Part shown: piece by piece, positions 1 through 64,000 of the stretch
How the letters are laid out: every line of letters begins with the position of its first letter
Numbering within the stretch: position 1 is the first letter of the stretch
Program-made: the position numbers and the translations under genes
Assembly: GCA_963816185.1 (NCBI GenBank)
Contig: CAWFJJ010000028.1
Coordinates: 96,001 to 160,000, forward strand
Direction of reading: 5' to 3'
DNA: 64,000 bases
Source: Thermoanaerobaculia bacterium
Lineage (GTDB): Bacteria; Acidobacteriota; Thermoanaerobaculia; UBA5066
Notes under the pieces: generated by a model
Seen by the model: the letters and a program-made list of their open reading frames with translations, nothing else
The model's database searches: none
Told to the model about the DNA's origin: nothing

Positions 1-179
1 ACGACATCCTCAACGTGAACGGCGGCGCGATCGCCCTCGGGCATCCGGTCGGAGCCTCGGGGACGCGCCTCATCCTGACGGTCCTTCTCGAGATGCGCCG
101 CCGAAAGGTCGCGCACGGCCTCGCGACGCTCTGCGTCGGGGGCGGGCAGGGCGCGTCGATCCTCCTGGAGGCGGTCTGA
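1..179 (+). CDS. Thiolase (acetyl-CoA C-acyltransferase), 3' end only
   Basis: Frame from nt 3 reads [23 protein letters not shown]...TLCVGGGQG, the thiolase C-terminal signature. TGA 177-179 overlaps the next ATG. Confidence 0.93.
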
Positions 180-2458
180 TGTCCACTCTCGTCGACGAAA
201 CCGTTCCCGCCACGGCTCCGGCCGGCTCGCTGTCACCCTTCCGGCTCACCGTCGAGCCGGATGGCCTCGCGCTCCTCGTCTTCGACACGCCGGGCGAGAA
301 GGTGAACAAGTACTCGACCCCCGTCATGAAGGAGTTCGAGAGCGTCGTCGACGGCCTCGCCGCGCGGACGGACGTGAAAGCGCTCCTCTTTCTCTCGGCC
401 AAGCCGGGAGTCTTCATCGCCGGCGCGGACGTGAACGAGATCGCCAAGGCCGACCAGAACGCGGATCCCGAGATGATCCGGGCCGGGCACCGGATCTTCA
501 ACAAGCTCGCGAACCTGCCTTTTCCCACGGTCGCCGCGATCGGCGGCGCGTGCGTGGGCGGGGGCTGCGAAACCGCTCTCGCGATGGACTGGCGGCTGGC
601 GTCCGACTCGCCCAAGACCCAGATCGGCCTCCCGGAGATCAAGCTCGGCATCCTGCCGGCGTGGGGCGGCACGACCCGTCTCCCGCGCATGATCGGCCTC
701 GCGAACGCCCTCGACGTCATCCTTGCGGGGAAGGTCCTCGACGGCAAGCGCGCGAAGAGGATCGGCCTCGTGGACGAGGTCGTCCCGGCGACCATCCTCG
801 AAGACTGGGCGAAGACGTTCGCCCGCGGGAAGTTCGGGACGAAGAAGCGCTCGAACGCGGGTCCGGGCGGCGCGCCGGCGCGCGTCCGCGAGCCGAAGCT
901 CGTGGAGAAGCTCCTCGAAGGGCCCGGAAAGAGCATCGTCTTCTCGAAAGCTCGCCAGTCGGTCCTGAAGGAGACGAAGGGCCAGTACCCGGCGCCTCTC
1001 GCCGCCCTCTCCGTCATCGAGAAAGGATTCGGCGAGGATTTCAAGAAGGCGCTCGAATTCGAGGTCGAAGGCATCAGGTCTCTCATCGGCACGCCGGTCA
1101 TGCGGAGTCTCGTGGGCCTCTTCTTCCGAATGGAAGAGGTCAAGAAGGAGACGGGCGTGGAAGCGCTCGGGGCTCCGGGCGCCGGCATCAAGCCGCGGAA
1201 GATCGCGCGCATTGGCGTCCTGGGCGCGGGCGCCATGGGAGGCGGCATCGCCCAGCTCGCCGCCGACAAGGGCTACCCGACGCGCATGAAGGACATCAAG
1301 GCCGAGGCGCTGGCGCTCGGATATGCGCAGGCGGCGCGTATCTGGAAGGAGCTGCTCAAGAAGCGCCGGATGACCCGCGCCGATTTCGCGAGGAAGATGG
1401 CGCTCCTGAGCGGATCGCTCGAGTACGCGGGCTTCGAGGGCTGCGACATCACGATCGAAGCGGTGCTCGAGAAGATGGCCGTCAAGCAGGCGGTGCTGGC
1501 CGACTGGGAGCACGTCGCTCCCGCGAAGGCGATCTTCGCCTCCAACACCTCGACCCTTCCGATCACCGAGATCGCGTCGAAGGCGGCGCACCCCGAACGC
1601 GTCGTGGGGATGCACTTCTTCAACCCCGTGAACAAAATGCCTCTCGTCGAGGTCATCTACGGCGCGAAGACCGACCCCGAAGTGACGGCGACGATCTTCG
1701 ACCTCGCGAAGAAGCTGGGGAAGACGCCGGTCGTCGTCAAGGACTCGCCCGGCTTCCTCGTGAACCGCATCCTGAGCCCTTACATCGGCGAGGCGGCGCG
1801 GCTCCTGCTCGAAGGCAGCTCGATGGAGTCCGTCGATCAGGCGATGCGCGCGTTTGGAATGCCGGTGGGCCCGATCGAGCTCCTCGACGACGTCGGGATC
1901 GACGTCGCCGCCAAGGCCGGCGGGACGATGTCGGCCGCCTTCCCGGCGCGCATGCCTGCGGATCCGACTCTCGAAAAGCTCGTCGACGCGGGGCGACTCG
2001 GGCGGAAGGCGAAGAAGGGATTTTATTTCTACGAAAGGGAAAAGAGGGGCGGCCCCGATCCGGACGCATACCGCGATCTCGGACTCTCTTCACCTTCAAA
2101 GAATCCGAGTCTTTCTTCCTCCGAGATCCAGGACCGCCTGGTCCTCCCGATGATCAACGAGGCGGCCTTTTGCCTCGCGGAAGGCATCGTCGCGCGCCCC
2201 GCGAAGCTCGACCTCGCGATGATCTTCGGTACCGGCTTCCCGCCCTTCCGCGGCGGCCTGTGCGCGTACGCGGATTCCCTGCGGCGCGAAGGCGGTCGTC
2301 GAGGGCCTCGAGAAGCTCGCGCCGAGAAGGGTCCGCGCTTCACACCCGCCCCGCTTCTGGTGGAGATGGCCGAAGACCGAGAGAGAGAGATTTCTTCGAA
2401 TGTCGTGCGAGGGTCGGCAGCGCAAGACCACATTCACCTTCTAAGAAACACGCTCTGA
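179..2458 (+). CDS. fadJ: Fatty acid oxidation complex alpha subunit (enoyl-CoA hydratase + 3-hydroxyacyl-CoA dehydrogenase), FadJ/FadB family
   Basis: Crotonase motifs FIAGAD, GGGCE and LPEIKLG; GAGAMGGG Rossmann motif; SNTST and GMHFFNP. Compensating indels near 2280-2325 garble the C-terminus. Confidence 0.92.
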   Translation: MSTLVDETVPATAPAGSLSPFRLTVEPDGLALLVFDTPGEKVNKYSTPVMKEFESVVDGLAARTDVKALLFLSAKPGVFIAGADVNEIAKADQNADPEMIRAGHRIFNKLANLPFPTVAAIGGACVGGGCETALAMDWRLASDSPKTQIGLPEIKLGILPAWGGTTRLPRMIGLANALDVILAGKVLDGKRAKRIGLVDEVVPATILEDWAKTFARGKFGTKKRSNAGPGGAPARVREPKLVEKLLEGPGKSIVFSKARQSVLKETKGQYPAPLAALSVIEKGFGEDFKKALEFEVEGIRSLIGTPVMRSLVGLFFRMEEVKKETGVEALGAPGAGIKPRKIARIGVLGAGAMGGGIAQLAADKGYPTRMKDIKAEALALGYAQAARIWKELLKKRRMTRADFARKMALLSGSLEYAGFEGCDITIEAVLEKMAVKQAVLADWEHVAPAKAIFASNTSTLPITEIASKAAHPERVVGMHFFNPVNKMPLVEVIYGAKTDPEVTATIFDLAKKLGKTPVVVKDSPGFLVNRILSPYIGEAARLLLEGSSMESVDQAMRAFGMPVGPIELLDDVGIDVAAKAGGTMSAAFPARMPADPTLEKLVDAGRLGRKAKKGFYFYEREKRGGPDPDAYRDLGLSSPSKNPSLSSSEIQDRLVLPMINEAAFCLAEGIVARPAKLDLAMIFGTGFPPFRGGLCAYADSLRREGGRRGPREARAEKGPRFTPAPLLVEMAEDREREISSNVVRGSAAQDHIHLLRNTL
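2379..2457. repeat. Dispersed inverted-repeat element, copy A (fadJ 3' end)
   Basis: TTTCTTCGAA at 2391-2400 and TTCACCTTCTAAGAAA at 2433-2448. Confidence 0.7.
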
Positions 2459-2467
2459 GGAGCCGAA

Positions 2468-4251
2468 ATGTCCACCGTCAAGGAAGAGACCCCGTCAAGA
2501 CCGAAACCGCCGAAATCGAGTCCTTCCTGAAAGCGATGTTTCAGGGCCACATCGCGGAGGATCTCGTCTTTCCGTTCCCCGAGGTCCCGCAGGACGTGAA
2601 GGAGACCGTGGAGGCGTTTGCCGGCGCCTATGCGGAGTTCGACGCGGCCCATCTCGACTCCGAGAAGATCGACGCGGCTCACTTCTTCCCGCGCGAGGCC
2701 GTGAAGGCCATGGGCGAGCTGGGAGTCCTCGGCATGACGATTCCCGAGGAATACGGCGGCAGCGGCTTCTCGTCGGCGGCGTACTGCCGGATGACGGAGA
2801 CGATCGCGCCGCTGGATGCCTCCGCCTCCATCGTCGTCGGAGCTCACCTGTCGATCGGCTGCAAGCCGGTCGTTCTCTTCGGAAACGAGGTTCAGAAGAA
2901 GAAGTGGCTGCCGGACCTCGCGAGCGGAAAGCTGGTCGCGGCTTTCTGCCTCACGGAGCCGGAAGCCGGCTCGGACGCGGGCTCGCTCAAGACGACCGCC
3001 GTCTACGACCCCGCCACGAACGAGTACGTCCTGAACGGCACGAAGCAGTGGATCTCGAACGGAGGCTTCGCGCGCTTCTTCACCGTGTTCGCGCGCATCC
3101 CTTCCGACATCGCCGAGAAGGACAAGCACAAGGAAATCTCCTGCTTCGCGGTGGTCGCGAACGAAGACGGCTCCCTGCCCGGCCTCTCGCGCGGCCCCGA
3201 GGAGAAGAAGCTCGGCCTGTGCGCGTCGTCGACCTGCCAGGTCATCCTCGAGAACTGCCGCATCCCGGCCGCCAACCTCATCGGCGAGAAGGGCCATGGC
3301 TTCAAGATCGCCCTCGAGACCTTGAACACGGGCCGCACGTCGCTCGGCGCCGGATCCGTCGGCGGCTCGAAGATGATGCTCAAGCTCGCGGTCGACCACG
3401 CGACGCAGCGCAGGCAGTTCAAGACCCGCATCGCAGACTTCGAGATGATCCGCCACAAGATCACGCGGATGACGGCGACGACCTATGCCCTCGAGTCGAT
3501 GGTCTACCTGACCGCGAGCCTCGTCGACCGGAACGTCGGCGACTACTCGCTCGAGGGCGCCTGCTGCAAGGTGTTCGGGACCGAGGTCCTGTGGCAGAAC
3601 ATCAACGACAGCCTGCAGATCGCCGGCGGCAACGGCTTCATGAACGAGTACCCGTACGGGCGCGCGCTGCGCGACAGCCGCATCAACATGATCTTCGAGG
3701 GCACGAACGAGATCCTGCGCCTCCTCCTCGCCCTCTCGGGCATGAAGGAGCTCGGCGATTCTCTGAAAGAGGTCCAGAGCGCGCTGAGGAGCCCGCTCGC
3801 GCAGCGCGGAGTCCTCACCGAGTACGCCCACAAACGCCTCAAAGGCGTCATCACGCACGACAAGCTCACGAAGGTGCACCCGTCTCTCGCGCCGGAGGCT
3901 GATCAGGTCGGGCGGTACGCGGGCGTCTTCGCGAATGCGTGCGAGACGATCCTGAGAAAGCACGGGAAGAAGGTCGTCGACCGCGAGTACCAGCAGGAGC
4001 GTCTCGCCGACGTCCTCATCGACCTCTTCGCCCAGATCGCGACGCTCTCCCGCGTGACGGCTTCGATCGCAAAGAAGGGCGAGGAAAAGGCTGCCGGGGA
4101 GATCGAGATCGCGCGCTGGTTCTGCCAGCAGGCCAGGCACCGCATCGTCGCGAACCTCAAGGCCCTCGACAAGAACCGCGACAGGGACTGCACGTCGATC
4201 AGCGACCGGGTGTACGAGGCGGGCGGCTACCCATACGATCTCTGGGCTTAG
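2468..4251 (+). CDS. Long-chain (VLCAD/ACAD9-like) acyl-CoA dehydrogenase, apparent frameshift near 2490
   Basis: FCLTEPEAGSDA, LNGTKQWISNG, RRQF and IFEGTNEI motifs. GAGGAG at 2457-2462 precedes ATG 2468 (MSTVKEETP), which needs one frame change to join VKTETAEIESFLK. Confidence 0.9.
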
Positions 4252-4294
4252 GACTTTCGCGCGTCGAGCGAATGCAGAGTATCGAGTGAAGTTG

Positions 4295-4400
4295 TTTTTC
4301 TTAGAATGGTAATGAGGCCCAGGGCGCGCCGCGTCGTCACCGCGGATGACGAACGGCGTGGCACGTCGCAGCGCTCTTCCTCTCCTTCATTCATAGAAAC
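4295..4400. repeat. Dispersed inverted-repeat element, copy B (MBL hydrolase 5' end)
   Basis: TTTCTTAGAATGGT at 4297-4310 and TTCATAGAAA at 4390-4399. Confidence 0.6.
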
Positions 4401-5343
4401 TCTTTCGGTCCCCACTCCCTTTCCCGTCGGGCCGGTCAACGTCCATGTGATCCTGCGCGATCCCATGACGCTCATCGACAGCGGGCCGCTGACGGAGGAG
4501 GCCTGGGACGCGCTCGAAGCGGGCCTGAAGAGGTTCGGCCGCAAGGTTTCCGACGTGAAGCGCGTGCTGCTCACCCACGGCCATCAGGACCATTTCGGCC
4601 TCGCGGAGAAGGTGGCCGGCGCTTCGGGCGCGACGCTGTATGGCGGGAGGCTCGACCGTCACAATTTCCGGCAGGAGCGCAGCCACGGGCTGCTCCTCGA
4701 GGACATGGCCCGCGCGGGCTTCGGTCTCCTTCCGCGCCTCGCGGTCGTCGCCTCCGTCGCGGCCGTCGACCGCTTCGCGAAGCCGCTCGAGGTGTGGGAC
4801 GCGCTCTCGGGCGGGGAAATTCTGCCGGGCGACGGCTGGAGCGTCGTCGTGCGGTCGACGCCCGGTCATACGCCCGGCAGCCTCACGTTCGAGATCCCCG
4901 AAGCAGGCGTCCTCTTCACGGGCGACACCGTCCTCAAAGAGATCACGCCGAACGCGGTCGTCGACGAGGACCCCGAGAAGTCCGGCAGCCCTTTTCGCAG
5001 CGTCACGCGCTATTTCGAGACGCTCGACGAGCTCGGGAGGACGAGCGGGGATGCCAAGCTCCTCACCGGCCACGGCGCGCCCATCCCGGACTGGCACGCC
5101 CACAAGAGCAGGCTCGACCGGCGCTACGGCCTGCGGATCGATCAGATCGTGCGGCAGCTCGCAAAAGGCCCGGCCACTGTGCGCGATCTCGTGGCCGCGA
5201 TCTTCCCGCACGTGAAAACGCTGAACGTTTTCCTCGCCTACAGCGAGATCTTCGGCTTCCTGATGTACCTCGAGGACGCGGGGCGGGTCGAGAAGCTCGT
5301 CGAGGAGACGCGCGACCTCTACCGGCTCCTGCCCACCGCCTGA
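4306..5343 (+). CDS. MBL-fold metallo-hydrolase
   Basis: THGHQDH, TPGHTPG, FTGD and GHG motifs. Start uncertain because the N-terminus overlaps a repeat copy. Confidence 0.88.
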   Translation: MVMRPRARRVVTADDERRGTSQRSSSPSFIETLSVPTPFPVGPVNVHVILRDPMTLIDSGPLTEEAWDALEAGLKRFGRKVSDVKRVLLTHGHQDHFGLAEKVAGASGATLYGGRLDRHNFRQERSHGLLLEDMARAGFGLLPRLAVVASVAAVDRFAKPLEVWDALSGGEILPGDGWSVVVRSTPGHTPGSLTFEIPEAGVLFTGDTVLKEITPNAVVDEDPEKSGSPFRSVTRYFETLDELGRTSGDAKLLTGHGAPIPDWHAHKSRLDRRYGLRIDQIVRQLAKGPATVRDLVAAIFPHVKTLNVFLAYSEIFGFLMYLEDAGRVEKLVEETRDLYRLLPTA

Positions 5344-6053
5344 TCAGCGGCAGCGGATTTGGAGCGATGAGGCCGTGTCCTCGCCCACCTGCGTGTTGTT
5401 CAGGTTGTTGTCCCTTTCGCGGAATTCGGTGCGCCTGCCGCGGTAGTCGGGGTGTTCGTAGAGGATCGCCACGCATCCCGGAGAGACGTCGATCGAGCTC
5501 GCCATGCGGCTGCCGAATCGCGTGCGATCGAGGTCCGGGACGTCGCCATCGAAGAACTGGCTCGGGCCGCGCGCCTCGCGGTCGCGGTAGAGGACGGCGC
5601 CTCGGGGCGACTCGGGGGAGGCCCGTATTCGGGCCGCCCCGGAGACCCGGGCCGATAAGGACGATCCTCGTGCCAGTCGGGGTGGTAATGGGTTTCGGGG
5701 CCGGAATGCCGGCAGTTGACCCGCAGCGACGAGGCGGTGTCCTCGCCCACGGCGGTGTTCGAGAGGTCGTTGTCGGGAGCGCGAAACTCGGCGCGCCGGC
5801 CGCCGAAGCGGGGCTTCTCGTAGAGCACGGCGACGCAGCCGGGCGGCACGGCGATCGAGCTCGCCCTCCGGCTGCCGAACTGCGTGTACCGGAGGTCCGG
5901 CACGTCGTCGTAGAAGGTCTGGGAGGGCCCCCGCAAGGAACGATCCCGGAAGAGGGTCACACCCTGCGCCGGCGCAGGCCGGGCGCCTGCTACAGCCGCG
6001 AGAACGAGCAGGGCAGAGGACAGGGCTCGGAGGAGGGCTGTACTTTTCTCCAC
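5344..6053 (-). CDS. Secreted protein with two beta/gamma-crystallin-like domains, frameshift near 5600
   Basis: Signal peptide, then domain 1 (GVTLFRDRSLRGPSQTF...ASSIAVPPGCVAVLYE...DTASSLRV). After a frame change comes domain 2 (GAVLYRDREARGPSQFF...ASSIDVSPGCVAILYEHPDY...DTASSLQIRCR), ending at 5344. Confidence 0.8.
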
Positions 6054-6113
6054 TCGGGATTCCTCCGTAGTCGGTGCTTACTTTGATATCCTACGTCGCC
6101 GGAGGACCGCCAG

Positions 6114-7031
6114 ATGGCCGATGAAATGAAGGCTTCCACGCCCCTCAGTGCCGGTTCGACCGCTCCCGATTTCACGCTTCCGGCTCGCTCGGGCAAGACG
6201 ATTTCGCTGCATGACTATCGTGGTAGCAAGGACGTTTTGATCTATTTCTATCCGAAAGACGACACGCCCGGGTGCACGCGCGAATCGTGCAGCCTTCGCG
6301 ACTCCTGGAGCGAGCTGCAGGGCGCCGGGATCGAGGTCCTCGGAATCTCGCGCGACGACTCCGCGTCGCACAACGCTTTCGCCGCCAAGTACAACCTGCC
6401 GTTCGAGCTCCTGACGGATGCCGATCACGCCGTGCACGAGGCGTATGGCGCGTGGGGACAGAACCCGAATCCCGCGTGGGGAGTCGGTCCGCTGCGCAAG
6501 TCGTTCCTCGTGGGCAAGGACGGGCAAATCCGCAACGTCTTCGACAAGGTCGACACCGAGCACCACGCCGAGCAGGTGCTACGGGCCGCGGGCATCGCGG
6601 TCGCGCCGAAGCCCGCGCCGGCCCCCGCTCCTGCGCCGGCGCCGAAACCCGCCGCGCCCGCAGCCGCGGCTCCCGCCCCGTCTCCGAAACCGGCGACCCC
6701 GCCTCCCCCGAGGCCGCCTGCCCCGAAGCCGCAGCCCCCGGCGCCTGCCGCTCCGAAGCCGGCAGCTCCGGCGGCCAAGGCTGCTCCTGCAGCCAAGGCT
6801 GCTCCGAAGAAGAAAGCGGCACCCAAGAAGAAGGCCGCCGCGAAAAAGAAGACCGCGAAAAAGAAGACCGCGAAGAAGAAACCCGCGAAAAAGGCCGCTC
6901 CGAAGCGAAAAGCCGCCCGGAAATCCGCCCCGAAGAGGAAAGCGGCGAAGAAGTCCGCACCGAAAAAGAAGAAGGCCGCGAAGAAGTCTCGCAAGGCTGC
7001 GAAGAAATCGGCGAAGCGGAAGAAACGCTAA
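6114..7031 (+). CDS. bcp: Peroxiredoxin (BCP/PrxQ) with Pro/Ala linker and Lys/Ala-rich histone-H1-like tail
   Basis: YFYPKDDTPGCTRESC motif, GGAGG upstream, and a C-terminal ~80 aa of AKKK/APKK repeats. Confidence 0.9.
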   Translation: MADEMKASTPLSAGSTAPDFTLPARSGKTISLHDYRGSKDVLIYFYPKDDTPGCTRESCSLRDSWSELQGAGIEVLGISRDDSASHNAFAAKYNLPFELLTDADHAVHEAYGAWGQNPNPAWGVGPLRKSFLVGKDGQIRNVFDKVDTEHHAEQVLRAAGIAVAPKPAPAPAPAPAPKPAAPAAAAPAPSPKPATPPPPRPPAPKPQPPAPAAPKPAAPAAKAAPAAKAAPKKKAAPKKKAAAKKKTAKKKTAKKKPAKKAAPKRKAARKSAPKRKAAKKSAPKKKKAAKKSRKAAKKSAKRKKR

Positions 7032-7059
7032 CGCTGAAGAAGCGCTGAGCCGCGACGAG

Positions 7060-7089
7060 GGCAGGACGCGGCGCTCGCCGTGTCCTGCC
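7060..7089 (+). terminator. GC-rich hairpin after bcp
   Basis: GGCAGGACGCGGC pairs with GCCGTGTCCTGCC (one G-U pair). No U-tract. Confidence 0.45.
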
Positions 7090-7111
7090 GAGCGGATTCT
7101 GGAAAGATCAC

Positions 7112-7825
7112 ATGTCCCAACGACTCACGAAACAACAGATGAAGACCGATCAGCTTCAGCACGCGCTGACGGATGCGCGCGACTATGTCGCCACGCACCG
7201 GTCCCAGACGACGCGCTGGGCGCTGATCGCCGGCGGCGCCGTCCTCGTCGTCGGCGCCATCTGGGGCGGAATCGTTCTCAGAAACGGCCGCCTCGCCGCG
7301 CGGCTCTCTTCCGCGCTCGCGCTGTTCGACGCGCCGCTCGCGTCCGACGCAGCCACGGCGCCCGGTGCGCGCGTCTTCAAGGACGTCGCCGAGCGGACCG
7401 CCGCGGCGAAAGCGGAGCTCGCCGCGCTCGTGAAGGACGCGCCGTCTTCGCCGGCCGGCCGCGCCGCGGCGGTCATCGTGCTGTCGCTCGACGGCCCGAA
7501 AGCGGCGACGGGCGCGAACCTCGACGCGGCGAAGGCCTTCGCGAAATCCGAAAGCGGAACGGTCGCGGCCGGAGTCGCCGCGGTCGCGGCGATCGACGCC
7601 CAGGCGGCGGCGGGCCGCCCGAAGGAAGCTCTCGAGACGGCGAAGAGGTACCTCGAGGCCAGCGACTCGCCCGTCTCGAAGGACGTTCTCGTCTTCACGA
7701 TGGCGCGTCTCTACGAGCAGACGGGACAGAACGTCGAGGCGAAGAGCTTCTACCAGCGCCTCGTGACGGACTTCCCGGATTCACCCCTCCGGACCGACGC
7801 ACAGCAGAAGCTCGCAAACCTCTAA
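7112..7825 (+). CDS. Membrane-anchored TPR protein (YfgM-like)
   Basis: One N-terminal TM helix and a C-terminal TPR (AKSFYQRLVTDFPDSP). Confidence 0.75.
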   Translation: MSQRLTKQQMKTDQLQHALTDARDYVATHRSQTTRWALIAGGAVLVVGAIWGGIVLRNGRLAARLSSALALFDAPLASDAATAPGARVFKDVAERTAAAKAELAALVKDAPSSPAGRAAAVIVLSLDGPKAATGANLDAAKAFAKSESGTVAAGVAAVAAIDAQAAAGRPKEALETAKRYLEASDSPVSKDVLVFTMARLYEQTGQNVEAKSFYQRLVTDFPDSPLRTDAQQKLANL

Positions 7826-7831
7826 CGCGCC

Positions 7832-9004
7832 GTGAAGCGTCGCGTCATCGTGATCGTCTGCGACGGCCTCGGCGTCGGGGCGGCTCCGGACGCCGCGCTG
7901 TTCGGGGACGAGGGCAAGAAGACGCTTCAGCACGTCCTCCGCGACGGCAGACCGCGTCTCCCGAACCTGACGGGCCTCGGCCTCCTGCACACGATGTACG
8001 CCGACGCGCCCGCCGGCCTGCCCGCGCCCACGGGCGCCTTCGGTCGTCTCGCCGAGGCCAGCGCCGGGAAGGACACGACGACCGGACATTGGGAGCTGAT
8101 GGGGCTGACGCTCGACGTGGCCTTTCCGCTCTATCCCGACGGCTTCCCTCCCGAGGTCGTCGAGCCCTTCGAGAGGGCGATCGAACGGAAAGTGCTGTGG
8201 AACAAGCCTGCGTCGGGGACGACGATCCTCGAGCAGTTCGGCGACGAGCACGTGAGGACCGGGCGGCCGATCCTCTATACCTCAGGCGACTCCGTGTTCC
8301 AGATCGCCGCGCACGAGGACGTCGTTCCGATCGACACGTTGTACGCGTGGTGCCGGATCGCGCGGGAGATCCTGAGGCCCCCGCACCAGGTCGGCCGCGT
8401 CATCGCCCGGCCGTTCGTGGGGTCGAACGGAAAGTACCAGCGCACGCACCGCCGCAAGGATTTCTCCGTTCCGCCGTCCGGCGAGACGCTGCTCGACCGC
8501 GCGGTCCTGCACGACCTCAAGGTGCACGCCCTCGGAAAGATCGAGGACATCTTCTCCGGGCACGGGATCTCGACGGCGGTGCACACCGTCTCGAACCGCG
8601 ACGGCATCGAGAAGACGATCTCGGCCATCCGCGACCGCCACGACGACCTCGTCTTCACGAACCTCGTCGACTTCGACACGAAATACGGACACCGCAACGA
8701 CGTCGTCGGCTACGCCAAGTGCCTCGAGGAGCTCGACTCCTTCATGCCCGAGATGGTGGGCGCTCTTCGCCCGGGCGATCTGCTCATGCTCTCCGCGGAC
8801 CACGGGGGCGACCCCTGCGACACGTCCACCGATCACACACGGGAGTACGTGCCGATGGTCGCGGCGGGGCCGGACGTGGCGGGGGGCGCCGACGTCGGCA
8901 CGCGCAGGACGTTCGCCGACCTCGGCGCGACCGCGGCCGAGCATCTCGGCGTCCCGCCTCTGGGGGGCACGAGCTTCCTCCGCGCGATCAGTCCCGCGGC
9001 CTGA
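7832..9004 (+). CDS. deoB: Phosphopentomutase
   Basis: DGLGVGAAPDA, GKDTTTGHWE, YTSGDSVFQIAAHE, NLVDFDTKYGHRND and ADHG motifs. Confidence 0.96.
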   Translation: MKRRVIVIVCDGLGVGAAPDAALFGDEGKKTLQHVLRDGRPRLPNLTGLGLLHTMYADAPAGLPAPTGAFGRLAEASAGKDTTTGHWELMGLTLDVAFPLYPDGFPPEVVEPFERAIERKVLWNKPASGTTILEQFGDEHVRTGRPILYTSGDSVFQIAAHEDVVPIDTLYAWCRIAREILRPPHQVGRVIARPFVGSNGKYQRTHRRKDFSVPPSGETLLDRAVLHDLKVHALGKIEDIFSGHGISTAVHTVSNRDGIEKTISAIRDRHDDLVFTNLVDFDTKYGHRNDVVGYAKCLEELDSFMPEMVGALRPGDLLMLSADHGGDPCDTSTDHTREYVPMVAAGPDVAGGADVGTRRTFADLGATAAEHLGVPPLGGTSFLRAISPAA

Positions 9005-10322
9005 CGGTCCCGTCGTCGCGGTAGATTTTTCCGTCCTTCATGACGAAGCGGACCCGCTCGAGAACCTTCACGTCCTTCAGCGGGTCGCCGTCCACCGCGA
9101 CGACGTCTGCGAGCGCGCCCGGCGCGATGACGCCGAGCTCGCCGGAGTGTCCGAGCATCTCGGCGGCCTTCGACGTCGCCGCCTGGATCGCCTGCATCGG
9201 TGTCATCCCGAACTCGACCATACGGGGAAACTCCTGGGCGATCGGCTCGCTCCACGAGAAACCGCCGACGTCGGTCCCGAAGACGATCTTCACCCCGGCC
9301 TTGACGGCCTTCTCGAGCGACGGCCCGTGCAGGGCCGCGCGTTTGCGGTCGCGCTCGCCGGCCGGCGTTCCCGCGGGAGCCCACCCTTCGTAGTAGACGC
9401 TCATCGTCGGGCAGTACCAGGTGCCTTGCCGCACCATCTGCGCGACGGCCGCGTCGTCGAGCTCGAGTCCGTGCTCGATCGAGTCGCAGCCCCCGTCGAG
9501 GGCACGGCGGAGCCCCACGCCGTTGTAGGCGTGGCACGCGACCTTTCGCCCCCAGCCATGCGCCTCGTCCACGATCGCCCGGATCTCCTCGAGCGTGAGG
9601 GTCGGCTGCGAGACGAGGTTGCCCTGCCGATCCAGCCAGGAGCGGTGCGTCATGTAGACCTTGATCCAGTCGGCGCCGTGGTCGAGCTGCTCGCGCGCCG
9701 CCTTGCGCGCCTCGACCGGCCCATCCACGATCTGCACTCCCTTCGGCACCGTGATCTCGGGCGCGTAGCCCTCGAGCGGGTAGCCGCCTGTCGTCGAGAT
9801 CGCCCGCGTGACGACGAACATGCGCGGTCCCGGGATGTATCCCGCCTCGATGGCCTCCTTGATCCCGACGTCGCCGTAGCCCGCTCCTTCCGTCTCGACG
9901 TCCCGGATCGTCGTGAACCCCTGCTCGAGCGCGCGGCGCGCGGATACGGTCGCGCGCGCGGCCCGAAACGCCACCGGGTGCTTCAGGAGCTGAGCGTCGT
10001 AGCCGCCCTCGGCCGGGTCCTCGCCCTGCAGAAAGATGTGCGTGTGGCTGTCGATGAGGCCCGGCAGGACCGTGGATCGACCGAGGTCGACGATGCGCGC
10101 CCCTTCCGGCAGCTTCACCGTCGCGGCGTCGCCGACGCTCTCGATGCGATTCCCGCGCACGACGACGACCTGGTCCCTTCGGGGTGCGGTCGAGACCCCG
10201 TCGATCAGGACGCCGGCGCGGATCACGGTCGCGGCGGCCGCGGGCACCGCGGGCCCGGCGGCGATGAGCGGCGCTTCCGGGAGCACGAGACACAGGATGG
10301 CGGCGACGCGCGCGAGACGCAT
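8988..10322 (-). CDS. Secreted metal-dependent amidohydrolase (Xaa-Pro dipeptidase-like)
   Basis: Signal peptide, PGLIDSHTH, ACHA, SIEHG and FGTD motifs. Confidence 0.88.
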   Translation of the reverse strand: MRLARVAAILCLVLPEAPLIAAGPAVPAAAATVIRAGVLIDGVSTAPRRDQVVVVRGNRIESVGDAATVKLPEGARIVDLGRSTVLPGLIDSHTHIFLQGEDPAEGGYDAQLLKHPVAFRAARATVSARRALEQGFTTIRDVETEGAGYGDVGIKEAIEAGYIPGPRMFVVTRAISTTGGYPLEGYAPEITVPKGVQIVDGPVEARKAAREQLDHGADWIKVYMTHRSWLDRQGNLVSQPTLTLEEIRAIVDEAHGWGRKVACHAYNGVGLRRALDGGCDSIEHGLELDDAAVAQMVRQGTWYCPTMSVYYEGWAPAGTPAGERDRKRAALHGPSLEKAVKAGVKIVFGTDVGGFSWSEPIAQEFPRMVEFGMTPMQAIQAATSKAAEMLGHSGELGVIAPGALADVVAVDGDPLKDVKVLERVRFVMKDGKIYRDDGTVRPRD

Positions 10323-10479
10323 GCGACTCTCCTCCGGTGCGCGAGTCTTGCTCGATCACGCTTCGGACGCAATCGAGCGCCGGAGCCGGCCGACCGCGTT
10401 CCTCTCATTGCGGTGCGGTCTGCTTCTATACTGCGACCAGATCTCACATGACGAATGCACCGGCGCCGGGAGACTCCTG

Positions 10480-10917
10480 ATGAGCGATTCCGTGGATCCC
10501 CGCACACTCGACCTCTTCGAGACGAGCCTCGCGAGGTGCGAGGCGCGGCCGGACTTCCTGGACCTGTTCTACACGAAGTTCATGGCCTCGTCGCCCGAGG
10601 TCGCCGTGAAATTCGCGGGAACGGACTTCGTGCGGCAGAAGCGCGCCCTGAAAGCCTCCTTCCATCACCTTCTTCTCGTCGCTCAGGACCGCAAACAGAC
10701 GCCGGACGCGTATCTTTCGGACGTCGCGACGCGCCATGGATCCGGGCAGCTCAGGATCGGAGCCAGCCTCTACGACTTCTGGCTCGACAGCCTTCTCGAG
10801 ACCGTGAAGGAGCGCGATCCGGAGTGGTCCCTCGAGGTCGACCACGCGTGGGAGGCCGTCATGATGGTCGGCATCCACTATCTCTGCCAGAGCTACCACG
10901 GCCGGCACGGGACGTGA
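10480..10917 (+). CDS. Single-domain globin
   Basis: FYTKFMASSPEVAVKFAGTDFVRQ, proximal His in VATRHG, and LYDFWLDSLL...HAW. GGAG upstream of ATG 10480. Confidence 0.85.
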   Translation: MSDSVDPRTLDLFETSLARCEARPDFLDLFYTKFMASSPEVAVKFAGTDFVRQKRALKASFHHLLLVAQDRKQTPDAYLSDVATRHGSGQLRIGASLYDFWLDSLLETVKERDPEWSLEVDHAWEAVMMVGIHYLCQSYHGRHGT

Positions 10918-12146
10918 CGGCCGTTCTCGCCGTCATAGCCTTTCTCTGGCTGCTCCGCGCGGCGAACGTCGCGCTGAGCTTTGCCCTGATTCCCCGGCTC
11001 GCGCCGGCGCCCCGGAGAGAGGCCGGCGTACCCTTCGTGTCGATCGTCGTTCCGGCGCGAAACGAAGAGCGCGACGTCGGGGACGCGACGCGCAGCAAGT
11101 GCATGCAGGACGACCCGTCCTTCGAGGTCGTCGTCGTGGACGACCGGTCCTCGGACGGCACGCGCCGCATCCTCGCGGGCCTCGAGCGCGAATTCCCGAA
11201 GGTCCTCTCGGTCGTCGACGGAGTCGAGCCGCCGCCCGACTGGCTCGGCAAGCCGCACGCGCTGGACGAGGGGGCACGTGCGGCACGCGCGCGGGCGTCC
11301 TCCGAATGGCTGATCTTCTCGGACGCCGACGTGCACTTCGCGCCGGACCTCCTGGCCCGCGCATTCACGCACGCGGAGCGCGAGCGCCTCGACTTCCTGA
11401 GCCTATTCCCGGCGCTCGAGATGAAGTCGTTCGGGGAGAGGCTCATGACGCCGTCCGATCGCGAACGTCGGGTTCTGCTACCTGCCCGGCTGGCTGATGA
11501 ATCGTTCCGCGGGCGCGCTCCTTCGGCGGGGGAGCAGGCGTCTTCAACCTCGTACGACGTGACCTCTTCGACAGGATCGGCGGGCACGCGGCCCTGAGAG
11601 AGCTCGGTCGTCGACGACATCCAGCTCGGCCGCAACGCGCGATTGGCCGGCGGCCGGACCGGAGGCGCGTGGGCGCTCGACGCCGTCTCCGTGCGCATGT
11701 ACCACGGCTTTCGGGAGACCGCGAAAGGGTTCGCCAAGAACGGCTATTACGGAATTGGCGCAAACGTGCCCGCGGCGGTGCTTTGCCTTCTGCTGTTTTT
11801 CTTAGAAGGTGAATTGGCATACGGCGTACTCGCCGGTGGCGCGCTCGAGTGGGGTGCACGGCACGCCGGCGCTGCGGGCGCGGCATTTTCCGACAGCCGC
11901 GTCCTCGCACCCGCCCTGTTCACTTTCAAAGAAATCCTCTTCTCCTTCTTGATTGTCGCGCTGACGCTTCTCGTGCGCGGGGCTCTGCACATGAAGCTCC
12001 GTTATTCGTGGCTCGGAGTCGTCCTGCATCCCGTATGGATCGCCGCGGTCACCGGCATTTTCGCGTGGTCGACGTTCGTGAACGGCGTGCTCGGGAGGAA
12101 CGAGTGGCGCGGGCGCGTGCGCGACGCCGGGACGCTCGAGTTCTGA
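10914..12146 (+). CDS. Membrane GT2 glycosyltransferase (CrtQ/HpnB-like), several apparent frameshifts at 11455-11610
   Basis: VSIVVPARNEE, VDDRSSDGT, WLGKPHAL and FSDADV; then in other frames GGHAA, VVDDIQL, RMYHG and C-terminal EWRGR. Confidence 0.82.
11798..11950. repeat. Dispersed inverted-repeat element, copy C (inside GT2)
   Basis: TTTCTTAGAAGGTGAA at 11798-11813 and TTCACTTTCAAAGAAA at 11919-11934; 14/16 inverted match. Confidence 0.75.
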
Positions 12147-12213
12147 GCCTGGCCGCCGTCGGCCGGCCGGCCGTGGAGTATTCTTCGGCCGCTTTCGACA
12201 ATCGGAGGTCTTC

Positions 12214-13461
12214 GTGGAGCGATTCACCGGACTGATCGGTCTGACGGTCGTGCTCGTCGTGGCGCTCGCCCTTTCGAAGAACCGGCGAGCGATCCGCTGG
12301 CGCACCGTCGGCTGGGCATTCGCGCTCCAGATGGCCTTCGGGCTCGTCGTTCTCTACTGGGAGCGCGGCAAGCAGGCGCTGGAGTCGTTCTCGAACGGCG
12401 TCTCGCAGGCCATCGCGTTCGCCGACCAGGGCTCGGGCTTCCTCTTCGGATGGCTCGCAGGACCGATGGACGCGCTCGGCGAGAAGACGGGAATGCCGTA
12501 CAGGGGCTTCATCTTCGCGTTCAAGGTGCTCCCGATCATCATCTTCATCTGCGCGTTCTTCTCGATCCTCTACCACTTCGGCATCATCCAGGTGATCGTG
12601 AGGGGCATGGCGTGGGGGATGCAGAAGACGATGAAGGTCTCGGGCGCCGAGGCGCTGTGCGTGGCGGCGAACGTCTTCATCGGCCAGACGGAGGCGCCCG
12701 TTCTGATCGCGCCCTACATCGCGACGATGACGACGTCCGAGCTTCTCACGATGATGACGGGGGGGATGGCGCACGTGTCGGGCGCGGTCATGCTGGCCTA
12801 CGTGACGATGGGGGCGCCGCTGAAGTACCTCATCACGGCTTCCGTGATGGCGGCCCCGGGCACGTTTCTCATCTCGAAGATCCTGTGGCCCGAGACCGAG
12901 ACGCCCACCACGATGGGCACGGTGAAGATGCAGGTCGAGAAGACGAGCGCGAACTTCATCGACGCGGCGGCGAGCGGCGCCTCGCAGGGCATGATGCTCG
13001 TCCTCAACATCTCGGCGATGCTCATTTCCTTCGTGGCGCTCATCGCGATGCTGAACGGGTTCCTCGGGTGGGCCGGGCACTTCTGGGGCGATCCGGCCTT
13101 CTCCCTCCAGACGATCTTCGGATGGGTGCTGGGGCCGCTCGCCTGGAGCCTGGGGGCGCCGAAACAGGACATGGCGACCGTGGGCAATCTCATCGCGAAC
13201 AAGACCGTCATCAACGAGTTCTTCGCCTTCTCGATGATGAAGGACGTCGTCGGCTCGCTTTCGGAGAAGGGAAAGGTCATCGCGACCTTCGCCTTGTGCG
13301 GCTTCGCGAACTTCTCGTCGATCGGCATCCAGATCGGCGGGATCGGCGGTCTCGCGCCGTCGCGCAAATCCGACCTCGCGCGGCTCGGCTTCCGCGCGCT
13401 TCTGGCCGGATCGCTCGTGAGCTTCATGACGGCCGCGATCGCCGGCATCCTGATGAGCTAG
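12214..13461 (+). CDS. nupC: Concentrative nucleoside transporter (CNT/NupC family)
   Basis: FAFKVLPIIIF, ANVFIGQTEAP and FALCGFANFSSIGIQIGG motifs. Confidence 0.95.
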   Translation: MERFTGLIGLTVVLVVALALSKNRRAIRWRTVGWAFALQMAFGLVVLYWERGKQALESFSNGVSQAIAFADQGSGFLFGWLAGPMDALGEKTGMPYRGFIFAFKVLPIIIFICAFFSILYHFGIIQVIVRGMAWGMQKTMKVSGAEALCVAANVFIGQTEAPVLIAPYIATMTTSELLTMMTGGMAHVSGAVMLAYVTMGAPLKYLITASVMAAPGTFLISKILWPETETPTTMGTVKMQVEKTSANFIDAAASGASQGMMLVLNISAMLISFVALIAMLNGFLGWAGHFWGDPAFSLQTIFGWVLGPLAWSLGAPKQDMATVGNLIANKTVINEFFAFSMMKDVVGSLSEKGKVIATFALCGFANFSSIGIQIGGIGGLAPSRKSDLARLGFRALLAGSLVSFMTAAIAGILMS

Positions 13462-13471
13462 GAGGCACGCC

Positions 13472-14368
13472 ATGGATTCCAGGCTCTCGGCCGCCGCGGA
13501 GTGGCTGCGCGGGCGGCTCCCACACCCGCCGCTCGTCGGCGTCATCCTGGGCTCGGGCCTCGGCGACTTCGCCGACGGCGTCGACGAGCGCATCACGATC
13601 CCGTACGGAGACATCCCGGGATTTCCGGCGTCGGCCGTGATCGGGCACGCGGGGACGTTCGTGGCGGGCACGGTGCGGGGCGTGCCGACGGTCGTCCTCT
13701 CCGGGCGCGTCCACTATTACGAGGGCCACCCCATGCCGGCCGTCGTCTTTCCGGCACGCGTCCTCGGTCTTCTCGGCTGCCGAACGGTCATCGTGACGAA
13801 TGCCGCCGGCGGCATCGACAGGAGTTTCAAGTCCGGCAACCTCATGCTCATCGAGGATCACATCAACCTGTTCGGCACGAATCCCCTCGTGGGCGTGAAC
13901 GACGAGGACCTCGGGCCGCGCTTTCCCGACATGTCGGACGCCTACCGCAAGGACCTCCGCTCTCTCGCGCTCGCCGTCGCGAAACGGCAGCGAATCGCGC
14001 TGAAACACGGCGTCTATGTCGGAGTTCACGGCCCCTCGTACGAGACGCCGGCCGAGATCCGGGCTCTTCGCACCTGGGGTGCGGATGCGGTCGGCATGTC
14101 CACGGTGCCCGAAGTCATCGCGCTCAACCAGATGGGAGTCGGCGTTCTCGGCATCTCGTGCATCACGAACATGGCCGCCGGCGTGCTGAAGCAGAAGCTC
14201 GACCACCGGGAAGTTCTCGAGACGACGCAGCGGGTGAAAGGAGATTTCGTCCGCCTTCTGACCTTCCTCGTCCAGGCGCTCGGGACCGGGCGATCGGGAG
14301 CGACGGAAGACGCGTTCGTTCCGGCCTCGCGCGCCGTGGGTCGCGGGAAAAAGGCGAAGAAGAAGTGA
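13472..14368 (+). CDS. Purine-nucleoside phosphorylase (PunA/XapA trimeric type)
   Basis: ILGSGLG, GRVHYYEG, TNAAGG, GPSYETPAE and GMSTVPE motifs. Confidence 0.95.
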   Translation: MDSRLSAAAEWLRGRLPHPPLVGVILGSGLGDFADGVDERITIPYGDIPGFPASAVIGHAGTFVAGTVRGVPTVVLSGRVHYYEGHPMPAVVFPARVLGLLGCRTVIVTNAAGGIDRSFKSGNLMLIEDHINLFGTNPLVGVNDEDLGPRFPDMSDAYRKDLRSLALAVAKRQRIALKHGVYVGVHGPSYETPAEIRALRTWGADAVGMSTVPEVIALNQMGVGVLGISCITNMAAGVLKQKLDHREVLETTQRVKGDFVRLLTFLVQALGTGRSGATEDAFVPASRAVGRGKKAKKK

Positions 14369-14785
14369 GCGCGACGCGGCCCCTCACGGCGGACGAGGAA
14401 AAGCGCCTCGTCGACGCGGCGCGGAAGGCGCGGGAAAACGCTTCGGCCCCGTACTCGGGTTTTCTGGTCGGCGCCGCGCTGCTCGCGGAGGACGGCACGA
14501 TCTTCGGCGGCTGCAACGTCGAATCCGCGTCGTACGGCCTGACCGTCTGCGGCGAGCGGACGGCCGTGTTCAAGGCGATCTCGGAGGGAGCGCGGAAGTT
14601 CCGCGCCGTCGCCGTCGTGACGGACTCCGATCCGCCCGCGTCACCCTGCGGCGCGTGCCGGCAGGTGCTCTGGGACCAGTGCCGGGACATCGACGTGATT
14701 CTCGCGACGCCCGCGCGCGTCGTGAGCCGCATGCGGCTCTCGACGCTGCTCCCGCTGGCTTTCGAGTTCGGGGGGTCCGAAGTGA
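14365..14785 (+). CDS. cdd: Cytidine deaminase; stop reached if one G is removed from the G6 run at 14770-14775
   Basis: APYSGFLVGAA, GCNVESASYGLTVCGER and PCGACRQ motifs. GTGA overlap with the PNP stop. Confidence 0.9.
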
Positions 14786-14786
14786 G

Positions 14787-16240
14787 ATGCGCCTCGGTCA
14801 TTGCTTCGGTCTGGGCCGCCGTCATCCTCGCGGCACCGCCGCTTGCGGCTGCCGAACCCGCCCACGCGGCTTCTAAGAAATCCCCGGTTTCCCGGGTCTC
14901 TTCGGTCGATACCCTCGATCACGGCCGCGCACGTCCTGACGATGGACGGCTCGGATCGCGTCTTTTCTCCCGGTGCGGTGGCGATCAAGGGCGGCGCGAT
15001 CGTCGCGGTCGGCGCTCCGTCAGATCTCCTTCGTCTCTATTCTCCGAAGCAGAGGATTTCCCGTGCCCATTCGGTCGTCCTGCCGGGGCTGATCAACACG
15101 CACACGCACGCCGCGATGAACCTGCTGCGCGGCATCGCGGACGACCTCCCGCTCATGGACTGGCTGACGAAGTTCATCTTTCCGGCCGAGGCGAAGAACG
15201 TCTCGCCCGGCTTCGTGAAGGCCGGAACGCTCCTCGCGTGCGCGGAGATGGTCCGCGGCGGCACGACGACGTTCGCCGACATGTACTACTACGAATCGGA
15301 CGTCGCGGCGGCGGTGGACACGTGCGGGATGCGCGCCGTCCTGGGCGAGACGTGGCTCGACTTCCCCGTACCCGACCACAAGGACCTCGCCGATTCGATC
15401 AAGGTGACCCGCGCCTTCCTCGAGAAATGGAAGGGCCACCCGCGCATCATCGCGGCCGTCGCCCCGCACGCGCCGTATACGAACGCGAAGGAGTCTCTCC
15501 AGGCTGCGAAGGCTCTTGCGGACGAGTTTCACGCCCCGCTCCTCATTCACCTTTCCGAAACACGCGACGAGCAGAAGCAGCTCGCGGGGAAGTATGGGAC
15601 GACGCCCACGAACTGGCTCGAATCGATCGGCTTCCTGGGTCCGAACGTCCTCGCGGCCCACTGCGTCTGGTGCGACGCGGACGACCTCCGCCTCCTTTCC
15701 GAGCGGCACGTCGGCCTCTCGCACAACCCCGAGTCGAACATGAAGCTCGGGTCCGGGGTCGCGCCCGTCGTGGCGGCGCGTCGCGTCGGCATCGCCGTCG
15801 GCCTCGGGACGGACGGCGTCGCGGGCTCGAACAACGACCTCGACATGTGGGAGGCGATGGACTTCGCCGGGAAGCTCGCGAAAGTCTCTTCGATGGACCC
15901 GACGGTGCTGCCGGCGAGAGACCTCCTCCGGATGGCGACGATCGAGGGCGCGCGGGCGATGAAGATGGACGATCGCATCGGCTCGCTCGAGAGGGGGAAG
16001 CGAGCGGATCTCGTGGCGGTGGACCTCGTCCGGGCGGGGACGCAACCCGTGTGGGACCTGTTCTCGACCCTCGTCTACGTCGTCAAGGAAAGTGACGTCT
16101 CGCTCACGATGGTGGAAGGACGCGTCCTCTGGGACGGCAAACGCGTCACGTCTCTCGACGAGGCGAAGGTCATCCGGGACGCCGAGGCGTGGCGGAAGAG
16201 GATCGCGGCGTCGCTCACGGCGCCCGCCGCGGCGAAATGA
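14787..16240 (+). CDS. MtaD-like (MTA/SAH deaminase family) amidohydrolase with probable signal peptide; frameshifts near 14812 and 14917
   Basis: PGLINTHTH, APHAPYT, IHLSET, AAHCVW, HNPESNMKL and LGTDG motifs. Reconstructed N-terminus is MRLGHCFGL-AAVILAAPPLAAAEP. Confidence 0.85.
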
Positions 16241-17547
16241 GCCTCTTCGTCCGGACGATCGTGAAGAAGCGCGACGGCGGCGAGCTGTCGGAAGGCGAGA
16301 TCGGCGCGTTCGTCACAGGCGTTACGGACGGCACGATCACCGACGAGCAGGCGGCCGCGTTCCTCATGGCGGTCTGCTGCCGGGGAATGACGACCGCCGA
16401 GGCGGCCGCTCTGACGTTCGCGATGATGAGGTCGGGAGAGACCTGGGATCTGACGCGGCACGGCTTCGTCGCGGACAAGCACTCGACGGGTGGCGTGGGC
16501 GACAAGGTCACGCTCGTCCTCGCGCCGCTCCTCGCCGCGGTCGGCGTCAGGGCCGGCATGATGTCGGGGCGCGGCCTCGGTCACACGGGCGGCACGCTCG
16601 ACAAGCTCGAGGCGATCCCCGGGTTCCGGACGGCGCTGCCGAAGGCGGAATTCGACCGCCTCCTCGACACCGTCGGGTGCGCGCTCATCGGCCAGACCGA
16701 CTCGATCGCTCCCGCCGATCGGCGCCTCTACGCGCTGCGCGACGTGACGGGCACGGTCGAATCGATCCCTCTCATCACCGCGTCGATCCTTTCCAAGAAG
16801 CTCGCCACCGGTGCCTCCGCCGTCGTTTTCGACGTGAAGACCGGAAACGGCGCGTTCATGGCGGATCCGAAGGACGCCGAGCGACTCGGCAAGGCGCTCG
16901 TCGAGACGACGCGTGCGACGGGCCGCAAGGCCTCCGGCTACCTGACCGCGATGGATCGCCCTCTCGGCGAGGCCGTCGGAAATGCGAACGAAGTCGAAGA
17001 GTCGATCCGCATGCTCGGCGGGGAAGGGCCGGCCGACCTGCGCGAGAACGTGCTTCTCCTTGGCGCGGACCTCGTTCTCGCCGCTGGTCTCGAGACGAGT
17101 CCGAAGGAGGCGCGGAGGCGGCTCAACGCCGCTCTGTCCGACGGCCGAGCTCTGGAGGTCTTCCGGAAGGTCGTCGCGGCACAGGGCGGCGACGCGGGCG
17201 TCTGCGACGATCCGAAGCGGCTCCCACAGCCCGTTTCGCGGCGCGAGGTCCCGGCGCCTGCCTCAGGCGTGGTCGCCCGCATCGCGACGCGCGAAATCGG
17301 GCTCCTCGCGATCGAGCTTGGCTGCGGCCGCTCGAAGAGAGATGACGTCATCGATCCGGCTTCCGGCTTCCGCGTGAAGAAGAAGCCCGGTGATGGCGTA
17401 GAGAAGGGCGAGCCTCTCCTCGTCGTGGAGCTCGGTAAGGCCGCGAAACCGAACGCGACCTTCTACGATCGGCTCGCGGCCTGCTTCGCGATCGGTCCCG
17501 CCGGAACAAGAGTCGAGCCGCTGCCGTTCGTCGTGGGGACGCTCTGA
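16237..17547 (+). CDS. pdp: Pyrimidine-nucleoside/thymidine phosphorylase
   Basis: DKHSTGGVGDK, SGRGLGHTGGTLDKLE, YALRDVT and SILSKK motifs. ATGA overlap with the upstream gene. Confidence 0.95.
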   Translation: MSLFVRTIVKKRDGGELSEGEIGAFVTGVTDGTITDEQAAAFLMAVCCRGMTTAEAAALTFAMMRSGETWDLTRHGFVADKHSTGGVGDKVTLVLAPLLAAVGVRAGMMSGRGLGHTGGTLDKLEAIPGFRTALPKAEFDRLLDTVGCALIGQTDSIAPADRRLYALRDVTGTVESIPLITASILSKKLATGASAVVFDVKTGNGAFMADPKDAERLGKALVETTRATGRKASGYLTAMDRPLGEAVGNANEVEESIRMLGGEGPADLRENVLLLGADLVLAAGLETSPKEARRRLNAALSDGRALEVFRKVVAAQGGDAGVCDDPKRLPQPVSRREVPAPASGVVARIATREIGLLAIELGCGRSKRDDVIDPASGFRVKKKPGDGVEKGEPLLVVELGKAAKPNATFYDRLAACFAIGPAGTRVEPLPFVVGTL

Positions 17548-17562
17548 GGCGGCCTTGAATTT

Positions 17563-17582
17563 TTGTGCTACAGATAGCACAA
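17563..17582. promoter_or_regulatory. Palindromic operator upstream of TA pair 1
   Basis: TTGTGCTA-CAGA-TAGCACAA, a perfect 8-bp inverted repeat 7 bp before the antitoxin ATG. Confidence 0.7.
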
Positions 17583-17589
17583 TGTCGTC

Positions 17590-17826
17590 ATGAAGAAGGC
17601 GGGAATCCGGGAGGCGCGCCAGGACCTCTCGGTGCTCATCGAGGACGTCAAAAAAGGGCGCGAGATCGTCATCACGGACCGCGGGCGGCCCGTGGCGCGG
17701 CTCGTCCCGGCGTCCCGTCTCTCCTCTGGAGCATTTCCGGACCTCTCGGCATTCCGGCGCACGATGCCGCGGCTGACCCCGGCACTCTCCCGTTCCATCT
17801 CGCGCGATCGTGGCGACCGCCTCTAG
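17590..17826 (+). CDS. Phd/YefM family antitoxin
   Basis: GIREARQDLSVLIEDVKKGREIVITDRGRPVARLVP. Confidence 0.92.
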   Translation: MKKAGIREARQDLSVLIEDVKKGREIVITDRGRPVARLVPASRLSSGAFPDLSAFRRTMPRLTPALSRSISRDRGDRL

Positions 17827-18286
17827 ACGCCGGCCGGGGCCGCTCCTCGCGGGCCCGCTCTATTTGGACGCGAGCGCTTTGGTCAAGCTCTACCTCCCGG
17901 AGCCCGAGAGCGACGACTTGAACCGCCTCCTCATGGGACGCCACGACGTCGTGGTTTCGGACCTGGCCATCACCGAGATCGTGTCTTCCCTTTGTCGGCG
18001 GCGCCGAGAGGGCTCGCTGACGACGGCCGTCGTGTCGCGCCTGCACCGCGCGCTCCTCGGGCACATCGAGGTGGGTCTTTACCGCCGTTTCGAGCTGATT
18101 CCCGCGGCCCATCGAGAGGCGGAGAGGCTCCTGATCTCCGTGGGGACTGTCCCCCTTCGGGCTTTGGACGCTCTCCACCTGGCGCTGGCGCTCGGCGCCG
18201 AGGCGGCCTCTCTTTTGACCTGGGATCAGCGCCTGGGCGCGGCTGCCCGGGCGGTCGGCCTAGGCGTCTTTCCGGAAGGCGCATGA
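17810..18286 (+). CDS. vapC: VapC PIN-domain toxin
   Basis: YLDASALVKLY, TEIVS and LRALDALHLALA motifs. Start uncertain. Confidence 0.9.
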   Translation: MATASRRRPGPLLAGPLYLDASALVKLYLPEPESDDLNRLLMGRHDVVVSDLAITEIVSSLCRRRREGSLTTAVVSRLHRALLGHIEVGLYRRFELIPAAHREAERLLISVGTVPLRALDALHLALALGAEAASLLTWDQRLGAAARAVGLGVFPEGA

Positions 18287-20967
18287 GCCTCCCTTCCGGC
18301 TCGCGGCTAGGCCCTTACGAGATCCTCGCCCCCATTGGCGCGGGCGGGATGGGCGAGGTCTACCGGGCCAGGGACCCGCGCCTCGAACGAATGGTCGCCC
18401 TAAAGGTTCTGCCGGAAGAGCTCTTCGAAGACAAAGAAAGGGTCGTGCGCTTCGAGCGGGAGGCAAAGTCGCTCGCCGCGCTGAATCACCCGAACGTCGC
18501 GGCCATCTACTCATTCGAGGAGAGTGGGGGCCGGCACATCCTCGTCATGGAGCTCGTCTCGGGCGAGACGCTGCGCGAGCGCCTGAAGGCTGGAGGACCG
18601 CCCGCCCGGACGACGCTCGATGTCGGCGCGCAGATCGCGCGCGGCCTCGCCGCGGCTCACGAGAAAGGCATCGTTCACCGCGACCTGAAGCCGGAGAACG
18701 TCGTCCTGTCGAAGGACGGCCGCGTCAAGATCCTCGATTTCGGCCTCGCGAAGCTCTCGCCGCGGGTCGGGGCCGAAGAGGACCTCACGTCGGCCGGGAC
18801 GCAGTCGCTCCTCACCGATGCGGGCGCCGTGTTCGGGACGGCGGGCTACATGTCTCCGGAGCAGGTGCGGGGCGAGCCCGTCGACACCCGCTCCGACATA
18901 TTCAGCTTGGGGACGATCCTCTACGAGCTGCTGTCCGGGGAGAACCCGTTCCGGAAAGGCACGTCCGCCGAGACGATGACGGCGATCCTTCTGCAGGAGC
19001 CGCCGCCTCTGTCCGAAGCGCCGGCCCCGCCGCTGCCAGCGCTCGCGGCGATCGTGGCGCGTTGCTTGGAGAAGAAGCGCGAGGCGCGTTTCCAATCCGC
19101 GGCCGATCTGGGGTTCGCGCTGGAGACCTCGTCCGGGTCCTCGTCTCCCGCCGCTACCGGCATTCCGGGCCGCCTGCTCCGTGGTCGTTCTCGTCGGGCG
19201 GTGGCTGGCGCCGTTGCGGCAGGAGTCGCACTCGCCGCGCTTGCGGTGGGGCTCCTGCGAACGCGCACGCCGCAGGTTGCCGCCAGAGGGGCGATTCGGT
19301 TCTCCGTGGCACCTCCGGCGAACGGCGCCTTCGCGTACTGGCTGGAGGCCAGCTTCCTGGCGATGTCGCCCGACGGATCGCAGCTCGCGTACGTGGCCTG
19401 GGACCACGCGGGCGACCTGGGCGGCCGGGCCGCAAGGGTGTTTCCGACAGGGGGACGGCGCGTGTGGCTTCGGCCGCTGTCCACGCTAAAGGCCCGGCCG
19501 CTGGCCGGGACACAGGATGCCTCGTCGGTCTTTTGGTCGCCCGACGGCCATTCGATCGCCTTCTTCGCGGAAGGCAAGCTGAAGCGCCTCGACCTCCCGG
19601 AAGGCTCACCGGTCACGATCTGCGACGTGCCCACCGGCGTCGGCAGGTCGGGAACGTGGGGCCGCAGCGGCGACATTCTCTTCGCCAGCGTCCAGGGCGA
19701 GGCGATCTACCGCCTTTCCGCCTCCGGCGGCGTGCCGGTCGCGGTGCTGAAGTCAGACCCCTCGCGCGGCGAGCTGCGCGTCGCCTGGCCCTGGTTCCTG
19801 CCGGACGGAGAGCGGTTTCTCTATCTCGTCAGGCTTCGCGAGGGTTGGAACCTGATGCTCGCGGAGTCCGGAAAACCGGCGCGTGCTCTCACGGCGATGG
19901 CCTCGAGGGTGCAGTTCGTCGACCCGGGATATCTCGTCTTCGCGCGGGAGGGAGCGCTCCTCGGCCAGCGATTCGACTCGCGAACCGGGCGTCTGGCGGG
20001 CGGTCCCTTCTCGATCGCCGAAAGGGTGCGGCACTTCGTCACGACTGGCGCCGCCTCGTTCGCGACGTCCCTCACCGGCGCGCTCGCCTTTCAGTCGCAG
20101 GACGACGTGCAGCGTCTGGTGTGGTTCGACCGGGCCGGGCGGGACGTCGGGACCGTCGGCGCGCCCGGCGAACTTCTCACGGCCGTGATCGCCCCCGATG
20201 GCAGACAGATCCTGTTCGACCGCTCGCCTCCGGGGATCGGGACGGACGTCTGGTCGTTCGATCTCGAAAGATCCGTGGAGACGCGCGTGACCGTGGGGCC
20301 CGACACCCACTCGATGCCCATGTGGCTTCGCGGCGGCAAGAGCGTCGTCTATTCGACCGGGCGGGGACGTCCGCCGCACCTTTTCCGCCGGGACCTCACG
20401 ACCGGGAAGGAAGAGGAGCTCGCCTTGGGCGGAGGCTTTCAGATGGCACTGGACGTCTCGCCCGACGGCCGGTCGCTCGTGTACGGCGAGCGGACCGACC
20501 GCGGCCCGTTCGACTTCTGGATGCTTCCGCTCTCCGGGCAAGGCAAACCGACAGCTCTGCTGCAGTCGCCGTTCAACAAGGACCAGGCGCGTTTTTCGCC
20601 CGACGGCCGCTTCATCGCGTTCATCTCCGACGAGTCCGGAAAGCCCGAGATCTACGTGATGCCCTGTCCGGGGCCGGGCGAGAGGATCCGCATCTCGACC
20701 GGAGGGGCACGGCTCCTGCGCTGGAGCCGCGAGGGCGAGCTTCTCTATCTTTCCAGTGACCTGCGGATGACGTCGGTGCCGGTCCGGACATCTCCTTCAC
20801 TCCAGATCGGCGCTCCGAGGACGCTCTTCGCGCTGAAGGGAGAGCCCTGGGTAAGCTTCGATGTTTCGCCCGACGGGAAGCGATTCCTCGCCATCGTGCC
20901 GGAGGTCGTGGTGGATCAGCTTCCGCTCACGGTCGTCGTGAACTGGCCGTCCGACGTGGAGAAGTAA
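18283..20967 (+). CDS. Hanks Ser/Thr kinase with TM helix and TolB/PD40 beta-propeller
   Basis: GAGGMGEVY, HRDLKPEN, DFG and YMSPEQ motifs; repeated SPDG motifs. ATGA overlap with the vapC stop. Confidence 0.93.
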   Translation: MSLPSGSRLGPYEILAPIGAGGMGEVYRARDPRLERMVALKVLPEELFEDKERVVRFEREAKSLAALNHPNVAAIYSFEESGGRHILVMELVSGETLRERLKAGGPPARTTLDVGAQIARGLAAAHEKGIVHRDLKPENVVLSKDGRVKILDFGLAKLSPRVGAEEDLTSAGTQSLLTDAGAVFGTAGYMSPEQVRGEPVDTRSDIFSLGTILYELLSGENPFRKGTSAETMTAILLQEPPPLSEAPAPPLPALAAIVARCLEKKREARFQSAADLGFALETSSGSSSPAATGIPGRLLRGRSRRAVAGAVAAGVALAALAVGLLRTRTPQVAARGAIRFSVAPPANGAFAYWLEASFLAMSPDGSQLAYVAWDHAGDLGGRAARVFPTGGRRVWLRPLSTLKARPLAGTQDASSVFWSPDGHSIAFFAEGKLKRLDLPEGSPVTICDVPTGVGRSGTWGRSGDILFASVQGEAIYRLSASGGVPVAVLKSDPSRGELRVAWPWFLPDGERFLYLVRLREGWNLMLAESGKPARALTAMASRVQFVDPGYLVFAREGALLGQRFDSRTGRLAGGPFSIAERVRHFVTTGAASFATSLTGALAFQSQDDVQRLVWFDRAGRDVGTVGAPGELLTAVIAPDGRQILFDRSPPGIGTDVWSFDLERSVETRVTVGPDTHSMPMWLRGGKSVVYSTGRGRPPHLFRRDLTTGKEEELALGGGFQMALDVSPDGRSLVYGERTDRGPFDFWMLPLSGQGKPTALLQSPFNKDQARFSPDGRFIAFISDESGKPEIYVMPCPGPGERIRISTGGARLLRWSREGELLYLSSDLRMTSVPVRTSPSLQIGAPRTLFALKGEPWVSFDVSPDGKRFLAIVPEVVVDQLPLTVVVNWPSDVEK

Positions 20968-20988
20968 CCCTTCGTTTATCCTCCGGCC

Positions 20989-23070
20989 GTGCTGTACAGG
21001 CTCGAAAACGTCCGCAAGAGCTTCGGGACGAAGGACGTCCTTCTGGACGCCACGTGGCAGCACGATCCGGGGCGGATCGTGGGCCTCGTGGGGCGGAACG
21101 GCGCCGGCAAGTCGACCGTCCTGAAGATCGTCCAGGGGCTCGTGGAGCCCGACGGTGGCAAGCTGCACGTCGCGGGCGGAACTACGTTCGCGTCGCTCGA
21201 CCAGGCGGTCGAGCCCGAAGGCGACGAGCCGCTTCGGGCATTCGTGGCGCGCGCCCAGGAGCCGCTTCTCGCGCTGGAGCGCGAGATGCGCCGCCTCGAG
21301 GAGGCGATCGCCACGCACGGCGCCGACGGCGACCGCGGGGCGCTCGACGCGCTCCTGGCCGAGCACGACGACGTGCGCGAGCACTTCGAAAGAGCGGGCG
21401 GTTACGAGGCGGACGCGCGCGTGGACCGGGTGCTGATGGGCGTCGGGCTCGCGCGCGCGCTCTGGGAGAGGCCCGTGGGCGAGCTGTCGGGCGGGCAGAA
21501 ACATCGCGCGCAGATCGCCCGGCTCCTCCTGACGGACGCCTCGGTTCTCCTCCTCGACGAGCCCACGAACCATCTCGACGTCGACGGAATCGAGTTCCTC
21601 GAGACCTGGATCGTGGAGCGGAAGGCGAACGCCGGCCTCTCGGCGCTCGTCGTCTCCCACGACCGCCGCCTTCTCGATGCCGTCGCGGACCGGATCGTCG
21701 AGGTCGCGCACGGCCGTCTCGAAGACTACCCGGGCGACTACGCTACCTACCGCAAGCTCAAGGCCGAGCGCGAGCGTCTCCGCGCGAAGGAGGCCGAGAA
21801 GCAGCGGCAGATGATCGAGCGGACCGAAGAGTTCATCCGCCGGAACATCGCCGGCCAGAAGACGAAGCAGGCGCGCTCGCGGCGCACGATGCTCGCGCGG
21901 ATCGAGCGAATCGAGGCGCCGCGGGAGGATGCGAACGAGGTCTCGATCCGGTTCGAGGAGGCGCGCATCTCCGGAGGGCGCGTGCTCGAGGCGAAGAAGG
22001 TCGTGCCCGGCTACCGGGAGACGGGACCGCTTCTTCAGCCCGTGTCGTTCCTCCTCCGCCGCGGGGACCGCCTCGCGCTCTGGGGCCCGAACGGCTGCGG
22101 CAAGACCACGCTTCTGAAGACGCTCGCGCGCGTACTCCCTCCGATCTCCGGCTCGGCCGTGCCGGGTACCGGAGTCCTCACCGGCTACTACGACCAGGAG
22201 ATGGGCGACCTTCCGGTCGAGGCGACGGCGCTCGACGCGGTGATGGATCTCGATCCCACGATGAAGGAAAGCGAGGCACGCGATTTCCTCGCGCTCTTCG
22301 ATTTCCGCGGCGACGAGGTCTTCCAGCGAATCGCGACTCTCTCGGGCGGCGAGAAAGGGCGCCTCTCGCTCGCACGCATCGTCTTCGGCGGCGCGAACTT
22401 CCTCCTGCTGGACGAGCCCACGAACCACCTCGACCTCGACGCCCGCGAGCAGCTCGAGGACGCGCTGGAGGCTTTCGAGGGCGCGATCATCTTCGTAAGC
22501 CACGACCGCTGGTTCGTGGACCGCATCGCGACGGAGATTCTCGAGATCGCGCCCGGAGGCGCGGTCGAGCTGCACCCGGGCAACTATTCGGATCTCGTGA
22601 AGAGGAAGAAGGAAATTCTTGCTCCCTCGCGGGACGACTCGGCGGAGCGCGGCGACCTACGGTGGGGCTCGGGAAACGCTGTTTCTTCTTCGAAGGGGAA
22701 GAGAGACAAAGATTCTTCGAAGGGCAAGACCGGTCGCGGCGCACCCCGCACCGCTGGAGCGCAGCCCGCTGCTTCCGCTGGACACACACCTTCTAAGAAA
22801 TCCTCGTCTTCTTCCGACCGCGCCGCCGAACGGCGGCGCGCAAAGAACGAGAGAATCCTCGCCGTGCTGGAAGAGGAGATTGCGCGTCTCGAGGAGGAGA
22901 TCCGCTCGCTCGATCTTTCCCTCGCGAACCCCGACGTCTTCCGCGACGGGGACAAGGTCCGGCAGGTGAAGTCCGCTCGCGAGCAGGCTCGCAGGACCCT
23001 CGAGGCGAAGCTGTGGGATTGGGAGGAGACCTCCCGCAAGCTTCAGACGAGCGCCGAGGTCCCGGCGTGA
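20989..23070 (+). CDS. ABC-F family ATPase
   Basis: Two ABC cassettes (GRNGAGKST, LSGGQ, DEPTNHLD; GPNGCGKTT, LSGGE), no TM helices, and a C-terminal coiled coil. Confidence 0.94.
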   Translation: MLYRLENVRKSFGTKDVLLDATWQHDPGRIVGLVGRNGAGKSTVLKIVQGLVEPDGGKLHVAGGTTFASLDQAVEPEGDEPLRAFVARAQEPLLALEREMRRLEEAIATHGADGDRGALDALLAEHDDVREHFERAGGYEADARVDRVLMGVGLARALWERPVGELSGGQKHRAQIARLLLTDASVLLLDEPTNHLDVDGIEFLETWIVERKANAGLSALVVSHDRRLLDAVADRIVEVAHGRLEDYPGDYATYRKLKAERERLRAKEAEKQRQMIERTEEFIRRNIAGQKTKQARSRRTMLARIERIEAPREDANEVSIRFEEARISGGRVLEAKKVVPGYRETGPLLQPVSFLLRRGDRLALWGPNGCGKTTLLKTLARVLPPISGSAVPGTGVLTGYYDQEMGDLPVEATALDAVMDLDPTMKESEARDFLALFDFRGDEVFQRIATLSGGEKGRLSLARIVFGGANFLLLDEPTNHLDLDAREQLEDALEAFEGAIIFVSHDRWFVDRIATEILEIAPGGAVELHPGNYSDLVKRKKEILAPSRDDSAERGDLRWGSGNAVSSSKGKRDKDSSKGKTGRGAPRTAGAQPAASAGHTPSKKSSSSSDRAAERRRAKNERILAVLEEEIARLEEEIRSLDLSLANPDVFRDGDKVRQVKSAREQARRTLEAKLWDWEETSRKLQTSAEVPA
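22697..22815. repeat. Dispersed inverted-repeat element, copy E (ABC-F linker)
   Basis: GATTCTTCGAAGG at 22711-22723 and CCTTCTAAGAAATC at 22789-22802. Confidence 0.75.
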
Positions 23071-24347
23071 GCGCGGATTCGACGCCGCGCCCCGGCACGG
23101 CCTCGATCCTGGCCGTCGGCAGCGAGCTGCTCGGCACGGCGCGTCTCGACACGAACTCGCTGTACCTCACGAGCCGGCTCGACGCCCTCGGGATCTCCGT
23201 CGTGCGGAAGACTTGCGTCGGCGACGAGTGGGCCGACCTTCTCGCCGAGATCCGCCTCGCGCTGGAGCGCGCCCCGCTCCTCGTCGTGACGGGCGGGCTC
23301 GGGCCGACGGACGACGACCGCACGAAGGAAGCCGTCGCGAAGGTGCTGGGCCGCGCCCTCGTGCGCGACGAGGAGATCCTCCTGCGCCTCAAGGAGCGCT
23401 TCCGCCGGCGCGGCCTCGAGATGCCGAAGGTGAACGAGAAGCAGGCCGACGTCATCGAGGGCGCCGTCGTCCTTCAGAACCAACGCGGGTCCGCTCCGGG
23501 CTTTCTCGTGGCGGCGGGATCCTCGACCGCCGTCCTCCTGCCCGGCGTTCCGCTCGAGATGAAGGCGATGTGGGCCGATGCCGTCGAGCCCCTTCTCGGG
23601 CGGGGCGCGGCGGCCGGCGTGCATCGGCGCACTCTGAAGATCGCGGCGATGGCGGAGAGCCTCGTGGAAACGCTCGTCAAGCCCGTCTACGCGGCTTATC
23701 CCGACGTCCCTTTCACGATTCTGGCCGCGCCCGGCGAAGTGCAGCTCCAGTTCGCGGCGCGCGGAACTCTCGAAGAGGCGTCGCATGTCCTCGACCGCAT
23801 CGAGGCCGACTTCCACAAGGCGCTGTCGGGCGAGATCTTCGGCCGCGACGACGACACGCTCGAAGGAGTCGCGGGCGACCTCCTCCGCGCGAAGGGCCAG
23901 ACGCTCGCGCTCGCGGAGTCGTGCACCGGAGGCCAGCTCGCGGGGCGCGTCACGGACGTCCCTGGCTCGTCGGATTACTTCCTCGGCGCCGCCGTGACGT
24001 ACGCGAATGCCGCGAAAACCGACCTCGTCGGCGTCTCGGCGGCCACGCTCGAGCGGCATGGGGCCGTCTCGGAGGAGACCGCGCGCGAGATGGCGCTCGG
24101 CGCGCGCAAGAGATTCGGCGCCACGATCGGCCTCGCGACGACGGGCATCGCGGGGCCCGGCGGCGGCACGCCGGAGAAGCCGGTCGGCACCGTTCACGTC
24201 GCGCTCGACGCGGCAGACGGAACGCGACTCCACAGGAAGCTTCTCCTGCCGGGCGAACGCTCGCTCATCCGGCGCTGGACGACCTCGACCGCGCTCGGAA
24301 TGCTGCGCAAGCACCTCCTCGGCCTCGCCGGCGGAGGTCGCCGGTGA
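23067..24347 (+). CDS. cinA: CinA (MocF-like domain + NMN deamidase PncC domain)
   Basis: VGSELL, DTNS, GGLGPTDDDRT, AESCTGG and TGIAGPGGG motifs. Confidence 0.94.
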   Translation: MSADSTPRPGTASILAVGSELLGTARLDTNSLYLTSRLDALGISVVRKTCVGDEWADLLAEIRLALERAPLLVVTGGLGPTDDDRTKEAVAKVLGRALVRDEEILLRLKERFRRRGLEMPKVNEKQADVIEGAVVLQNQRGSAPGFLVAAGSSTAVLLPGVPLEMKAMWADAVEPLLGRGAAAGVHRRTLKIAAMAESLVETLVKPVYAAYPDVPFTILAAPGEVQLQFAARGTLEEASHVLDRIEADFHKALSGEIFGRDDDTLEGVAGDLLRAKGQTLALAESCTGGQLAGRVTDVPGSSDYFLGAAVTYANAAKTDLVGVSAATLERHGAVSEETAREMALGARKRFGATIGLATTGIAGPGGGTPEKPVGTVHVALDAADGTRLHRKLLLPGERSLIRRWTTSTALGMLRKHLLGLAGGGRR

Positions 24348-24943
24348 CGCGCGAGATCGTTTCCCTCGTCGCGGCTTACCTGCTTGGATCGATCTCCTTC
24401 GCGATCATCCTCGTCCGCGTGTTTCGCGGCGTGGACGTCAGGCACGAGGGCTCGGGCAACGCGGGCGCCACGAACGTGCTCCGCACGTCGGGGAAGCGGC
24501 TCGCGACGCTGACGATGCTTCTCGACGTCGGGAAGGGCGCCGCCGCGGTGCTCTTGATGCAGTCCGCCACGTACGATCCGCGCTGGCTCGGGGCGGCTGC
24601 GTGCGCCGCCGTGCTCGGGCACGTTTTCCCGATCTGGTTCGGGCTCCGCGGAGGCAAGGGCGTCGCGACGGCGATCGGAGGGTTTTCCGTTCTGTGCCCG
24701 CTCGCGGTGCTCGCGGTCGTGGCGGTCTTCGCCGCCGTAGTCGCCGCGACGCGCTTCGTGTCGCTCGGCTCGATCACGGCGGCCTGCCTGCTGCCGCTCT
24801 CGATGCGGCTGTTGTTCCACGCGCCCGATCCGGAAGTCGCGGCCGCCTCGGCCGTCACGATTCTCCTCATCATCTCGCATCGCGCGAACATCCGGCGGCT
24901 TCTCGAGGGAACCGAGCAGCGCCTCGGACGGAGGGAACGATGA
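24344..24943 (+). CDS. plsY: Glycerol-3-phosphate acyltransferase
   Basis: YLLGSI, GSGNAGATN, GHVFP...GGKGVAT and HRANIRRL motifs. Confidence 0.95.
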   Translation: MTREIVSLVAAYLLGSISFAIILVRVFRGVDVRHEGSGNAGATNVLRTSGKRLATLTMLLDVGKGAAAVLLMQSATYDPRWLGAAACAAVLGHVFPIWFGLRGGKGVATAIGGFSVLCPLAVLAVVAVFAAVVAATRFVSLGSITAACLLPLSMRLLFHAPDPEVAAASAVTILLIISHRANIRRLLEGTEQRLGRRER

Positions 24944-25938
24944 CCCGGCTCGCGATCGTCGGGACCGGCGCCTGGGGCACCGCGCTCGCCATCCACGGTG
25001 CGAACAAGGGCCTCGACGTGGCGCTTCTCGGCCGCCGTCCGGAGGTCGTCGAGCGGCTCCGGGCGACGCGCGCTCATCCGGCGCTCTTGGGCGCTCCGCC
25101 GATTCCGCCCCGGGTGTCGATCACAGCCGACGCGCGCGAGGCGTTCTCGGGTGTCTCCGCCGTGCTCTGGTCGGTCTCCGTTCAGGCCACGGCGGCGGAG
25201 CTCGAGCGGCTCGCGCCGCTTTTTCCGCCCGTGCCTCTCGTGGCGACCTCCAAGGGACTCGAGATCGGCTCGCGTCGCCGCACGACCGAGATCATGTCGT
25301 TCGTGACGGGGCGAAAGGACGGCCTCGCCGCGCTGTCGGGCCCGACGTTCGCGGCGGAGGTCGCCCGCGGCCTTCCGGCGGCGGCCGTCGTCGCGAGCGC
25401 GGATCCGGAAGTCGCCGCGAAGCTGCAGGAGCTCCTGTCTTCTCCCACCCTGCGCCTGTATCGCTCGGCGGACGTGCTGGGCGTCGAGATCGCGGGAGCC
25501 GCGAAGAACGTCGTGGCGATCGCGGCCGGCCTCGTGGACGGCCTTCGCCTCGGGCACAACACGCGCGCGGCGCTCCTCACGCGGGCGCTCGCCGAGATCC
25601 GGCGGCTCGGCACGCGCATCGGCGGAAGCCCCGAGACGTTTTCGGGCCTCGCGGGCGCGGGTGACCTCATCCTCACCGCGACGGGCGATCTCTCGCGCAA
25701 CCGGCGCGTCGGGCTTGCGCTCGCGTCCGGAAAGTCGCTCTCGGAGGCCGTGGCCGCGCTCTCGGGTGAGGTGGCGGAGGGTGTCGCGACGTCGCCCGTC
25801 CTGCTCGAGCTCTCGGAAAAGGCGGCCGTCGAGATGCCGATCGCCGCGATGGTCGCGTCGATTCTCTCCGGTCAGACGTCGCCCACGGACGCCGTGCGCA
25901 ATCTCATGACGCGCGCGCTCAAAGAGGAGAAGGTCTGA
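24940..25938 (+). CDS. gpsA: NAD(P)H-dependent glycerol-3-phosphate dehydrogenase
   Basis: GTGAWGTALA, SKGLE, SGPTFA, KNVVAIAAG and GDLILT...SRN motifs. Confidence 0.95.
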   Translation: MTRLAIVGTGAWGTALAIHGANKGLDVALLGRRPEVVERLRATRAHPALLGAPPIPPRVSITADAREAFSGVSAVLWSVSVQATAAELERLAPLFPPVPLVATSKGLEIGSRRRTTEIMSFVTGRKDGLAALSGPTFAAEVARGLPAAAVVASADPEVAAKLQELLSSPTLRLYRSADVLGVEIAGAAKNVVAIAAGLVDGLRLGHNTRAALLTRALAEIRRLGTRIGGSPETFSGLAGAGDLILTATGDLSRNRRVGLALASGKSLSEAVAALSGEVAEGVATSPVLLELSEKAAVEMPIAAMVASILSGQTSPTDAVRNLMTRALKEEKV

Positions 25939-26972
25939 GCGAGGATTCGGCTCCCGCGGCCGTCCGCGTACCGGTTCCCGGCTCGCAGATCGTCGTTCCT
26001 CCGGGGCTCGGGCTCTCCTACGCCCGGGTGAACGCGCCCGGCGAAGAACCTCCTCCGGAGACGGGCCTCGTGGACGTGGCTGTTCTCGACATGCACCACG
26101 GCTACGCGAATCTCGGGCACGCGTCGATCGTGGAGAGCCTCCTCAACTACGCTCACGACGCGCGGCAGCGCCGCCCCGGCGCGCCGGCGGTTCGCGTCAT
26201 CAGCTACGACGTGCGCCGGGGTCTCGCCGTGCCGGCCTTTCCCGCGCGATTCCCGCTCGTGGTCGGCTCGGGCGGCCCCGGCGCGCTCGACCCACGCGAC
26301 AACGACGGCGCGTCGGCCGCTTCGCAGGGCGTCCTCGAGAAGCCCGAATGGGAAGCCCCTCTCTTCCGTTTCTTCGACGGCGTGCTCGCGAGCCCGGGTA
26401 CCGCGATGCTCGGCATCTGTCATTCCTTCGGCGTTCTCGCACGGTGGGCCGGAGTCGCCCGCGCGGTCCTGCGGGGGCCGGAGAGGGGAGGCAAGAGTGC
26501 CGGCGTCGTCACGAACGTCCTCACGGACGACGCCTGGGCCCACCCTTTTTTCGGCGACTACTTTGCCGAGAACGGCGGCCCCCAGGTCAAGGTGCTCGAC
26601 AGCCGGCTCTTCGACCTTCTTCCGACGGGCTCGGGCACGGCGCGGCCGCTTGGCTTCGACAGTGACGGCCCGGGGACGGGACGCGGCGAAGCCGTGACAA
26701 TGTTCGAGTTCGCACGCATGGCGGGCGGCAGCGTCCCGCGCATCTGGGGCGTGAACCACCATCCCGAGATCGGCGACGTAGGCCTCCAGCGCGAGCGACT
26801 CGAACGGCTGAGGGAGAACGGCGGCGTCTCCCGGGAGTGGTATCAGGAGCGTCTCTCGGCCCTCGCCGCGTGGAACGCGTCCGCCGCGACGGAGCAGGGC
26901 CTCCAGCGCACGACACGCTGGACGTTCGAGCTACCGCTGCGCTGCCACCTCGAGCGCGCACTGGAGTGGTAG
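25935..26972 (+). CDS. Class I glutamine-amidotransferase-like protein
   Basis: SGGPG, LGICHSF (nucleophile Cys) and NHHPE (His-x-Glu). The frame is open from CTG 25935; the first canonical start is GTG 26028. Confidence 0.7.
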   Translation: MSEDSAPAAVRVPVPGSQIVVPPGLGLSYARVNAPGEEPPPETGLVDVAVLDMHHGYANLGHASIVESLLNYAHDARQRRPGAPAVRVISYDVRRGLAVPAFPARFPLVVGSGGPGALDPRDNDGASAASQGVLEKPEWEAPLFRFFDGVLASPGTAMLGICHSFGVLARWAGVARAVLRGPERGGKSAGVVTNVLTDDAWAHPFFGDYFAENGGPQVKVLDSRLFDLLPTGSGTARPLGFDSDGPGTGRGEAVTMFEFARMAGGSVPRIWGVNHHPEIGDVGLQRERLERLRENGGVSREWYQERLSALAAWNASAATEQGLQRTTRWTFELPLRCHLERALEW

Positions 26973-27056
26973 GGCCTGGTGCTTATTAGCGAAGCGAGTC
27001 CGTTGCCCATCATCCTTCGCCGTTAGTGCGCCGTTGACGCCTACACTTCAGGGTGG

Positions 27057-29382
27057 ATGCCAAGCACGTGTTTCAAGGGGAGGCGGATCGCGCTCCTGAG
27101 CCGCGCGTGCAGCAGTCCTGTCTTCGCCATGGCCTTGCTCGTCGGCCTTCCGTCGGCCGCGGTTCGCGCCGCCGAGAATCCCTATTCCATCCTTCACTCG
27201 TTCCAGGGCGGGGAGAGCAACCCTCTGAATCTGACATCGGATGGCCGTCAGGGCCGACGGCACAGGATTCCAGCGCCTTCACGCGTTTTCCGGCGCGAAT
27301 GACGGCCGCATTCCAGCGTCCACTCTGATTCTCGACGGCTTCGGGCACCTCTTCGGAACGGCGGGCGGTGGTGCTGCGGGCGGCGGTACCCTCTTTTCGA
27401 TCGGTATAGATGGGGGCTTTCAGGTTCTGCACGCGTTTGCGGGTGGCGTGAGCGACGGAAGCTCTCCAGGATCGCTCACCCTGGGCGACTCGGGGACGCT
27501 GTACGGAACGACCGGCGCCGGAGGGTCGTCCGACTTCGGCACGGTCTTCAGGCTCAGGACGGACGGGACTCGCTTCGAGATCCTTCACTCTTTCGCGGGC
27601 GGCGCGAGCGACGGAAGACTCCCGGACGACGTGCTTCTTCTGGACGACTCGGGCAACCTCTACGGCACGACGGGAGCGGGAGGCCAGCCGCCTATCGTTT
27701 CCTTCGGGAGCATCGACGACGGCGCCGGTACTATCTTCCGGATCAAGACGGACGGAACGGGCTACCAGCTCCTTCGGGCGTTTCCGTCCGGCACGAGGTA
27801 CGCGGCCTCTGCCTCTCCCTCTGGTCCCCTCGTCACGGACGGATCAGGGAACCTGTACGGGGTGACATACGGCGGGGGCTCGTCAAACAGCGGGACCGTG
27901 TACCGGATCGGGATGAATGGCTCAGATTTTCTGATCCTCCACTCGTTCTCCGGAGGCTCGATCGACGGCAAGTATCCGGTCGGACGTCTGGCACTCGATC
28001 GACTGGGGAATCTCTTTGGGATGACGCAAGGCGATTCTGCTGGCGTCCCGGCGACCATCTTCACGGTCGGAACGGACGGGACCGGCTTCCAGCTCCTGCA
28101 CACCTTTGGCGATCCGAACGAGGGGCTCTCGCCTGCGGGTTCCCTGATCCTGGATGGCCCAGGAACGCTTTTCGGAGCGATGTCCTACGGAGGCACGACG
28201 AAGGCGGGCACCATCTTCAGCGTCAAGACCGACGGAAGCGTCTTTCGGGTTCGGTATACGTTCGTGGGATTCTTGAACGACGGCAAAAGCCCGGGGGCCG
28301 TGATCTCGGACGGCTCGGGTTACGTCTACGGAGTGTCCTTTGGGGGTCTTTCGGACTCGGGTACCGTCTACAGGATCAGGTCGGATGGCACCGGCTTCCA
28401 GCTTCTGCACTCGTTCGCCGACGAAACGGGTTGGCCGTCTACGCCCCTGATCATGGGCCGCGCGGGGAACCTCTACGGGATGACGAGCGGAAGTCCGTCG
28501 AGCTTCGGCACCATCTTCAAAATGAGGACGGACGGGACCGGCTTCCAGACCCTCCACACCTTCCTCGGTGACCCAAGTGACGGTAACTACCCTGACCGGG
28601 CTCTGGTCCTGGACGACGCGGACAACCTGTACGGGACGACGCCCCGCGGAGGAACTTACGACCTGGGCACCATCTTCACGCTGAAGGCGGACGGGACCGA
28701 ATACCGGCTTCTTCACTCGTTCGGGTCCGCGCCTGTCTCGAGCGAATGGGGGGGCACGTTGCCTTCTTCCCTGCTCCTGGACGGCTCGGGAGGTCTCCTC
28801 GGGACGACAGCGTTCGCGGGGCCGGGGAACCGCGGCATCGTCTTCAAGCTGAAAACAGACGGCACAGGCTTCGACGTCCTGCACGCGTTCACCGATGGTA
28901 CGGACGATGGATCGGAGCCGCTGAGCTCACTCACCGTGGACGGGGCTGGGAACATATATGGAACCACGAGCCTCGGCGGTTCGTCGAACGCCGGCACCCT
29001 CTTCAAGATGAAGACTGACGGGACGAGCTTTCAGCTGCTGCACTCGTTCGCCTACACCAGCGACGGGTCCATCCCCAGTGTGCCGGTGATCCTGGACGGG
29101 CGCGGCAACCTCTACGGAACGGCATGGACCGGGGGACCGTCAGGCCTCGGAACAGTCTTCACGGTGAGAGCGGACGGGACCGGCTTTCAGATCCTGCACG
29201 CGTTCGGTGGCGACGAGAGCGACGGACAGAATCCGGTCTCGCTTTTCCTGGAATCAGGGACCCTTTTTGGAACGACATCGGGTGGAGGCGCTGGCGGCCT
29301 CGGCACCGTATTCGCACTTGGAGTTGGCGTGCATCGCGGGGTCGTCACGCCCGGGCCTTTCGTCCCAGTGAGGAAACGATGA
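27057..29382 (+). pseudogene. Secreted beta-propeller repeat protein (choice-of-anchor GloVer-like), broken out of frame near 27245
   Basis: About 14 repeats of GTxFxxxTDGTGFxxLHxF...P...GNLYGTT. The signal peptide lies in ORF 27057 and the body in ORF 27241, a different frame. Confidence 0.75.
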
Positions 29383-29405
29383 ATCCGCCTCGCGCTCGGC
29401 AACTC

Positions 29406-29822
29406 TCACCCGGGTTCCCACGGGTCGAGGATTTCGAGCCCGGGGAAGGAGTAGTCCGCTCGGTTGCGGGTGACGAGCCGCAGCCCGTGGACGAGCGCGG
29501 TCGCCGCGATGAGCGAGTCGACGGCGGGTACTGTTCGGCCCGCTGCTGCGACGAGCCTACCCCACTGGTCCGCGACCGCGGTGTCGACGGGAAGAATGCG
29601 ACCCTCGAACCAGGCGGGAATCTCCGACTCGAGCCAGTCACGGAGGCTGTCTTTTCGCGCTCCACTATGGAGCTTTTCTATCCCTTTCCTGATCTCACCG
29701 AGTGTGAGCACGCTGACGAAGAGAGAGAGTCCTCCGGCTGACTTGAGCCAGCGAACGACACCCTCATCCGGCCGCGGACGAGTCGCCTCGGAGATGACGT
29801 TCGTGTCTACCAGGAAGCTCAT
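29406..29822 (-). CDS. vapC: VapC PIN-domain toxin
   Basis: FLVDTNVISE, TLGEIRKGI, DSLIAATA and LVTRN motifs. Confidence 0.94.
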   Translation of the reverse strand: MSFLVDTNVISEATRPRPDEGVVRWLKSAGGLSLFVSVLTLGEIRKGIEKLHSGARKDSLRDWLESEIPAWFEGRILPVDTAVADQWGRLVAAAGRTVPAVDSLIAATALVHGLRLVTRNRADYSFPGLEILDPWEPG

Positions 29823-30067
29823 AGCTCGATATCGCGCGCGGGCGACTTGTCGCGCTCGAGATCGAGATCCGCTCCGACGAGCGGAGACCTCCTAAGAAAC
29901 TCGTAGAGAGAAAGCTGTTTCCTTTTCTTCAGCCGCTCGTACTCGGCGATCGAAAGCACGACGGCCGCCGGCTCACCGCGGACGCTGATCTCCTGCGGCG
30001 CCTCTCGGGCCGACTTGACGACTTCGCTGAGCCGGGCCTTCGCTTCCTGGAGCTGCCAACGTCGCAT
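29819..30067 (-). CDS. Phd/YefM family antitoxin
   Basis: WQLQEAKARLSEVV...PQEISVRGEPAAVVLS...FLRRSPL. Confidence 0.92.
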   Translation of the reverse strand: MRRWQLQEAKARLSEVVKSAREAPQEISVRGEPAAVVLSIAEYERLKKRKQLSLYEFLRRSPLVGADLDLERDKSPARDIEL

Positions 30068-30073
30068 GGGGGA

Positions 30074-30100
30074 CCTCCGACTAGTCCGTCTAGTCAGAGG
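30074..30100. promoter_or_regulatory. Palindromic operator upstream of TA pair 2
   Basis: CCTCCGACTAG-TCCGT-CTAGTCAGAGG, an 11-bp inverted repeat with one mismatch, directly before the antitoxin start. Confidence 0.6.
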
Positions 30101-30133
30101 CTATCTCCCGCAAAGGGCGGCGTCAATTCCTCG

Positions 30134-30487
30134 TCAACCGACGCCCTTCTTCGCGTCTTCGCTCGCACCTGGCAGCAGGCCGTGCAGGTCGCAGTGGCCG
30201 GCGTGCGGGTGGTGGAGGGCGCCCGCGACGTCGTAATCCACGTGGTCGCCGTGGGGCACTCCCTCGTGCCCGCAGGTGGGCCCGTGCGTCTCCCCGCACT
30301 CGACGGGCGCGCAACAGCCCGGGCGCGTGTGATCCACCTCGAGCCGGTGCTCGTCGAGGTGGCCCTCATGGGGTGCGTGCAGGTGTCCGTCGTGGAGATA
30401 GTCCGCGTGGTCGCCGTGGCGCACGGCCTTGTGGCCGCAGCTCGGCCCGTGCTCGTGTTCGTGGCGGTGGTGCTCACGGCAGGGCAC
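30134..30487 (-). CDS. His/Cys-rich putative metal-binding protein
   Basis: Two copies of HGPxCGHxxVxHGDHxDY. GGAGG lies before the GTG start. Divergent from the metal ABC genes. Confidence 0.8.
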   Translation of the reverse strand: MPCREHHRHEHEHGPSCGHKAVRHGDHADYLHDGHLHAPHEGHLDEHRLEVDHTRPGCCAPVECGETHGPTCGHEGVPHGDHVDYDVAGALHHPHAGHCDLHGLLPGASEDAKKGVG

Positions 30488-30554
30488 GACAGGCCTCCCC
30501 GCATATCCTCGCGCGCCGGAACGCGCGGGTCAACCGTGGGATAATTTTTTTCGG

Positions 30555-31436
30555 ATGCAGAAATTCTCGCGGGTTCTGCTCGCCGTCTGCCTCGGCGCGG
30601 CGGCGGCGCGGGGAGAGCCCGCTTCGGGACGGTGGGTGGCGGCGGCGACGATCGCTCCCCTCGCGAGCCTCGCGGCGACGGTCGCGGGGCCGGGCTGGGA
30701 GGTCCGGACCGTCATTCCGCCGGGCGTGTCTCCCCACGTCTTCGAGCCGGCACCGCGCGACGTCAAGCGCTTCGCCCCGGCTCGCCTCCTCGTCACCGTG
30801 GGCGCGGGCTACGACGACTGGGCCGGAAAGCTCGTCGCCGCGTGCGCGTCGCGTGCCCTGATCCACGACGCTGGAGCCTCCGTGGGAATCCTTGCGGGCG
30901 GGGAGGAGCACGAAGGCGAGATCGGGCGCGATCCGCACTGGTGGCTGTCTCCGAAGCTCGCCGGGCGCTCGCTCGCGCCGCTGGCGGAGAGTTTCGCGAC
31001 CCTCGATCCGGGCGGAGCGGCCGGCTATCGGAGGCGTGCCCGCGACGAACAGGCCGCGCTTCTCGCTCTCGAGGGCGAGCTGTCCGCGCTGCTCGCTCCG
31101 GTGAAGGGACGGCCGATCGTCGCCGCGCACAACTCGTGGGCGTACTTCGCGGCCGACTTCGGCCTCGAGAACGGCGGCGCGATCGAGACGGTGCCGGGCC
31201 GCGAGCCGACTCCACGAGACATCAAGAGGCTTCTGGACCTCATCCGGGTCCGCGACGTCCGGGTCGTCTTCGCAGAACCGCAATTCCCGCTGCCTGCCGC
31301 GCGCATCCTGGCCTCTTACGCGGGAATTCGTGTCGCCCTCGTGGATCCGATCGGAGGGGTACCGGGACGCCTGGACTATATCGCCACCTTGTTGTTCGAC
31401 GCGCACGCATTCCGCGACGGCCTCGGCACGCCATGA
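30555..31436 (+). CDS. Zn/Mn ABC transporter substrate-binding protein (ZnuA family)
   Basis: Signal peptide, SPHVFEP, DPHWWLSP, HNSWAYF and FAEPQ motifs. Confidence 0.92.
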   Translation: MQKFSRVLLAVCLGAAAARGEPASGRWVAAATIAPLASLAATVAGPGWEVRTVIPPGVSPHVFEPAPRDVKRFAPARLLVTVGAGYDDWAGKLVAACASRALIHDAGASVGILAGGEEHEGEIGRDPHWWLSPKLAGRSLAPLAESFATLDPGGAAGYRRRARDEQAALLALEGELSALLAPVKGRPIVAAHNSWAYFAADFGLENGGAIETVPGREPTPRDIKRLLDLIRVRDVRVVFAEPQFPLPAARILASYAGIRVALVDPIGGVPGRLDYIATLLFDAHAFRDGLGTP

Positions 31437-32110
31437 GCGTCGGCGCGCGCTTCGAGGGCGTGGGTGTGACGTTCGGAGGCAGGCCGGTCGTCGAGGGAGC
31501 CGCCTTCGAAATCCGCCCGGGCGAGCGCACGGCGATCCTCGGGCCGAACGGCGGTGGCAAGACGACGCTCATGCGCGTTCTCCTTGGACTTCTCGAGCCG
31601 GATCGGGGCCGAGTCGTCTTCCTCGAGAACGGCCGGGACATCGCGCGCCCGCGCATCGGCTACCTCTCGCAGCGCTCGACGCTCACCGCGGATGCGCCGC
31701 TGTCGGGATGCGACCTCGTCGCTCTGACCCTCGCGCCCGCCGCCGGCTTTCGGCGGCTTCGCGGAGTTCGGGAAGAGGCGCACGCGGCGCTGACGCGCGC
31801 GGGACTCCCTCGCGACAAGGTGGATCTGCCGGTCGGGCGCCTTTCGGGAGGACAGCGCCAGAGGGTCCTTCTCGCGCGTGCGATCGCCGGCGCGCCGCCT
31901 CTTCTCGTCCTCGACGAGCCCGACACGGCTCTCGACGCCGAAGGTCTCGCGACCCTCCGGCGGCTCGTGGCCGAGGAGATCGCCGCGGGACGGACGGTCG
32001 TCTACGTCACGCACGACAGCGACGCGATGGGCGGAGCCGACGCGGCCTTTCACGTCGACGGCCGGGTGAGCGCCGGCTTCGCCGCGCACGTTCACGGGGC
32101 GGCGCCGTGA
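31433..32110 (+). CDS. Zn/Mn ABC transporter ATPase (ZnuC family)
   Basis: GPNGGGKTT, IGYLSQ, LSGGQRQRVLLARA and LDEP motifs. Confidence 0.9.
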   Translation: MSVGARFEGVGVTFGGRPVVEGAAFEIRPGERTAILGPNGGGKTTLMRVLLGLLEPDRGRVVFLENGRDIARPRIGYLSQRSTLTADAPLSGCDLVALTLAPAAGFRRLRGVREEAHAALTRAGLPRDKVDLPVGRLSGGQRQRVLLARAIAGAPPLLVLDEPDTALDAEGLATLRRLVAEEIAAGRTVVYVTHDSDAMGGADAAFHVDGRVSAGFAAHVHGAAP

Positions 32111-32916
32111 TCGAATTCCTCGCCTATCCGTTCTTCCAGCGGGCGCTCCTCGCCGGAGCGCTGACGGGGCTCCTCTGCGGCGCGCTCTCATTTTTCGTCG
32201 TGCTCAGGCGTCTCGCGTTCGTCGGCTCGGGCGTCGCACACGCGGCGTTCGGCGGCGTGGCGCTTGCCACGCTCCTCGGGTTTTCGCCCGGCCTCGGCGG
32301 CCTCGCCGTTTCGCTCGCAGTCGCAGGCGCGACGGCAAGGGCCTCGGAGTCGTCGGGCGTCTCGGAGGACACGGCGGTCGGCGTCTTTACGGTGGCGGCC
32401 ATGGCCGGGGGCGTCGTCGCGCTCGGCTTCGTCAAGGCGAACGTCGACCTTTTCGGCCTCATGTTCGGCAACATCCTGACCGTCGATCCGGAGGACCTCT
32501 TGCTCCTCGCCGGAGCCGCCGCGGGCATTCTCGTGGCGCTCGCATTCTTCTTCCGGCCGCTGCTCCTCGCGTCGGTCGACGAGGAAGGCGCTCGGGTCGC
32601 CGGCGTCGGGACGGGCGCCATGCGGCTTCTCGTTCTCGTCCTCATCGCCGTCGCCGTCGTGGCGGCGCTGAAGGTCGTTGGAATCCTTCTCGTCTCGGCT
32701 CTCCTCGTGCTGCCGGGCGCCACGGCACGCCCGCTCGCGAGCCGCTGGCCCGGCTTCCTGGGAGGTTCGATCGCCGTCGCGCTCACGTCGGTTGTTGGAG
32801 GGCTGCTTCTTTCCGTGGCGCTCGACATCGCCTCGGGCGCCGCGATCATCCTGCTCGGAACCTGCCTCTTCGTGGCGGCGATCGCGGCCACGCGGCTTCG
32901 CGCCCGGCGCGTCTGA
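32107..32916 (+). CDS. Zn/Mn ABC transporter permease (ZnuB family)
   Basis: FFQRALLAG, AHAAFGGVA, LMFGNIL and KVVGILLVSALL motifs. Confidence 0.92.
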   Translation: MIEFLAYPFFQRALLAGALTGLLCGALSFFVVLRRLAFVGSGVAHAAFGGVALATLLGFSPGLGGLAVSLAVAGATARASESSGVSEDTAVGVFTVAAMAGGVVALGFVKANVDLFGLMFGNILTVDPEDLLLLAGAAAGILVALAFFFRPLLLASVDEEGARVAGVGTGAMRLLVLVLIAVAVVAALKVVGILLVSALLVLPGATARPLASRWPGFLGGSIAVALTSVVGGLLLSVALDIASGAAIILLGTCLFVAAIAATRLRARRV

Positions 32917-32937
32917 GTTCTAGGGTATCTTTCGCGC

Positions 32938-33708
32938 ATGGCTCCGCTACCCAACAAGCTCGTCCTCGTCCGCCACGGCGAGAGCACCTGGAATCTGGAG
33001 AATCGCTTCACCGGGTGGGTGGACGTGGGCCTCTCGGCGAAGGGCGTCGAGGAGGCCCGGGCCGGCGGGAGGCTGCTGAAGACTGAGGGCTTTCGTTTCG
33101 ACCGCGTCTTCACGTCGCTTCTGACGCGGGCGATCCTGACCGCCCAGATCGTCCTCGAGGAGCTCGACCAGCTCTGGCTGCCCGTCGAGCGTTCGTGGCG
33201 CTTGAACGAGCGGCACTACGGCGCGCTGACCGGCCTCAACAAGAAAGAGACGGGGCGGAAGTACGGGGATGAGCAGCTCCATCAGTGGCGGCGCGGATAC
33301 GCGGTCCTTCCGCCCGCGCTCGACGAAGACGATCCGCGGCACCCGCGTTTCGACCCGCGTTACAGGACGCTGCCTCCCGAGCTGCTTCCGCGGACCGAGA
33401 GCCTCGAGAGGGTCGTGGCCCGCACGCTCCCGTATTGGTACGACGCGATCGTGCCGCGCCTCGCGGCCGGGGAACAGGTGCTCGTGGCGGCGCATGGCAA
33501 CAGCCTGCGCGCCCTCGTGAAGCATCTCGACGCGATCTCCGACGACGACATCGCCGCTCTCAACATCCCGACCGGAATCCCGCTCGTCTACACGCTCGAC
33601 TCCGCATTTCATCGTGTCTCGAGCGTGTACCTCGGCGATCCCGAGGCCGCGAGGAAGGCCGCCGAAGCGGTCGCGAAGCAGGCGAGCGCGGGCCCGAGCG
33701 GCGCGTAG
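32938..33708 (+). CDS. gpmA: 2,3-BPG-dependent phosphoglycerate mutase
   Basis: [28 protein letters not shown] and LNIPTG motifs. Confidence 0.97.
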
Positions 33709-33873
33709 AGAAGACACCTAGGAAATCTTGCTCTTCGTATTTCCCTTTTGACCATTGGTCGTTGGCATGTCGTCACAACAGGCGGACGGCGCTGTGTGAC
33801 CCGTGTCATCTCGCGTTGCTCTCGTGGGACGCGTGGAGTGACCGGGAACACCGAACGCGTGCGAGTTCGCGAC

Positions 33874-33889
33874 TGGCACCTTCGTTGCT
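33874..33889 (+). promoter_or_regulatory. Sigma-54 (-24/-12) promoter candidate
   Basis: TGGCAC-CTTCG-TTGCT with the canonical GG-N10-GC spacing, about 25 bp before the ATG at 33915. Confidence 0.7.
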
Positions 33890-33914
33890 CCACAGGAGAG
33901 CGGAGGTACGGTTC

Positions 33915-34322
33915 ATGAATCTTTCTAGAGCCTTCTCGAAGAGCACACCGATCCTCGCCGTCGTCGCGCTCGCGGCGTTCATCACGTCGTGCAGCAAGTC
34001 GTCCCCGACCGAGCCGACGACGGGAGGAACGATGGCCTCCGCCGGCTCGGTCGTGATCACGTCCGCCGGAGTCTCGCCCAAGACGCAAACCGTCGGGTTC
34101 GGCGCGATGGTCACGATCACGAACAACGACAGCGTGCCGCACGAGTTCGCTTCGAATCCGCACCCGGTCCACACGGATTGCCCCGAGATCAACGCTCCCG
34201 TCCTCCAGACGGGCCAGAGCTTCACGGCGATGATGGCGAGCAAGGCGGAGACCTGCGGCTTCCACGATCACCTGAACCCCACGAACGCCGCGTTCCAGGG
34301 CACGATCTTCGTCGCGAAGTAG
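33915..34322 (+). CDS. Cupredoxin-fold lipoprotein
   Basis: Lipobox-like ITSC, then VTITNNDSVPH...HPVHTDCPEIN...CGFHDHL...GTIFV. GGAGG RBS. Confidence 0.72.
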   Translation: MNLSRAFSKSTPILAVVALAAFITSCSKSSPTEPTTGGTMASAGSVVITSAGVSPKTQTVGFGAMVTITNNDSVPHEFASNPHPVHTDCPEINAPVLQTGQSFTAMMASKAETCGFHDHLNPTNAAFQGTIFVAK

Positions 34323-34454
34323 GGATCGGCTGACGGGCCGCTCGCGGGCATACTAGGCCTCCCGCCGTGTCCCGGCTGACGGGCCGGCGGGGGTCGATAT
34401 GGCTCGCGTCCGCACCGTTACAGCGTCGCTCGAGATCCTCGTGCCGGGGACGCG

Positions 34455-35651
34455 CTGATTCCGCGCGTTCTCTCCCTCGCGGCGCTCGCGGCGACGATCG
34501 CAGTCGCGCAGGGCGAGCGGACTCCTCTCACGCTCCGCGACGCCCTCGCGCGCGCTGAGGCCGCGCCCGACGTCGTCGTCGCTCGCGCGGCGCAGGCCGT
34601 CGCCGAGCGCGGAATCGACGTCGTCCGGGCGCCCGGGTCTCCGACGCTCACCGCCGGGACGCACACGGAGGCCGCGCGTCTCGCGCTCGCCCTTGCCGTC
34701 CCCGTGCGCTGGGGCAGCCAGCGGGGAACCGCCCTCGATGTCGCGCGCGCCGAGCGCGACGCGGCAACGGCCGAAACCGCCGCCGCGGTCGACCGTGCGC
34801 GAGAGGCCGTCACGGCCGCGTGGTTCCGCCTCGCGGCCGACGAGGAGCTCGAGAGCATCGCGGCGGCGCGCGTCGCACGGCTGGAGAGGACCGCCTCCGC
34901 CGTGAAGGAGCTCTTCGAGGCGGGCCGCGTTCCGCGCCTCGATGTCGTGCGCACACAGGCCGAGGCGGCGTTTGCGCGCGCCGACGTTTTCACGGCCTCG
35001 GCGGAGCGCCGCGCGGCGGCAGCGGCCCTCGCCCTGCTGGTGAGCTCGGAGCCGGGGACCGATCTTTCGGCCGCGGGCGAGCGACCCGCGCCCGCGCCTC
35101 TCCCCGGCCTCTCGTCGCTCCAGGCGCGCGCCGCGAACGCGGCCGATGTTCGGGCCGCCGACGCGCGGAGCCGGGCCGCCGCCGCCCGGATCGAGAGGGC
35201 GAAGCGGGAGGGCCTGCCCGCGCTCACGCTCGAAGGCGGAGTGGACGTGAACGACCCGACGATCGAAGGAACCGACAAGCACGTCTCTCTGGGTCTGACG
35301 ATTCCGGTCGGTGCACACGCTACGGTCGCCGTCACGAGCGCGGAGCGCGAGCGTGCCGCCGCGGAGCGGTCGCGGCTGGTCCGTTCGCTCGAGGCGGAAA
35401 TCGTCGCGGGATGGAACCGGACGGAGGCCGCCCGGCGACGGCTCGAGGCGCTCGACACGGCAACCCTTCCGGCGGCCCGGGAGGCTGCCGACCTCGCGGG
35501 TATCGCGTACCGGGAGGGCCGACTGGACCTCCTTCGGCTGCTCGAGAGCGAACGTGCCCTTCTCGAGGCGCGCGTGGGCCGCGTGGAGACATGGGTGTCC
35601 TGGGGAACGGAACGTGCGAGCCTCGAACGGCTCGTGGGAGGGAAGCTTTGA
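34455..35651 (+). CDS. TolC family outer-membrane efflux protein
   Basis: LFEAGRVPRLDVVR and AYREGRLDLLRLLE motifs. The frame is open from CTG 34455 with a signal peptide (IPRVLSLAALAATIAVAQG). Confidence 0.82.
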   Translation: MIPRVLSLAALAATIAVAQGERTPLTLRDALARAEAAPDVVVARAAQAVAERGIDVVRAPGSPTLTAGTHTEAARLALALAVPVRWGSQRGTALDVARAERDAATAETAAAVDRAREAVTAAWFRLAADEELESIAAARVARLERTASAVKELFEAGRVPRLDVVRTQAEAAFARADVFTASAERRAAAAALALLVSSEPGTDLSAAGERPAPAPLPGLSSLQARAANAADVRAADARSRAAAARIERAKREGLPALTLEGGVDVNDPTIEGTDKHVSLGLTIPVGAHATVAVTSAERERAAAERSRLVRSLEAEIVAGWNRTEAARRRLEALDTATLPAAREAADLAGIAYREGRLDLLRLLESERALLEARVGRVETWVSWGTERASLERLVGGKL

Positions 35652-36721
35652 GATTCCGGACGTGGGCCTCGCTCCTCGCGATCGCCGTGCTCGGGGGCTG
35701 CGGCGCCCCTGACGCCGGCGAGCCTGCCGCGCGGACTGTCAAGGTCCGCGTCGCGCAAGCGGCTCCGCACGATTTCGAGGTTCGCCTTCGGGTCGCGGGG
35801 CGCGTCGTCCCGCCCGTGGACCGACAGGCGTCCGTCTCGGCGCCGGTCGCGGGCCGCATCCAGGAGGTCACGGCCCGCGAGGGGCAGCGCGTGCGGAAGG
35901 ACGAGGTCCTTGCGCGCGTCGACGCGCGCCCCCTCGACGAGGCTGTCCGCTCCGCCGAGGCCGCGTTGAAGCGCACCGAGGCCGACGCCGCGTTCAAGCG
36001 GGACGTCGCGAAGCGGTCTCGGGACCTTTATGAGAAAGGCGTCGTCGCGCGCCAGGAGGCGGACGCGGACACCTCGGCCGCCGTCGCGGCCGAGGCCGCG
36101 GTCGTCGAGGCGACGTCGGCCCTGTCGGCCGCGCGGCGAAACCGCGAGTGGGCCGAGCTGGCGGCGCCGTTCGACGGCGTCGTGGTGCGCATCCTGCGCC
36201 ATCCCGGTGAGCAGGTGGACGGCACCGCCGCGACGCCTATCGTCGAGGTCGCCGGGCTCGACCCGCTCGAGGTCTCGCTCGACGTGCCCCCCGAGGCTCT
36301 CGCGCGCCTGCACGTCGGCGACCAGGCGGAGGTCACTGCGGGCTCCGGCGCCCCGCTCGGGGCCCGTGTCACACGGGTCGCGGGCGCGCTCGACGCGGCC
36401 TCCCTCGTCGGTGGCGTCCGCCTTCGCTTCACGGGTCCCATGCCGCCGCTGGCGCTCGGAACCCCGGTCGACGTGCGCCTCACGCTCGAGCGCCTTCCGG
36501 GTGCCGTCGCCGTTCCGAAGCGGGCCGTGCGGCGGAGCGCGGAGGGCGCACCCGAGGTCGTGGCTGTCGTCGGCGGCAGGGCGAAGGCGACGCCCGTGAC
36601 GCTCGGGCCCGAGGAAGAGGGGCTCGTCGCGGTCCGATCGGGGCTGAAGGCGGGAGATGTCGTCGTCGTCGAGGATCCCCTCGGCCTCGCGGACGGCGTC
36701 CCGCTGGAGATCGCGCGTTGA
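35648..36721 (+). CDS. RND periplasmic adaptor (membrane fusion protein)
   Basis: Lipobox [22 protein letters not shown] and [10 protein letters not shown] motifs. TTGA overlap. Confidence 0.88.
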
Positions 36722-39700
36722 CTCTCTTCGCCCGGCTGTTGCGCCAGCGCTCGCTCGTCCTCGTCGCAAGCGTCGGCGTCATGCTCGCGGGCGCGGTCGC
36801 CCTCGGCCGCCTCGGGACCGGCATCTATCCGGAGATCGAGTTCCCGCGCATCGTCGTCGTCGCGCGAGCGGCGGACCTTCCGCCCGAGCAGATGCAGGCC
36901 GCCGTCGTCCGCCCGCTCGAGGAGTCGCTCGCGACCGTCCTCGGGCTCCGGCGCCTGCGCGTACGCATCATTCGCGGCGCGGCCGAGCTCTCGCTGCAGT
37001 TCGTAGACGGGACGGACATGTGGCGGGCACTGCAGCTCGTGGACGCAGCCGCGGCCGAGGCGCGCGGAAATCTTCCGCCGGGCGTCGAAACGGAGACCCA
37101 GAAGGTCACGCCGGCCGATTTCCCGATCCTCTCGTACAACCTCGTCGGCGCCAACGCGACGATCCGGCGCGAAGCCGCCGAGCAGCTCGTGCGGCCGGTG
37201 CTCTCGCGCGTGCCCGGAGTCGGGCGAGTCGAGGTCATCGGCGGGGACCCGCGCGAGGTCGAGATCGTCGCGGACCCCGCGCGCCTCGCGGCCGCGGGGA
37301 TCCGGCCCGCCGAGCTCGCGCGGCGCGTCGGCGAGGGGCTCGCGCGGCGGGCCGTCGGGCGCTTCGACTCGTTCCGGCAGACGACGACCGTCCTCGTGGA
37401 CCCTCCGGCTCTCGATCCCGAAAAGCTGGCCGGCCTGCCCATCGCGGCGAGCCGGCAGGGAAGCGTGCGTCTCGGCTCGCTCGCCGAGGTCGTCGAGGGG
37501 GCGCCGGATCGGGTCCTCGCCGTCCACGGGCCGGAAGGCGATGCCGTGCAGGTCAGCGTCTCGCGAATGCTCGGCGCGTCCGCCCCCGACGTCGTCCGGG
37601 GGATCGAGAAGGCAGCCCGAACTCTTCCGCTTCCCGCGGGTCTCGCGCTCAAGGAGGTCTACAACCAGGGCGGTCTCATCCGGGAGTCGATCCTCGGCAT
37701 CCGCGATGCGATCGTCCTCGGGATCCTCCTGACCGTCGGCGTCCTCGCGCTGTTCCTGCGCGACGCGCGCGCCGGCCTGCTCGCGGCGCTCTCGGTGCCG
37801 GTCGCCCTCGTCTCGACGTTCTTCGGAATGTCCGTGTTCGGCCAGACGCTGAACCTCATGTCGCTCGGCGGCATGGCGATCGCGATCGGCCTCGTGATCG
37901 ACGACGCGATCGTGGTCGTCGAGGCGATCGTGAGGAGGCGCGAGGAGGGCGCGTCGCCGGAAGCCGCCGTCGCGGAGGGACTCCGCGAGATGACGTCCCC
38001 CGTCATCGGGACCACCGTCACGACGATCGTCGTCCTTCTGCCGCTGGCCTTCATGACGGGGCTCGTCGGGAGCTTCTTCAAGGCCCTCGCGCTCACGCTC
38101 GCCTCGGCCGTCTTCGCCTCGCTCCTCTTCGCGCTCTTCGTCCTTCCGCTTCTCTGCGGACGGCTGCGCGAGAGCGGTGCGGAGCGCGGGGCGCGCGTCG
38201 AGAACGTGCATGCGGCGCTCCTCGGCGCCGCGGGGAGGCGCCGTCTCGCCGTGGCGGCCGCGACCGGCCTCCTCGCGCTCGGAGGCGCCGTCATCGCGCG
38301 GCGAATGCCCTCGGGTTTCCTTCCGGAAATGGACGAAGGGGCCTTCGTCCTCGACTACTTCATGCCCGCCGGGACGTCGCTCGCCGACACCGAGAAGGCG
38401 GCGCTCCACCTGGAGGCGATCCTCGCGGCGACTCCCGGCGTCTCGACGTGGAGCCGCCGCACGGGCGCCGAGCTGGGCCCGGTGACGGCGACTCTCATGA
38501 GCCGCGGCGACATCGCGGTGCGCCTCGTCCCGCGGGGAAAGAGGAAGGACGCGGAAGAGATCATTGCGGGGCTGCGCGCCCGAGTCGACGCCAAGCTCCC
38601 CGGCGTGCGCGTCGAGTTCGTGCAGATCCTCGAGGACGTCCTGAACGACCTGTCCGGCGCGCCGCGTCCGCTCGAGGTCAAGCTCTTCGGGCCGGACGAG
38701 GGTGTCCTGCGCGACCTCGCGGGCAAGCTGTCGCAAAGCCTCGCAAGCGTGCCGAGGCTCGTCGACACGTACTCCGGCGTCGAAGGGCAGGTTCCGCTGC
38801 GCGTCTTCACCGTGGACGGGGAGGCAGCCGTGCGAGCGGGGCTCACGGCTGCGGACGTGGCCGAGGATCTTGCGACGGCGCTGCAGGGGAAGGTCGTCGG
38901 TTCCGTGCCGCGCCTCGACCGGCTCGTCCCCGTGCGCGTGCGGTTCCCCGATGCCGTGCGGTTCTCGCCGGAGGCCGCCGGCAGCTTTCCGGTCGCCGTC
39001 GCGGGCGAGACCCTGCCGATCTCGCGTCTGGCTCCGTACGCGGAGGTGAGCGGCGCGAGCGTTCTCTACCGGGAGAACCTATCGCCCGTCGTCCCGGCGT
39101 CGGCAGACGTCGAGGGCGGCGACCTCGGCGGAGCCGCGCGCGCCGTCGCGGAACGGCTCTCGAAATTGCCTCTCCCGCCGGGCTATCGTTCGGAGATCGG
39201 CGGCCGGGCCGAGAGTCAGGGCCGAGCCTTCCGCGACCTCGCCGAGGTCCTCGCGCTGGGCGTCCTCGCCGTGTTCGCCGTCCTCGTGGCTCAGTTCCGT
39301 TCCGCGAAGGCCGCGCTCCTCGTCCTTCTCCTCGTGCCTGTCGCGCTCTCGGGCGGTGTCCTGTCCCTTTTCGTCTGCCGCGTCCCTCTGAACGTCTCGT
39401 CGGTGATGGGCCTCGTGCTCCTCGTCGGCCTCGTCGTCAAAAACGGGATTCTTCTCGTCCAGAAGGCGCAGGAGCTGATCAAAGCGGGAGAGGCGCCGGC
39501 GGCCGCTCTGGCGTCGGCCGCCCACCGGCGGCTGCGGCCCATCCTGTTGACGACGCTGTGCACGATCTTCGGCCTCCTCCCCCTTGCCTTCGCGTGGGGC
39601 GCCGGCTCCGAGCTCCAGCGGCCGCTCGCGATCGCCGTCGTCGGGGGCCTCCTCGTCTCGACCCTTGCGACCCTCGTCGCGCTGCCCCTGCTGGGCGCGC

Positions 39701-39741
39701 GCTTCGTCAGGACTGTCCCGCAAGCCATTGGGAACCCATGA
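36718..39741 (+). CDS. RND efflux permease (AcrB/CusA superfamily)
   Basis: [34 protein letters not shown] and RLRPILLTT motifs. Confidence 0.95.
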
Positions 39742-39800
39742 GGTTGCGGCCAGGACGTGGCTCTGCTACGATGGTAGATTCTGGGTCGAAGGAGCTAGAA

Positions 39801-40037
39801 ATGTCCGGAATCTGCCAGGTCACGGGAAAGCGCGCGGTGTCGGGGAACAAGGTTTCCCACGCCAACAACAAGACGAAGCGGCTCTTCAAGCCGAATCTCC
39901 GCTCGCAGCGTTTCTGGCTCGCGAGCGAGCGCCGCTGGGTTCGGCTGCGCGTCTCGACGGCAGCGATGCGGACGATCGACAAGAAGGGGCTGGAAGCCGT
40001 CGTCGCCGGGATGCGGCGCGAGGGGAAGAGGATCTAG
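39801..40037 (+). CDS. rpmB: 50S ribosomal protein L28, form without CxxC
   Basis: [41 protein letters not shown]. Confidence 0.96.
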
Positions 40038-40040
40038 GCC

Positions 40041-40193
40041 ATGCGCGAGAAGGTGAAGCTCGTCTCCACGGCGAACACGGGTTACTTCTACACGATCACG
40101 AAGAACAAGAAGACCCATCAGGACAAGATGGAAGTGAAGAAGTACGACCCCAAGATCCGCAAACACGTGGCCTTCAAGGAGTCGAAGATCTAA
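40041..40193 (+). CDS. rpmG: 50S ribosomal protein L33, Cys-free form (absent from the ORF track)
   Basis: [50 protein letters not shown]. Confidence 0.96.
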
Positions 40194-40197
40194 CCTG

Positions 40198-40217
40198 GGG
40201 GCGCCTCGAAGCGCCCC
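40198..40217. terminator. Hairpin between convergent genes
   Basis: GGGGCGC-CTCGAA-GCGCCCC. No U-tract. Confidence 0.4.
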
Positions 40218-40257
40218 GTCCCCCACAACCTAGAGGACTTCTCGAGCCCGCACCGCT

Positions 40258-41436
40258 CTACGGGCTCATCCTCCGAATCGCAAGGACGCCGATCGCCGCA
40301 AGGATCAGCGACAAGGCGATCAATCCCAGCGGATCGAGTGTCGGAACGGCAACTCCGCCGGGCGTGGGTGTCGGCGTCGGAGTCCCCGGAGGAGCCGTTG
40401 GTGTCAGAGTCGGAGTAGAGGTTGGCGTCGACGTCGGAGTAAAGGTCGGTGTGGGAGGCGGGGGCGCGGCGCCGGTCGTTACCGCCACGAAGACGGGAAG
40501 GCCCAACCCTGTGGCGGCTCCGGAGAGCGTTCGCAGCGGGGCGACATTGCCGTTCGCCGTTCGCGCATAGACCGTGACGGAACTGCCGCTACTGTTCGCG
40601 ACGGCCACCTCGTCGTTTACGAGGTCCCCGGCCAGGCCGAACGGTGCATTCAGACTCGTAGCAGCCCCCGCGATGGTCCGCAGCGGGGCGACATTGCCGT
40701 TCGCCGTCCGGGTGTAGACCGTAAGGGAGTTGCCGGTGCGGTTCGATACGATCAACTCGTTGTTCACGGTGTCGACGGCCACAGCGTTTTAAAGGTTCAG
40801 GCCAGTGGCGCCCCCGGACAGGACCCGCAGCGGGGCCACGTTCCCATTCGCCGTCCGAGCGAAGACCCTGACGGCGGCCGGGAGATCCGCCACGACCAGC
40901 TCGTTGTTCACGAGGTCGAGGGCCACGTCGACCGGACCATTCAATCCCGTGGCGGCTCCGGCGATTCTCCGCAGTGGGGGCACATTGCCACTCGCCGTCC
41001 GGGCGTAGACCGAGATCGAGAGCGAGCCCATGTTCGAGTCGGCGACCACCAGCTCGTTGTTGACGGTGTCCACGGCCAGGCCCGCCGGACTACTCAAGAG
41101 CGTGGCGCCCCCGGACAGAGTCCGCAGCGGAGCGACGTCGCCGTTCGCCGTCAGGGGGTAGACCGTGACGGAGTTGTTGCCAAAATTCGCCACGATCAGC
41201 TCGTTGTTCACCCTGTCCACGGCGAGGCCCGCTGGATTATTCAGGAGCGTCGCAGCCCCGGAGAGCGTCCGCGTCGGTGCGACGTTGCCGTTCGCGGTCC
41301 GGGCGTAGACCGTGATGGAGCTGGTGGCGCCTTCGTTTCCGACGAAGAGCTCGTCCTGGGCCCAGGCCGTCCCGCTCCCCATGCTCAGAACAAGTGCCGC
41401 GATCGAACAACCCGATCGGAGAAAGCGATCTGACAT
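40258..41436 (-). pseudogene. Six-repeat NHL-like beta-propeller surface protein with PT linker and IPTL-CTERM-like anchor, split by an in-frame TAA at 40789-40791
   Basis: ORFs 40789-41436 and 40258-40782 share one frame (GLNL*NAVAVD). C-terminus is VPTLDPLGLIALSLILAAIGVLAIRR. Confidence 0.82.
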
Positions 41437-41687
41437 CTATCTGCCACCTTTCGTGTGGGGCGAGCCTCTCAGGGGCTCAGCCTCCGAATCGCGAAGACGC
41501 CGAGGGCCGCGAGGATCAGCGACAAGGCGATCAGTCCTCGCGAATCGAGTGTCGGAACGGCAACTCCGCCGGGCGTGGGTGTAGGCGTCGGAGTCCCCGG
41601 AGGAGCCGTCGGAGTCAGAGTCGGCGTAAAGGTTGGTGTCGAAGTCGGAGTAGATGTTGGTGTCGGAGGCGGGGGCGCGGCGCCGGT
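40270..41687. repeat. Diverged direct repeat of about 205 bp (40270-40476 and 41481-41687): shared 3' ends of the tandem paralogs
   Basis: Long identical stretches such as GGATCAGCGACAAGGCGATCA and ATCGAGTGTCGGAACGGCAACTCCGCCGGGCGTGGGTGT. Confidence 0.85.
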
Positions 41688-42635
41688 AGTGATCGCCAGG
41701 GATTGAGGGCCGTTCAGCCCTGTGGTGCCGCCGGCGAGCATCCGCAGGGGGGCGACGTTGCCATTCGCCGTTCGCGCGTAGGCCGTGATGGAGTTGTTGG
41801 AAAAATTCGCCACAACCAGTTCGTCGTTCGTCGTGTCCACGGCGGGACCCCGTGGGCTATTCAGCCCCGTCGCGGCGCCCGTGAGGGTGCGTAGGGGCGC
41901 GACGTTGCCATTCGCGGTCCGGGCGTAGACCGTAACGGAGTTGTTGCCCGGGTTCACCACGGCCAGCTCGTTGTTCACGAGGTCCAGGGCCAGGCCGAAC
42001 GGACCATTCAACCCCGTGGCGGCCCCGGCGATGATCCGTAGCGGGGGGACGTTGCCATTCGCCGTCCGTGAATAGACCCTGACGGAAGGGAGGCTGGAAT
42101 TCGTGACAACCAGCTCGTTGTTCACGGCGTCGACGGCCACGCCAGATGGCTGAAACAACCCCGTGGAGTCGGTGAGCGTCCGCAGCGCGGCCACATTGCC
42201 ATTCGCCGCTCGGGCGTAGACCGTGATGGCGCCGAACGAATTGACCACCACCAGCTCGTTGTTGACAGGGTCCACGGCCAGGCGGAACGGCTCAGTCAAC
42301 CCGGTCGTGGCCCCGGCGATGGTCCGCAGCGGAGCCACGTTGCCGTTGGCCGTCCGGGCGTAGACCGTAACTGACGTGTTCCCCACGTTCGCCACGAACA
42401 GCTCGCTGTTCACGGCGTCCACGGACACACCCGTGGGCGTACTCAATCCCGTGGCGGCCCCGGCGATGGTCCGCGTCGGGGCGACATTGCCGTTGGCCGT
42501 CCGCGCGTAGACCGTAACAGAGTTGTTGGCGCTGTTCGCGACGAACATCTCGTCCTGGGCCCAGGCCGTCCCGGTCCCCACGCCCAGAAGAATCGCAACG
42601 ATCGAATAACCCGCCCGAAGAACGCGACCCGACAT
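41469..42635 (-). CDS. Six-repeat NHL-like beta-propeller surface protein with PT linker and IPTL-CTERM-like anchor
   Basis: Signal peptide, six VYARTANGNVAPLRT-type repeats, and VPTL + TM + RR tail. GGAGG before ATG 42635. Confidence 0.85.
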   Translation of the reverse strand: MSGRVLRAGYSIVAILLGVGTGTAWAQDEMFVANSANNSVTVYARTANGNVAPTRTIAGAATGLSTPTGVSVDAVNSELFVANVGNTSVTVYARTANGNVAPLRTIAGATTGLTEPFRLAVDPVNNELVVVNSFGAITVYARAANGNVAALRTLTDSTGLFQPSGVAVDAVNNELVVTNSSLPSVRVYSRTANGNVPPLRIIAGAATGLNGPFGLALDLVNNELAVVNPGNNSVTVYARTANGNVAPLRTLTGAATGLNSPRGPAVDTTNDELVVANFSNNSITAYARTANGNVAPLRMLAGGTTGLNGPQSLAITTGAAPPPPTPTSTPTSTPTFTPTLTPTAPPGTPTPTPTPGGVAVPTLDSRGLIALSLILAALGVFAIRRLSP

Positions 42636-42802
42636 CCTCCACCTCCACTTCGAAATCTCGCCGCGATTCGCCGCGGCAGCCACGCGCAGTCGGTTGTCTG
42701 ATCTAAATGCGATGAAAACCGCCCCGCGGGCTCACGCGCCCGTTCTCGTGGCGATCCCGGGGTGTAAGATCACCGCACAGAATCGTTTAGGTGCCTTCGA
42801 CA

Positions 42803-43375
42803 ATGTCGACGCCAAGCCCGAGCGACGTGACGGCGCTGCTCCTCGCGTGGGGTCGCGGCGAGAGCACGGCGCGCGAGAAGCTGATCCCTCTCGTTTACGC
42901 GGAGCTTCGGCGCCTGGCGGCCGGGGCGATGGCGGCCGAGCGGCTGGACCATACGCTCGAGCCGACCGCCCTCGTGCACGAGACGTATCTCAAGCTCGTC
43001 CGGCAAACGGGCGTCCCCTGGCAGAACCGCGCGCACTTCTTCGGCGTGGCGGCGCGTCTGATGCGCCAGATCCTGGTGGACCATGCCCGTGTCCACGGGG
43101 CGCAGAAAAGGGGCGGTGGCAGGCCTCGGCTCACGCTCGACTCCGCGCTCGCCGCCGCGGCTGGAGGGAACGAGGTCGAGCTGCTCGCCCTGGACGACGC
43201 GCTCGAGGAGCTTTCGCGGATCGACGAGGCACAGGGCCGCATCGTGGAGCTGCGCTTCTTCGGCGGCCTCTCTGTCCCCGAAACCGCGGAGGTGCTCGGC
43301 ATCTCGCCCGCGACCGTGAAGCGGGACTGGGCCGTCGCGCGAGCGTGGCTCTTCCGGCGGCTGGCTTCGGCGTGA
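42803..43375 (+). CDS. ECF sigma factor of the kinase-associated type (TIGR02999/ECF43-like)
   Basis: DVTALL, LVYAELRRLA, HTLEPTALVHETYLKL, NRAHFF and TVKRDWAVARAWL motifs. Confidence 0.92.
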   Translation: MSTPSPSDVTALLLAWGRGESTAREKLIPLVYAELRRLAAGAMAAERLDHTLEPTALVHETYLKLVRQTGVPWQNRAHFFGVAARLMRQILVDHARVHGAQKRGGGRPRLTLDSALAAAAGGNEVELLALDDALEELSRIDEAQGRIVELRFFGGLSVPETAEVLGISPATVKRDWAVARAWLFRRLASA

Positions 43376-43382
43376 GGGAGAG

Positions 43383-45968
43383 ATGACGCCGGAAGAGTGG
43401 GGAACCGTCAAGGACCTCTTCGACGAAGCGCTCGGGCGGCCCGAAGGCGAGCGCGCGGGGTTCGTCTGCCGCCGGACCGGAGGGGACGAGGCGGTCGCTC
43501 GGGAGGTGTTGTCGCTCCTCGAAGCGCACGAGGGGGCGGGAGGATTTCTGCGGTCGCCGACGGCGACGCGCGCCGGCGCTGACGCGCCCCGCCCGCCGCT
43601 ACCGAAGCGCGTGGGCCCTTACGGGGTCCTCCGCGAGCTGGGCTCGGGAGGGATGGGAATCGTCTATCTCGCCGAGCAGATCGGGCCGGACTTCCGGAGG
43701 CCGGTGGCGGTCAAGGTGATCCGCCACGGCTCCAGCAGCGCGCTGTTCGTGCGGCGCTTCCAGAACGAGCGCCGGATTCTCGCGGGACTTTCGCACCCGA
43801 ACATCGCGGCGTTGCTCGACGGCGGGACGACGGAAGACGGGCTGCCGTACTTCGCGATGGAGTACGTGGCGGGGACGCCGCTGAACGAGTACTGCGACTC
43901 GCACCGCTTTTCGACTGCGCAAAGGCTGATCCTCTTCCGGACGATCTGCGCGGCCGTCCAATACGCCCACCAGAACCTCGTCGTCCATCGGGACCTCAAG
44001 CCGGGGAACATCCTCGTGACGCAGGAAGGCGTCCCGAAGCTTCTCGACTTCGGCCTCGCCAAGGTTCTCGAGCCCGGACCCGACGCCTCGCCCGAGGAGA
44101 CCGCGACGAATCTCAGGATCTTCACGCCCGCGTATGCGAGCCCCGAGCAGGTGAAGGGTGAGATCGTCACGACGGCGAGCGACGTGTACTCGCTTGGCGC
44201 TCTTCTGTACGTCCTCCTGACCGGGAAGCGGCCCTACCGCGTCACGACGCGGGCCACGGAGGAGCTCGCGCGGGCGGTCCTCGAACAGGACCCGACCCGG
44301 CCGAGCCTCGCCGTGCGGGCCGAGGCAGAGCCCGCGAACCACGATGGAGAGGCGGCGCCGACGCCCGTCCAAACAGCCCTGGCCCGCGGGAGCACGCCCG
44401 AGAAGCTCTCTCGCGTGCTCGCCGGGGACCTCGACACGATCGTCCTCAAGGCGATGCACAAGGACCCAGGGCGGCGGTACGCCTCGGCCGAAAGGCTCTC
44501 TGCGGACATCGGACGCCAACTCGACGGCCGGCCGGTGTCGGCACGGCCCGACTCGCGCGCGTACCGCCTCGGGAAGTTCGTGCGCCGGCACGCCGTCGCG
44601 GTCGTGGCGGCAGGCCTGGTCGTCCTCGCGGTCGCCGGCGGCGCCGCGGCGACGCTCTGGCAGGCGCGTCGGGCGGCCGAGAAGGAAGCCCTCGCGGTCC
44701 GGCGGTTCAACGACGTGCGCAGGCTCGCGAACGCCTACCTCTTCGAGTTCCACGACGCGATCGAGAACCTGGCCGGTTCCACGCCGGCGCGCCAGCTCGT
44801 CGTCCGGAGAGGTCTCGAGTACCTCGACGGGCTCGCGAGGGAGGCGAAAGGCGACCGCTCGCTGCAGAGGGAGCTCGCCGCGGCGTACGCCAAGGTGGGG
44901 GACGTGCAGGGGGGCGGCCATTTCGGGAACCTCGGCGACACGGCGGGGGCGAAGGCCAGCTACGCCAAGGCTCTCGCACTCCGCGAGGACATCGCTCACG
45001 CCCCCGGCGCCGGGCCCGGCGACAGGGCCGACCTCGTCGACGCCCGGCTCAGGGTGAGTTCGCTTCTGAGCCTGACCGGGGACCACGCGGGCGCCGCCGC
45101 CGCGGCGCGGAGCGCCGTCTCGGAAGCGGAGGCCCTCGCCGACCCGGAGCCGCTCGCCCGAGCATGGCACCGGCTCGGCCAGATCCTCGTCGACGCCGGC
45201 AGCTACGGCGACGCGCTCGTCTGCTACACGAAGGAAGTCGCGATCTTCGAGAAACTAAGCGCCGAACAACCGGCCAACGCCCGTGTTCGGCACGGCCTGG
45301 CCATCGGCTACAAATACGTGGGTGGGATCTGCGCGCACGACAAGAGGTATCTCGAGTCCGTCGCGAGCTATAGAAAGGCGCTCGTGATCGAGGAGGCATT
45401 CGTCGCGGCCGAGCCGGCGAACGCGAGGTATCGGCGCGATCTCTCCTTCACGCTCAGCGACGTCGGATACAACCTTCTCTATCTCGGAGACAAGAAGTCC
45501 GCCCTCGAAAGCTACCGACGGGCCGTCGGAATCCGCGAAGCCCTGGCGGCGGCCGATCCCAAGGATGTCACTCTCACCAGGGCGCTCGCGGCGGTATACG
45601 TCCGCCTGGGGCTGGCCGAGGTCGAGGCGGGTGAACCCGGTTGGTTCGCGCACGGGCAGCGAGCGCTGGCTCTCCTCGACGACCTGGTGGAGAAGAACCC
45701 CCGCTCGGTCGAAGACCGCCGCCTGCGTGCGGAAGCACTCGCGAGCGTGGGCGACTTCGTGGGCCTCGGCCAGACTCCCCAATGGCGCGGTACGCTCGAT
45801 CCGCCGCCTCCGCCCGGGGTCTGCCCCTGGCACAGGAAGAGCCTCAAAGCGTGGGAGGAGCTGCAGAAGGAGGGTGCCCTGAGCAAGGCCCAGCAGGAGC
45901 AGGCCGAATACGTCGAGGGCACCGTACGCGCGTGCGACAAGAGCGAGGCGATCGGGAGACGACCGTGA
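43383..45968 (+). CDS. Hanks Ser/Thr kinase with TM helix and TPR repeats
   Basis: GSGGMGIVY, HRDLKPGN, DFG, TPAYASPEQ and GDLDTIVLKA motifs. Confidence 0.93.
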   Translation: MTPEEWGTVKDLFDEALGRPEGERAGFVCRRTGGDEAVAREVLSLLEAHEGAGGFLRSPTATRAGADAPRPPLPKRVGPYGVLRELGSGGMGIVYLAEQIGPDFRRPVAVKVIRHGSSSALFVRRFQNERRILAGLSHPNIAALLDGGTTEDGLPYFAMEYVAGTPLNEYCDSHRFSTAQRLILFRTICAAVQYAHQNLVVHRDLKPGNILVTQEGVPKLLDFGLAKVLEPGPDASPEETATNLRIFTPAYASPEQVKGEIVTTASDVYSLGALLYVLLTGKRPYRVTTRATEELARAVLEQDPTRPSLAVRAEAEPANHDGEAAPTPVQTALARGSTPEKLSRVLAGDLDTIVLKAMHKDPGRRYASAERLSADIGRQLDGRPVSARPDSRAYRLGKFVRRHAVAVVAAGLVVLAVAGGAAATLWQARRAAEKEALAVRRFNDVRRLANAYLFEFHDAIENLAGSTPARQLVVRRGLEYLDGLAREAKGDRSLQRELAAAYAKVGDVQGGGHFGNLGDTAGAKASYAKALALREDIAHAPGAGPGDRADLVDARLRVSSLLSLTGDHAGAAAAARSAVSEAEALADPEPLARAWHRLGQILVDAGSYGDALVCYTKEVAIFEKLSAEQPANARVRHGLAIGYKYVGGICAHDKRYLESVASYRKALVIEEAFVAAEPANARYRRDLSFTLSDVGYNLLYLGDKKSALESYRRAVGIREALAAADPKDVTLTRALAAVYVRLGLAEVEAGEPGWFAHGQRALALLDDLVEKNPRSVEDRRLRAEALASVGDFVGLGQTPQWRGTLDPPPPPGVCPWHRKSLKAWEELQKEGALSKAQQEQAEYVEGTVRACDKSEAIGRRP

Positions 45969-48124
45969 CCGAGGCCGGCCCGCCCCGCCTGGAACGCTTC
46001 GATCTCGTCGTGATCGGCTCGGGGCCGGCCGGTGAGAAGGGCGCCGCGCAGGCTGCGTACTTCGGAAAATCCGTCGCGCTCGTCGAACGGCTCGCCGAGC
46101 CCGGCGGCGTGTCCGTCCACACCGGGACGCTGCCCTCCAAGACCCTGCGCGAGTCGGCCCTCTACCTGACCGGGTTCCGGCGGCGCGAGCTCTACGGAAT
46201 GACGCTCCGCCTGGACCGGCAGAAGAGTCTGCGACAGCTCACCGGGCGGCTCCGCGACGTGACGGCGGCGCAGACGCGCCAGATCAGGCGCAACTTCGAG
46301 CGCCACCGGATCACGACGATCACGGGCCGTGGCCGCTTCCTCGACCCGGGCACGATCGGGGTCTTCGACGCGGACGGCAACGAGAAGCGGCGGCTCGGGT
46401 TCGACGCGGCCCTCGTGGCGGTGGGCTCTTCTCCTCTTCCGCCGCGTGGACTCACGTTCGACGACCCGGACGTCGAGGACTCGGACCGGATCCTCGACCT
46501 CGACCGCATCCCGAAATCCCTCGCCGTGGTCGGCGGCGGCGTCATCGGCTGCGAGTACGCCTCTCTCTTCGCGGCGCTCGGAACGACCGTGACCCTGATC
46601 GAAGGACGCGACCGGCTCCTCGGCTTTCTCGACGGCGAGTTGTCGTCGACTCTGAAGATCGCCCTCGAGCGGATGGGGGGAGAGGTCCTTCTCGGCGACG
46701 CCGTCGAGACGATCAGCCGGGAGGGGAATCTCACCGCGAACGCCCTGAGGCTCACGTTGAAATCCGGACGCGTGCTCGCGGCGGACAAGGTCCTGTTCTC
46801 GGCCGGGCGCCACGGAAACACGGAAGGGCTCGGGCTGGAGCAGGCCGGCGTGGTCTTCGACGAGAAGGGCCGGATCCCCGTCAACGACCACTTCCAGACG
46901 AACGTGCCCCGGATCTACGCCGCGGGCGACGTCGTCGGCTTCCCGGCGCTCGCCGCGACGTCGATGGAGCAGGGGCGCGTCGCCGCGTGCCACGCTTTCG
47001 ACATCCCCTTCAAGACCTCGGTGGCCCGGCTTTTTCCGTACGGCGTCTACACGATCCCCGAGGTGTCCATGATCGGCGCCACGGAGGAAGAGCTCAGAGA
47101 GCGGGGTGTTCCCTACGAAGTGGGAAGGGCGCGGTACGAGAACAACACGAGGGGGCAGATCACCGGCGACCTGGACGGTTTCGTGAAGCTGGTCTTCGAT
47201 CCCGCCACCAGGAAGCTGCTCGGAGCGCATCTCATCGGCGGGGGCGCGACGGAGCTCGTGCACATCGCACAGATGGTGATGCTGAAGGAAGGCGGCCTCG
47301 ACGACTTCATCCAGTCCGTCTTCAATTTCCCGACGCTCGCCGAGTGCTTCAAGTACGCGGCGTACGACGGCCTGCAGCGCCTTTCCCACCGCAGCGATGC
47401 CCCGCAAGAAAGGACGGCGAAAATCGCGGCGCCGAAGGCGGACGTCCATCCCCCCGCGCGTACGTGGTTCGTCGGAATCGACCTCACCGACCCCTTCGCC
47501 CATACGAGCCGCCCCGTGACGCTCGCCCTCATGGATCGGTGGCGGCGAGTTCGCTTCGTGACGTGGACGTACGAGCCGGCCGGCGAGAGGATGATCCCCG
47601 AACACGTCGCTACGGAGGGTTTCGTCGTCGCGATCGACGGGCCGCAGGGGCTCGCGGCCAGGGGTCGGACGATGCGGCTGGCCGAGCGCGTTTTGCGCGC
47701 CCCGGGCAAATCGGGCGAGACGTTCGCGGGGGCTGGAAAGCCCTACGCGGGCTTCATTCGCGGCAGCGTCGAACTCTTCGGCGCGCTCCGAAAATCGGGC
47801 CTCGGCCTCCTCGGGGAGGCGCCTTGGGAATCGACCGAGCTCCTCGAGGTCTATCCGGGCGACGCCTGGCCGAAATGGGCGGGGCGAAGGCCTCCGAAGA
47901 AGAGCCTTCCGGCGGGCCGGCGCGCGCGCTACGACATCCTGCGCGAGCACGGCCTCGAGCTGCCCGTCGGGTGCGACGCGATCACCCACGATCAGCTCGA
48001 CGCGGCGGCCGCCGCGTTCCTCGCCTACCTCTGGGCCACCGGCAACGCCCGGGAGTTCGGAGACCCGCCCGTCTGGGATGAGGGGGCGGGCTGCATCCGC
48101 GAAGGGATCATCGTCAGCGTCTAG
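45965..48124 (+). CDS. sthA: Soluble pyridine nucleotide transhydrogenase fused to a C-terminal DUF429-like domain
   Basis: GSGPAGEKGA, HTGTLPSKTLRE and FNFPTLAECFKYAAYDGL motifs, then GIDL, VAIDGP, LEVYP, DQLDA and EGIIV. Confidence 0.85.
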   Translation: MTEAGPPRLERFDLVVIGSGPAGEKGAAQAAYFGKSVALVERLAEPGGVSVHTGTLPSKTLRESALYLTGFRRRELYGMTLRLDRQKSLRQLTGRLRDVTAAQTRQIRRNFERHRITTITGRGRFLDPGTIGVFDADGNEKRRLGFDAALVAVGSSPLPPRGLTFDDPDVEDSDRILDLDRIPKSLAVVGGGVIGCEYASLFAALGTTVTLIEGRDRLLGFLDGELSSTLKIALERMGGEVLLGDAVETISREGNLTANALRLTLKSGRVLAADKVLFSAGRHGNTEGLGLEQAGVVFDEKGRIPVNDHFQTNVPRIYAAGDVVGFPALAATSMEQGRVAACHAFDIPFKTSVARLFPYGVYTIPEVSMIGATEEELRERGVPYEVGRARYENNTRGQITGDLDGFVKLVFDPATRKLLGAHLIGGGATELVHIAQMVMLKEGGLDDFIQSVFNFPTLAECFKYAAYDGLQRLSHRSDAPQERTAKIAAPKADVHPPARTWFVGIDLTDPFAHTSRPVTLALMDRWRRVRFVTWTYEPAGERMIPEHVATEGFVVAIDGPQGLAARGRTMRLAERVLRAPGKSGETFAGAGKPYAGFIRGSVELFGALRKSGLGLLGEAPWESTELLEVYPGDAWPKWAGRRPPKKSLPAGRRARYDILREHGLELPVGCDAITHDQLDAAAAAFLAYLWATGNAREFGDPPVWDEGAGCIREGIIVSV

Positions 48125-50837
48125 CGCCCCACGTGTCGACCTCGACCGGAGCCTGGAGGCCGACGTCCTTGAGCTGCGGCAGGATCGCCGCCTTGTCCCC
48201 GACGAGGACGAGGACGCCGCGGTCGAGCGCGAGCGCGTCCCGTGCGGTCGCATTCAACGCGGGCGCATCGAGCGCGGCCTGCGCCGCGAGGTCCTCGCCT
48301 AGGGTTTCGAAGGGCGCGCCGAGCTCGACGTAGCCGGTCGCGGTCGCGAGGATTCCCGAGAGGCCCGAGAAGGACTGCACGGCGGAGTTCTTCACGATGT
48401 CCCGTGCCTTACCGACCTCTTCCGGCGTGACGTCGCCGCCCGAGAGCCGCGCGAACTCCGCGAGGAACTCCTTGAGGGCGGCGCCTGTGACCTTCGAGGT
48501 GACGTCCGCGCCGGCGCTGAACGTGCCCAGCGCGCGCCCGAGTCCGAACCGGGCGCTCGCCCCGTACGTGTAGCCGTTCTTCTCCCTGAGGTTCTGGTTC
48601 AGACGGCTCGTGAAGCTGCCGCCCAGGATCGTTCCGAGGAGGCGAAGCTTCGGTCGGACGGGATCGGCGAATTTTGGCGCGGGCGCGGCAAAGCGCACGA
48701 TCGTCTGCGGCGCTCCGGGGCGGTCGACGAGGAAGACCCGGGGCCCGCGGATCGTGAGAGGAGAGGTCGAGGGAAGCGGGACGACGGGCGGACGCGGACC
48801 CTCGGCCTTCCAGTCGCCGAGAGCCTTCTCGAGCGCCGCCTTCGTCTCGGAGAGGGAAAGGCTGCTCGCGACCACGAGGGTCGCGAGATCCGGGCGGACG
48901 AGAGCAGCGCGCTCGGACTTGACTCGGTCGAGCGTGATCGCCGTGAGGGATTCAGGTGTTCCGTCGACCGGCCAGGCATAGGGATGGCCGTCGCCGTGGA
49001 GCTCGCGGCTCACGACGCGCGCGGCGACCTCGTCGGGCCTCTCGTCGGACTGAACGAGATCGTCGAGCGCGAGCCTTTTCACGCGTGCGAAGTCCTTCTC
49101 CTCGAGCCGGGGCCTGCGCACGGCGTCCGCGAGGAGCGAGGCCCCCTTCGCGAAATTGCGCGAGAGGATCGTCATCCTCGCCTCCAGCGCTTCGTGGTCG
49201 GCCGATGCCGAGAACTGTCCGCCGAGCGCGGCGACCTCCTCGCCGAACCGGAGCGCGTCCAGGTCGCCGGCGCCCTCGTCGAGCATCTGGGCGGTCATCG
49301 AGGCGAGGCCCGCGTCATGTCCGTCGGCGGCCGTCAACGGGCCGCCCGTCTGGAAGACGAGCGCGGCCGCGGTGAGCGGCAGGTCGAGCGTCCTCCAGAA
49401 CTCGACGGGGATGCCGTTCGCGAGCGTGAAGCGTTCGGGCGCCGGCGGGTGGAACGCGGCCGGCACGCCGTCCGCCGGACGCGCGTCGCGCGGACCCGGT
49501 GCGCGCTTCGGCTGCTCGGGGAGCACCCGGAAGAGGACGCGCGCGTTCTGCGTGATCACGCGCCGCGCGGTCTCGAGGACGGCCGCTCTCGTCGCGTTGC
49601 GGTACCGGTCGAGGTCCCGCTGGAAGCTGTTCGGCTCGCCCCAGAAGAACTCGTACTGGTTCATGTAGTCCGCGCGCGTCCCGAGGCGCTGCAGCGCGGC
49701 GAGCTTCCCGGCCTCGATCGAGGCCTTCCGCTCGTCGAGCTCCTTCTCGGTCGGCCCTTCCTTGAGAAAGCGCGCGAGCTCCTCGTCGACGACTTTCTCC
49801 ACGCGGTCGAGATCCGCGTCGGGGCGGGTCTGCACGTCGATGCGGAAGACCGAGCCGAGGAGCTGGCTCTCGTTGTTCGCGGTGACGGACGTGGCGAGCG
49901 CGTCGTCGATGACGAGGCGCTTGTAGAGACGGCTGCTCTTGCCGTCGGCGAGGACGGCGGCGACGAGGTCCGTCTCGGCGTCTCCGGGGCCGAAGGCCTT
50001 CGGCGAGTGATACGCGAACGTGAGCTGCGGGAGCTGGACCTTGTCGAAGGCGACTCCCCGCTTCACGCCGTTAAGCGTGGCGGGCGGCACGTCCCGCCGC
50101 GGAGGCTCGGCCCCGCGCGGGAGGGTGCCGAAGAGCTTCTCGACGAGGGGGCGGATCACCTTCGGATCGAAATCTCCCGCGACGACGAGGCTCGCGTTGG
50201 ACGGCGTGTAGTACGTCGCGAAGAAGTCCTTCACGTCGTTCACCTGAGCCGCTTTCAGGTCCTCTTCGGTGCCGATCGGCGGGAAGTGGTACGGGTGCGC
50301 GGGCGGATAGAGCAGATACTGGATCGCGAGCTCCGCGCGGCCGTAAGGCTGGTTCTCGTAGCTCTGCCTCAGCTCGTTCAGGACGACGTCGCGCTGCAGG
50401 TCGAGCTTCTTCTGGTCCATCGCGCGCGCAAGGTCTTCGAGCCGGTCCGCGTCGAGCCAGAGGAGCGTCGGGAGCAGCGAGGCGGGGCCGGATGAGAAGT
50501 AGTTCGTGCGGTCGGTGTCCGTCGAGGCGTTGTTCGATCCGCCCGCCGCTTCCATGATCCGGTCGAACTCGCCGGTCGGCACGCGTTCCGTGCCCATGAA
50601 CATCAGGTGCTCGAAGAGGTGCGCGAAACCGCTGCGGCGCGGCTGCTCGTCCTTGCTGCCCACGCGGTACCAGATGTTCACGGCGGCGACCGGCAGGCTG
50701 TGGTCCGGGTAGAGGATCACGGTCATCCCGTTCTTCAGCGTGAGCTTCTCGACGGCGAAGCTCTGTGCGGGAACCCGGGCGGTCGCGAGAAGAACGGCGG
50801 CGAGAGCGCAGGCGAAGAAGGCGGAACGTCGGGTCAT
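48114..50837 (-). CDS. M16 (pitrilysin/PqqL-like) zinc peptidase, fused two-subunit form
   Basis: Signal peptide, WYRVGS, AHLFEHLMF (HxxEH) and SRLNQNLREKNGYTYG motifs. Confidence 0.93.
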   Translation of the reverse strand: MTRRSAFFACALAAVLLATARVPAQSFAVEKLTLKNGMTVILYPDHSLPVAAVNIWYRVGSKDEQPRRSGFAHLFEHLMFMGTERVPTGEFDRIMEAAGGSNNASTDTDRTNYFSSGPASLLPTLLWLDADRLEDLARAMDQKKLDLQRDVVLNELRQSYENQPYGRAELAIQYLLYPPAHPYHFPPIGTEEDLKAAQVNDVKDFFATYYTPSNASLVVAGDFDPKVIRPLVEKLFGTLPRGAEPPRRDVPPATLNGVKRGVAFDKVQLPQLTFAYHSPKAFGPGDAETDLVAAVLADGKSSRLYKRLVIDDALATSVTANNESQLLGSVFRIDVQTRPDADLDRVEKVVDEELARFLKEGPTEKELDERKASIEAGKLAALQRLGTRADYMNQYEFFWGEPNSFQRDLDRYRNATRAAVLETARRVITQNARVLFRVLPEQPKRAPGPRDARPADGVPAAFHPPAPERFTLANGIPVEFWRTLDLPLTAAALVFQTGGPLTAADGHDAGLASMTAQMLDEGAGDLDALRFGEEVAALGGQFSASADHEALEARMTILSRNFAKGASLLADAVRRPRLEEKDFARVKRLALDDLVQSDERPDEVAARVVSRELHGDGHPYAWPVDGTPESLTAITLDRVKSERAALVRPDLATLVVASSLSLSETKAALEKALGDWKAEGPRPPVVPLPSTSPLTIRGPRVFLVDRPGAPQTIVRFAAPAPKFADPVRPKLRLLGTILGGSFTSRLNQNLREKNGYTYGASARFGLGRALGTFSAGADVTSKVTGAALKEFLAEFARLSGGDVTPEEVGKARDIVKNSAVQSFSGLSGILATATGYVELGAPFETLGEDLAAQAALDAPALNATARDALALDRGVLVLVGDKAAILPQLKDVGLQAPVEVDTWGARR

Positions 50838-50953
50838 GAAATTCCTCCGGCCGTCGTGGGACACGTCGACGCGCTGGAGAGTACGGCGGGAATCGAAAAA
50901 GGTTGCTAGGATTTGCCGTTGGTCGAGGTCCAGGCACGAAAGGAGCGTCTCCC

Positions 50954-51550
50954 ATGATTCTTCCCCCTCTTCCGTGGGCCGACAACGCGCTCGAGCCCTT
51001 CATCTCGAAGAACACGATCGGCTTCCATTACGGCAAGCACCACAAGACGTACGTCGACAACCTCAACGGCCTGGTGGCCGGAAAGCCGGAGGCCGACATG
51101 GATCTCGTCTCGATCGTCAAGACGTCGGCCGGCAAGGCCGACAAGGCGGCGATGTTCAACAACGCGGCCCAGGTCTGGAACCACACGTTCTACTGGAACA
51201 GCCTTCGCCCGAAGGGCGACGCGAAGATACCGAAGGAGATCGCCGCGAAAATCGACACGTCCTTCAAGGGCGGATACGAGGGCTTCAAGAAGGAGTTCTC
51301 AGACGCCGCGATGGGGCAGTTCGGGAGCGGCTGGGCCTGGCTCGTCGCCGAAGCCGGCAAGCTCAAGGTCGTCAAGACGCCGAACGCCGAGAATCCGCTC
51401 ACCACGGCGGCCACGCCGCTCCTGACGCTCGACGTCTGGGAGCACGCGTACTACCTCGATTACCAGAACCGCCGGAAGGACTACGTCGCCGCCGTGGTCG
51501 ACAACCTCCTGAACTGGGACTTCGCGGAGAAGAACCTGGCGAAGGGGTGA
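50954..51550 (+). CDS. sodB: Fe/Mn superoxide dismutase, probably Fe type
   Basis: HYGKHH, FNNAAQVWNH, FGSGWAWL and DVWEHAYYLDY motifs. AGGAG RBS. Confidence 0.93.
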   Translation: MILPPLPWADNALEPFISKNTIGFHYGKHHKTYVDNLNGLVAGKPEADMDLVSIVKTSAGKADKAAMFNNAAQVWNHTFYWNSLRPKGDAKIPKEIAAKIDTSFKGGYEGFKKEFSDAAMGQFGSGWAWLVAEAGKLKVVKTPNAENPLTTAATPLLTLDVWEHAYYLDYQNRRKDYVAAVVDNLLNWDFAEKNLAKG

Positions 51551-51569
51551 ACGCGTCGTCCCGCGGCAG

Positions 51570-52016
51570 CTACGGGACGAGATCCGACACCCACACCGCG
51601 CACAGCAAGGCCTTCAGCCGGTTGAAGTCCTTGTCGCCGAGCGTCGTCCGCCATTCGGTCTCGATCTCGGCCAGGATCTCGTGGATCTTGGCCCAGGCGG
51701 CTCGTCCGCGTCTCGTGAAGTGGACAACGCGCGCCCGCCGGCCCTCCTTGGCATCGCGGCGGACGATGTAACCGAGCCGCTCGAGGCTCTGAAGGAGCTG
51801 ATTCATGGCTTGCTTGCTCATCCCGGCGCGCTCGGCCAGCTCGCTCGGGCGACAGCCGTGCGGGCCGGGATACTGCAACACCCCCATGTGTGGGAGGCGA
51901 AGATCGCGGAAGCCGGCGCTGTTCAATCCGGAGACGATGCGCCGATGGACGGCCTGAGCCGGCAGCCGCAGCAAGGCGCCGATCAGGGGATTTTCGGGAA
52001 GCTCGAGGCTTGACAT
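51570..52016 (-). CDS. MarR family transcriptional regulator
   Basis: SELAERAGMSKQAMNQLLQSLERLGYI...RARVVHFTRRG. Confidence 0.9.
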   Translation of the reverse strand: MSSLELPENPLIGALLRLPAQAVHRRIVSGLNSAGFRDLRLPHMGVLQYPGPHGCRPSELAERAGMSKQAMNQLLQSLERLGYIVRRDAKEGRRARVVHFTRRGRAAWAKIHEILAEIETEWRTTLGDKDFNRLKALLCAVWVSDLVP

Positions 52017-52019
52017 TCG

Positions 52020-52061
52020 AGTAAACTCCATGTACTTTAGTGTTGGTAAATGAAGTTTACT
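52020..52061. promoter_or_regulatory. Two GTAAA-N5-TTTAC-type boxes, likely MarR operators
   Basis: AGTAAACTCCATGTAC (52020-52035) matches the reverse complement of GTAAATGAAGTTTACT (52046-52061) at 14/16 positions. Lies between divergent genes. Confidence 0.72.
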
Positions 52062-52075
52062 AAAAGGAGGACGTC

Positions 52076-52549
52076 ATGGCAACGCAGATCTGGGTGAACC
52101 CGTCGGAAGAGACCATCCAGATCGGTCCGCTTGGCATTCGCTTCCTTCTGAGCGGCGACGACACCAATGGCGGCGCCTCCGTCTTCGAAATGACGGTCCC
52201 GGCCGGACGGAAGCTGGCGGCTCCGGCCCACAAGAACGACGCTTACGAGGAGACGCTCTACGGGATCACGGGTGTGCTGACCTGGACCATCGACGGCAGG
52301 GCCATCGCGGTCGGGCCCGGCGAGGCCGTGTGCATCCCGCGCGGCGCCGTCCACCGCTTCGACAACTTCGGGTCGGAGGATGCGAAGCAGCTGTCGATCA
52401 TCACTCCGGCGATCATGGGTCCCGCCTACTTCCGGGAAGCCAGCGAGGTCGTGAACGCCGCCGCCGGAGGGCCGCCGGACGTGGCCAGGATGGTCGAGGT
52501 CTTCCGGCGACACGGGATGACGATTGCCGCGCCGCCGCCGGCCCGTTAA
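52076..52549 (+). CDS. Cupin domain protein
   Basis: AHKNDAYEETLY...G...IPRGAVHRFDN. AAGGAGG RBS. Confidence 0.88.
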   Translation: MATQIWVNPSEETIQIGPLGIRFLLSGDDTNGGASVFEMTVPAGRKLAAPAHKNDAYEETLYGITGVLTWTIDGRAIAVGPGEAVCIPRGAVHRFDNFGSEDAKQLSIITPAIMGPAYFREASEVVNAAAGGPPDVARMVEVFRRHGMTIAAPPPAR

Positions 52550-52597
52550 CCGTCGAACGTTTTTCACGGAACACGGGCTTGCTTCCCCCGAGGCGGG

Positions 52598-53579
52598 TCA
52601 GGGCCGCGCGCTCTCGAGCCGCCGCACGTACCAGTCGACGCCGTCCTCGAGGCCGACGGGCTTCTTCGTGAATCCCTGCGCTCTCAGGCGCTCCATCTTC
52701 GCCTCGGTGAAGTACTGGTAGCGCGCGCGGATCGCCTCGGGCGTCGGGACGAAGACGATGCGTTCGGGCAGGCCGAGCGACCTGAAGACGCCCTTCGCGA
52801 GGTCGAGGAACGTGCGCGCCTTCCCGGTTCCGACGTTGTAGATCCCCGAGGTCACGGGTTTTTTCAGCGCGAACCACACCGCCTCGACGGCGTCGGACAC
52901 GTCGACGAAATCGCGCGACTGGTGTCCGTGGGGGATGTCCGCCCGGTGCGACTCGAAGAGGCGGATCTCGCCTTTCGCCTTCGCCTGGTCGTAGCCGTGG
53001 AGGACGACGCTGGCCTGCGGTCCCTTGTGGCGCTCGCCGAAGCCGTACACGTTGAAGAAGCGGAAGCCGGCCCACGAGGGCGGCGTGCGCCCCGCCGCGG
53101 CTTCCCCGAGCGCCCAGAGGTCGAAGCGGCGCTTGGACTCGCCGTAAGGATTCAGCGGCTTGAGTCGCGGCACCAACGCGTCCGAGTCGTCGAACCCGAG
53201 CGCGCCGTCGCCGTACACGGCCGCGCTCGAGGCGTAGACGTACGGAATGCCGAGGCGGCGGGCCCCGTTCCAAAGATTCTTGGAGTAGTCGACGTTGAAC
53301 TGCCGGAGAAGATCCTCGTCCAACTCGGTCGTGGACGAGATCGCGCCCATGTGGACGATGCCGGCGAGGGGGATGCGGGAGGACGCGAGCCACGGCGCCA
53401 GCTCCTCGACGTCGAGCCTCGTCCCGAAGTCGAGGCGCGCTGTGCTCAGGCCGGCTCGCGAACGCGTCCCGGTGGTCGACGCTGACGACATTCACGCCGC
53501 GAGCGTTGCAGGACTCCACGAAGCGGGCGCCGATGAAGCCGGCGGCGCCGGTGACGAGAAGCGTCTCGGCTGCGCTCAC
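52598..53579 (-). CDS. rfaD: ADP-L-glycero-D-manno-heptose 6-epimerase, frameshift near 53440
   Basis: LVTGAAGFIG in ORF 52413-53579; HMGAISSTT, YASSAAVYG, YGESK, FFNVYG and YQYFTEA in ORF 52598-53491. Confidence 0.9.
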
Positions 53580-53637
53580 CCGCTGATCCTACGGGATCTC
53601 GCTTGGCATCTTCACGTCTTCTTCCTATGCTCCGGCC

Positions 53638-54606
53638 ATGACGATCAGCGCGTTCCTGAAGCATCATTTCCGCCATTTCAACTCCGCGACTCTCGTGGAC
53701 GCGGCAGAAGCCTGGAAGGATCTCCTCGCGGGCGGCGGCCGGATGTTCCTGACGATGGCCGGAGCGATGTCGACGGCCGAGCTCGGGCTGTCGCTCGCCG
53801 AGATGATCCGGCAGGGGAAGGTCCACGCCATCACGTGCACGGGCGCGAATCTCGAGGAGGACGTCTTCAACCTCGTGGCGCACGACCACTACGTGCGTCT
53901 CCCGAACTACCGCGAGCTGAGTCCCGCCGAGGAGACCGCGCTGCACGGGCGGCACCTGAACCGCGTCACGGACACGTGCATTCCGGAGGAGGAGGCGATC
54001 CGGCGGATCGAGCGTGCTGTGCTCGACGAGTGGACCGCGGCGGACCGCGAGGGCAAGCGTTACTTCCCGCACGAGTTCATGTACCGGATCCTTCTCTCCG
54101 GCGTACTCAAGGAGCACTACCAGATCGACCCGAAAGACTCGTGGCTCCTCGCGGCGGCCGAGAAGGACCTTCCGATGTTCGTCCCCGGCTGGGAGGACTC
54201 GACGCTCGGCAACATCTTCGCCGCGCACTGCATCGAGAAGGAGATCAAGAACGTCCACACGGTGCGGACGGGCATCGAGTACATGACGGCTCTCGCCGAG
54301 TGGTACACCTCGACCTCTCCGAAGAATCCGGTCGGCTTCTTCCAGATCGGCGGCGGCATCGCGGGCGACTTTCCGATCTGCGTCGTGCCGATGCTCCACC
54401 AGGATCTCCGGCGGGACGGCGTGCCGCTGTGGGCGTATTTCTGCCAGATCAGCGACTCCACGACGAGCCTCGGGAGCTACAGCGGCGCCGTCCCGAACGA
54501 GAAGATCACGTGGGGCAAGCTCGGCGCGAAGACGCCGCGGTTCGTCATCGAGTCCGACGCGACGATCGTCGCGCCCCTCATGTTCGCGTTCGTGCTCGGG
54601 TGGTGA
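53638..54606 (+). CDS. Deoxyhypusine synthase family protein
   Basis: AGAMST, TGANLEED, RVTDTCIPEE, IGGG and SYSGAVPNEKITWGK motifs. Confidence 0.92.
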   Translation: MTISAFLKHHFRHFNSATLVDAAEAWKDLLAGGGRMFLTMAGAMSTAELGLSLAEMIRQGKVHAITCTGANLEEDVFNLVAHDHYVRLPNYRELSPAEETALHGRHLNRVTDTCIPEEEAIRRIERAVLDEWTAADREGKRYFPHEFMYRILLSGVLKEHYQIDPKDSWLLAAAEKDLPMFVPGWEDSTLGNIFAAHCIEKEIKNVHTVRTGIEYMTALAEWYTSTSPKNPVGFFQIGGGIAGDFPICVVPMLHQDLRRDGVPLWAYFCQISDSTTSLGSYSGAVPNEKITWGKLGAKTPRFVIESDATIVAPLMFAFVLGW

Positions 54607-55526
54607 GCCGGGTGAGAAGGGCTGGTCTCCTTTTCCTTGCGGTGACGGCGCTCGGAGCCGGCGCCTGCCGAAAGAGCGAGCCGCCGAAGCCCGCCGCGGG
54701 CCTCGAGAGGCCCTATGCCCTGAAGGGCGTCGTCGTGTCAGTCGACCGCGCGGGCGGGAAAGTCACCGTCAAGCACGACGAGATCCCGGGCTATATGGAA
54801 GCCATGACGATGCCGTTCGCAGTCTCCGAGCCGAAGATCCTCGAGGATCTCAAGCCCGGCGACACGATCGAGGCGAAGCTCCTCGTCGGCGAACGCAGCT
54901 CGCACCTCGAAGGCATCGTCGTGTCGCGTCCGCCCGGCACGCCGTCCGTCCAGACGATCCCCGCGCTCGGGGACTACGGGAAGCCGGGCGATGCCGCGCC
55001 GGCCACCGTTCTCGTGGACCAGGAAGGAAAGCCGCTCTCGCTCGCGGATTTCAGGGGCAAGGCCGTGGCGGTGACGTTCATCTTCACGCGTTGCCCGCTC
55101 CCGGACTTCTGCCCGCGCATGAACCTGAACTTCTCGGAGGTCGAGCGCCGCCTCGCGACGGATCCGAAGCTCTACGGCGCCACACAGCTCCTCTCGGTCA
55201 GCTTCGACCCCGAGCACGACACGCCGGCCGTCCTGAAGGCTTTCCGGGAGCCGTTCCTGAAGGGAGTCCCCGACGTGGTGCCGGGCCACTGGCGCTTCGC
55301 CACGGGCACGCTCGAGCGGATCAAGGAGTTCGCGGGATTCTTCGGCCTCACGTACCTCAAGACGGGAGACCAGTTCGTTCACAGCCTCGCGACCGCGGTC
55401 ATCTCTCCTGACGGGAAACTCCTTTCGATCCGGCGAGGCAACGACTGGGAGCCGAAGGAGCTCGTGGATGACCTGAGACGAGCGGCCGCGGGCGAGAACC
55501 GACACGTCAAGGCGGCCTCGAAATGA
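54603..55526 (+). CDS. Lipoprotein with CusF-like N-terminal domain and SCO domain
   Basis: Lipobox AGAC, VKHDEIPGYMEAMTMPF, FIFTRCPLPDFCP and FVHSL motifs. Confidence 0.88.
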   Translation: MSRVRRAGLLFLAVTALGAGACRKSEPPKPAAGLERPYALKGVVVSVDRAGGKVTVKHDEIPGYMEAMTMPFAVSEPKILEDLKPGDTIEAKLLVGERSSHLEGIVVSRPPGTPSVQTIPALGDYGKPGDAAPATVLVDQEGKPLSLADFRGKAVAVTFIFTRCPLPDFCPRMNLNFSEVERRLATDPKLYGATQLLSVSFDPEHDTPAVLKAFREPFLKGVPDVVPGHWRFATGTLERIKEFAGFFGLTYLKTGDQFVHSLATAVISPDGKLLSIRRGNDWEPKELVDDLRRAAAGENRHVKAASK

Positions 55527-56131
55527 AGGCGCTCCGGCTCGCGGTTTTCTGCGCCGCGGTCCTTCTCGGAATGCTGGGCCTTCACCAGCTCGTGTACGCT
55601 CTCATGAGCCGTGGACATGCCTCCGACCTGCCGATGCTGGGACACGTCCCCGATTTCGCCTTCGTCTCCGAGCGCGGCCGGCCGGTCGCCGCGCGCGACC
55701 TCGAGGGCAAGGCATGGATCGCCGACTTCATCTTCACGCGCTGCGGCGGCACGTGTCCGGCGATGTCCGAGAGGATGGCGGAGCTAGCGCGTACTCTGAA
55801 GGACGAGCCCGGCGTGGCGTTCGTCTCGTTCGACGTGGATCCCGAGCACGACAGCCTGGCCGACCTCGCCACGTATTCGCGCCAGCACCGGGCCGATCCC
55901 GAACGCTGGACGTTTCTGCGCGGCGAGAGCGCGGCCGTGCGCGCCCTCGCGGGCGAGGGTTTCAGGCTCGCGGTCGTGGACGGCCACGCCGACGATCCGG
56001 AGCCGATCCTTCATTCCTCGCGCTTCGTCCTCGTCGACGGAACGCGGGAGATTCGCGGCTATTACGACGGGCTCGAGGCCGGCGGCGTCGAGAAGCTCGC
56101 TGACGACGCGCGACGGCTCGCGAAGGACTGA
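55523..56131 (+). CDS. SCO1/SenC family copper chaperone
   Basis: DFIFTRCGGTCP, VDPEHDS and ILHSSRFVLVD motifs. Confidence 0.92.
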   Translation: MKALRLAVFCAAVLLGMLGLHQLVYALMSRGHASDLPMLGHVPDFAFVSERGRPVAARDLEGKAWIADFIFTRCGGTCPAMSERMAELARTLKDEPGVAFVSFDVDPEHDSLADLATYSRQHRADPERWTFLRGESAAVRALAGEGFRLAVVDGHADDPEPILHSSRFVLVDGTREIRGYYDGLEAGGVEKLADDARRLAKD

Positions 56132-56149
56132 CGACCCTATACTCCGCGC

Positions 56150-56851
56150 GTGTCGATTCTCGAGGCGCACGGCCTCACGAAGACGTACCACGTCGGGAGC
56201 GAGAAGGTCGTCGGCGTCTCCGACGCCACTCTCGCTCTCGACGCGGGGTCCTTCACGGTCCTCGCCGGCCCCTCCGGCAGTGGCAAGACCACGCTCCTGA
56301 ATCTCCTCGGCGTTCTCGACCGGGCGGACTCCGGGACGCTCCTCTTCGAAGGGCACGACGTCTCGGGCCTCGATGAGCGCGCTCGCGCGCGGCTTCGCCG
56401 CGAGAAGCTCGGATTCGTCTTCCAGGCATACCAACTCGTGCCCGTGCTCTCGGCGGAGGAGAACGTCGCCCTCGCCCTTTGGATCCGGGGCCTCCCGGAC
56501 GAGGAATGCGCGTCGCGCGCTCGCGCGGCCCTCGCGGCCGTCGGCCTCGAGGGGCTCGAGAGCCGGCGGCCCGACGCGCTCTCGGGCGGACAGCGGCAGC
56601 GTGTCGCGGTGGCGCGCGCCCTCGTGGGCGAGCCCGTGCTCATCCTCGCGGACGAGCCCACGGCGTCGCTCGACTCGGAGACGGCGGCTCACCTTCTCGA
56701 CCTTTTCGAAGAGCTTCACCGCTCGCGCGGCGTCGCCTTTCTCTTCTCGAGCCACGATCCTCGCATCGTCGAGCGGGCGGAACGGCGCATCTCTCTTCAG
56801 GACGGACGCGTCGTCGCGGATGAGTACGCGCCTACTGGAGCACGCGCGTGA
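56150..56851 (+). CDS. ABC ATPase, LolD/MacB family
   Basis: GPSGSGKTT, GFVFQ, LSGGQRQRVAVARAL and ADEPTASLD motifs. Confidence 0.92.
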   Translation: MSILEAHGLTKTYHVGSEKVVGVSDATLALDAGSFTVLAGPSGSGKTTLLNLLGVLDRADSGTLLFEGHDVSGLDERARARLRREKLGFVFQAYQLVPVLSAEENVALALWIRGLPDEECASRARAALAAVGLEGLESRRPDALSGGQRQRVAVARALVGEPVLILADEPTASLDSETAAHLLDLFEELHRSRGVAFLFSSHDPRIVERAERRISLQDGRVVADEYAPTGARA

Positions 56852-58077
56852 GCCGTTGGGCGCGCTTCGCGGCGCGGAACCTCCGGCGCCACGCACGCCG
56901 GACTTTCCTCACGGGCTCGATCGTCGTCGTCGGATTCGTGGCGGTCACGATGACGTCGGGCTTCGTCTCCCAGACGTTCTCGTCATTGAAGGCGGCGACG
57001 ATCCGCGGGACCGGCGGCCACCTGCGCCTCCTCGACCCCAAGGCGGCGGGGAAGACGGACGACGAGGCGGCCGTCCTGATGCTGGACGACTGGCAGGGCC
57101 TCGCAGCCGTCGTGAAGAAGGACCCGCGCGTCGTCCAGGCCATGCCGAAGCTCTCGTTCTTCGGCCTCGTCGCGAAAGGCGAGAAGAGCGCGGCTTACAT
57201 CGGCACCGGAACCATTCCCGCGCTCGAGAAGAACGCTTCTCTCGCCTCCGACACGGTCGTATCCGGGACGTTCTTCTCGAATCCGGACGCGGACGACGTG
57301 ATGCTCGGCTCCGGACTCGCGCGCGCGATCGGCGCGAAAGTTGGCGAGCTCGTCACCGTGATGGCGACGACTCCCGACGGCTCGCTGAACGCGGTGGATG
57401 CGACCGTCGTCGCGGTGCTCTCGTATCCGATCAAGGAGATCGACGACCGGCTCCTGTTCCTGCCTTATGCGGCGGCCTCGAAGCTCCTCAAGTCCGAGGG
57501 GAAGGCGAACACGCTCGTCGTGCTCCTCAAGGACGACGCCGACGTGGATGCGGCCGCGCGCGACCTCGGCAAGAGCCTCGAGGCGGCCGGCCGCCCCGTC
57601 GTCGTGAAGACGTGGCTCGAGACGGCGGCGTTCTACAAGCAGGTCAAGCTCCTCTACATCGCGATTTTCTTCTTCATGGGCCTCGTCCTCTCGATCGTCG
57701 TCATCCTCGCCGCCGCGAACACGATGACGATGTCCGTCTTCGAGAGAACGCGCGAGATCGGGACGCTTCTCGCGATCGGGATGGAACGCGGGCAGATCCG
57801 GACGCTTTTCCTTCTCGAAGGCTTCCTCCTCGGCGCCGTCGGATCTGTGATCGGCGCGATCGCCTCGTTCCTCCTGCGGCTCGCGCTGAACGCGTCGGGA
57901 ATCATGCTGCCGCCTCCTCCGGGCGGAACGCGCGGAAACGTCCTGCACGTCGACTTCATCCCGCTCGCGTACGGAATCGGGTTCGCGATCATGTCACTCA
58001 CCCTCCTCATCGCCGCGTGGTGGCCCGCGCGCCGCGCGGCGCGGCTGAACCCCGTGGAGGCTCTCGGGCATGTGTGA
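56848..58077 (+). CDS. ABC permease, LolC/E-FtsX family
   Basis: RNLRRHARRT, SVFERTREIGTLLAIG and PARRAARLNPVEAL motifs. Confidence 0.92.
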   Translation: MSRWARFAARNLRRHARRTFLTGSIVVVGFVAVTMTSGFVSQTFSSLKAATIRGTGGHLRLLDPKAAGKTDDEAAVLMLDDWQGLAAVVKKDPRVVQAMPKLSFFGLVAKGEKSAAYIGTGTIPALEKNASLASDTVVSGTFFSNPDADDVMLGSGLARAIGAKVGELVTVMATTPDGSLNAVDATVVAVLSYPIKEIDDRLLFLPYAAASKLLKSEGKANTLVVLLKDDADVDAAARDLGKSLEAAGRPVVVKTWLETAAFYKQVKLLYIAIFFFMGLVLSIVVILAAANTMTMSVFERTREIGTLLAIGMERGQIRTLFLLEGFLLGAVGSVIGAIASFLLRLALNASGIMLPPPPGGTRGNVLHVDFIPLAYGIGFAIMSLTLLIAAWWPARRAARLNPVEALGHV

Positions 58078-58897
58078 GAAAGAGAAGAAAGAGAGGATTC
58101 TTCGAATGGTTAATGGGCCTTTCGGCGCGTCCGAACGCTGCCCGGCGCGAGCAGCCTCTGCGGCGCGACGCGTCCCATATTCCCTTCTAAGAAATATTCT
58201 CTTTCCTTCTCTTGCCTTTGCCTCCGTCTCTCGTGCGGACGACCCCGCGGCGCTGCTGCGCCGTGCGGAGCGCATCAAGGAGGCCTGGCCGGAGGTCGTC
58301 ATCACGCTGCGCGTGACGACGACGAAGCCCGGCGCAGCGCCTGCGGGTGGGACTTTCGCAGTCGAGGCGAAGGGCCGCGACAAGTCGCGCATCCGCTTCC
58401 TGAATCCGTCCGACGCCGGCAAGTCCGTCGTTCAGGTGGGAGACGAGGTCTGGCTCGTCCTGCCGAACACGCGCAATCCGATCCGCGTGCCGAAGAGTCA
58501 TCGCCTTCAGGGTGGGTTCTCGGCGGCCGACATGGCCCGCACGCGGTTCGTGGACGACTACGACGCGGCCCTGGAGAGGACCGACGTCCTGAACGGCATG
58601 AAGTGCGCCGTTCTGCGCCTCACGGCGAAGGCGGGGAAGAATCCGTCGTATCCGATCGTGCGCGTGTGGATCGACGAGAAGGAAGGTCTCTACCGCAAGG
58701 CGGTCTTTCTCGTCTCCTCCGGAAAGACCGCGCGGGAAACGACCTTCGACGAGTACCGTCCGTTCCACGGCGTCCTCTCGCTCGCGAAAATGACGATCGT
58801 CGATACGCTCCGGCCGGGAACGACGGTCGTCGAATACCTCGACTACGAGAAGAAGAGCCTGCCGGATTCAATCTTCGAGCCGAAGGCCGTGCCTTAG
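58070..58897 (+). CDS. Outer-membrane lipoprotein-sorting (LolA-like) protein; N-terminus contains a repeat copy
   Basis: RFLNPSDAGK, VWLVLP, GGFSAADM and YPIVRVWID motifs, plus operon context. Confidence 0.8.
   Translation: MCEKEKKERILRMVNGPFGASERCPARAASAARRVPYSLLRNILFPSLAFASVSRADDPAALLRRAERIKEAWPEVVITLRVTTTKPGAAPAGGTFAVEAKGRDKSRIRFLNPSDAGKSVVQVGDEVWLVLPNTRNPIRVPKSHRLQGGFSAADMARTRFVDDYDAALERTDVLNGMKCAVLRLTAKAGKNPSYPIVRVWIDEKEGLYRKAVFLVSSGKTARETTFDEYRPFHGVLSLAKMTIVDTLRPGTTVVEYLDYEKKSLPDSIFEPKAVP
58081..58212. repeat. Dispersed inverted-repeat element, copy F (LolA-like 5' end)
   Basis: AGAGAAGAAAGAGAGGATTCTTCGAATGG and CCCTTCTAAGAAATATTCTCTTTCCTTCTCT, about 30-bp imperfect arms. Confidence 0.8.
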
Positions 58898-61059
58898 TGC
58901 GTCCGAGAGCCGGCCTCGGCGCGCAGGCGCGCCGCGTCGGCCGCGCGCCCGGCTTTCTCGTAGGCGTCGGCGAGCGTGCTTCGCGTGTCGGACGACTCGG
59001 GGTCGAGCTTGCGAGCCGTCTCGAGCTCGGAGATCGCCTCGCTGGTCCGTCCTTCCTCGAGGAGAGCTCGCCCGAATTGCCAACGCGCGGCGGCGTTGTC
59101 GCCGTCCAGGTCCACGGCACGTCGGAAGTGTTGGAGGGCGAGGGCGCGGTCGCCCTTGGCGCGGTAATGCTCGCCGAGGTGGACATTCCACCACCCAAGG
59201 GGGTCGAGCTCGAGAAGACGTTTGCTCAGCGCCAACGACTCGTCCCACCGCTTCTGGTTCATGAGGAGGTGCGAGTACCAGTGCAGGGCACTGAGGGAGT
59301 TCGCATCCAGCTCGAGGGCGCGCCGGAACTCCTTCTCTGCCGCCCGTTCGTCACCCGTGAGCATCGTGGCGTGGGCGAGGACGGCGTGGGCGTCGGCGAG
59401 GTCCGGATCTAGCTCGAGGGCCTTGCGCGCCGCGGCCTTCGCCTTCTCGTAGGCGTCCGGGACCGGGCGGCGGTTCGTGTAGCCGAAAACGTCCCAGGTT
59501 TCCGCGATCCCTGTCCACGCCTTTGCGTAGGTAGGGTCCGCCTCGAGCGCCTTTTCGAAGTACCCGAGACCCTTCTCGAGATCGGATTCTCTCCGCCCGC
59601 TGGCCCAGAGCTGATTCCCCCGAAGCCAGAGCTCGTAGGCCTCGCGGCTTTCGGTCTCCTTCCGAGCGAGCCGCGCGCGGTCCTCGCCCGAAAGCGGAAG
59701 CCGAAGCTTCCCTGCGACGGCGGAGGCGATCTCGGCGGGTAGTGCCGCGATGGTCTCGAGGGGGCGGTCGTACCGCTCTCCCCAAAGGTGACGCCCGTCC
59801 CGCGCATCCACGAGCTCGACCGTGATCGAGACGCGGCCCGACCGCCCGACGGCGCGCCCCGTCATGACCGCCCGCACGTTCAGCGCGCGGGCAGCCTCGA
59901 GCGGGTCCACATTGACGCCGGCGAACCGCGCGACCGCGCTCGAGGCCATTACGCGGAGGTTCGGAGCCTGCGAGACGCGCGAGATCACGGAGTCGGACAC
60001 CGAGGCGCACAGGTCGGCGAGTTCGGCGTCGCTCCCGGCACTCGAGAAGGGAAGGACGGCGAGAGACTCGATAGGGGAGGAGCCCCGTCGCGTGGCGAAG
60101 AGGATCGCGGCCGCCGCGGCGGCGGCGAGGACAGCTCCTGCCACGACCCAGCGGACGCGGCCGGAGCCTCGTGGCGGGAAGGGAAGAGACGGGGTCGTCT
60201 CCGGGGCCGGCACGGGACCGGAGCCGCTCGCAAGCGCGCGCCCGGCCGCCGCGACGTCGGCCGGCCTCTTTCCCGGATCCTTCTCGAGACAGCGCGCGGC
60301 GAGGTCCCGCAGGTCCGCGGGCGTGTCCGGCCCGAGAGCGCTCCAGTCGGGGGCGCCCGTGAGAACGGCGGCGAGCGTTTCCGTCGCGTTCCGGCCGGCG
60401 AACGCGCGCCGGCCGGAGAGCATCTCGTACAGCACGCAGCCGAACGCCCAGACGTCCGACGCCGGACCGGCCGGCTCGCCGCGCACCCGCTCGGGCGACA
60501 TGTAGCCCACGGTTCCAAAGGTCGCCCCCGCCTCCGTCAGCGCGGAAGCCGTCTCGGCCGCCGAGACCTCGTCGCGCGCCGCGGGCGCATTGCGCGCGAG
60601 GCCGAAGTCGAGGATCTTCGCCCCGTCCTGCGTGAGAAAGATGTTCTGTGGCTTGAGGTCCCGGTGGATGAAACCCAGCTCGTGAGCGCGCGCGAGCCCC
60701 CGCGAAGTCTCCCCGCCGATGCGCCGAGCCTCCGACTCGGGAAGCGGCCCGCGGTCGATGCGCGCCGCGAGCGTCTCCCCCTCGAGGAGCTCCATCACGA
60801 AGTACGCGACGTCGCCCTCGCTTCCCGCGTCGAAGAGGGTGCAGACGTTGGGGTGCGTGAGCCGGGCCGCGATCTTCGCCTCGCGCGCGAATCGGCGGAG
60901 GGCCTCGGGATCGTCGCCGTGGCGCGCGGCGACGACCTTGAGCGCGACGTCGCGCTCGAGCCGCGCGTCGTACGCTCGATACACCTCGCCCATCCCTCCG
61001 GCACCGAGCGGAGCGAGGACCTCATACGGTCCGAGGCGCGTCCCGGCCTCGAGGGTCAC
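58894..61059 (-). CDS. Hanks Ser/Thr kinase with TM helix, TolB-N-like domain and TPR repeats
   Basis: GAGGMGEVY, HRDLKPQN, DFG, SLAVLPF and AYELWLRG motifs. Confidence 0.93.
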   Translation of the reverse strand: MTLEAGTRLGPYEVLAPLGAGGMGEVYRAYDARLERDVALKVVAARHGDDPEALRRFAREAKIAARLTHPNVCTLFDAGSEGDVAYFVMELLEGETLAARIDRGPLPESEARRIGGETSRGLARAHELGFIHRDLKPQNIFLTQDGAKILDFGLARNAPAARDEVSAAETASALTEAGATFGTVGYMSPERVRGEPAGPASDVWAFGCVLYEMLSGRRAFAGRNATETLAAVLTGAPDWSALGPDTPADLRDLAARCLEKDPGKRPADVAAAGRALASGSGPVPAPETTPSLPFPPRGSGRVRWVVAGAVLAAAAAAAILFATRRGSSPIESLAVLPFSSAGSDAELADLCASVSDSVISRVSQAPNLRVMASSAVARFAGVNVDPLEAARALNVRAVMTGRAVGRSGRVSITVELVDARDGRHLWGERYDRPLETIAALPAEIASAVAGKLRLPLSGEDRARLARKETESREAYELWLRGNQLWASGRRESDLEKGLGYFEKALEADPTYAKAWTGIAETWDVFGYTNRRPVPDAYEKAKAAARKALELDPDLADAHAVLAHATMLTGDERAAEKEFRRALELDANSLSALHWYSHLLMNQKRWDESLALSKRLLELDPLGWWNVHLGEHYRAKGDRALALQHFRRAVDLDGDNAAARWQFGRALLEEGRTSEAISELETARKLDPESSDTRSTLADAYEKAGRAADAARLRAEAGSRTH

Positions 61060-61072
61060 GGTTCGGGCACCG

Positions 61073-62551
61073 TCATCGGCGGGAGATCGCGGCCACGCCC
61101 GCTTTCCTCGGTCTCAGCGCGACGTAGAGGCTGCCCGCGGCGAAGAAGCCCACGAACCACGCGTAATCGTAGAGCGGCGTCAGAACCGGGATGACGAGGC
61201 CGCCCCACGCGAAGAAGCAGCCCGCGAACGTCGCGACGACCGCGGCCCGATTCCAGCCTCCGTAGACGCCGTCCTTCAGGTAGAGCGCCCTGAGGTCGAG
61301 CGTCTTCTTCTTCACGATCCAGTAGTCGGCGATGAGGACCCCCGCGATCGAGCCGAGGCCTCCCGAGTAGCCGAGCAGCCACGTGAAGATGTAACCCTTC
61401 GGATCGGCGAGGAGGCGCCAGGGCTGCATCGCGATGCCGAGGAGGCCCGTGAGGAGACCTCCCGTCTTGAAGCTGATGTACCGGGGGAGCGCATTTGCGA
61501 AGTCGTTCGCGGGCGATACGACGTTCGCGGCGATGTTGACGGCGAGCGTCGCGACCACGACCGAGAACATCGCGACCGCGACGACGAGCGGATTCGTGAA
61601 CTTCCCGACGAGCTTGACGGGATCCCAGATCGCCTCGCCGAAGATGATCGCGCTCGCGCTCGTGATGAGGACGCCCATCGCCGCGAATGCGAACATCGTG
61701 GTGGGCAGCGCGACGGCCTGGCCGACGATCTGTTCTCGCTGGCTGCGCCCGAAGCGCGTGAAATCCGGCATGTTGAGCGAGAGCGTGGCCCAGAACCCGA
61801 TCATCGCGGTGAGAGAGGGGACGAAGACGGGGAAGAATTCGCCGAACGTCGGAAACTTCCCGGGTTGCGCGAGCAGCGGGCCGAGCCCGTTCGCCTTGTT
61901 CACGGCCCACACGAGAAGAACGATCGTCACGACGAGGACGTACGGCGCGGCCCAGTTCTCGACTTTGCGGAGGAGATCCATGCCCCGGTAGATCACGAAG
62001 ATGTTCAGACCCCAGAAGAGAAGGAACGAGAGCCATTCCGTCGTCGTGTGGCCGGAAAAACCGGCTCCGAGGAGCGCCGGCCAAGGCGGGAACACCGCGG
62101 TGAAGAACGTATGGAGGGCCTCCCCACCGATCCACGTCTGGATGCCGAACCAGCCGCAGGCGACGAGGGCGCGCATGAGCGCCGGCAGGTTCGAGCCCGC
62201 GGTACCGTACGCGGCGCGTGCGAACACGGGAAAGGGGATGCCGTATTTCGTGCCAGGATGCGAGTTCAGGAGGATCGGGACGAGGACGATCGAATTGCCG
62301 AGGAGGATCGTGAACAGCGCCTGCTTCCAGTCCATGCCGCTGTTCATGAGGCCGGAGGCCAGCATGTACGTCGGGATGCAGTGCGCCATCGAGATCCAAA
62401 GCGCGGCGTAGTTGTACGTCGTCCAGGTGCGGCGCGCGACCGGAATCGGGGCGAGGTCCTCGTTGTAGTACGGGCTCGCCTCGAGCGCGGACGTATCCGC
62501 CAGCTCGACGCGGCCGTCCGCGTGGGCGATCTCGCCGGTCACCGCGCTCAT
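61073..62551 (-). CDS. NCS1 nucleobase:cation symporter
   Basis: YNEDLAP, WISMAHCIPTY, KYGIPFPV, CGWFGIQ and LNMPDFTRF motifs. Confidence 0.94.
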   Translation of the reverse strand: MSAVTGEIAHADGRVELADTSALEASPYYNEDLAPIPVARRTWTTYNYAALWISMAHCIPTYMLASGLMNSGMDWKQALFTILLGNSIVLVPILLNSHPGTKYGIPFPVFARAAYGTAGSNLPALMRALVACGWFGIQTWIGGEALHTFFTAVFPPWPALLGAGFSGHTTTEWLSFLLFWGLNIFVIYRGMDLLRKVENWAAPYVLVVTIVLLVWAVNKANGLGPLLAQPGKFPTFGEFFPVFVPSLTAMIGFWATLSLNMPDFTRFGRSQREQIVGQAVALPTTMFAFAAMGVLITSASAIIFGEAIWDPVKLVGKFTNPLVVAVAMFSVVVATLAVNIAANVVSPANDFANALPRYISFKTGGLLTGLLGIAMQPWRLLADPKGYIFTWLLGYSGGLGSIAGVLIADYWIVKKKTLDLRALYLKDGVYGGWNRAAVVATFAGCFFAWGGLVIPVLTPLYDYAWFVGFFAAGSLYVALRPRKAGVAAISRR

Positions 62552-62587
62552 GGGGCGGCGGAATCGTAACCCAGGGGATCTCCCGGA

Positions 62588-63004
62588 TCAGCCTTCCGGC
62601 CGGACGTACGTCAGGGTGTGGTGCGTGAGGAGCGTTCCGGTCTTCGTCAGACAGGACGCCTCGCCGTACGTCGAGCGCCGGCCGGCCCGGAGGACTTTCG
62701 CCCGGCAGACGAAACCCTCTCGACGGGCGCTCCTCAGGAAGGAGGTCTGCATGTGACTCGTGACGGACAGATCCGCGAGCCCGGTTTGCGTCTTGATCGC
62801 GAGCCACATGGCGACGTCGGCCGCCGTCATGAAGACGATGCCGCTCACGATGCCGCCGGGGCGCTCCCACTCGCGCCGGAACGGGACGTCCAGAGTGCAG
62901 ACGCCGTCCTCGATGGACTCCACGCGAAAGCCGAAGGGCCGCGTGAACGCGTTCTCATGGGAAAGAAGGGCCTGCAATTCCTCCACGGTGACGGCCGAAC
63001 TCAT
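62588..63004 (-). CDS. PaaI family hotdog-fold thioesterase
   Basis: RPGGIVSG...AADVAM, TSFLRSA and LRAGRR motifs. GGAGG before ATG 63004. Confidence 0.85.
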   Translation of the reverse strand: MSSAVTVEELQALLSHENAFTRPFGFRVESIEDGVCTLDVPFRREWERPGGIVSGIVFMTAADVAMWLAIKTQTGLADLSVTSHMQTSFLRSARREGFVCRAKVLRAGRRSTYGEASCLTKTGTLLTHHTLTYVRPEG

Positions 63005-63100
63005 CGGAGCCTCCGGGGTGAGGATACCGAGGCGGCTCTCGCCTTTGTTTTGGATTCGGCCTAAGCTAAAAGTTCGTTCTTCTCGCGGGGGAGGTCGTGG

Positions 63101-64000
63101 ATGAGCGTCGATCTGTCGGTCGTCTTCACAGGCATGAGGTTCGAGAATCCGTTTCTTCTCGCCTCGGCTCCGCCCACGGAGTCCGACACGAACATCATGC
63201 GGGCCTTCGAGGCCGGATGGGGCGGTGTCGTGACCAAGACGATCGGCCTGCATCCCGTCGTGAACGTCGCGGGAGCGAAGACGAAGTTCCTCAGGACCGA
63301 CGTTCAGACCCCTCGCATTTCGATGAAGAGCCGGCCGGATTCGGTCCTCCACTCCTCGTGGAACTGGGAGCTCATTTCCGACAAGCCTCTCGACTGGTGG
63401 GTGAGCCGACTGCCGAAGATCAAGAAGGCGTTTCCGAAGAAGATTCTCGTCGCCTCGATCATGGCGGGGTCCGGCAACGACAAGGAGCTCCAGAACTGGC
63501 AGCTCTTGGCGAGGTCCTGTCAGGACGAAGGCGTGGACGCCCTCGAGCTGAACTTCTCGTGCCCGCACATGGACCGCGAGGACATGGGCTCGAACATCGG
63601 GAAGTCGAGCGGCCTGACCTCGATCGTCACGAAGGCCGTGAAGGAAGTCGCAAGAGTCCCGGTCTGGACCAAGCTGACTCCCTCGACGACCGACATCGCG
63701 GTCGAAGCCGGTGCGGCGTTTCGCGGAGGCGCGGACGCGATCACGTCGTCGAACACGTTCCCGTCGATCCCTCTCGTGGATCCCGAGACGCTCGAGTTCG
63801 AGATGAACGTGGACGGCTACACGTCGAGCGGGGGTCTCGGCGGTCCCGCCATCCTGCCGCTGGCGCTCGCGAAGATGGCCCAGATGACGCACGCGTTCCC
63901 GGACAAGTCCTTCTCCGGTATCGGCGGCATCTCGGACTTCTCGCACGCGCTCAATTACTTTCTCCTCGGATGCGGCACCGTGCAGGTCTGCACGGCCGCG
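63101..64000 (+). CDS. preA: Dihydropyrimidine dehydrogenase subunit PreA, truncated by the window end
   Basis: FENPFLLASAPPT, GWGGVVTKT, NWELISD, ELNFSCPH, KLTP, GIGGI and VQVCTA motifs. GGAGG RBS. Confidence 0.92.
   Translation, partial: MSVDLSVVFTGMRFENPFLLASAPPTESDTNIMRAFEAGWGGVVTKTIGLHPVVNVAGAKTKFLRTDVQTPRISMKSRPDSVLHSSWNWELISDKPLDWWVSRLPKIKKAFPKKILVASIMAGSGNDKELQNWQLLARSCQDEGVDALELNFSCPHMDREDMGSNIGKSSGLTSIVTKAVKEVARVPVWTKLTPSTTDIAVEAGAAFRGGADAITSSNTFPSIPLVDPETLEFEMNVDGYTSSGGLGGPAILPLALAKMAQMTHAFPDKSFSGIGGISDFSHALNYFLLGCGTVQVCTAA

Follow-up and report, generated by a model that had tools for sequence, protein, structure and literature searches.

The 64-kb window analysed here (the whole stretch of Thermoanaerobaculia DNA under study, 64,000 nt) carries a short AT-rich motif that recurs, mostly as inward-facing pairs, in genes of unrelated function. 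The original prediction offered two answers: a mobile element of the Rickettsia palindromic element (RPE) or MITE type that adds peptide segments to proteins, or paired protein-binding sites overlaid on coding DNA.

The arm motif and its inward-facing pairs

The 10-mer TTCTAAGAAA was found exactly at all six positions predicted (2439, 14871, 22791 and 58185 on the forward strand; 4297 and 11798 on the reverse strand), compared with 0 matches in each of 100 dinucleotide shuffles of the window. Genome-wide, 239 copies were counted in 5.09 Mb against 0.6 expected. A weight matrix built from these 239 copies recovered the variants reported at 2026, 2095, 2391, 4390, 11925, 22685/22686, 22712/22713 and 58097/58098; the variant reported at 29889 scored below the matrix threshold and was left out of the counts. 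The 17-mer ATTCACCTTCTAAGAAA was present at 2432-2448 and, as claimed, shared with a second copy, reverse-complemented at 11798-11814. An arm spans ~30 nt and consists of an outer purine or pyrimidine run, the core and an inner GGTGAATGGGG/CCCCATTCACC. The core CCTTCTAAGAAA is near-invariant and the flanks are weaker. The outer purine and pyrimidine runs and the variable GC-rich interior described from the window were all borne out; in the information profile the arm edges are not sharp, and conservation fades into these runs. Judged by this profile and the counts, the family is a short core with an extended weaker motif, present in hundreds of copies with the strands equal (76 forward and 73 reverse for the 12-mer). 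Two other palindromic repeat families were nested among the arm elements. The copies in the window, with left (L) and right (R) arms, are listed below.

2026-2035 (L) and 2095-2104 (R), degenerate arm pair in a FadB-like gene (179..2458), weight-matrix scores 22.0 and 16.9
2391-2400 (L, TTCTTCGAA variant) and 2439-2448 (R, exact core), arm pair at the 3' end of the FadB-like gene
4297-4306 (L) and 4390-4399 (R, TTCATAGAAA variant), arm pair between the thiolase stop (4251) and a metallo-beta-lactamase-fold gene
11798-11807 (L) and 11925-11934 (R, TTCAAAGAAA), arm pair in ORF 11643..12146, forward strand, weight-matrix scores 34.5 and 28.4
14871..14880, forward strand, solo R arm after the signal-peptide region of an amidohydrolase, its partner L arm missing in this genome
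22685-22694 and 22712-22721 (tandem L) and 22791-22800 (R), forward strand, in frame in the linker of an ABC-F ATPase (20989..23070)
58097-58106 (L) and 58185-58194 (R), intergenic pair (58071..58194) between an FtsX-like permease gene (stop 58077) and a LolA-like gene

The pair at 2026..2104 lies between two 3HCDH C-terminal repeats, with Pfam domains on both sides, and the related genome G003 has the same pair in the same place. At 2391..2448, the G003 gene stops just past the L arm, and the remainder is intergenic. The L arm at 4297-4306 holds the ATG of ORF 4306..5343; compared with G003, the arms of this pair (4297..4399) are nearly identical and the interior is far more diverged (by eye, at about half of positions), with a 6-nt indel, and in contigs of related soil organisms the entire stretch is replaced by 27-28 nt. 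ORF 11643..12146 had no Pfam match; its pair is translated as FFLEGE...FTFKEI and is present in G003 with a 15-nt interior indel. At the amidohydrolase locus, G003 and another genome, G011, keep the L arm, the inner part of which provides the ATG, and the signal peptide is the interior. The ABC-F linker arms are translated as SSKGK...SSKGK...PSKKSSSSS. Here the R arm encodes P-S-K/R-K in the 10 genus orthologs with an alignment reaching that far (PSRK in one), at least one SSKGK copy was found in 6 of 11 aligned genus orthologs, and in ABC-F orthologs from other families the linker is shorter and lacks the L-arm part. The intergenic locus at 58071..58194 comprises a purine run with the L arm, then the R arm followed by a pyrimidine run to ~58215. 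Across 28 genus genomes, both arms were found in 16, the R arm only in 11 and no arm in one; TTCTAAG was intact in 23 of the 27 genomes having the R arm, and its flanks vary freely.

The inward-facing pairing noticed in the window proved to be real genome-wide. An inward-facing partner within 500 bp was found for 531 of 693 strong arms (77%), leaving 162 solo. Consecutive sites ≤500 bp apart were oriented LR in 297 cases, compared with 69 LL, 59 RR and 30 RL (195, 37, 32 and 12, respectively, for strong arms only). The spacing of pairs had its mode at 69-88 bp with a broad, not fixed, distribution, and no clear peak of helical periodicity was detected (best power 5.55, at 9.5 bp), making rigid looping or wrapping less likely. 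Paralogy explained one spacing class, at 93 bp, which represented at least 12 paralogous Ser/Thr kinase genes with a sequence (FFEGEE...SFEEI) that mimics the arms. This class was taken out of later counts and left out of the fold, arm-covariation, interior, gene-location and spacing analyses; the filter used in all of these except the interior analysis (core-to-core span 100-106) removed all 90-96 spacings, along with whatever true elements had them. The interiors of 217 pairs, compared all against all, were unrelated except for paralogous kinase genes and two other pairs (99.9th percentile of the score, 16 versus 14 for shuffles); a contig near-duplicating part of another (C14 and C24) was left out of this comparison. 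Across 263 pairs, the similarity between L and R arms was no greater within a pair than between pairs (largest z 2.7). The arms behave as independent copies of one motif.

The 12-mer was present in 45-149 copies in all 12 of 12 genus genomes, in 16 copies in one sister-genus genome and in 0-4 copies elsewhere in the class, and reversed-pattern controls gave 0-2 per genome. The arm family is restricted to one genus of soil Acidobacteria, of which the 12-mer is a sharp marker. Matches of a 16-mer to viral contigs were uninformative, being single per contig and resembling chance in AT-rich phages. No published description of the motif family was found, the motif strings matching only unrelated primers and STAT sites; a search for Thermoanaerobaculia repeats yielded nothing relevant, and one for in-frame palindromic elements in Acidobacteria yielded only Rickettsia, REP and MITE papers.

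Constraint in coding DNA and origin of the arms

With genes called by a crude caller made for this analysis, 119 of 263 pairs (~45%) were located within genes. Hosts carrying arms in frame included RNase R, UvrA, UvrD, RecG, three aminoacyl-tRNA synthetases and an ABC-F protein, and Pfam domains flanked or spanned the arm site in the hosts checked. The encoded peptides were FLEG, ISSK or FLRR on the L side and PSKK, LLRK or FEEI on the R side; these translations of both sides confirmed that the arms are read in all three frames, as had been proposed.

In called coding sequences the exact 10-mer occurred 114 times, compared with 0.5 +/- 0.6 in 12 synonymous-codon shuffles. In this host, which has 67% GC and a GC3 bias of 81%, F-L-E was written as TTC TTA GAA in 44 of 446 instances (0.24 expected), S-K-K as TCT AAG AAA in 41 of 179 (1.34 expected) and L-L-R as CTT CTA AGA in 14 of 1174 (0.02 expected). 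The D-F-L-E of MiaB/RimO is encoded by GAT TTC TTA GAA here and by GAC TTC CTC GAG in a motif-free sister-genus genome. Solo arms in genes showed no strand bias (38 sense, 36 antisense). The constraint on the arms acts at the DNA level. Chance, codon usage or paralogy retains virtually no probability and is refuted for the family as a whole by the genome-wide excess, the excess over synonymous shuffling and the reversed-pattern controls.

In-gene interiors showed coding-type GC periodicity in the host frame only (0.746/0.577/0.783). This bears on the idea that the arms are site-specific invertase sites, each pair flanking an invertible segment (inverton), also within genes. Invertase targets are inverted repeats 60-200 bp apart with one consensus over many loci, an anatomy shared by the arm pairs. 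Besides the host-frame periodicity, conserved domain sequence of RNase R, AspRS or MiaB/RimO would be lost if the interior were flipped, and the inverton explanation is considered very improbable.

To distinguish insertion from origin in place, ~20 arms in 10 conserved proteins were compared with motif-free orthologs. Approximately 12 of the ~20 sit in insertions, and 15-60 extra residues accompany arms in UvrA, UvrD, CysRS, a GltD-like protein, LysRS (L arm) and RecG, as well as in ABC-F and on the R side of RNase R. At seven arms (L and R of AspRS, L and R of MiaB/RimO, R of LysRS, R of RecG and L of RNase R), the motif-free orthologs were of equal length, which contradicts insertion at these sites. 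In RNase R, AspRS, LysRS, RecG and MiaB/RimO the arms set rare codons and replace residues. For AspRS and MiaB/RimO, the L and the R arm alike arose in place, correctly facing each other across native domain sequence, which suggests that the pair, not the single arm, is the favoured unit. The alignments indicate that some arms arose in place by clustered substitutions. Thus, the peptide-adding element originally envisaged fits the additions in some hosts and fails at these seven arms.

Between genus members, whole pairs with their flanks were present or absent as units, which is element-like behaviour. Target duplication was not seen at the one clean empty site read (C1:278k, G011/G008 versus G000), and the other filled/empty differences between genomes were partial deletions. 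At aligned positions of 26 loci in G000 and G011, identity was 75% in the interior, 72% in the inner arm and 91% in the core, the last being only modestly above the ~87% expected, as calculated from the same comparison, for sites picked as intact in one genome.

Mobile-element and RNA-level alternatives

An ancient RPE/MITE-like non-autonomous element, now immobile, the burst of which preceded the radiation of the genus, is the main rival explanation, judged less probable than not. Hairpin-like units of ~100-130 bp would have entered spacers and, in frame, tolerant gene loops; the transposase would have been lost and the interiors would have decayed, with the arms persisting by weak selection or slow decay, and arms that appear made in place would reflect alignment ambiguity or local conversion. 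The inverted arms of one preferred size, which bound short elements in the 50-500 bp range typical of MITEs (LR 297 versus RL 30), are consistent with such an origin, as are the high copy number confined to a lineage, the unit-wise presence and absence, the arm-bearing insertions and the in-frame residence in housekeeping genes, a feature also described for RPEs in PMC10969869. Against it stand the unrelated interiors, the blurred element edges, the inner arm that keeps its consensus though diverging as fast as the interior, the arms without length change (both in AspRS and MiaB/RimO, and three further ones) and the lack of target duplication at the clean empty site.

The search for mobility machinery likewise counted against this explanation. 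A whole-genome search for Y1_Tnp, DDE_Tnp_1, rve, IS110 and TnpB-type transposases gave no match within C28:96001-160000, so that the transposase-free state claimed for the window holds for these five families. PF01797 (Y1/RAYT) had 0 matches in G000, the same search being positive in 6 of 14 control genomes, and no TnpB was found in the genome. No multi-copy longer element bounded by arms, as expected of an autonomous parent, was found in this 95% complete genome; the seven long-range arm pairs were all single copy, and the three examined hold housekeeping genes. IS110 copies had no arms at their ends and were not inserted in arms; neither an IS nor a RAYT-type transposase with matching ends was found. 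Two G011 loci that resembled 1.4-2 kb insertions were rejected as flank mis-mappings, the normal element being present.

Another explanation, judged improbable, is an RNA-level stem formed from either strand and read by a double-strand-specific factor such as RNase III, a mechanism that would regulate mRNA decay or translation globally. Whole elements did fold better than shuffles (mean z -1.98; 48% of 145 below -2), and the palindromic design works whichever way a gene is oriented. Besides being purine-rich and similar to a Shine-Dalgarno sequence, the L arm contains an ATG and provides the start codon at two loci; the R arm shows resemblance to the 3' end of the 16S rRNA of this organism and to the spacer junction. 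However, no compensatory covariation was detected between arms when true pairs were compared with permuted partners, solo arms are common (at the 58071..58194 locus, 11 of 28 genomes retain only the R arm), long perfect stems in essential coding regions would be costly, and no Rfam match was found in the window. In the rRNA operon, no convincing arm was found in the leader or spacer.

Two further candidates were rejected. An interior hairpin or terminator did not agree with the unstructured interiors (mean fold z 0.04 versus -0.10 in controls) or with the scarcity of pairs between convergent genes (9 of 144 non-genic pairs versus 14% of all spacers). Of 70 oriented cases with both an L-arm ATG and an R-arm TAA, 23 had the two signals in frame as a small ORF, the third expected by chance.

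Proposed paired recognition sites and known systems

Taken together, the arm pairs look more like DNA-level recognition sites than a jumping element, and an old mobile origin may apply to part of the family. The best explanation, held tentatively and at a little under an even chance, is that they serve in pairs as recognition sites at the DNA level, and that selection or a molecular drive like that of uptake signals has spread them. The arms would be copies of one ~30-nt recognition sequence, kept for its DNA sequence and not for a peptide or stem; two copies facing each other at a distance of 60-200 bp would be needed or favoured. In tolerant proteins, substitutions to rare AT-rich codons would create sites within existing coding sequence; sites in loops and spacers prone to indels would arrive with short low-complexity insertions. 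Of the binding-site alternative in the original prediction, the DNA-level motif fits better than insertion, and the binding itself is inferred. The reader would most likely be a lineage-specific DNA-binding or DNA-processing protein acting on the inverted site pair, with a DNA-uptake receptor, a nucleoid protein or a domesticated recombinase as candidate classes. ComEC and a ComEA-like HHH_3 protein are encoded in the genome; ComEC was also found in 10 of 14 control genomes and is therefore not discriminating. The insertions at ~12 of ~20 arms and the unit-wise presence or absence of pairs weigh against recognition sites. A stronger version, that this is a new genome-wide signal in which a ~30-nt motif works only as an inward pair and has been driven or selected into the coding sequence of essential enzymes against the GC3 bias, is rather doubtful.

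Also against this reading, known uptake signals are about ten times denser and are not known to require pairing at 60-200 bp. Like USS of Pasteurellaceae and DUS of Neisseriaceae, the family has a 10-12 nt core with weaker flanks, hundreds of copies, equal strands and lineage specificity, and accumulates in coding DNA by substitution (seven arms; strong codon skew). According to PMC2817400, uptake sequences occur in hundreds to thousands of copies, lie at poorly conserved, tolerant residues of coding DNA, where they alter local codon and peptide use, and reach ~1 per 1.2 kb, compared with ~1 arm per 5-7 kb here. In contrast to USS and DUS, 77% of strong arms are in inward-facing pairs with 60-200 bp between the arms.

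RPEs are similarly palindromic, lineage-restricted and located in frame in unrelated housekeeping genes, where they add peptide segments, have no attached transposase and occupy orthologous positions across species. RPE copies share a ~150 bp family consensus encoding a conserved peptide, as described in PMC10969869, whereas here only the ~30-nt arms are shared, three frames are read and several arms arose by substitution without insertion. In-frame insertion into unrelated genes was thus found and a family-wide conserved peptide was not; the host is a free-living acidobacterium with 67% GC. REP, BIME and REPIN sequences are also dispersed short repeats in inverted doublets with a less conserved spacer, and can be mixed with other repeats. 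REPs are GC-rich palindromes with a GTAG or CGTC head (PMC3733652) and extragenic, and REPIN spacing is fixed, whereas the arms are AT-rich with broad spacing, ~45% of pairs are in genes and no Y1/RAYT gene accompanies them. Bacterial MITEs such as Correia, ERIC and Nezha share terminal inverted repeats, a size of ~100-250 bp, high copy number and occasional in-frame location, but in the present family internal sequence is not shared, no target duplication or parent IS with the same ends was seen, and some arms were created in place.

Recognition sites, if that is what the arms are, would point to an undescribed DNA-handling system in a soil lineage that is abundant but uncultured; this system might act in uptake, chromosome organisation or recombination. 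Uptake signals being the first natural example of a DNA motif strong enough to reshape protein sequences, the arms would be the second. Should the paired signal be true, no uptake-signal-like or chromosome-marking system would have been described before it in Acidobacteriota, nor would any earlier one be known to need paired sites. If they derive from an old mobile element, they would be a free-living, high-GC counterpart of RPEs and would bear on the entry of new peptide segments into essential proteins. In MAG annotations of the genus, arm pairs also account for many frame problems and many seemingly long linkers or N-terminal extensions.

Motif anatomy, pairing and distribution

The 10-mer TTCTAAGAAA was present six times in the window, as originally predicted, and in none of 100 dinucleotide shuffles. 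In the genome whose contig C28 includes the window (G000; 5.09 Mb in 30 contigs, GC content of about 67%), 239 copies were found versus 0.6 expected from base composition, which made it the most over-represented 10-mer, a poly-A assembly artefact aside. Contig C10 contained two successive A or T runs, the first of 1028 and the second of 65 (C10:1146-2240); these runs look like an assembly artefact and account for the 1076 counts of A10.

Alignment of the 239 copies gave a right-arm (R) motif of about 30 nt, consisting of an inner C-rich stretch with TTCaCC, the core TTCTAAGAAA, and TCC with a fading pyrimidine run. The left (L) arm is its reverse complement, with a purine run and ATTTCTTAGAAGGTGAATGGGG. 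The typical unit has the order foreseen from the window, namely purine run, L arm, GC-rich sequence of 40-100 nt, R arm and pyrimidine run. A weight matrix retrieved 998 arms in G000 at a score of 12 (354 with a reversed-matrix control) and 693 at a score of 18 (83 with the control). Inward-facing pairing was borne out genome-wide: consecutive arms within 500 bp were arranged as LR 297, LL 69, RR 59 and RL 30 times, and as LR 195, LL 37, RR 32 and RL 12 times when only strong arms were considered. An inward-facing partner was found for 531 of the 693 strong arms, and 162 were solo. Pair spacing peaked at 69-88 bp with a tail reaching about 200 bp, and no helical period was seen in the spacing of G000 pairs.

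A spacing class of 93 bp corresponded to a family of 12 or more Ser/Thr kinase paralogs, whose coding sequence for FFEGEE...SFEEI imitates the arms. It was left out of later counts. The arm-like codons of these paralogs lie in the N-lobe and are followed by a Ser-rich insert.

Kinase family loci, several clustered on C24
C24:602899-620305
C23:5304
C28:51683
C28:382671
others

Pair density varied several-fold among large contigs (4.7 and 4.6 per 50 kb on C24 and C28, versus 0.9 and 1.5 on C29 and C8).

Counts of the 12-mer CCTTCTAAGAAA were compared among 201 genomes of the class Thermoanaerobaculia. It occurred 149 times in G000 (76 forward, 73 reverse) and 45-138 times in each of 11 other sampled genomes of the genus. 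Within the family outside the genus, G169 (from a sister genus) had 16 copies and the other seven genomes lacked the 12-mer; the remaining 181 genomes of the class contained 0-4 each. The backwards control of CCTTCTAAGAAA gave 0-2 in any of the 201 genomes. Two unpublished genomes (G019 and G024) contained no copy, and public records with a 16-nt piece of the motif were mostly Thermoanaerobaculia or Acidobacteriota MAGs.

Two further palindromic repeat families, a hairpin TTCCCGAATGACCGATGTCAAGGG...CCCTTGACATCGGTCATTCGGGAA and a short hairpin CATATGCGGCGGCTGC...GCAGCCGCCGCATATG, were nested in or beside arm pairs outside the window. Both were also present in G169.

Loci of the other repeat families
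C28:441307-441499
C25:104916-105135
C24:151949-152181
others, and G169 (L183)

Arms within coding sequence

Based on gene calls from our own crude caller (codon log-odds), 119 of 263 pairs lay within a called gene, and of the remaining 144, 112 separated tandem genes, 23 divergent genes and 9 convergent genes. Pfam domains backed the predicted residence of arms in unrelated coding sequences. In an ABC-F ATPase, the pair at 22.7 kb of the window separates the second ABC domain from the C-terminal domain, and in a FadB-like protein the two 3HCDH repeats flank the pair at 2.0 kb. Outside the window, pairs sit within or between the domains of their host proteins, which include RNase R, UvrA, UvrD/PcrA, RecG, an AddA-like helicase, AspRS, LysRS, CysRS, a TrpC-TrpF fusion, MeaB, MiaB/RimO, RsmH, a GHMP kinase and a ComEA-like protein; Pfam matches were obtained in 19 of 20 further host proteins scanned. 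Reading in all three frames also held, the L arm being translated as FLEG(E), ISSK(G) or FLRR and the R arm as PSKK, LLRK/N or FEEI. The centre variants TTCTTCGAA and TTCGAAGAA are those that abolish TAG or TAA in the frame used. GC periodicity of in-gene interiors was coding-type in the host frame (0.746/0.577/0.783, flanking coding sequence 0.683/0.504/0.81).

The excess over a codon-aware null, in which synonymous codons were permuted within each gene (12 shuffles), was likewise evident: 114 exact 10-mers were observed in coding sequences versus 0.5 ± 0.6, and 368 copies of the 9-nt core versus 65.8 ± 9. Tripeptides encoded by the core showed the same skew, and TTA constitutes 0.3% of leucine codons in G000. 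In MiaB/RimO, the D-F-L-E codons were GAC TTC CTC GAG in the motif-free sister-genus genome G072, and GAT TTC TTA GAA in G000 and its congener G014.

Core codons in G000: observed uses among all occurrences of the tripeptide, and number expected from codon usage
F-L-E, TTC TTA GAA: observed 44 of 446, expected 0.24
S-K-K, TCT AAG AAA: observed 41 of 179, expected 1.34
L-L-R, CTT CTA AGA: observed 14 of 1174, expected 0.02

As a test of a sense-strand function, solo arms in genes were counted by orientation and showed no strand bias (38 in sense, 36 in antisense). Indels were observed in two host genes relative to the congeneric genomes G003 and G011: a 1-nt insertion at about 14930-14940, which splits the signal peptide of an amidohydrolase from the enzyme frame, and a +1/-1 pair at about 2290 and 2330 in the FadB-like gene. 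They reflect either errors of assembly or genuine frameshifts.

History and origin of the pairs

The majority of pairs are old and orthologous. Among 11 aligned genus orthologs of the ABC-F gene, one was truncated ahead of the R arm; the R-arm position was P-S-K/R-K in the 10 others (PSRK in one), and at least one L-arm copy, SSKGK, was present in 6 of the 11. Their interiors differed, with indels in frame.

G000 and G011 were the sole genome pair compared at scale: 28 pairs with flanks were mapped to 880 kb of G011, and 26 were compared. At aligned positions the core was the most similar part (91% identity), ahead of the outer flanks (81%), the interior and outer run (75%) and the inner arm (72%). 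G011 had two to three empty loci and about four partial ones. Since sites were picked as intact in G000, the neutral expectation for the core, by our own calculation, is about 87%, and the evidence of constraint is only modest. The locus at 58 kb of the window provides stronger evidence. Among 28 genus genomes, one had no arm, 11 had the R arm alone and 16 had both; TTCTAAG was intact in 23 of the 27 R arms, with freely variable flanks.

At the C1:278k spacer, an alignable full or shortened pair was common to the near genome G003 and the distant G006, G014 and G214. Only the R arm was found in G012 and G220, and G011, G008 and G001 lacked the whole unit, their end points being of at least two kinds; a split-match table showed absence in about 13 of 24 other matched genus genomes. 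This pattern indicates that the unit was ancestral there and was lost repeatedly. The pair (C1:278170-278300) sits precisely at the boundary between a gene's start codon and its purine-rich ribosome-binding region; in genomes lacking it these two adjoin, and arm pairing would rejoin them.

Soil contigs from RNA libraries, which were matched at 85% likeness and so derive from relatives, had 27-28 nt in place of the 4.3 kb pair, and 12 nt in place of the ABC-F L arms and interior (an in-frame difference of 114 nt). Contig C14 (45 kb) matched C24:130000-180000, several arm pairs corresponding one to one at 95-100% identity. C14 looks like a duplicate, inverted and diverged, of a segment of C24; this suggests strain mixture in the MAG.

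Ten host proteins were aligned with orthologs from motif-free genomes. Both arms had arisen without length change in AspRS (spacing 165 nt, native GAD-domain sequence between) and MiaB/RimO (111 nt, strongly conserved sequence between), so that creation in place covers both partners around native sequence. The same was true of single arms in LysRS (R), RecG (R) and RNase R (L); all these arms differed from the orthologs by substitutions clustered over 5-8 codons. Extra sequence of 8-60 residues contained both arms in UvrA, UvrD and CysRS, the L arm in a GltD-like protein, LysRS, RecG and ABC-F, and the R arm in RNase R. In total, about seven arms were made in place, about 12 lay in insertions and one or two were ambiguous. 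Insertion, one of the two readings in the original prediction, fits the arms in extra sequence and is refuted for part of the family by the prediction's own yardstick of equal length in motif-free orthologs.

Candidate readings of the arm family

The independent occurrence of arms of one consensus, their creation in place, the strong codon skew and the lack of strand bias point to a motif that is conserved for its DNA-level sequence and favoured as an inward-facing pair. The closest evolutionary analogue is the DNA uptake signal. According to PMC2817400, uptake signals occur in hundreds to thousands of copies and accumulate in coding DNA at poorly conserved residues. Unlike these, the arms are of low density and obligatorily paired at 60-200 bp. 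G000 encodes both ComEC and a ComEA-like protein; their presence does not discriminate.

Element-like behaviour is still seen in the preferred size, in the insertions that carry arms and in whole units being present or absent. In view of this mixed evidence, paired recognition sites are our tentative reading, put at slightly below even likelihood, and an ancient RPE/MITE-like family is the main rival, considered less likely; the RPE comparison draws on PMC10969869. A classical MITE was rejected. Among 217 pairs, the interiors were alike only at chance level, paralogous genes and two other pairs excepted, no target duplication was present at C1:278k, the one clean empty site, and no longer multi-copy element bounded by arms was found in G000. 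Of seven long-range arm-bounded candidates, the three that were examined held RluD/Lgt/LspA, LeuRS and aminotransferase/amidohydrolase genes. The genome contained 25 rve, 11 IS110 and one DDE_Tnp_1 matches, none of them in the window, in agreement with the predicted lack of a transposase there. No arms were found at the ends of IS110 copies, and neither a Y1 transposase nor a TnpB-type domain was detected in G000 in a REP/REPIN check. About five near-identical rve-type copies and six IS110-type copies, unrelated to the arms, were gathered near contig ends.

Insertion sequence copies
rve-type: C5:224071, C5:259815, C25:613573, C28:270418, C28:277569
IS110-type: C25:393243, C24:734084, others

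An RNA stem formed by the arms would be consistent with whole units folding better than shuffles (z -1.98); against it, no covariation between the arms of pairs was found, the interiors were unstructured and no Rfam match was obtained in the window. No published description of the family was found in the literature searched. We rate it as a dispersed palindromic, putatively uptake-signal-like repeat.

A mini-gene reading was rejected, as ORFs from an L-arm ATG to an R-arm TAA occurred only at chance level genome-wide. One such ORF of 25-27 codons (58104-58190) was in frame in five of six long-form genomes translated by eye (G000, G130, G007, G215 and G219; not G004), and given that chance level it may be a locus-specific leader peptide.

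In addition, but for a 4-nt gap that takes out the anti-Shine-Dalgarno core, the R arm (TTCACCTTCTAAGAAATC) resembles the junction of the genome's own 16S 3' end and spacer (ATCACCTCCTTTCTAAGGGATC; C1:445546, L402:2249-2270), and the L arm is correspondingly Shine-Dalgarno-like. This likeness may be due to chance.
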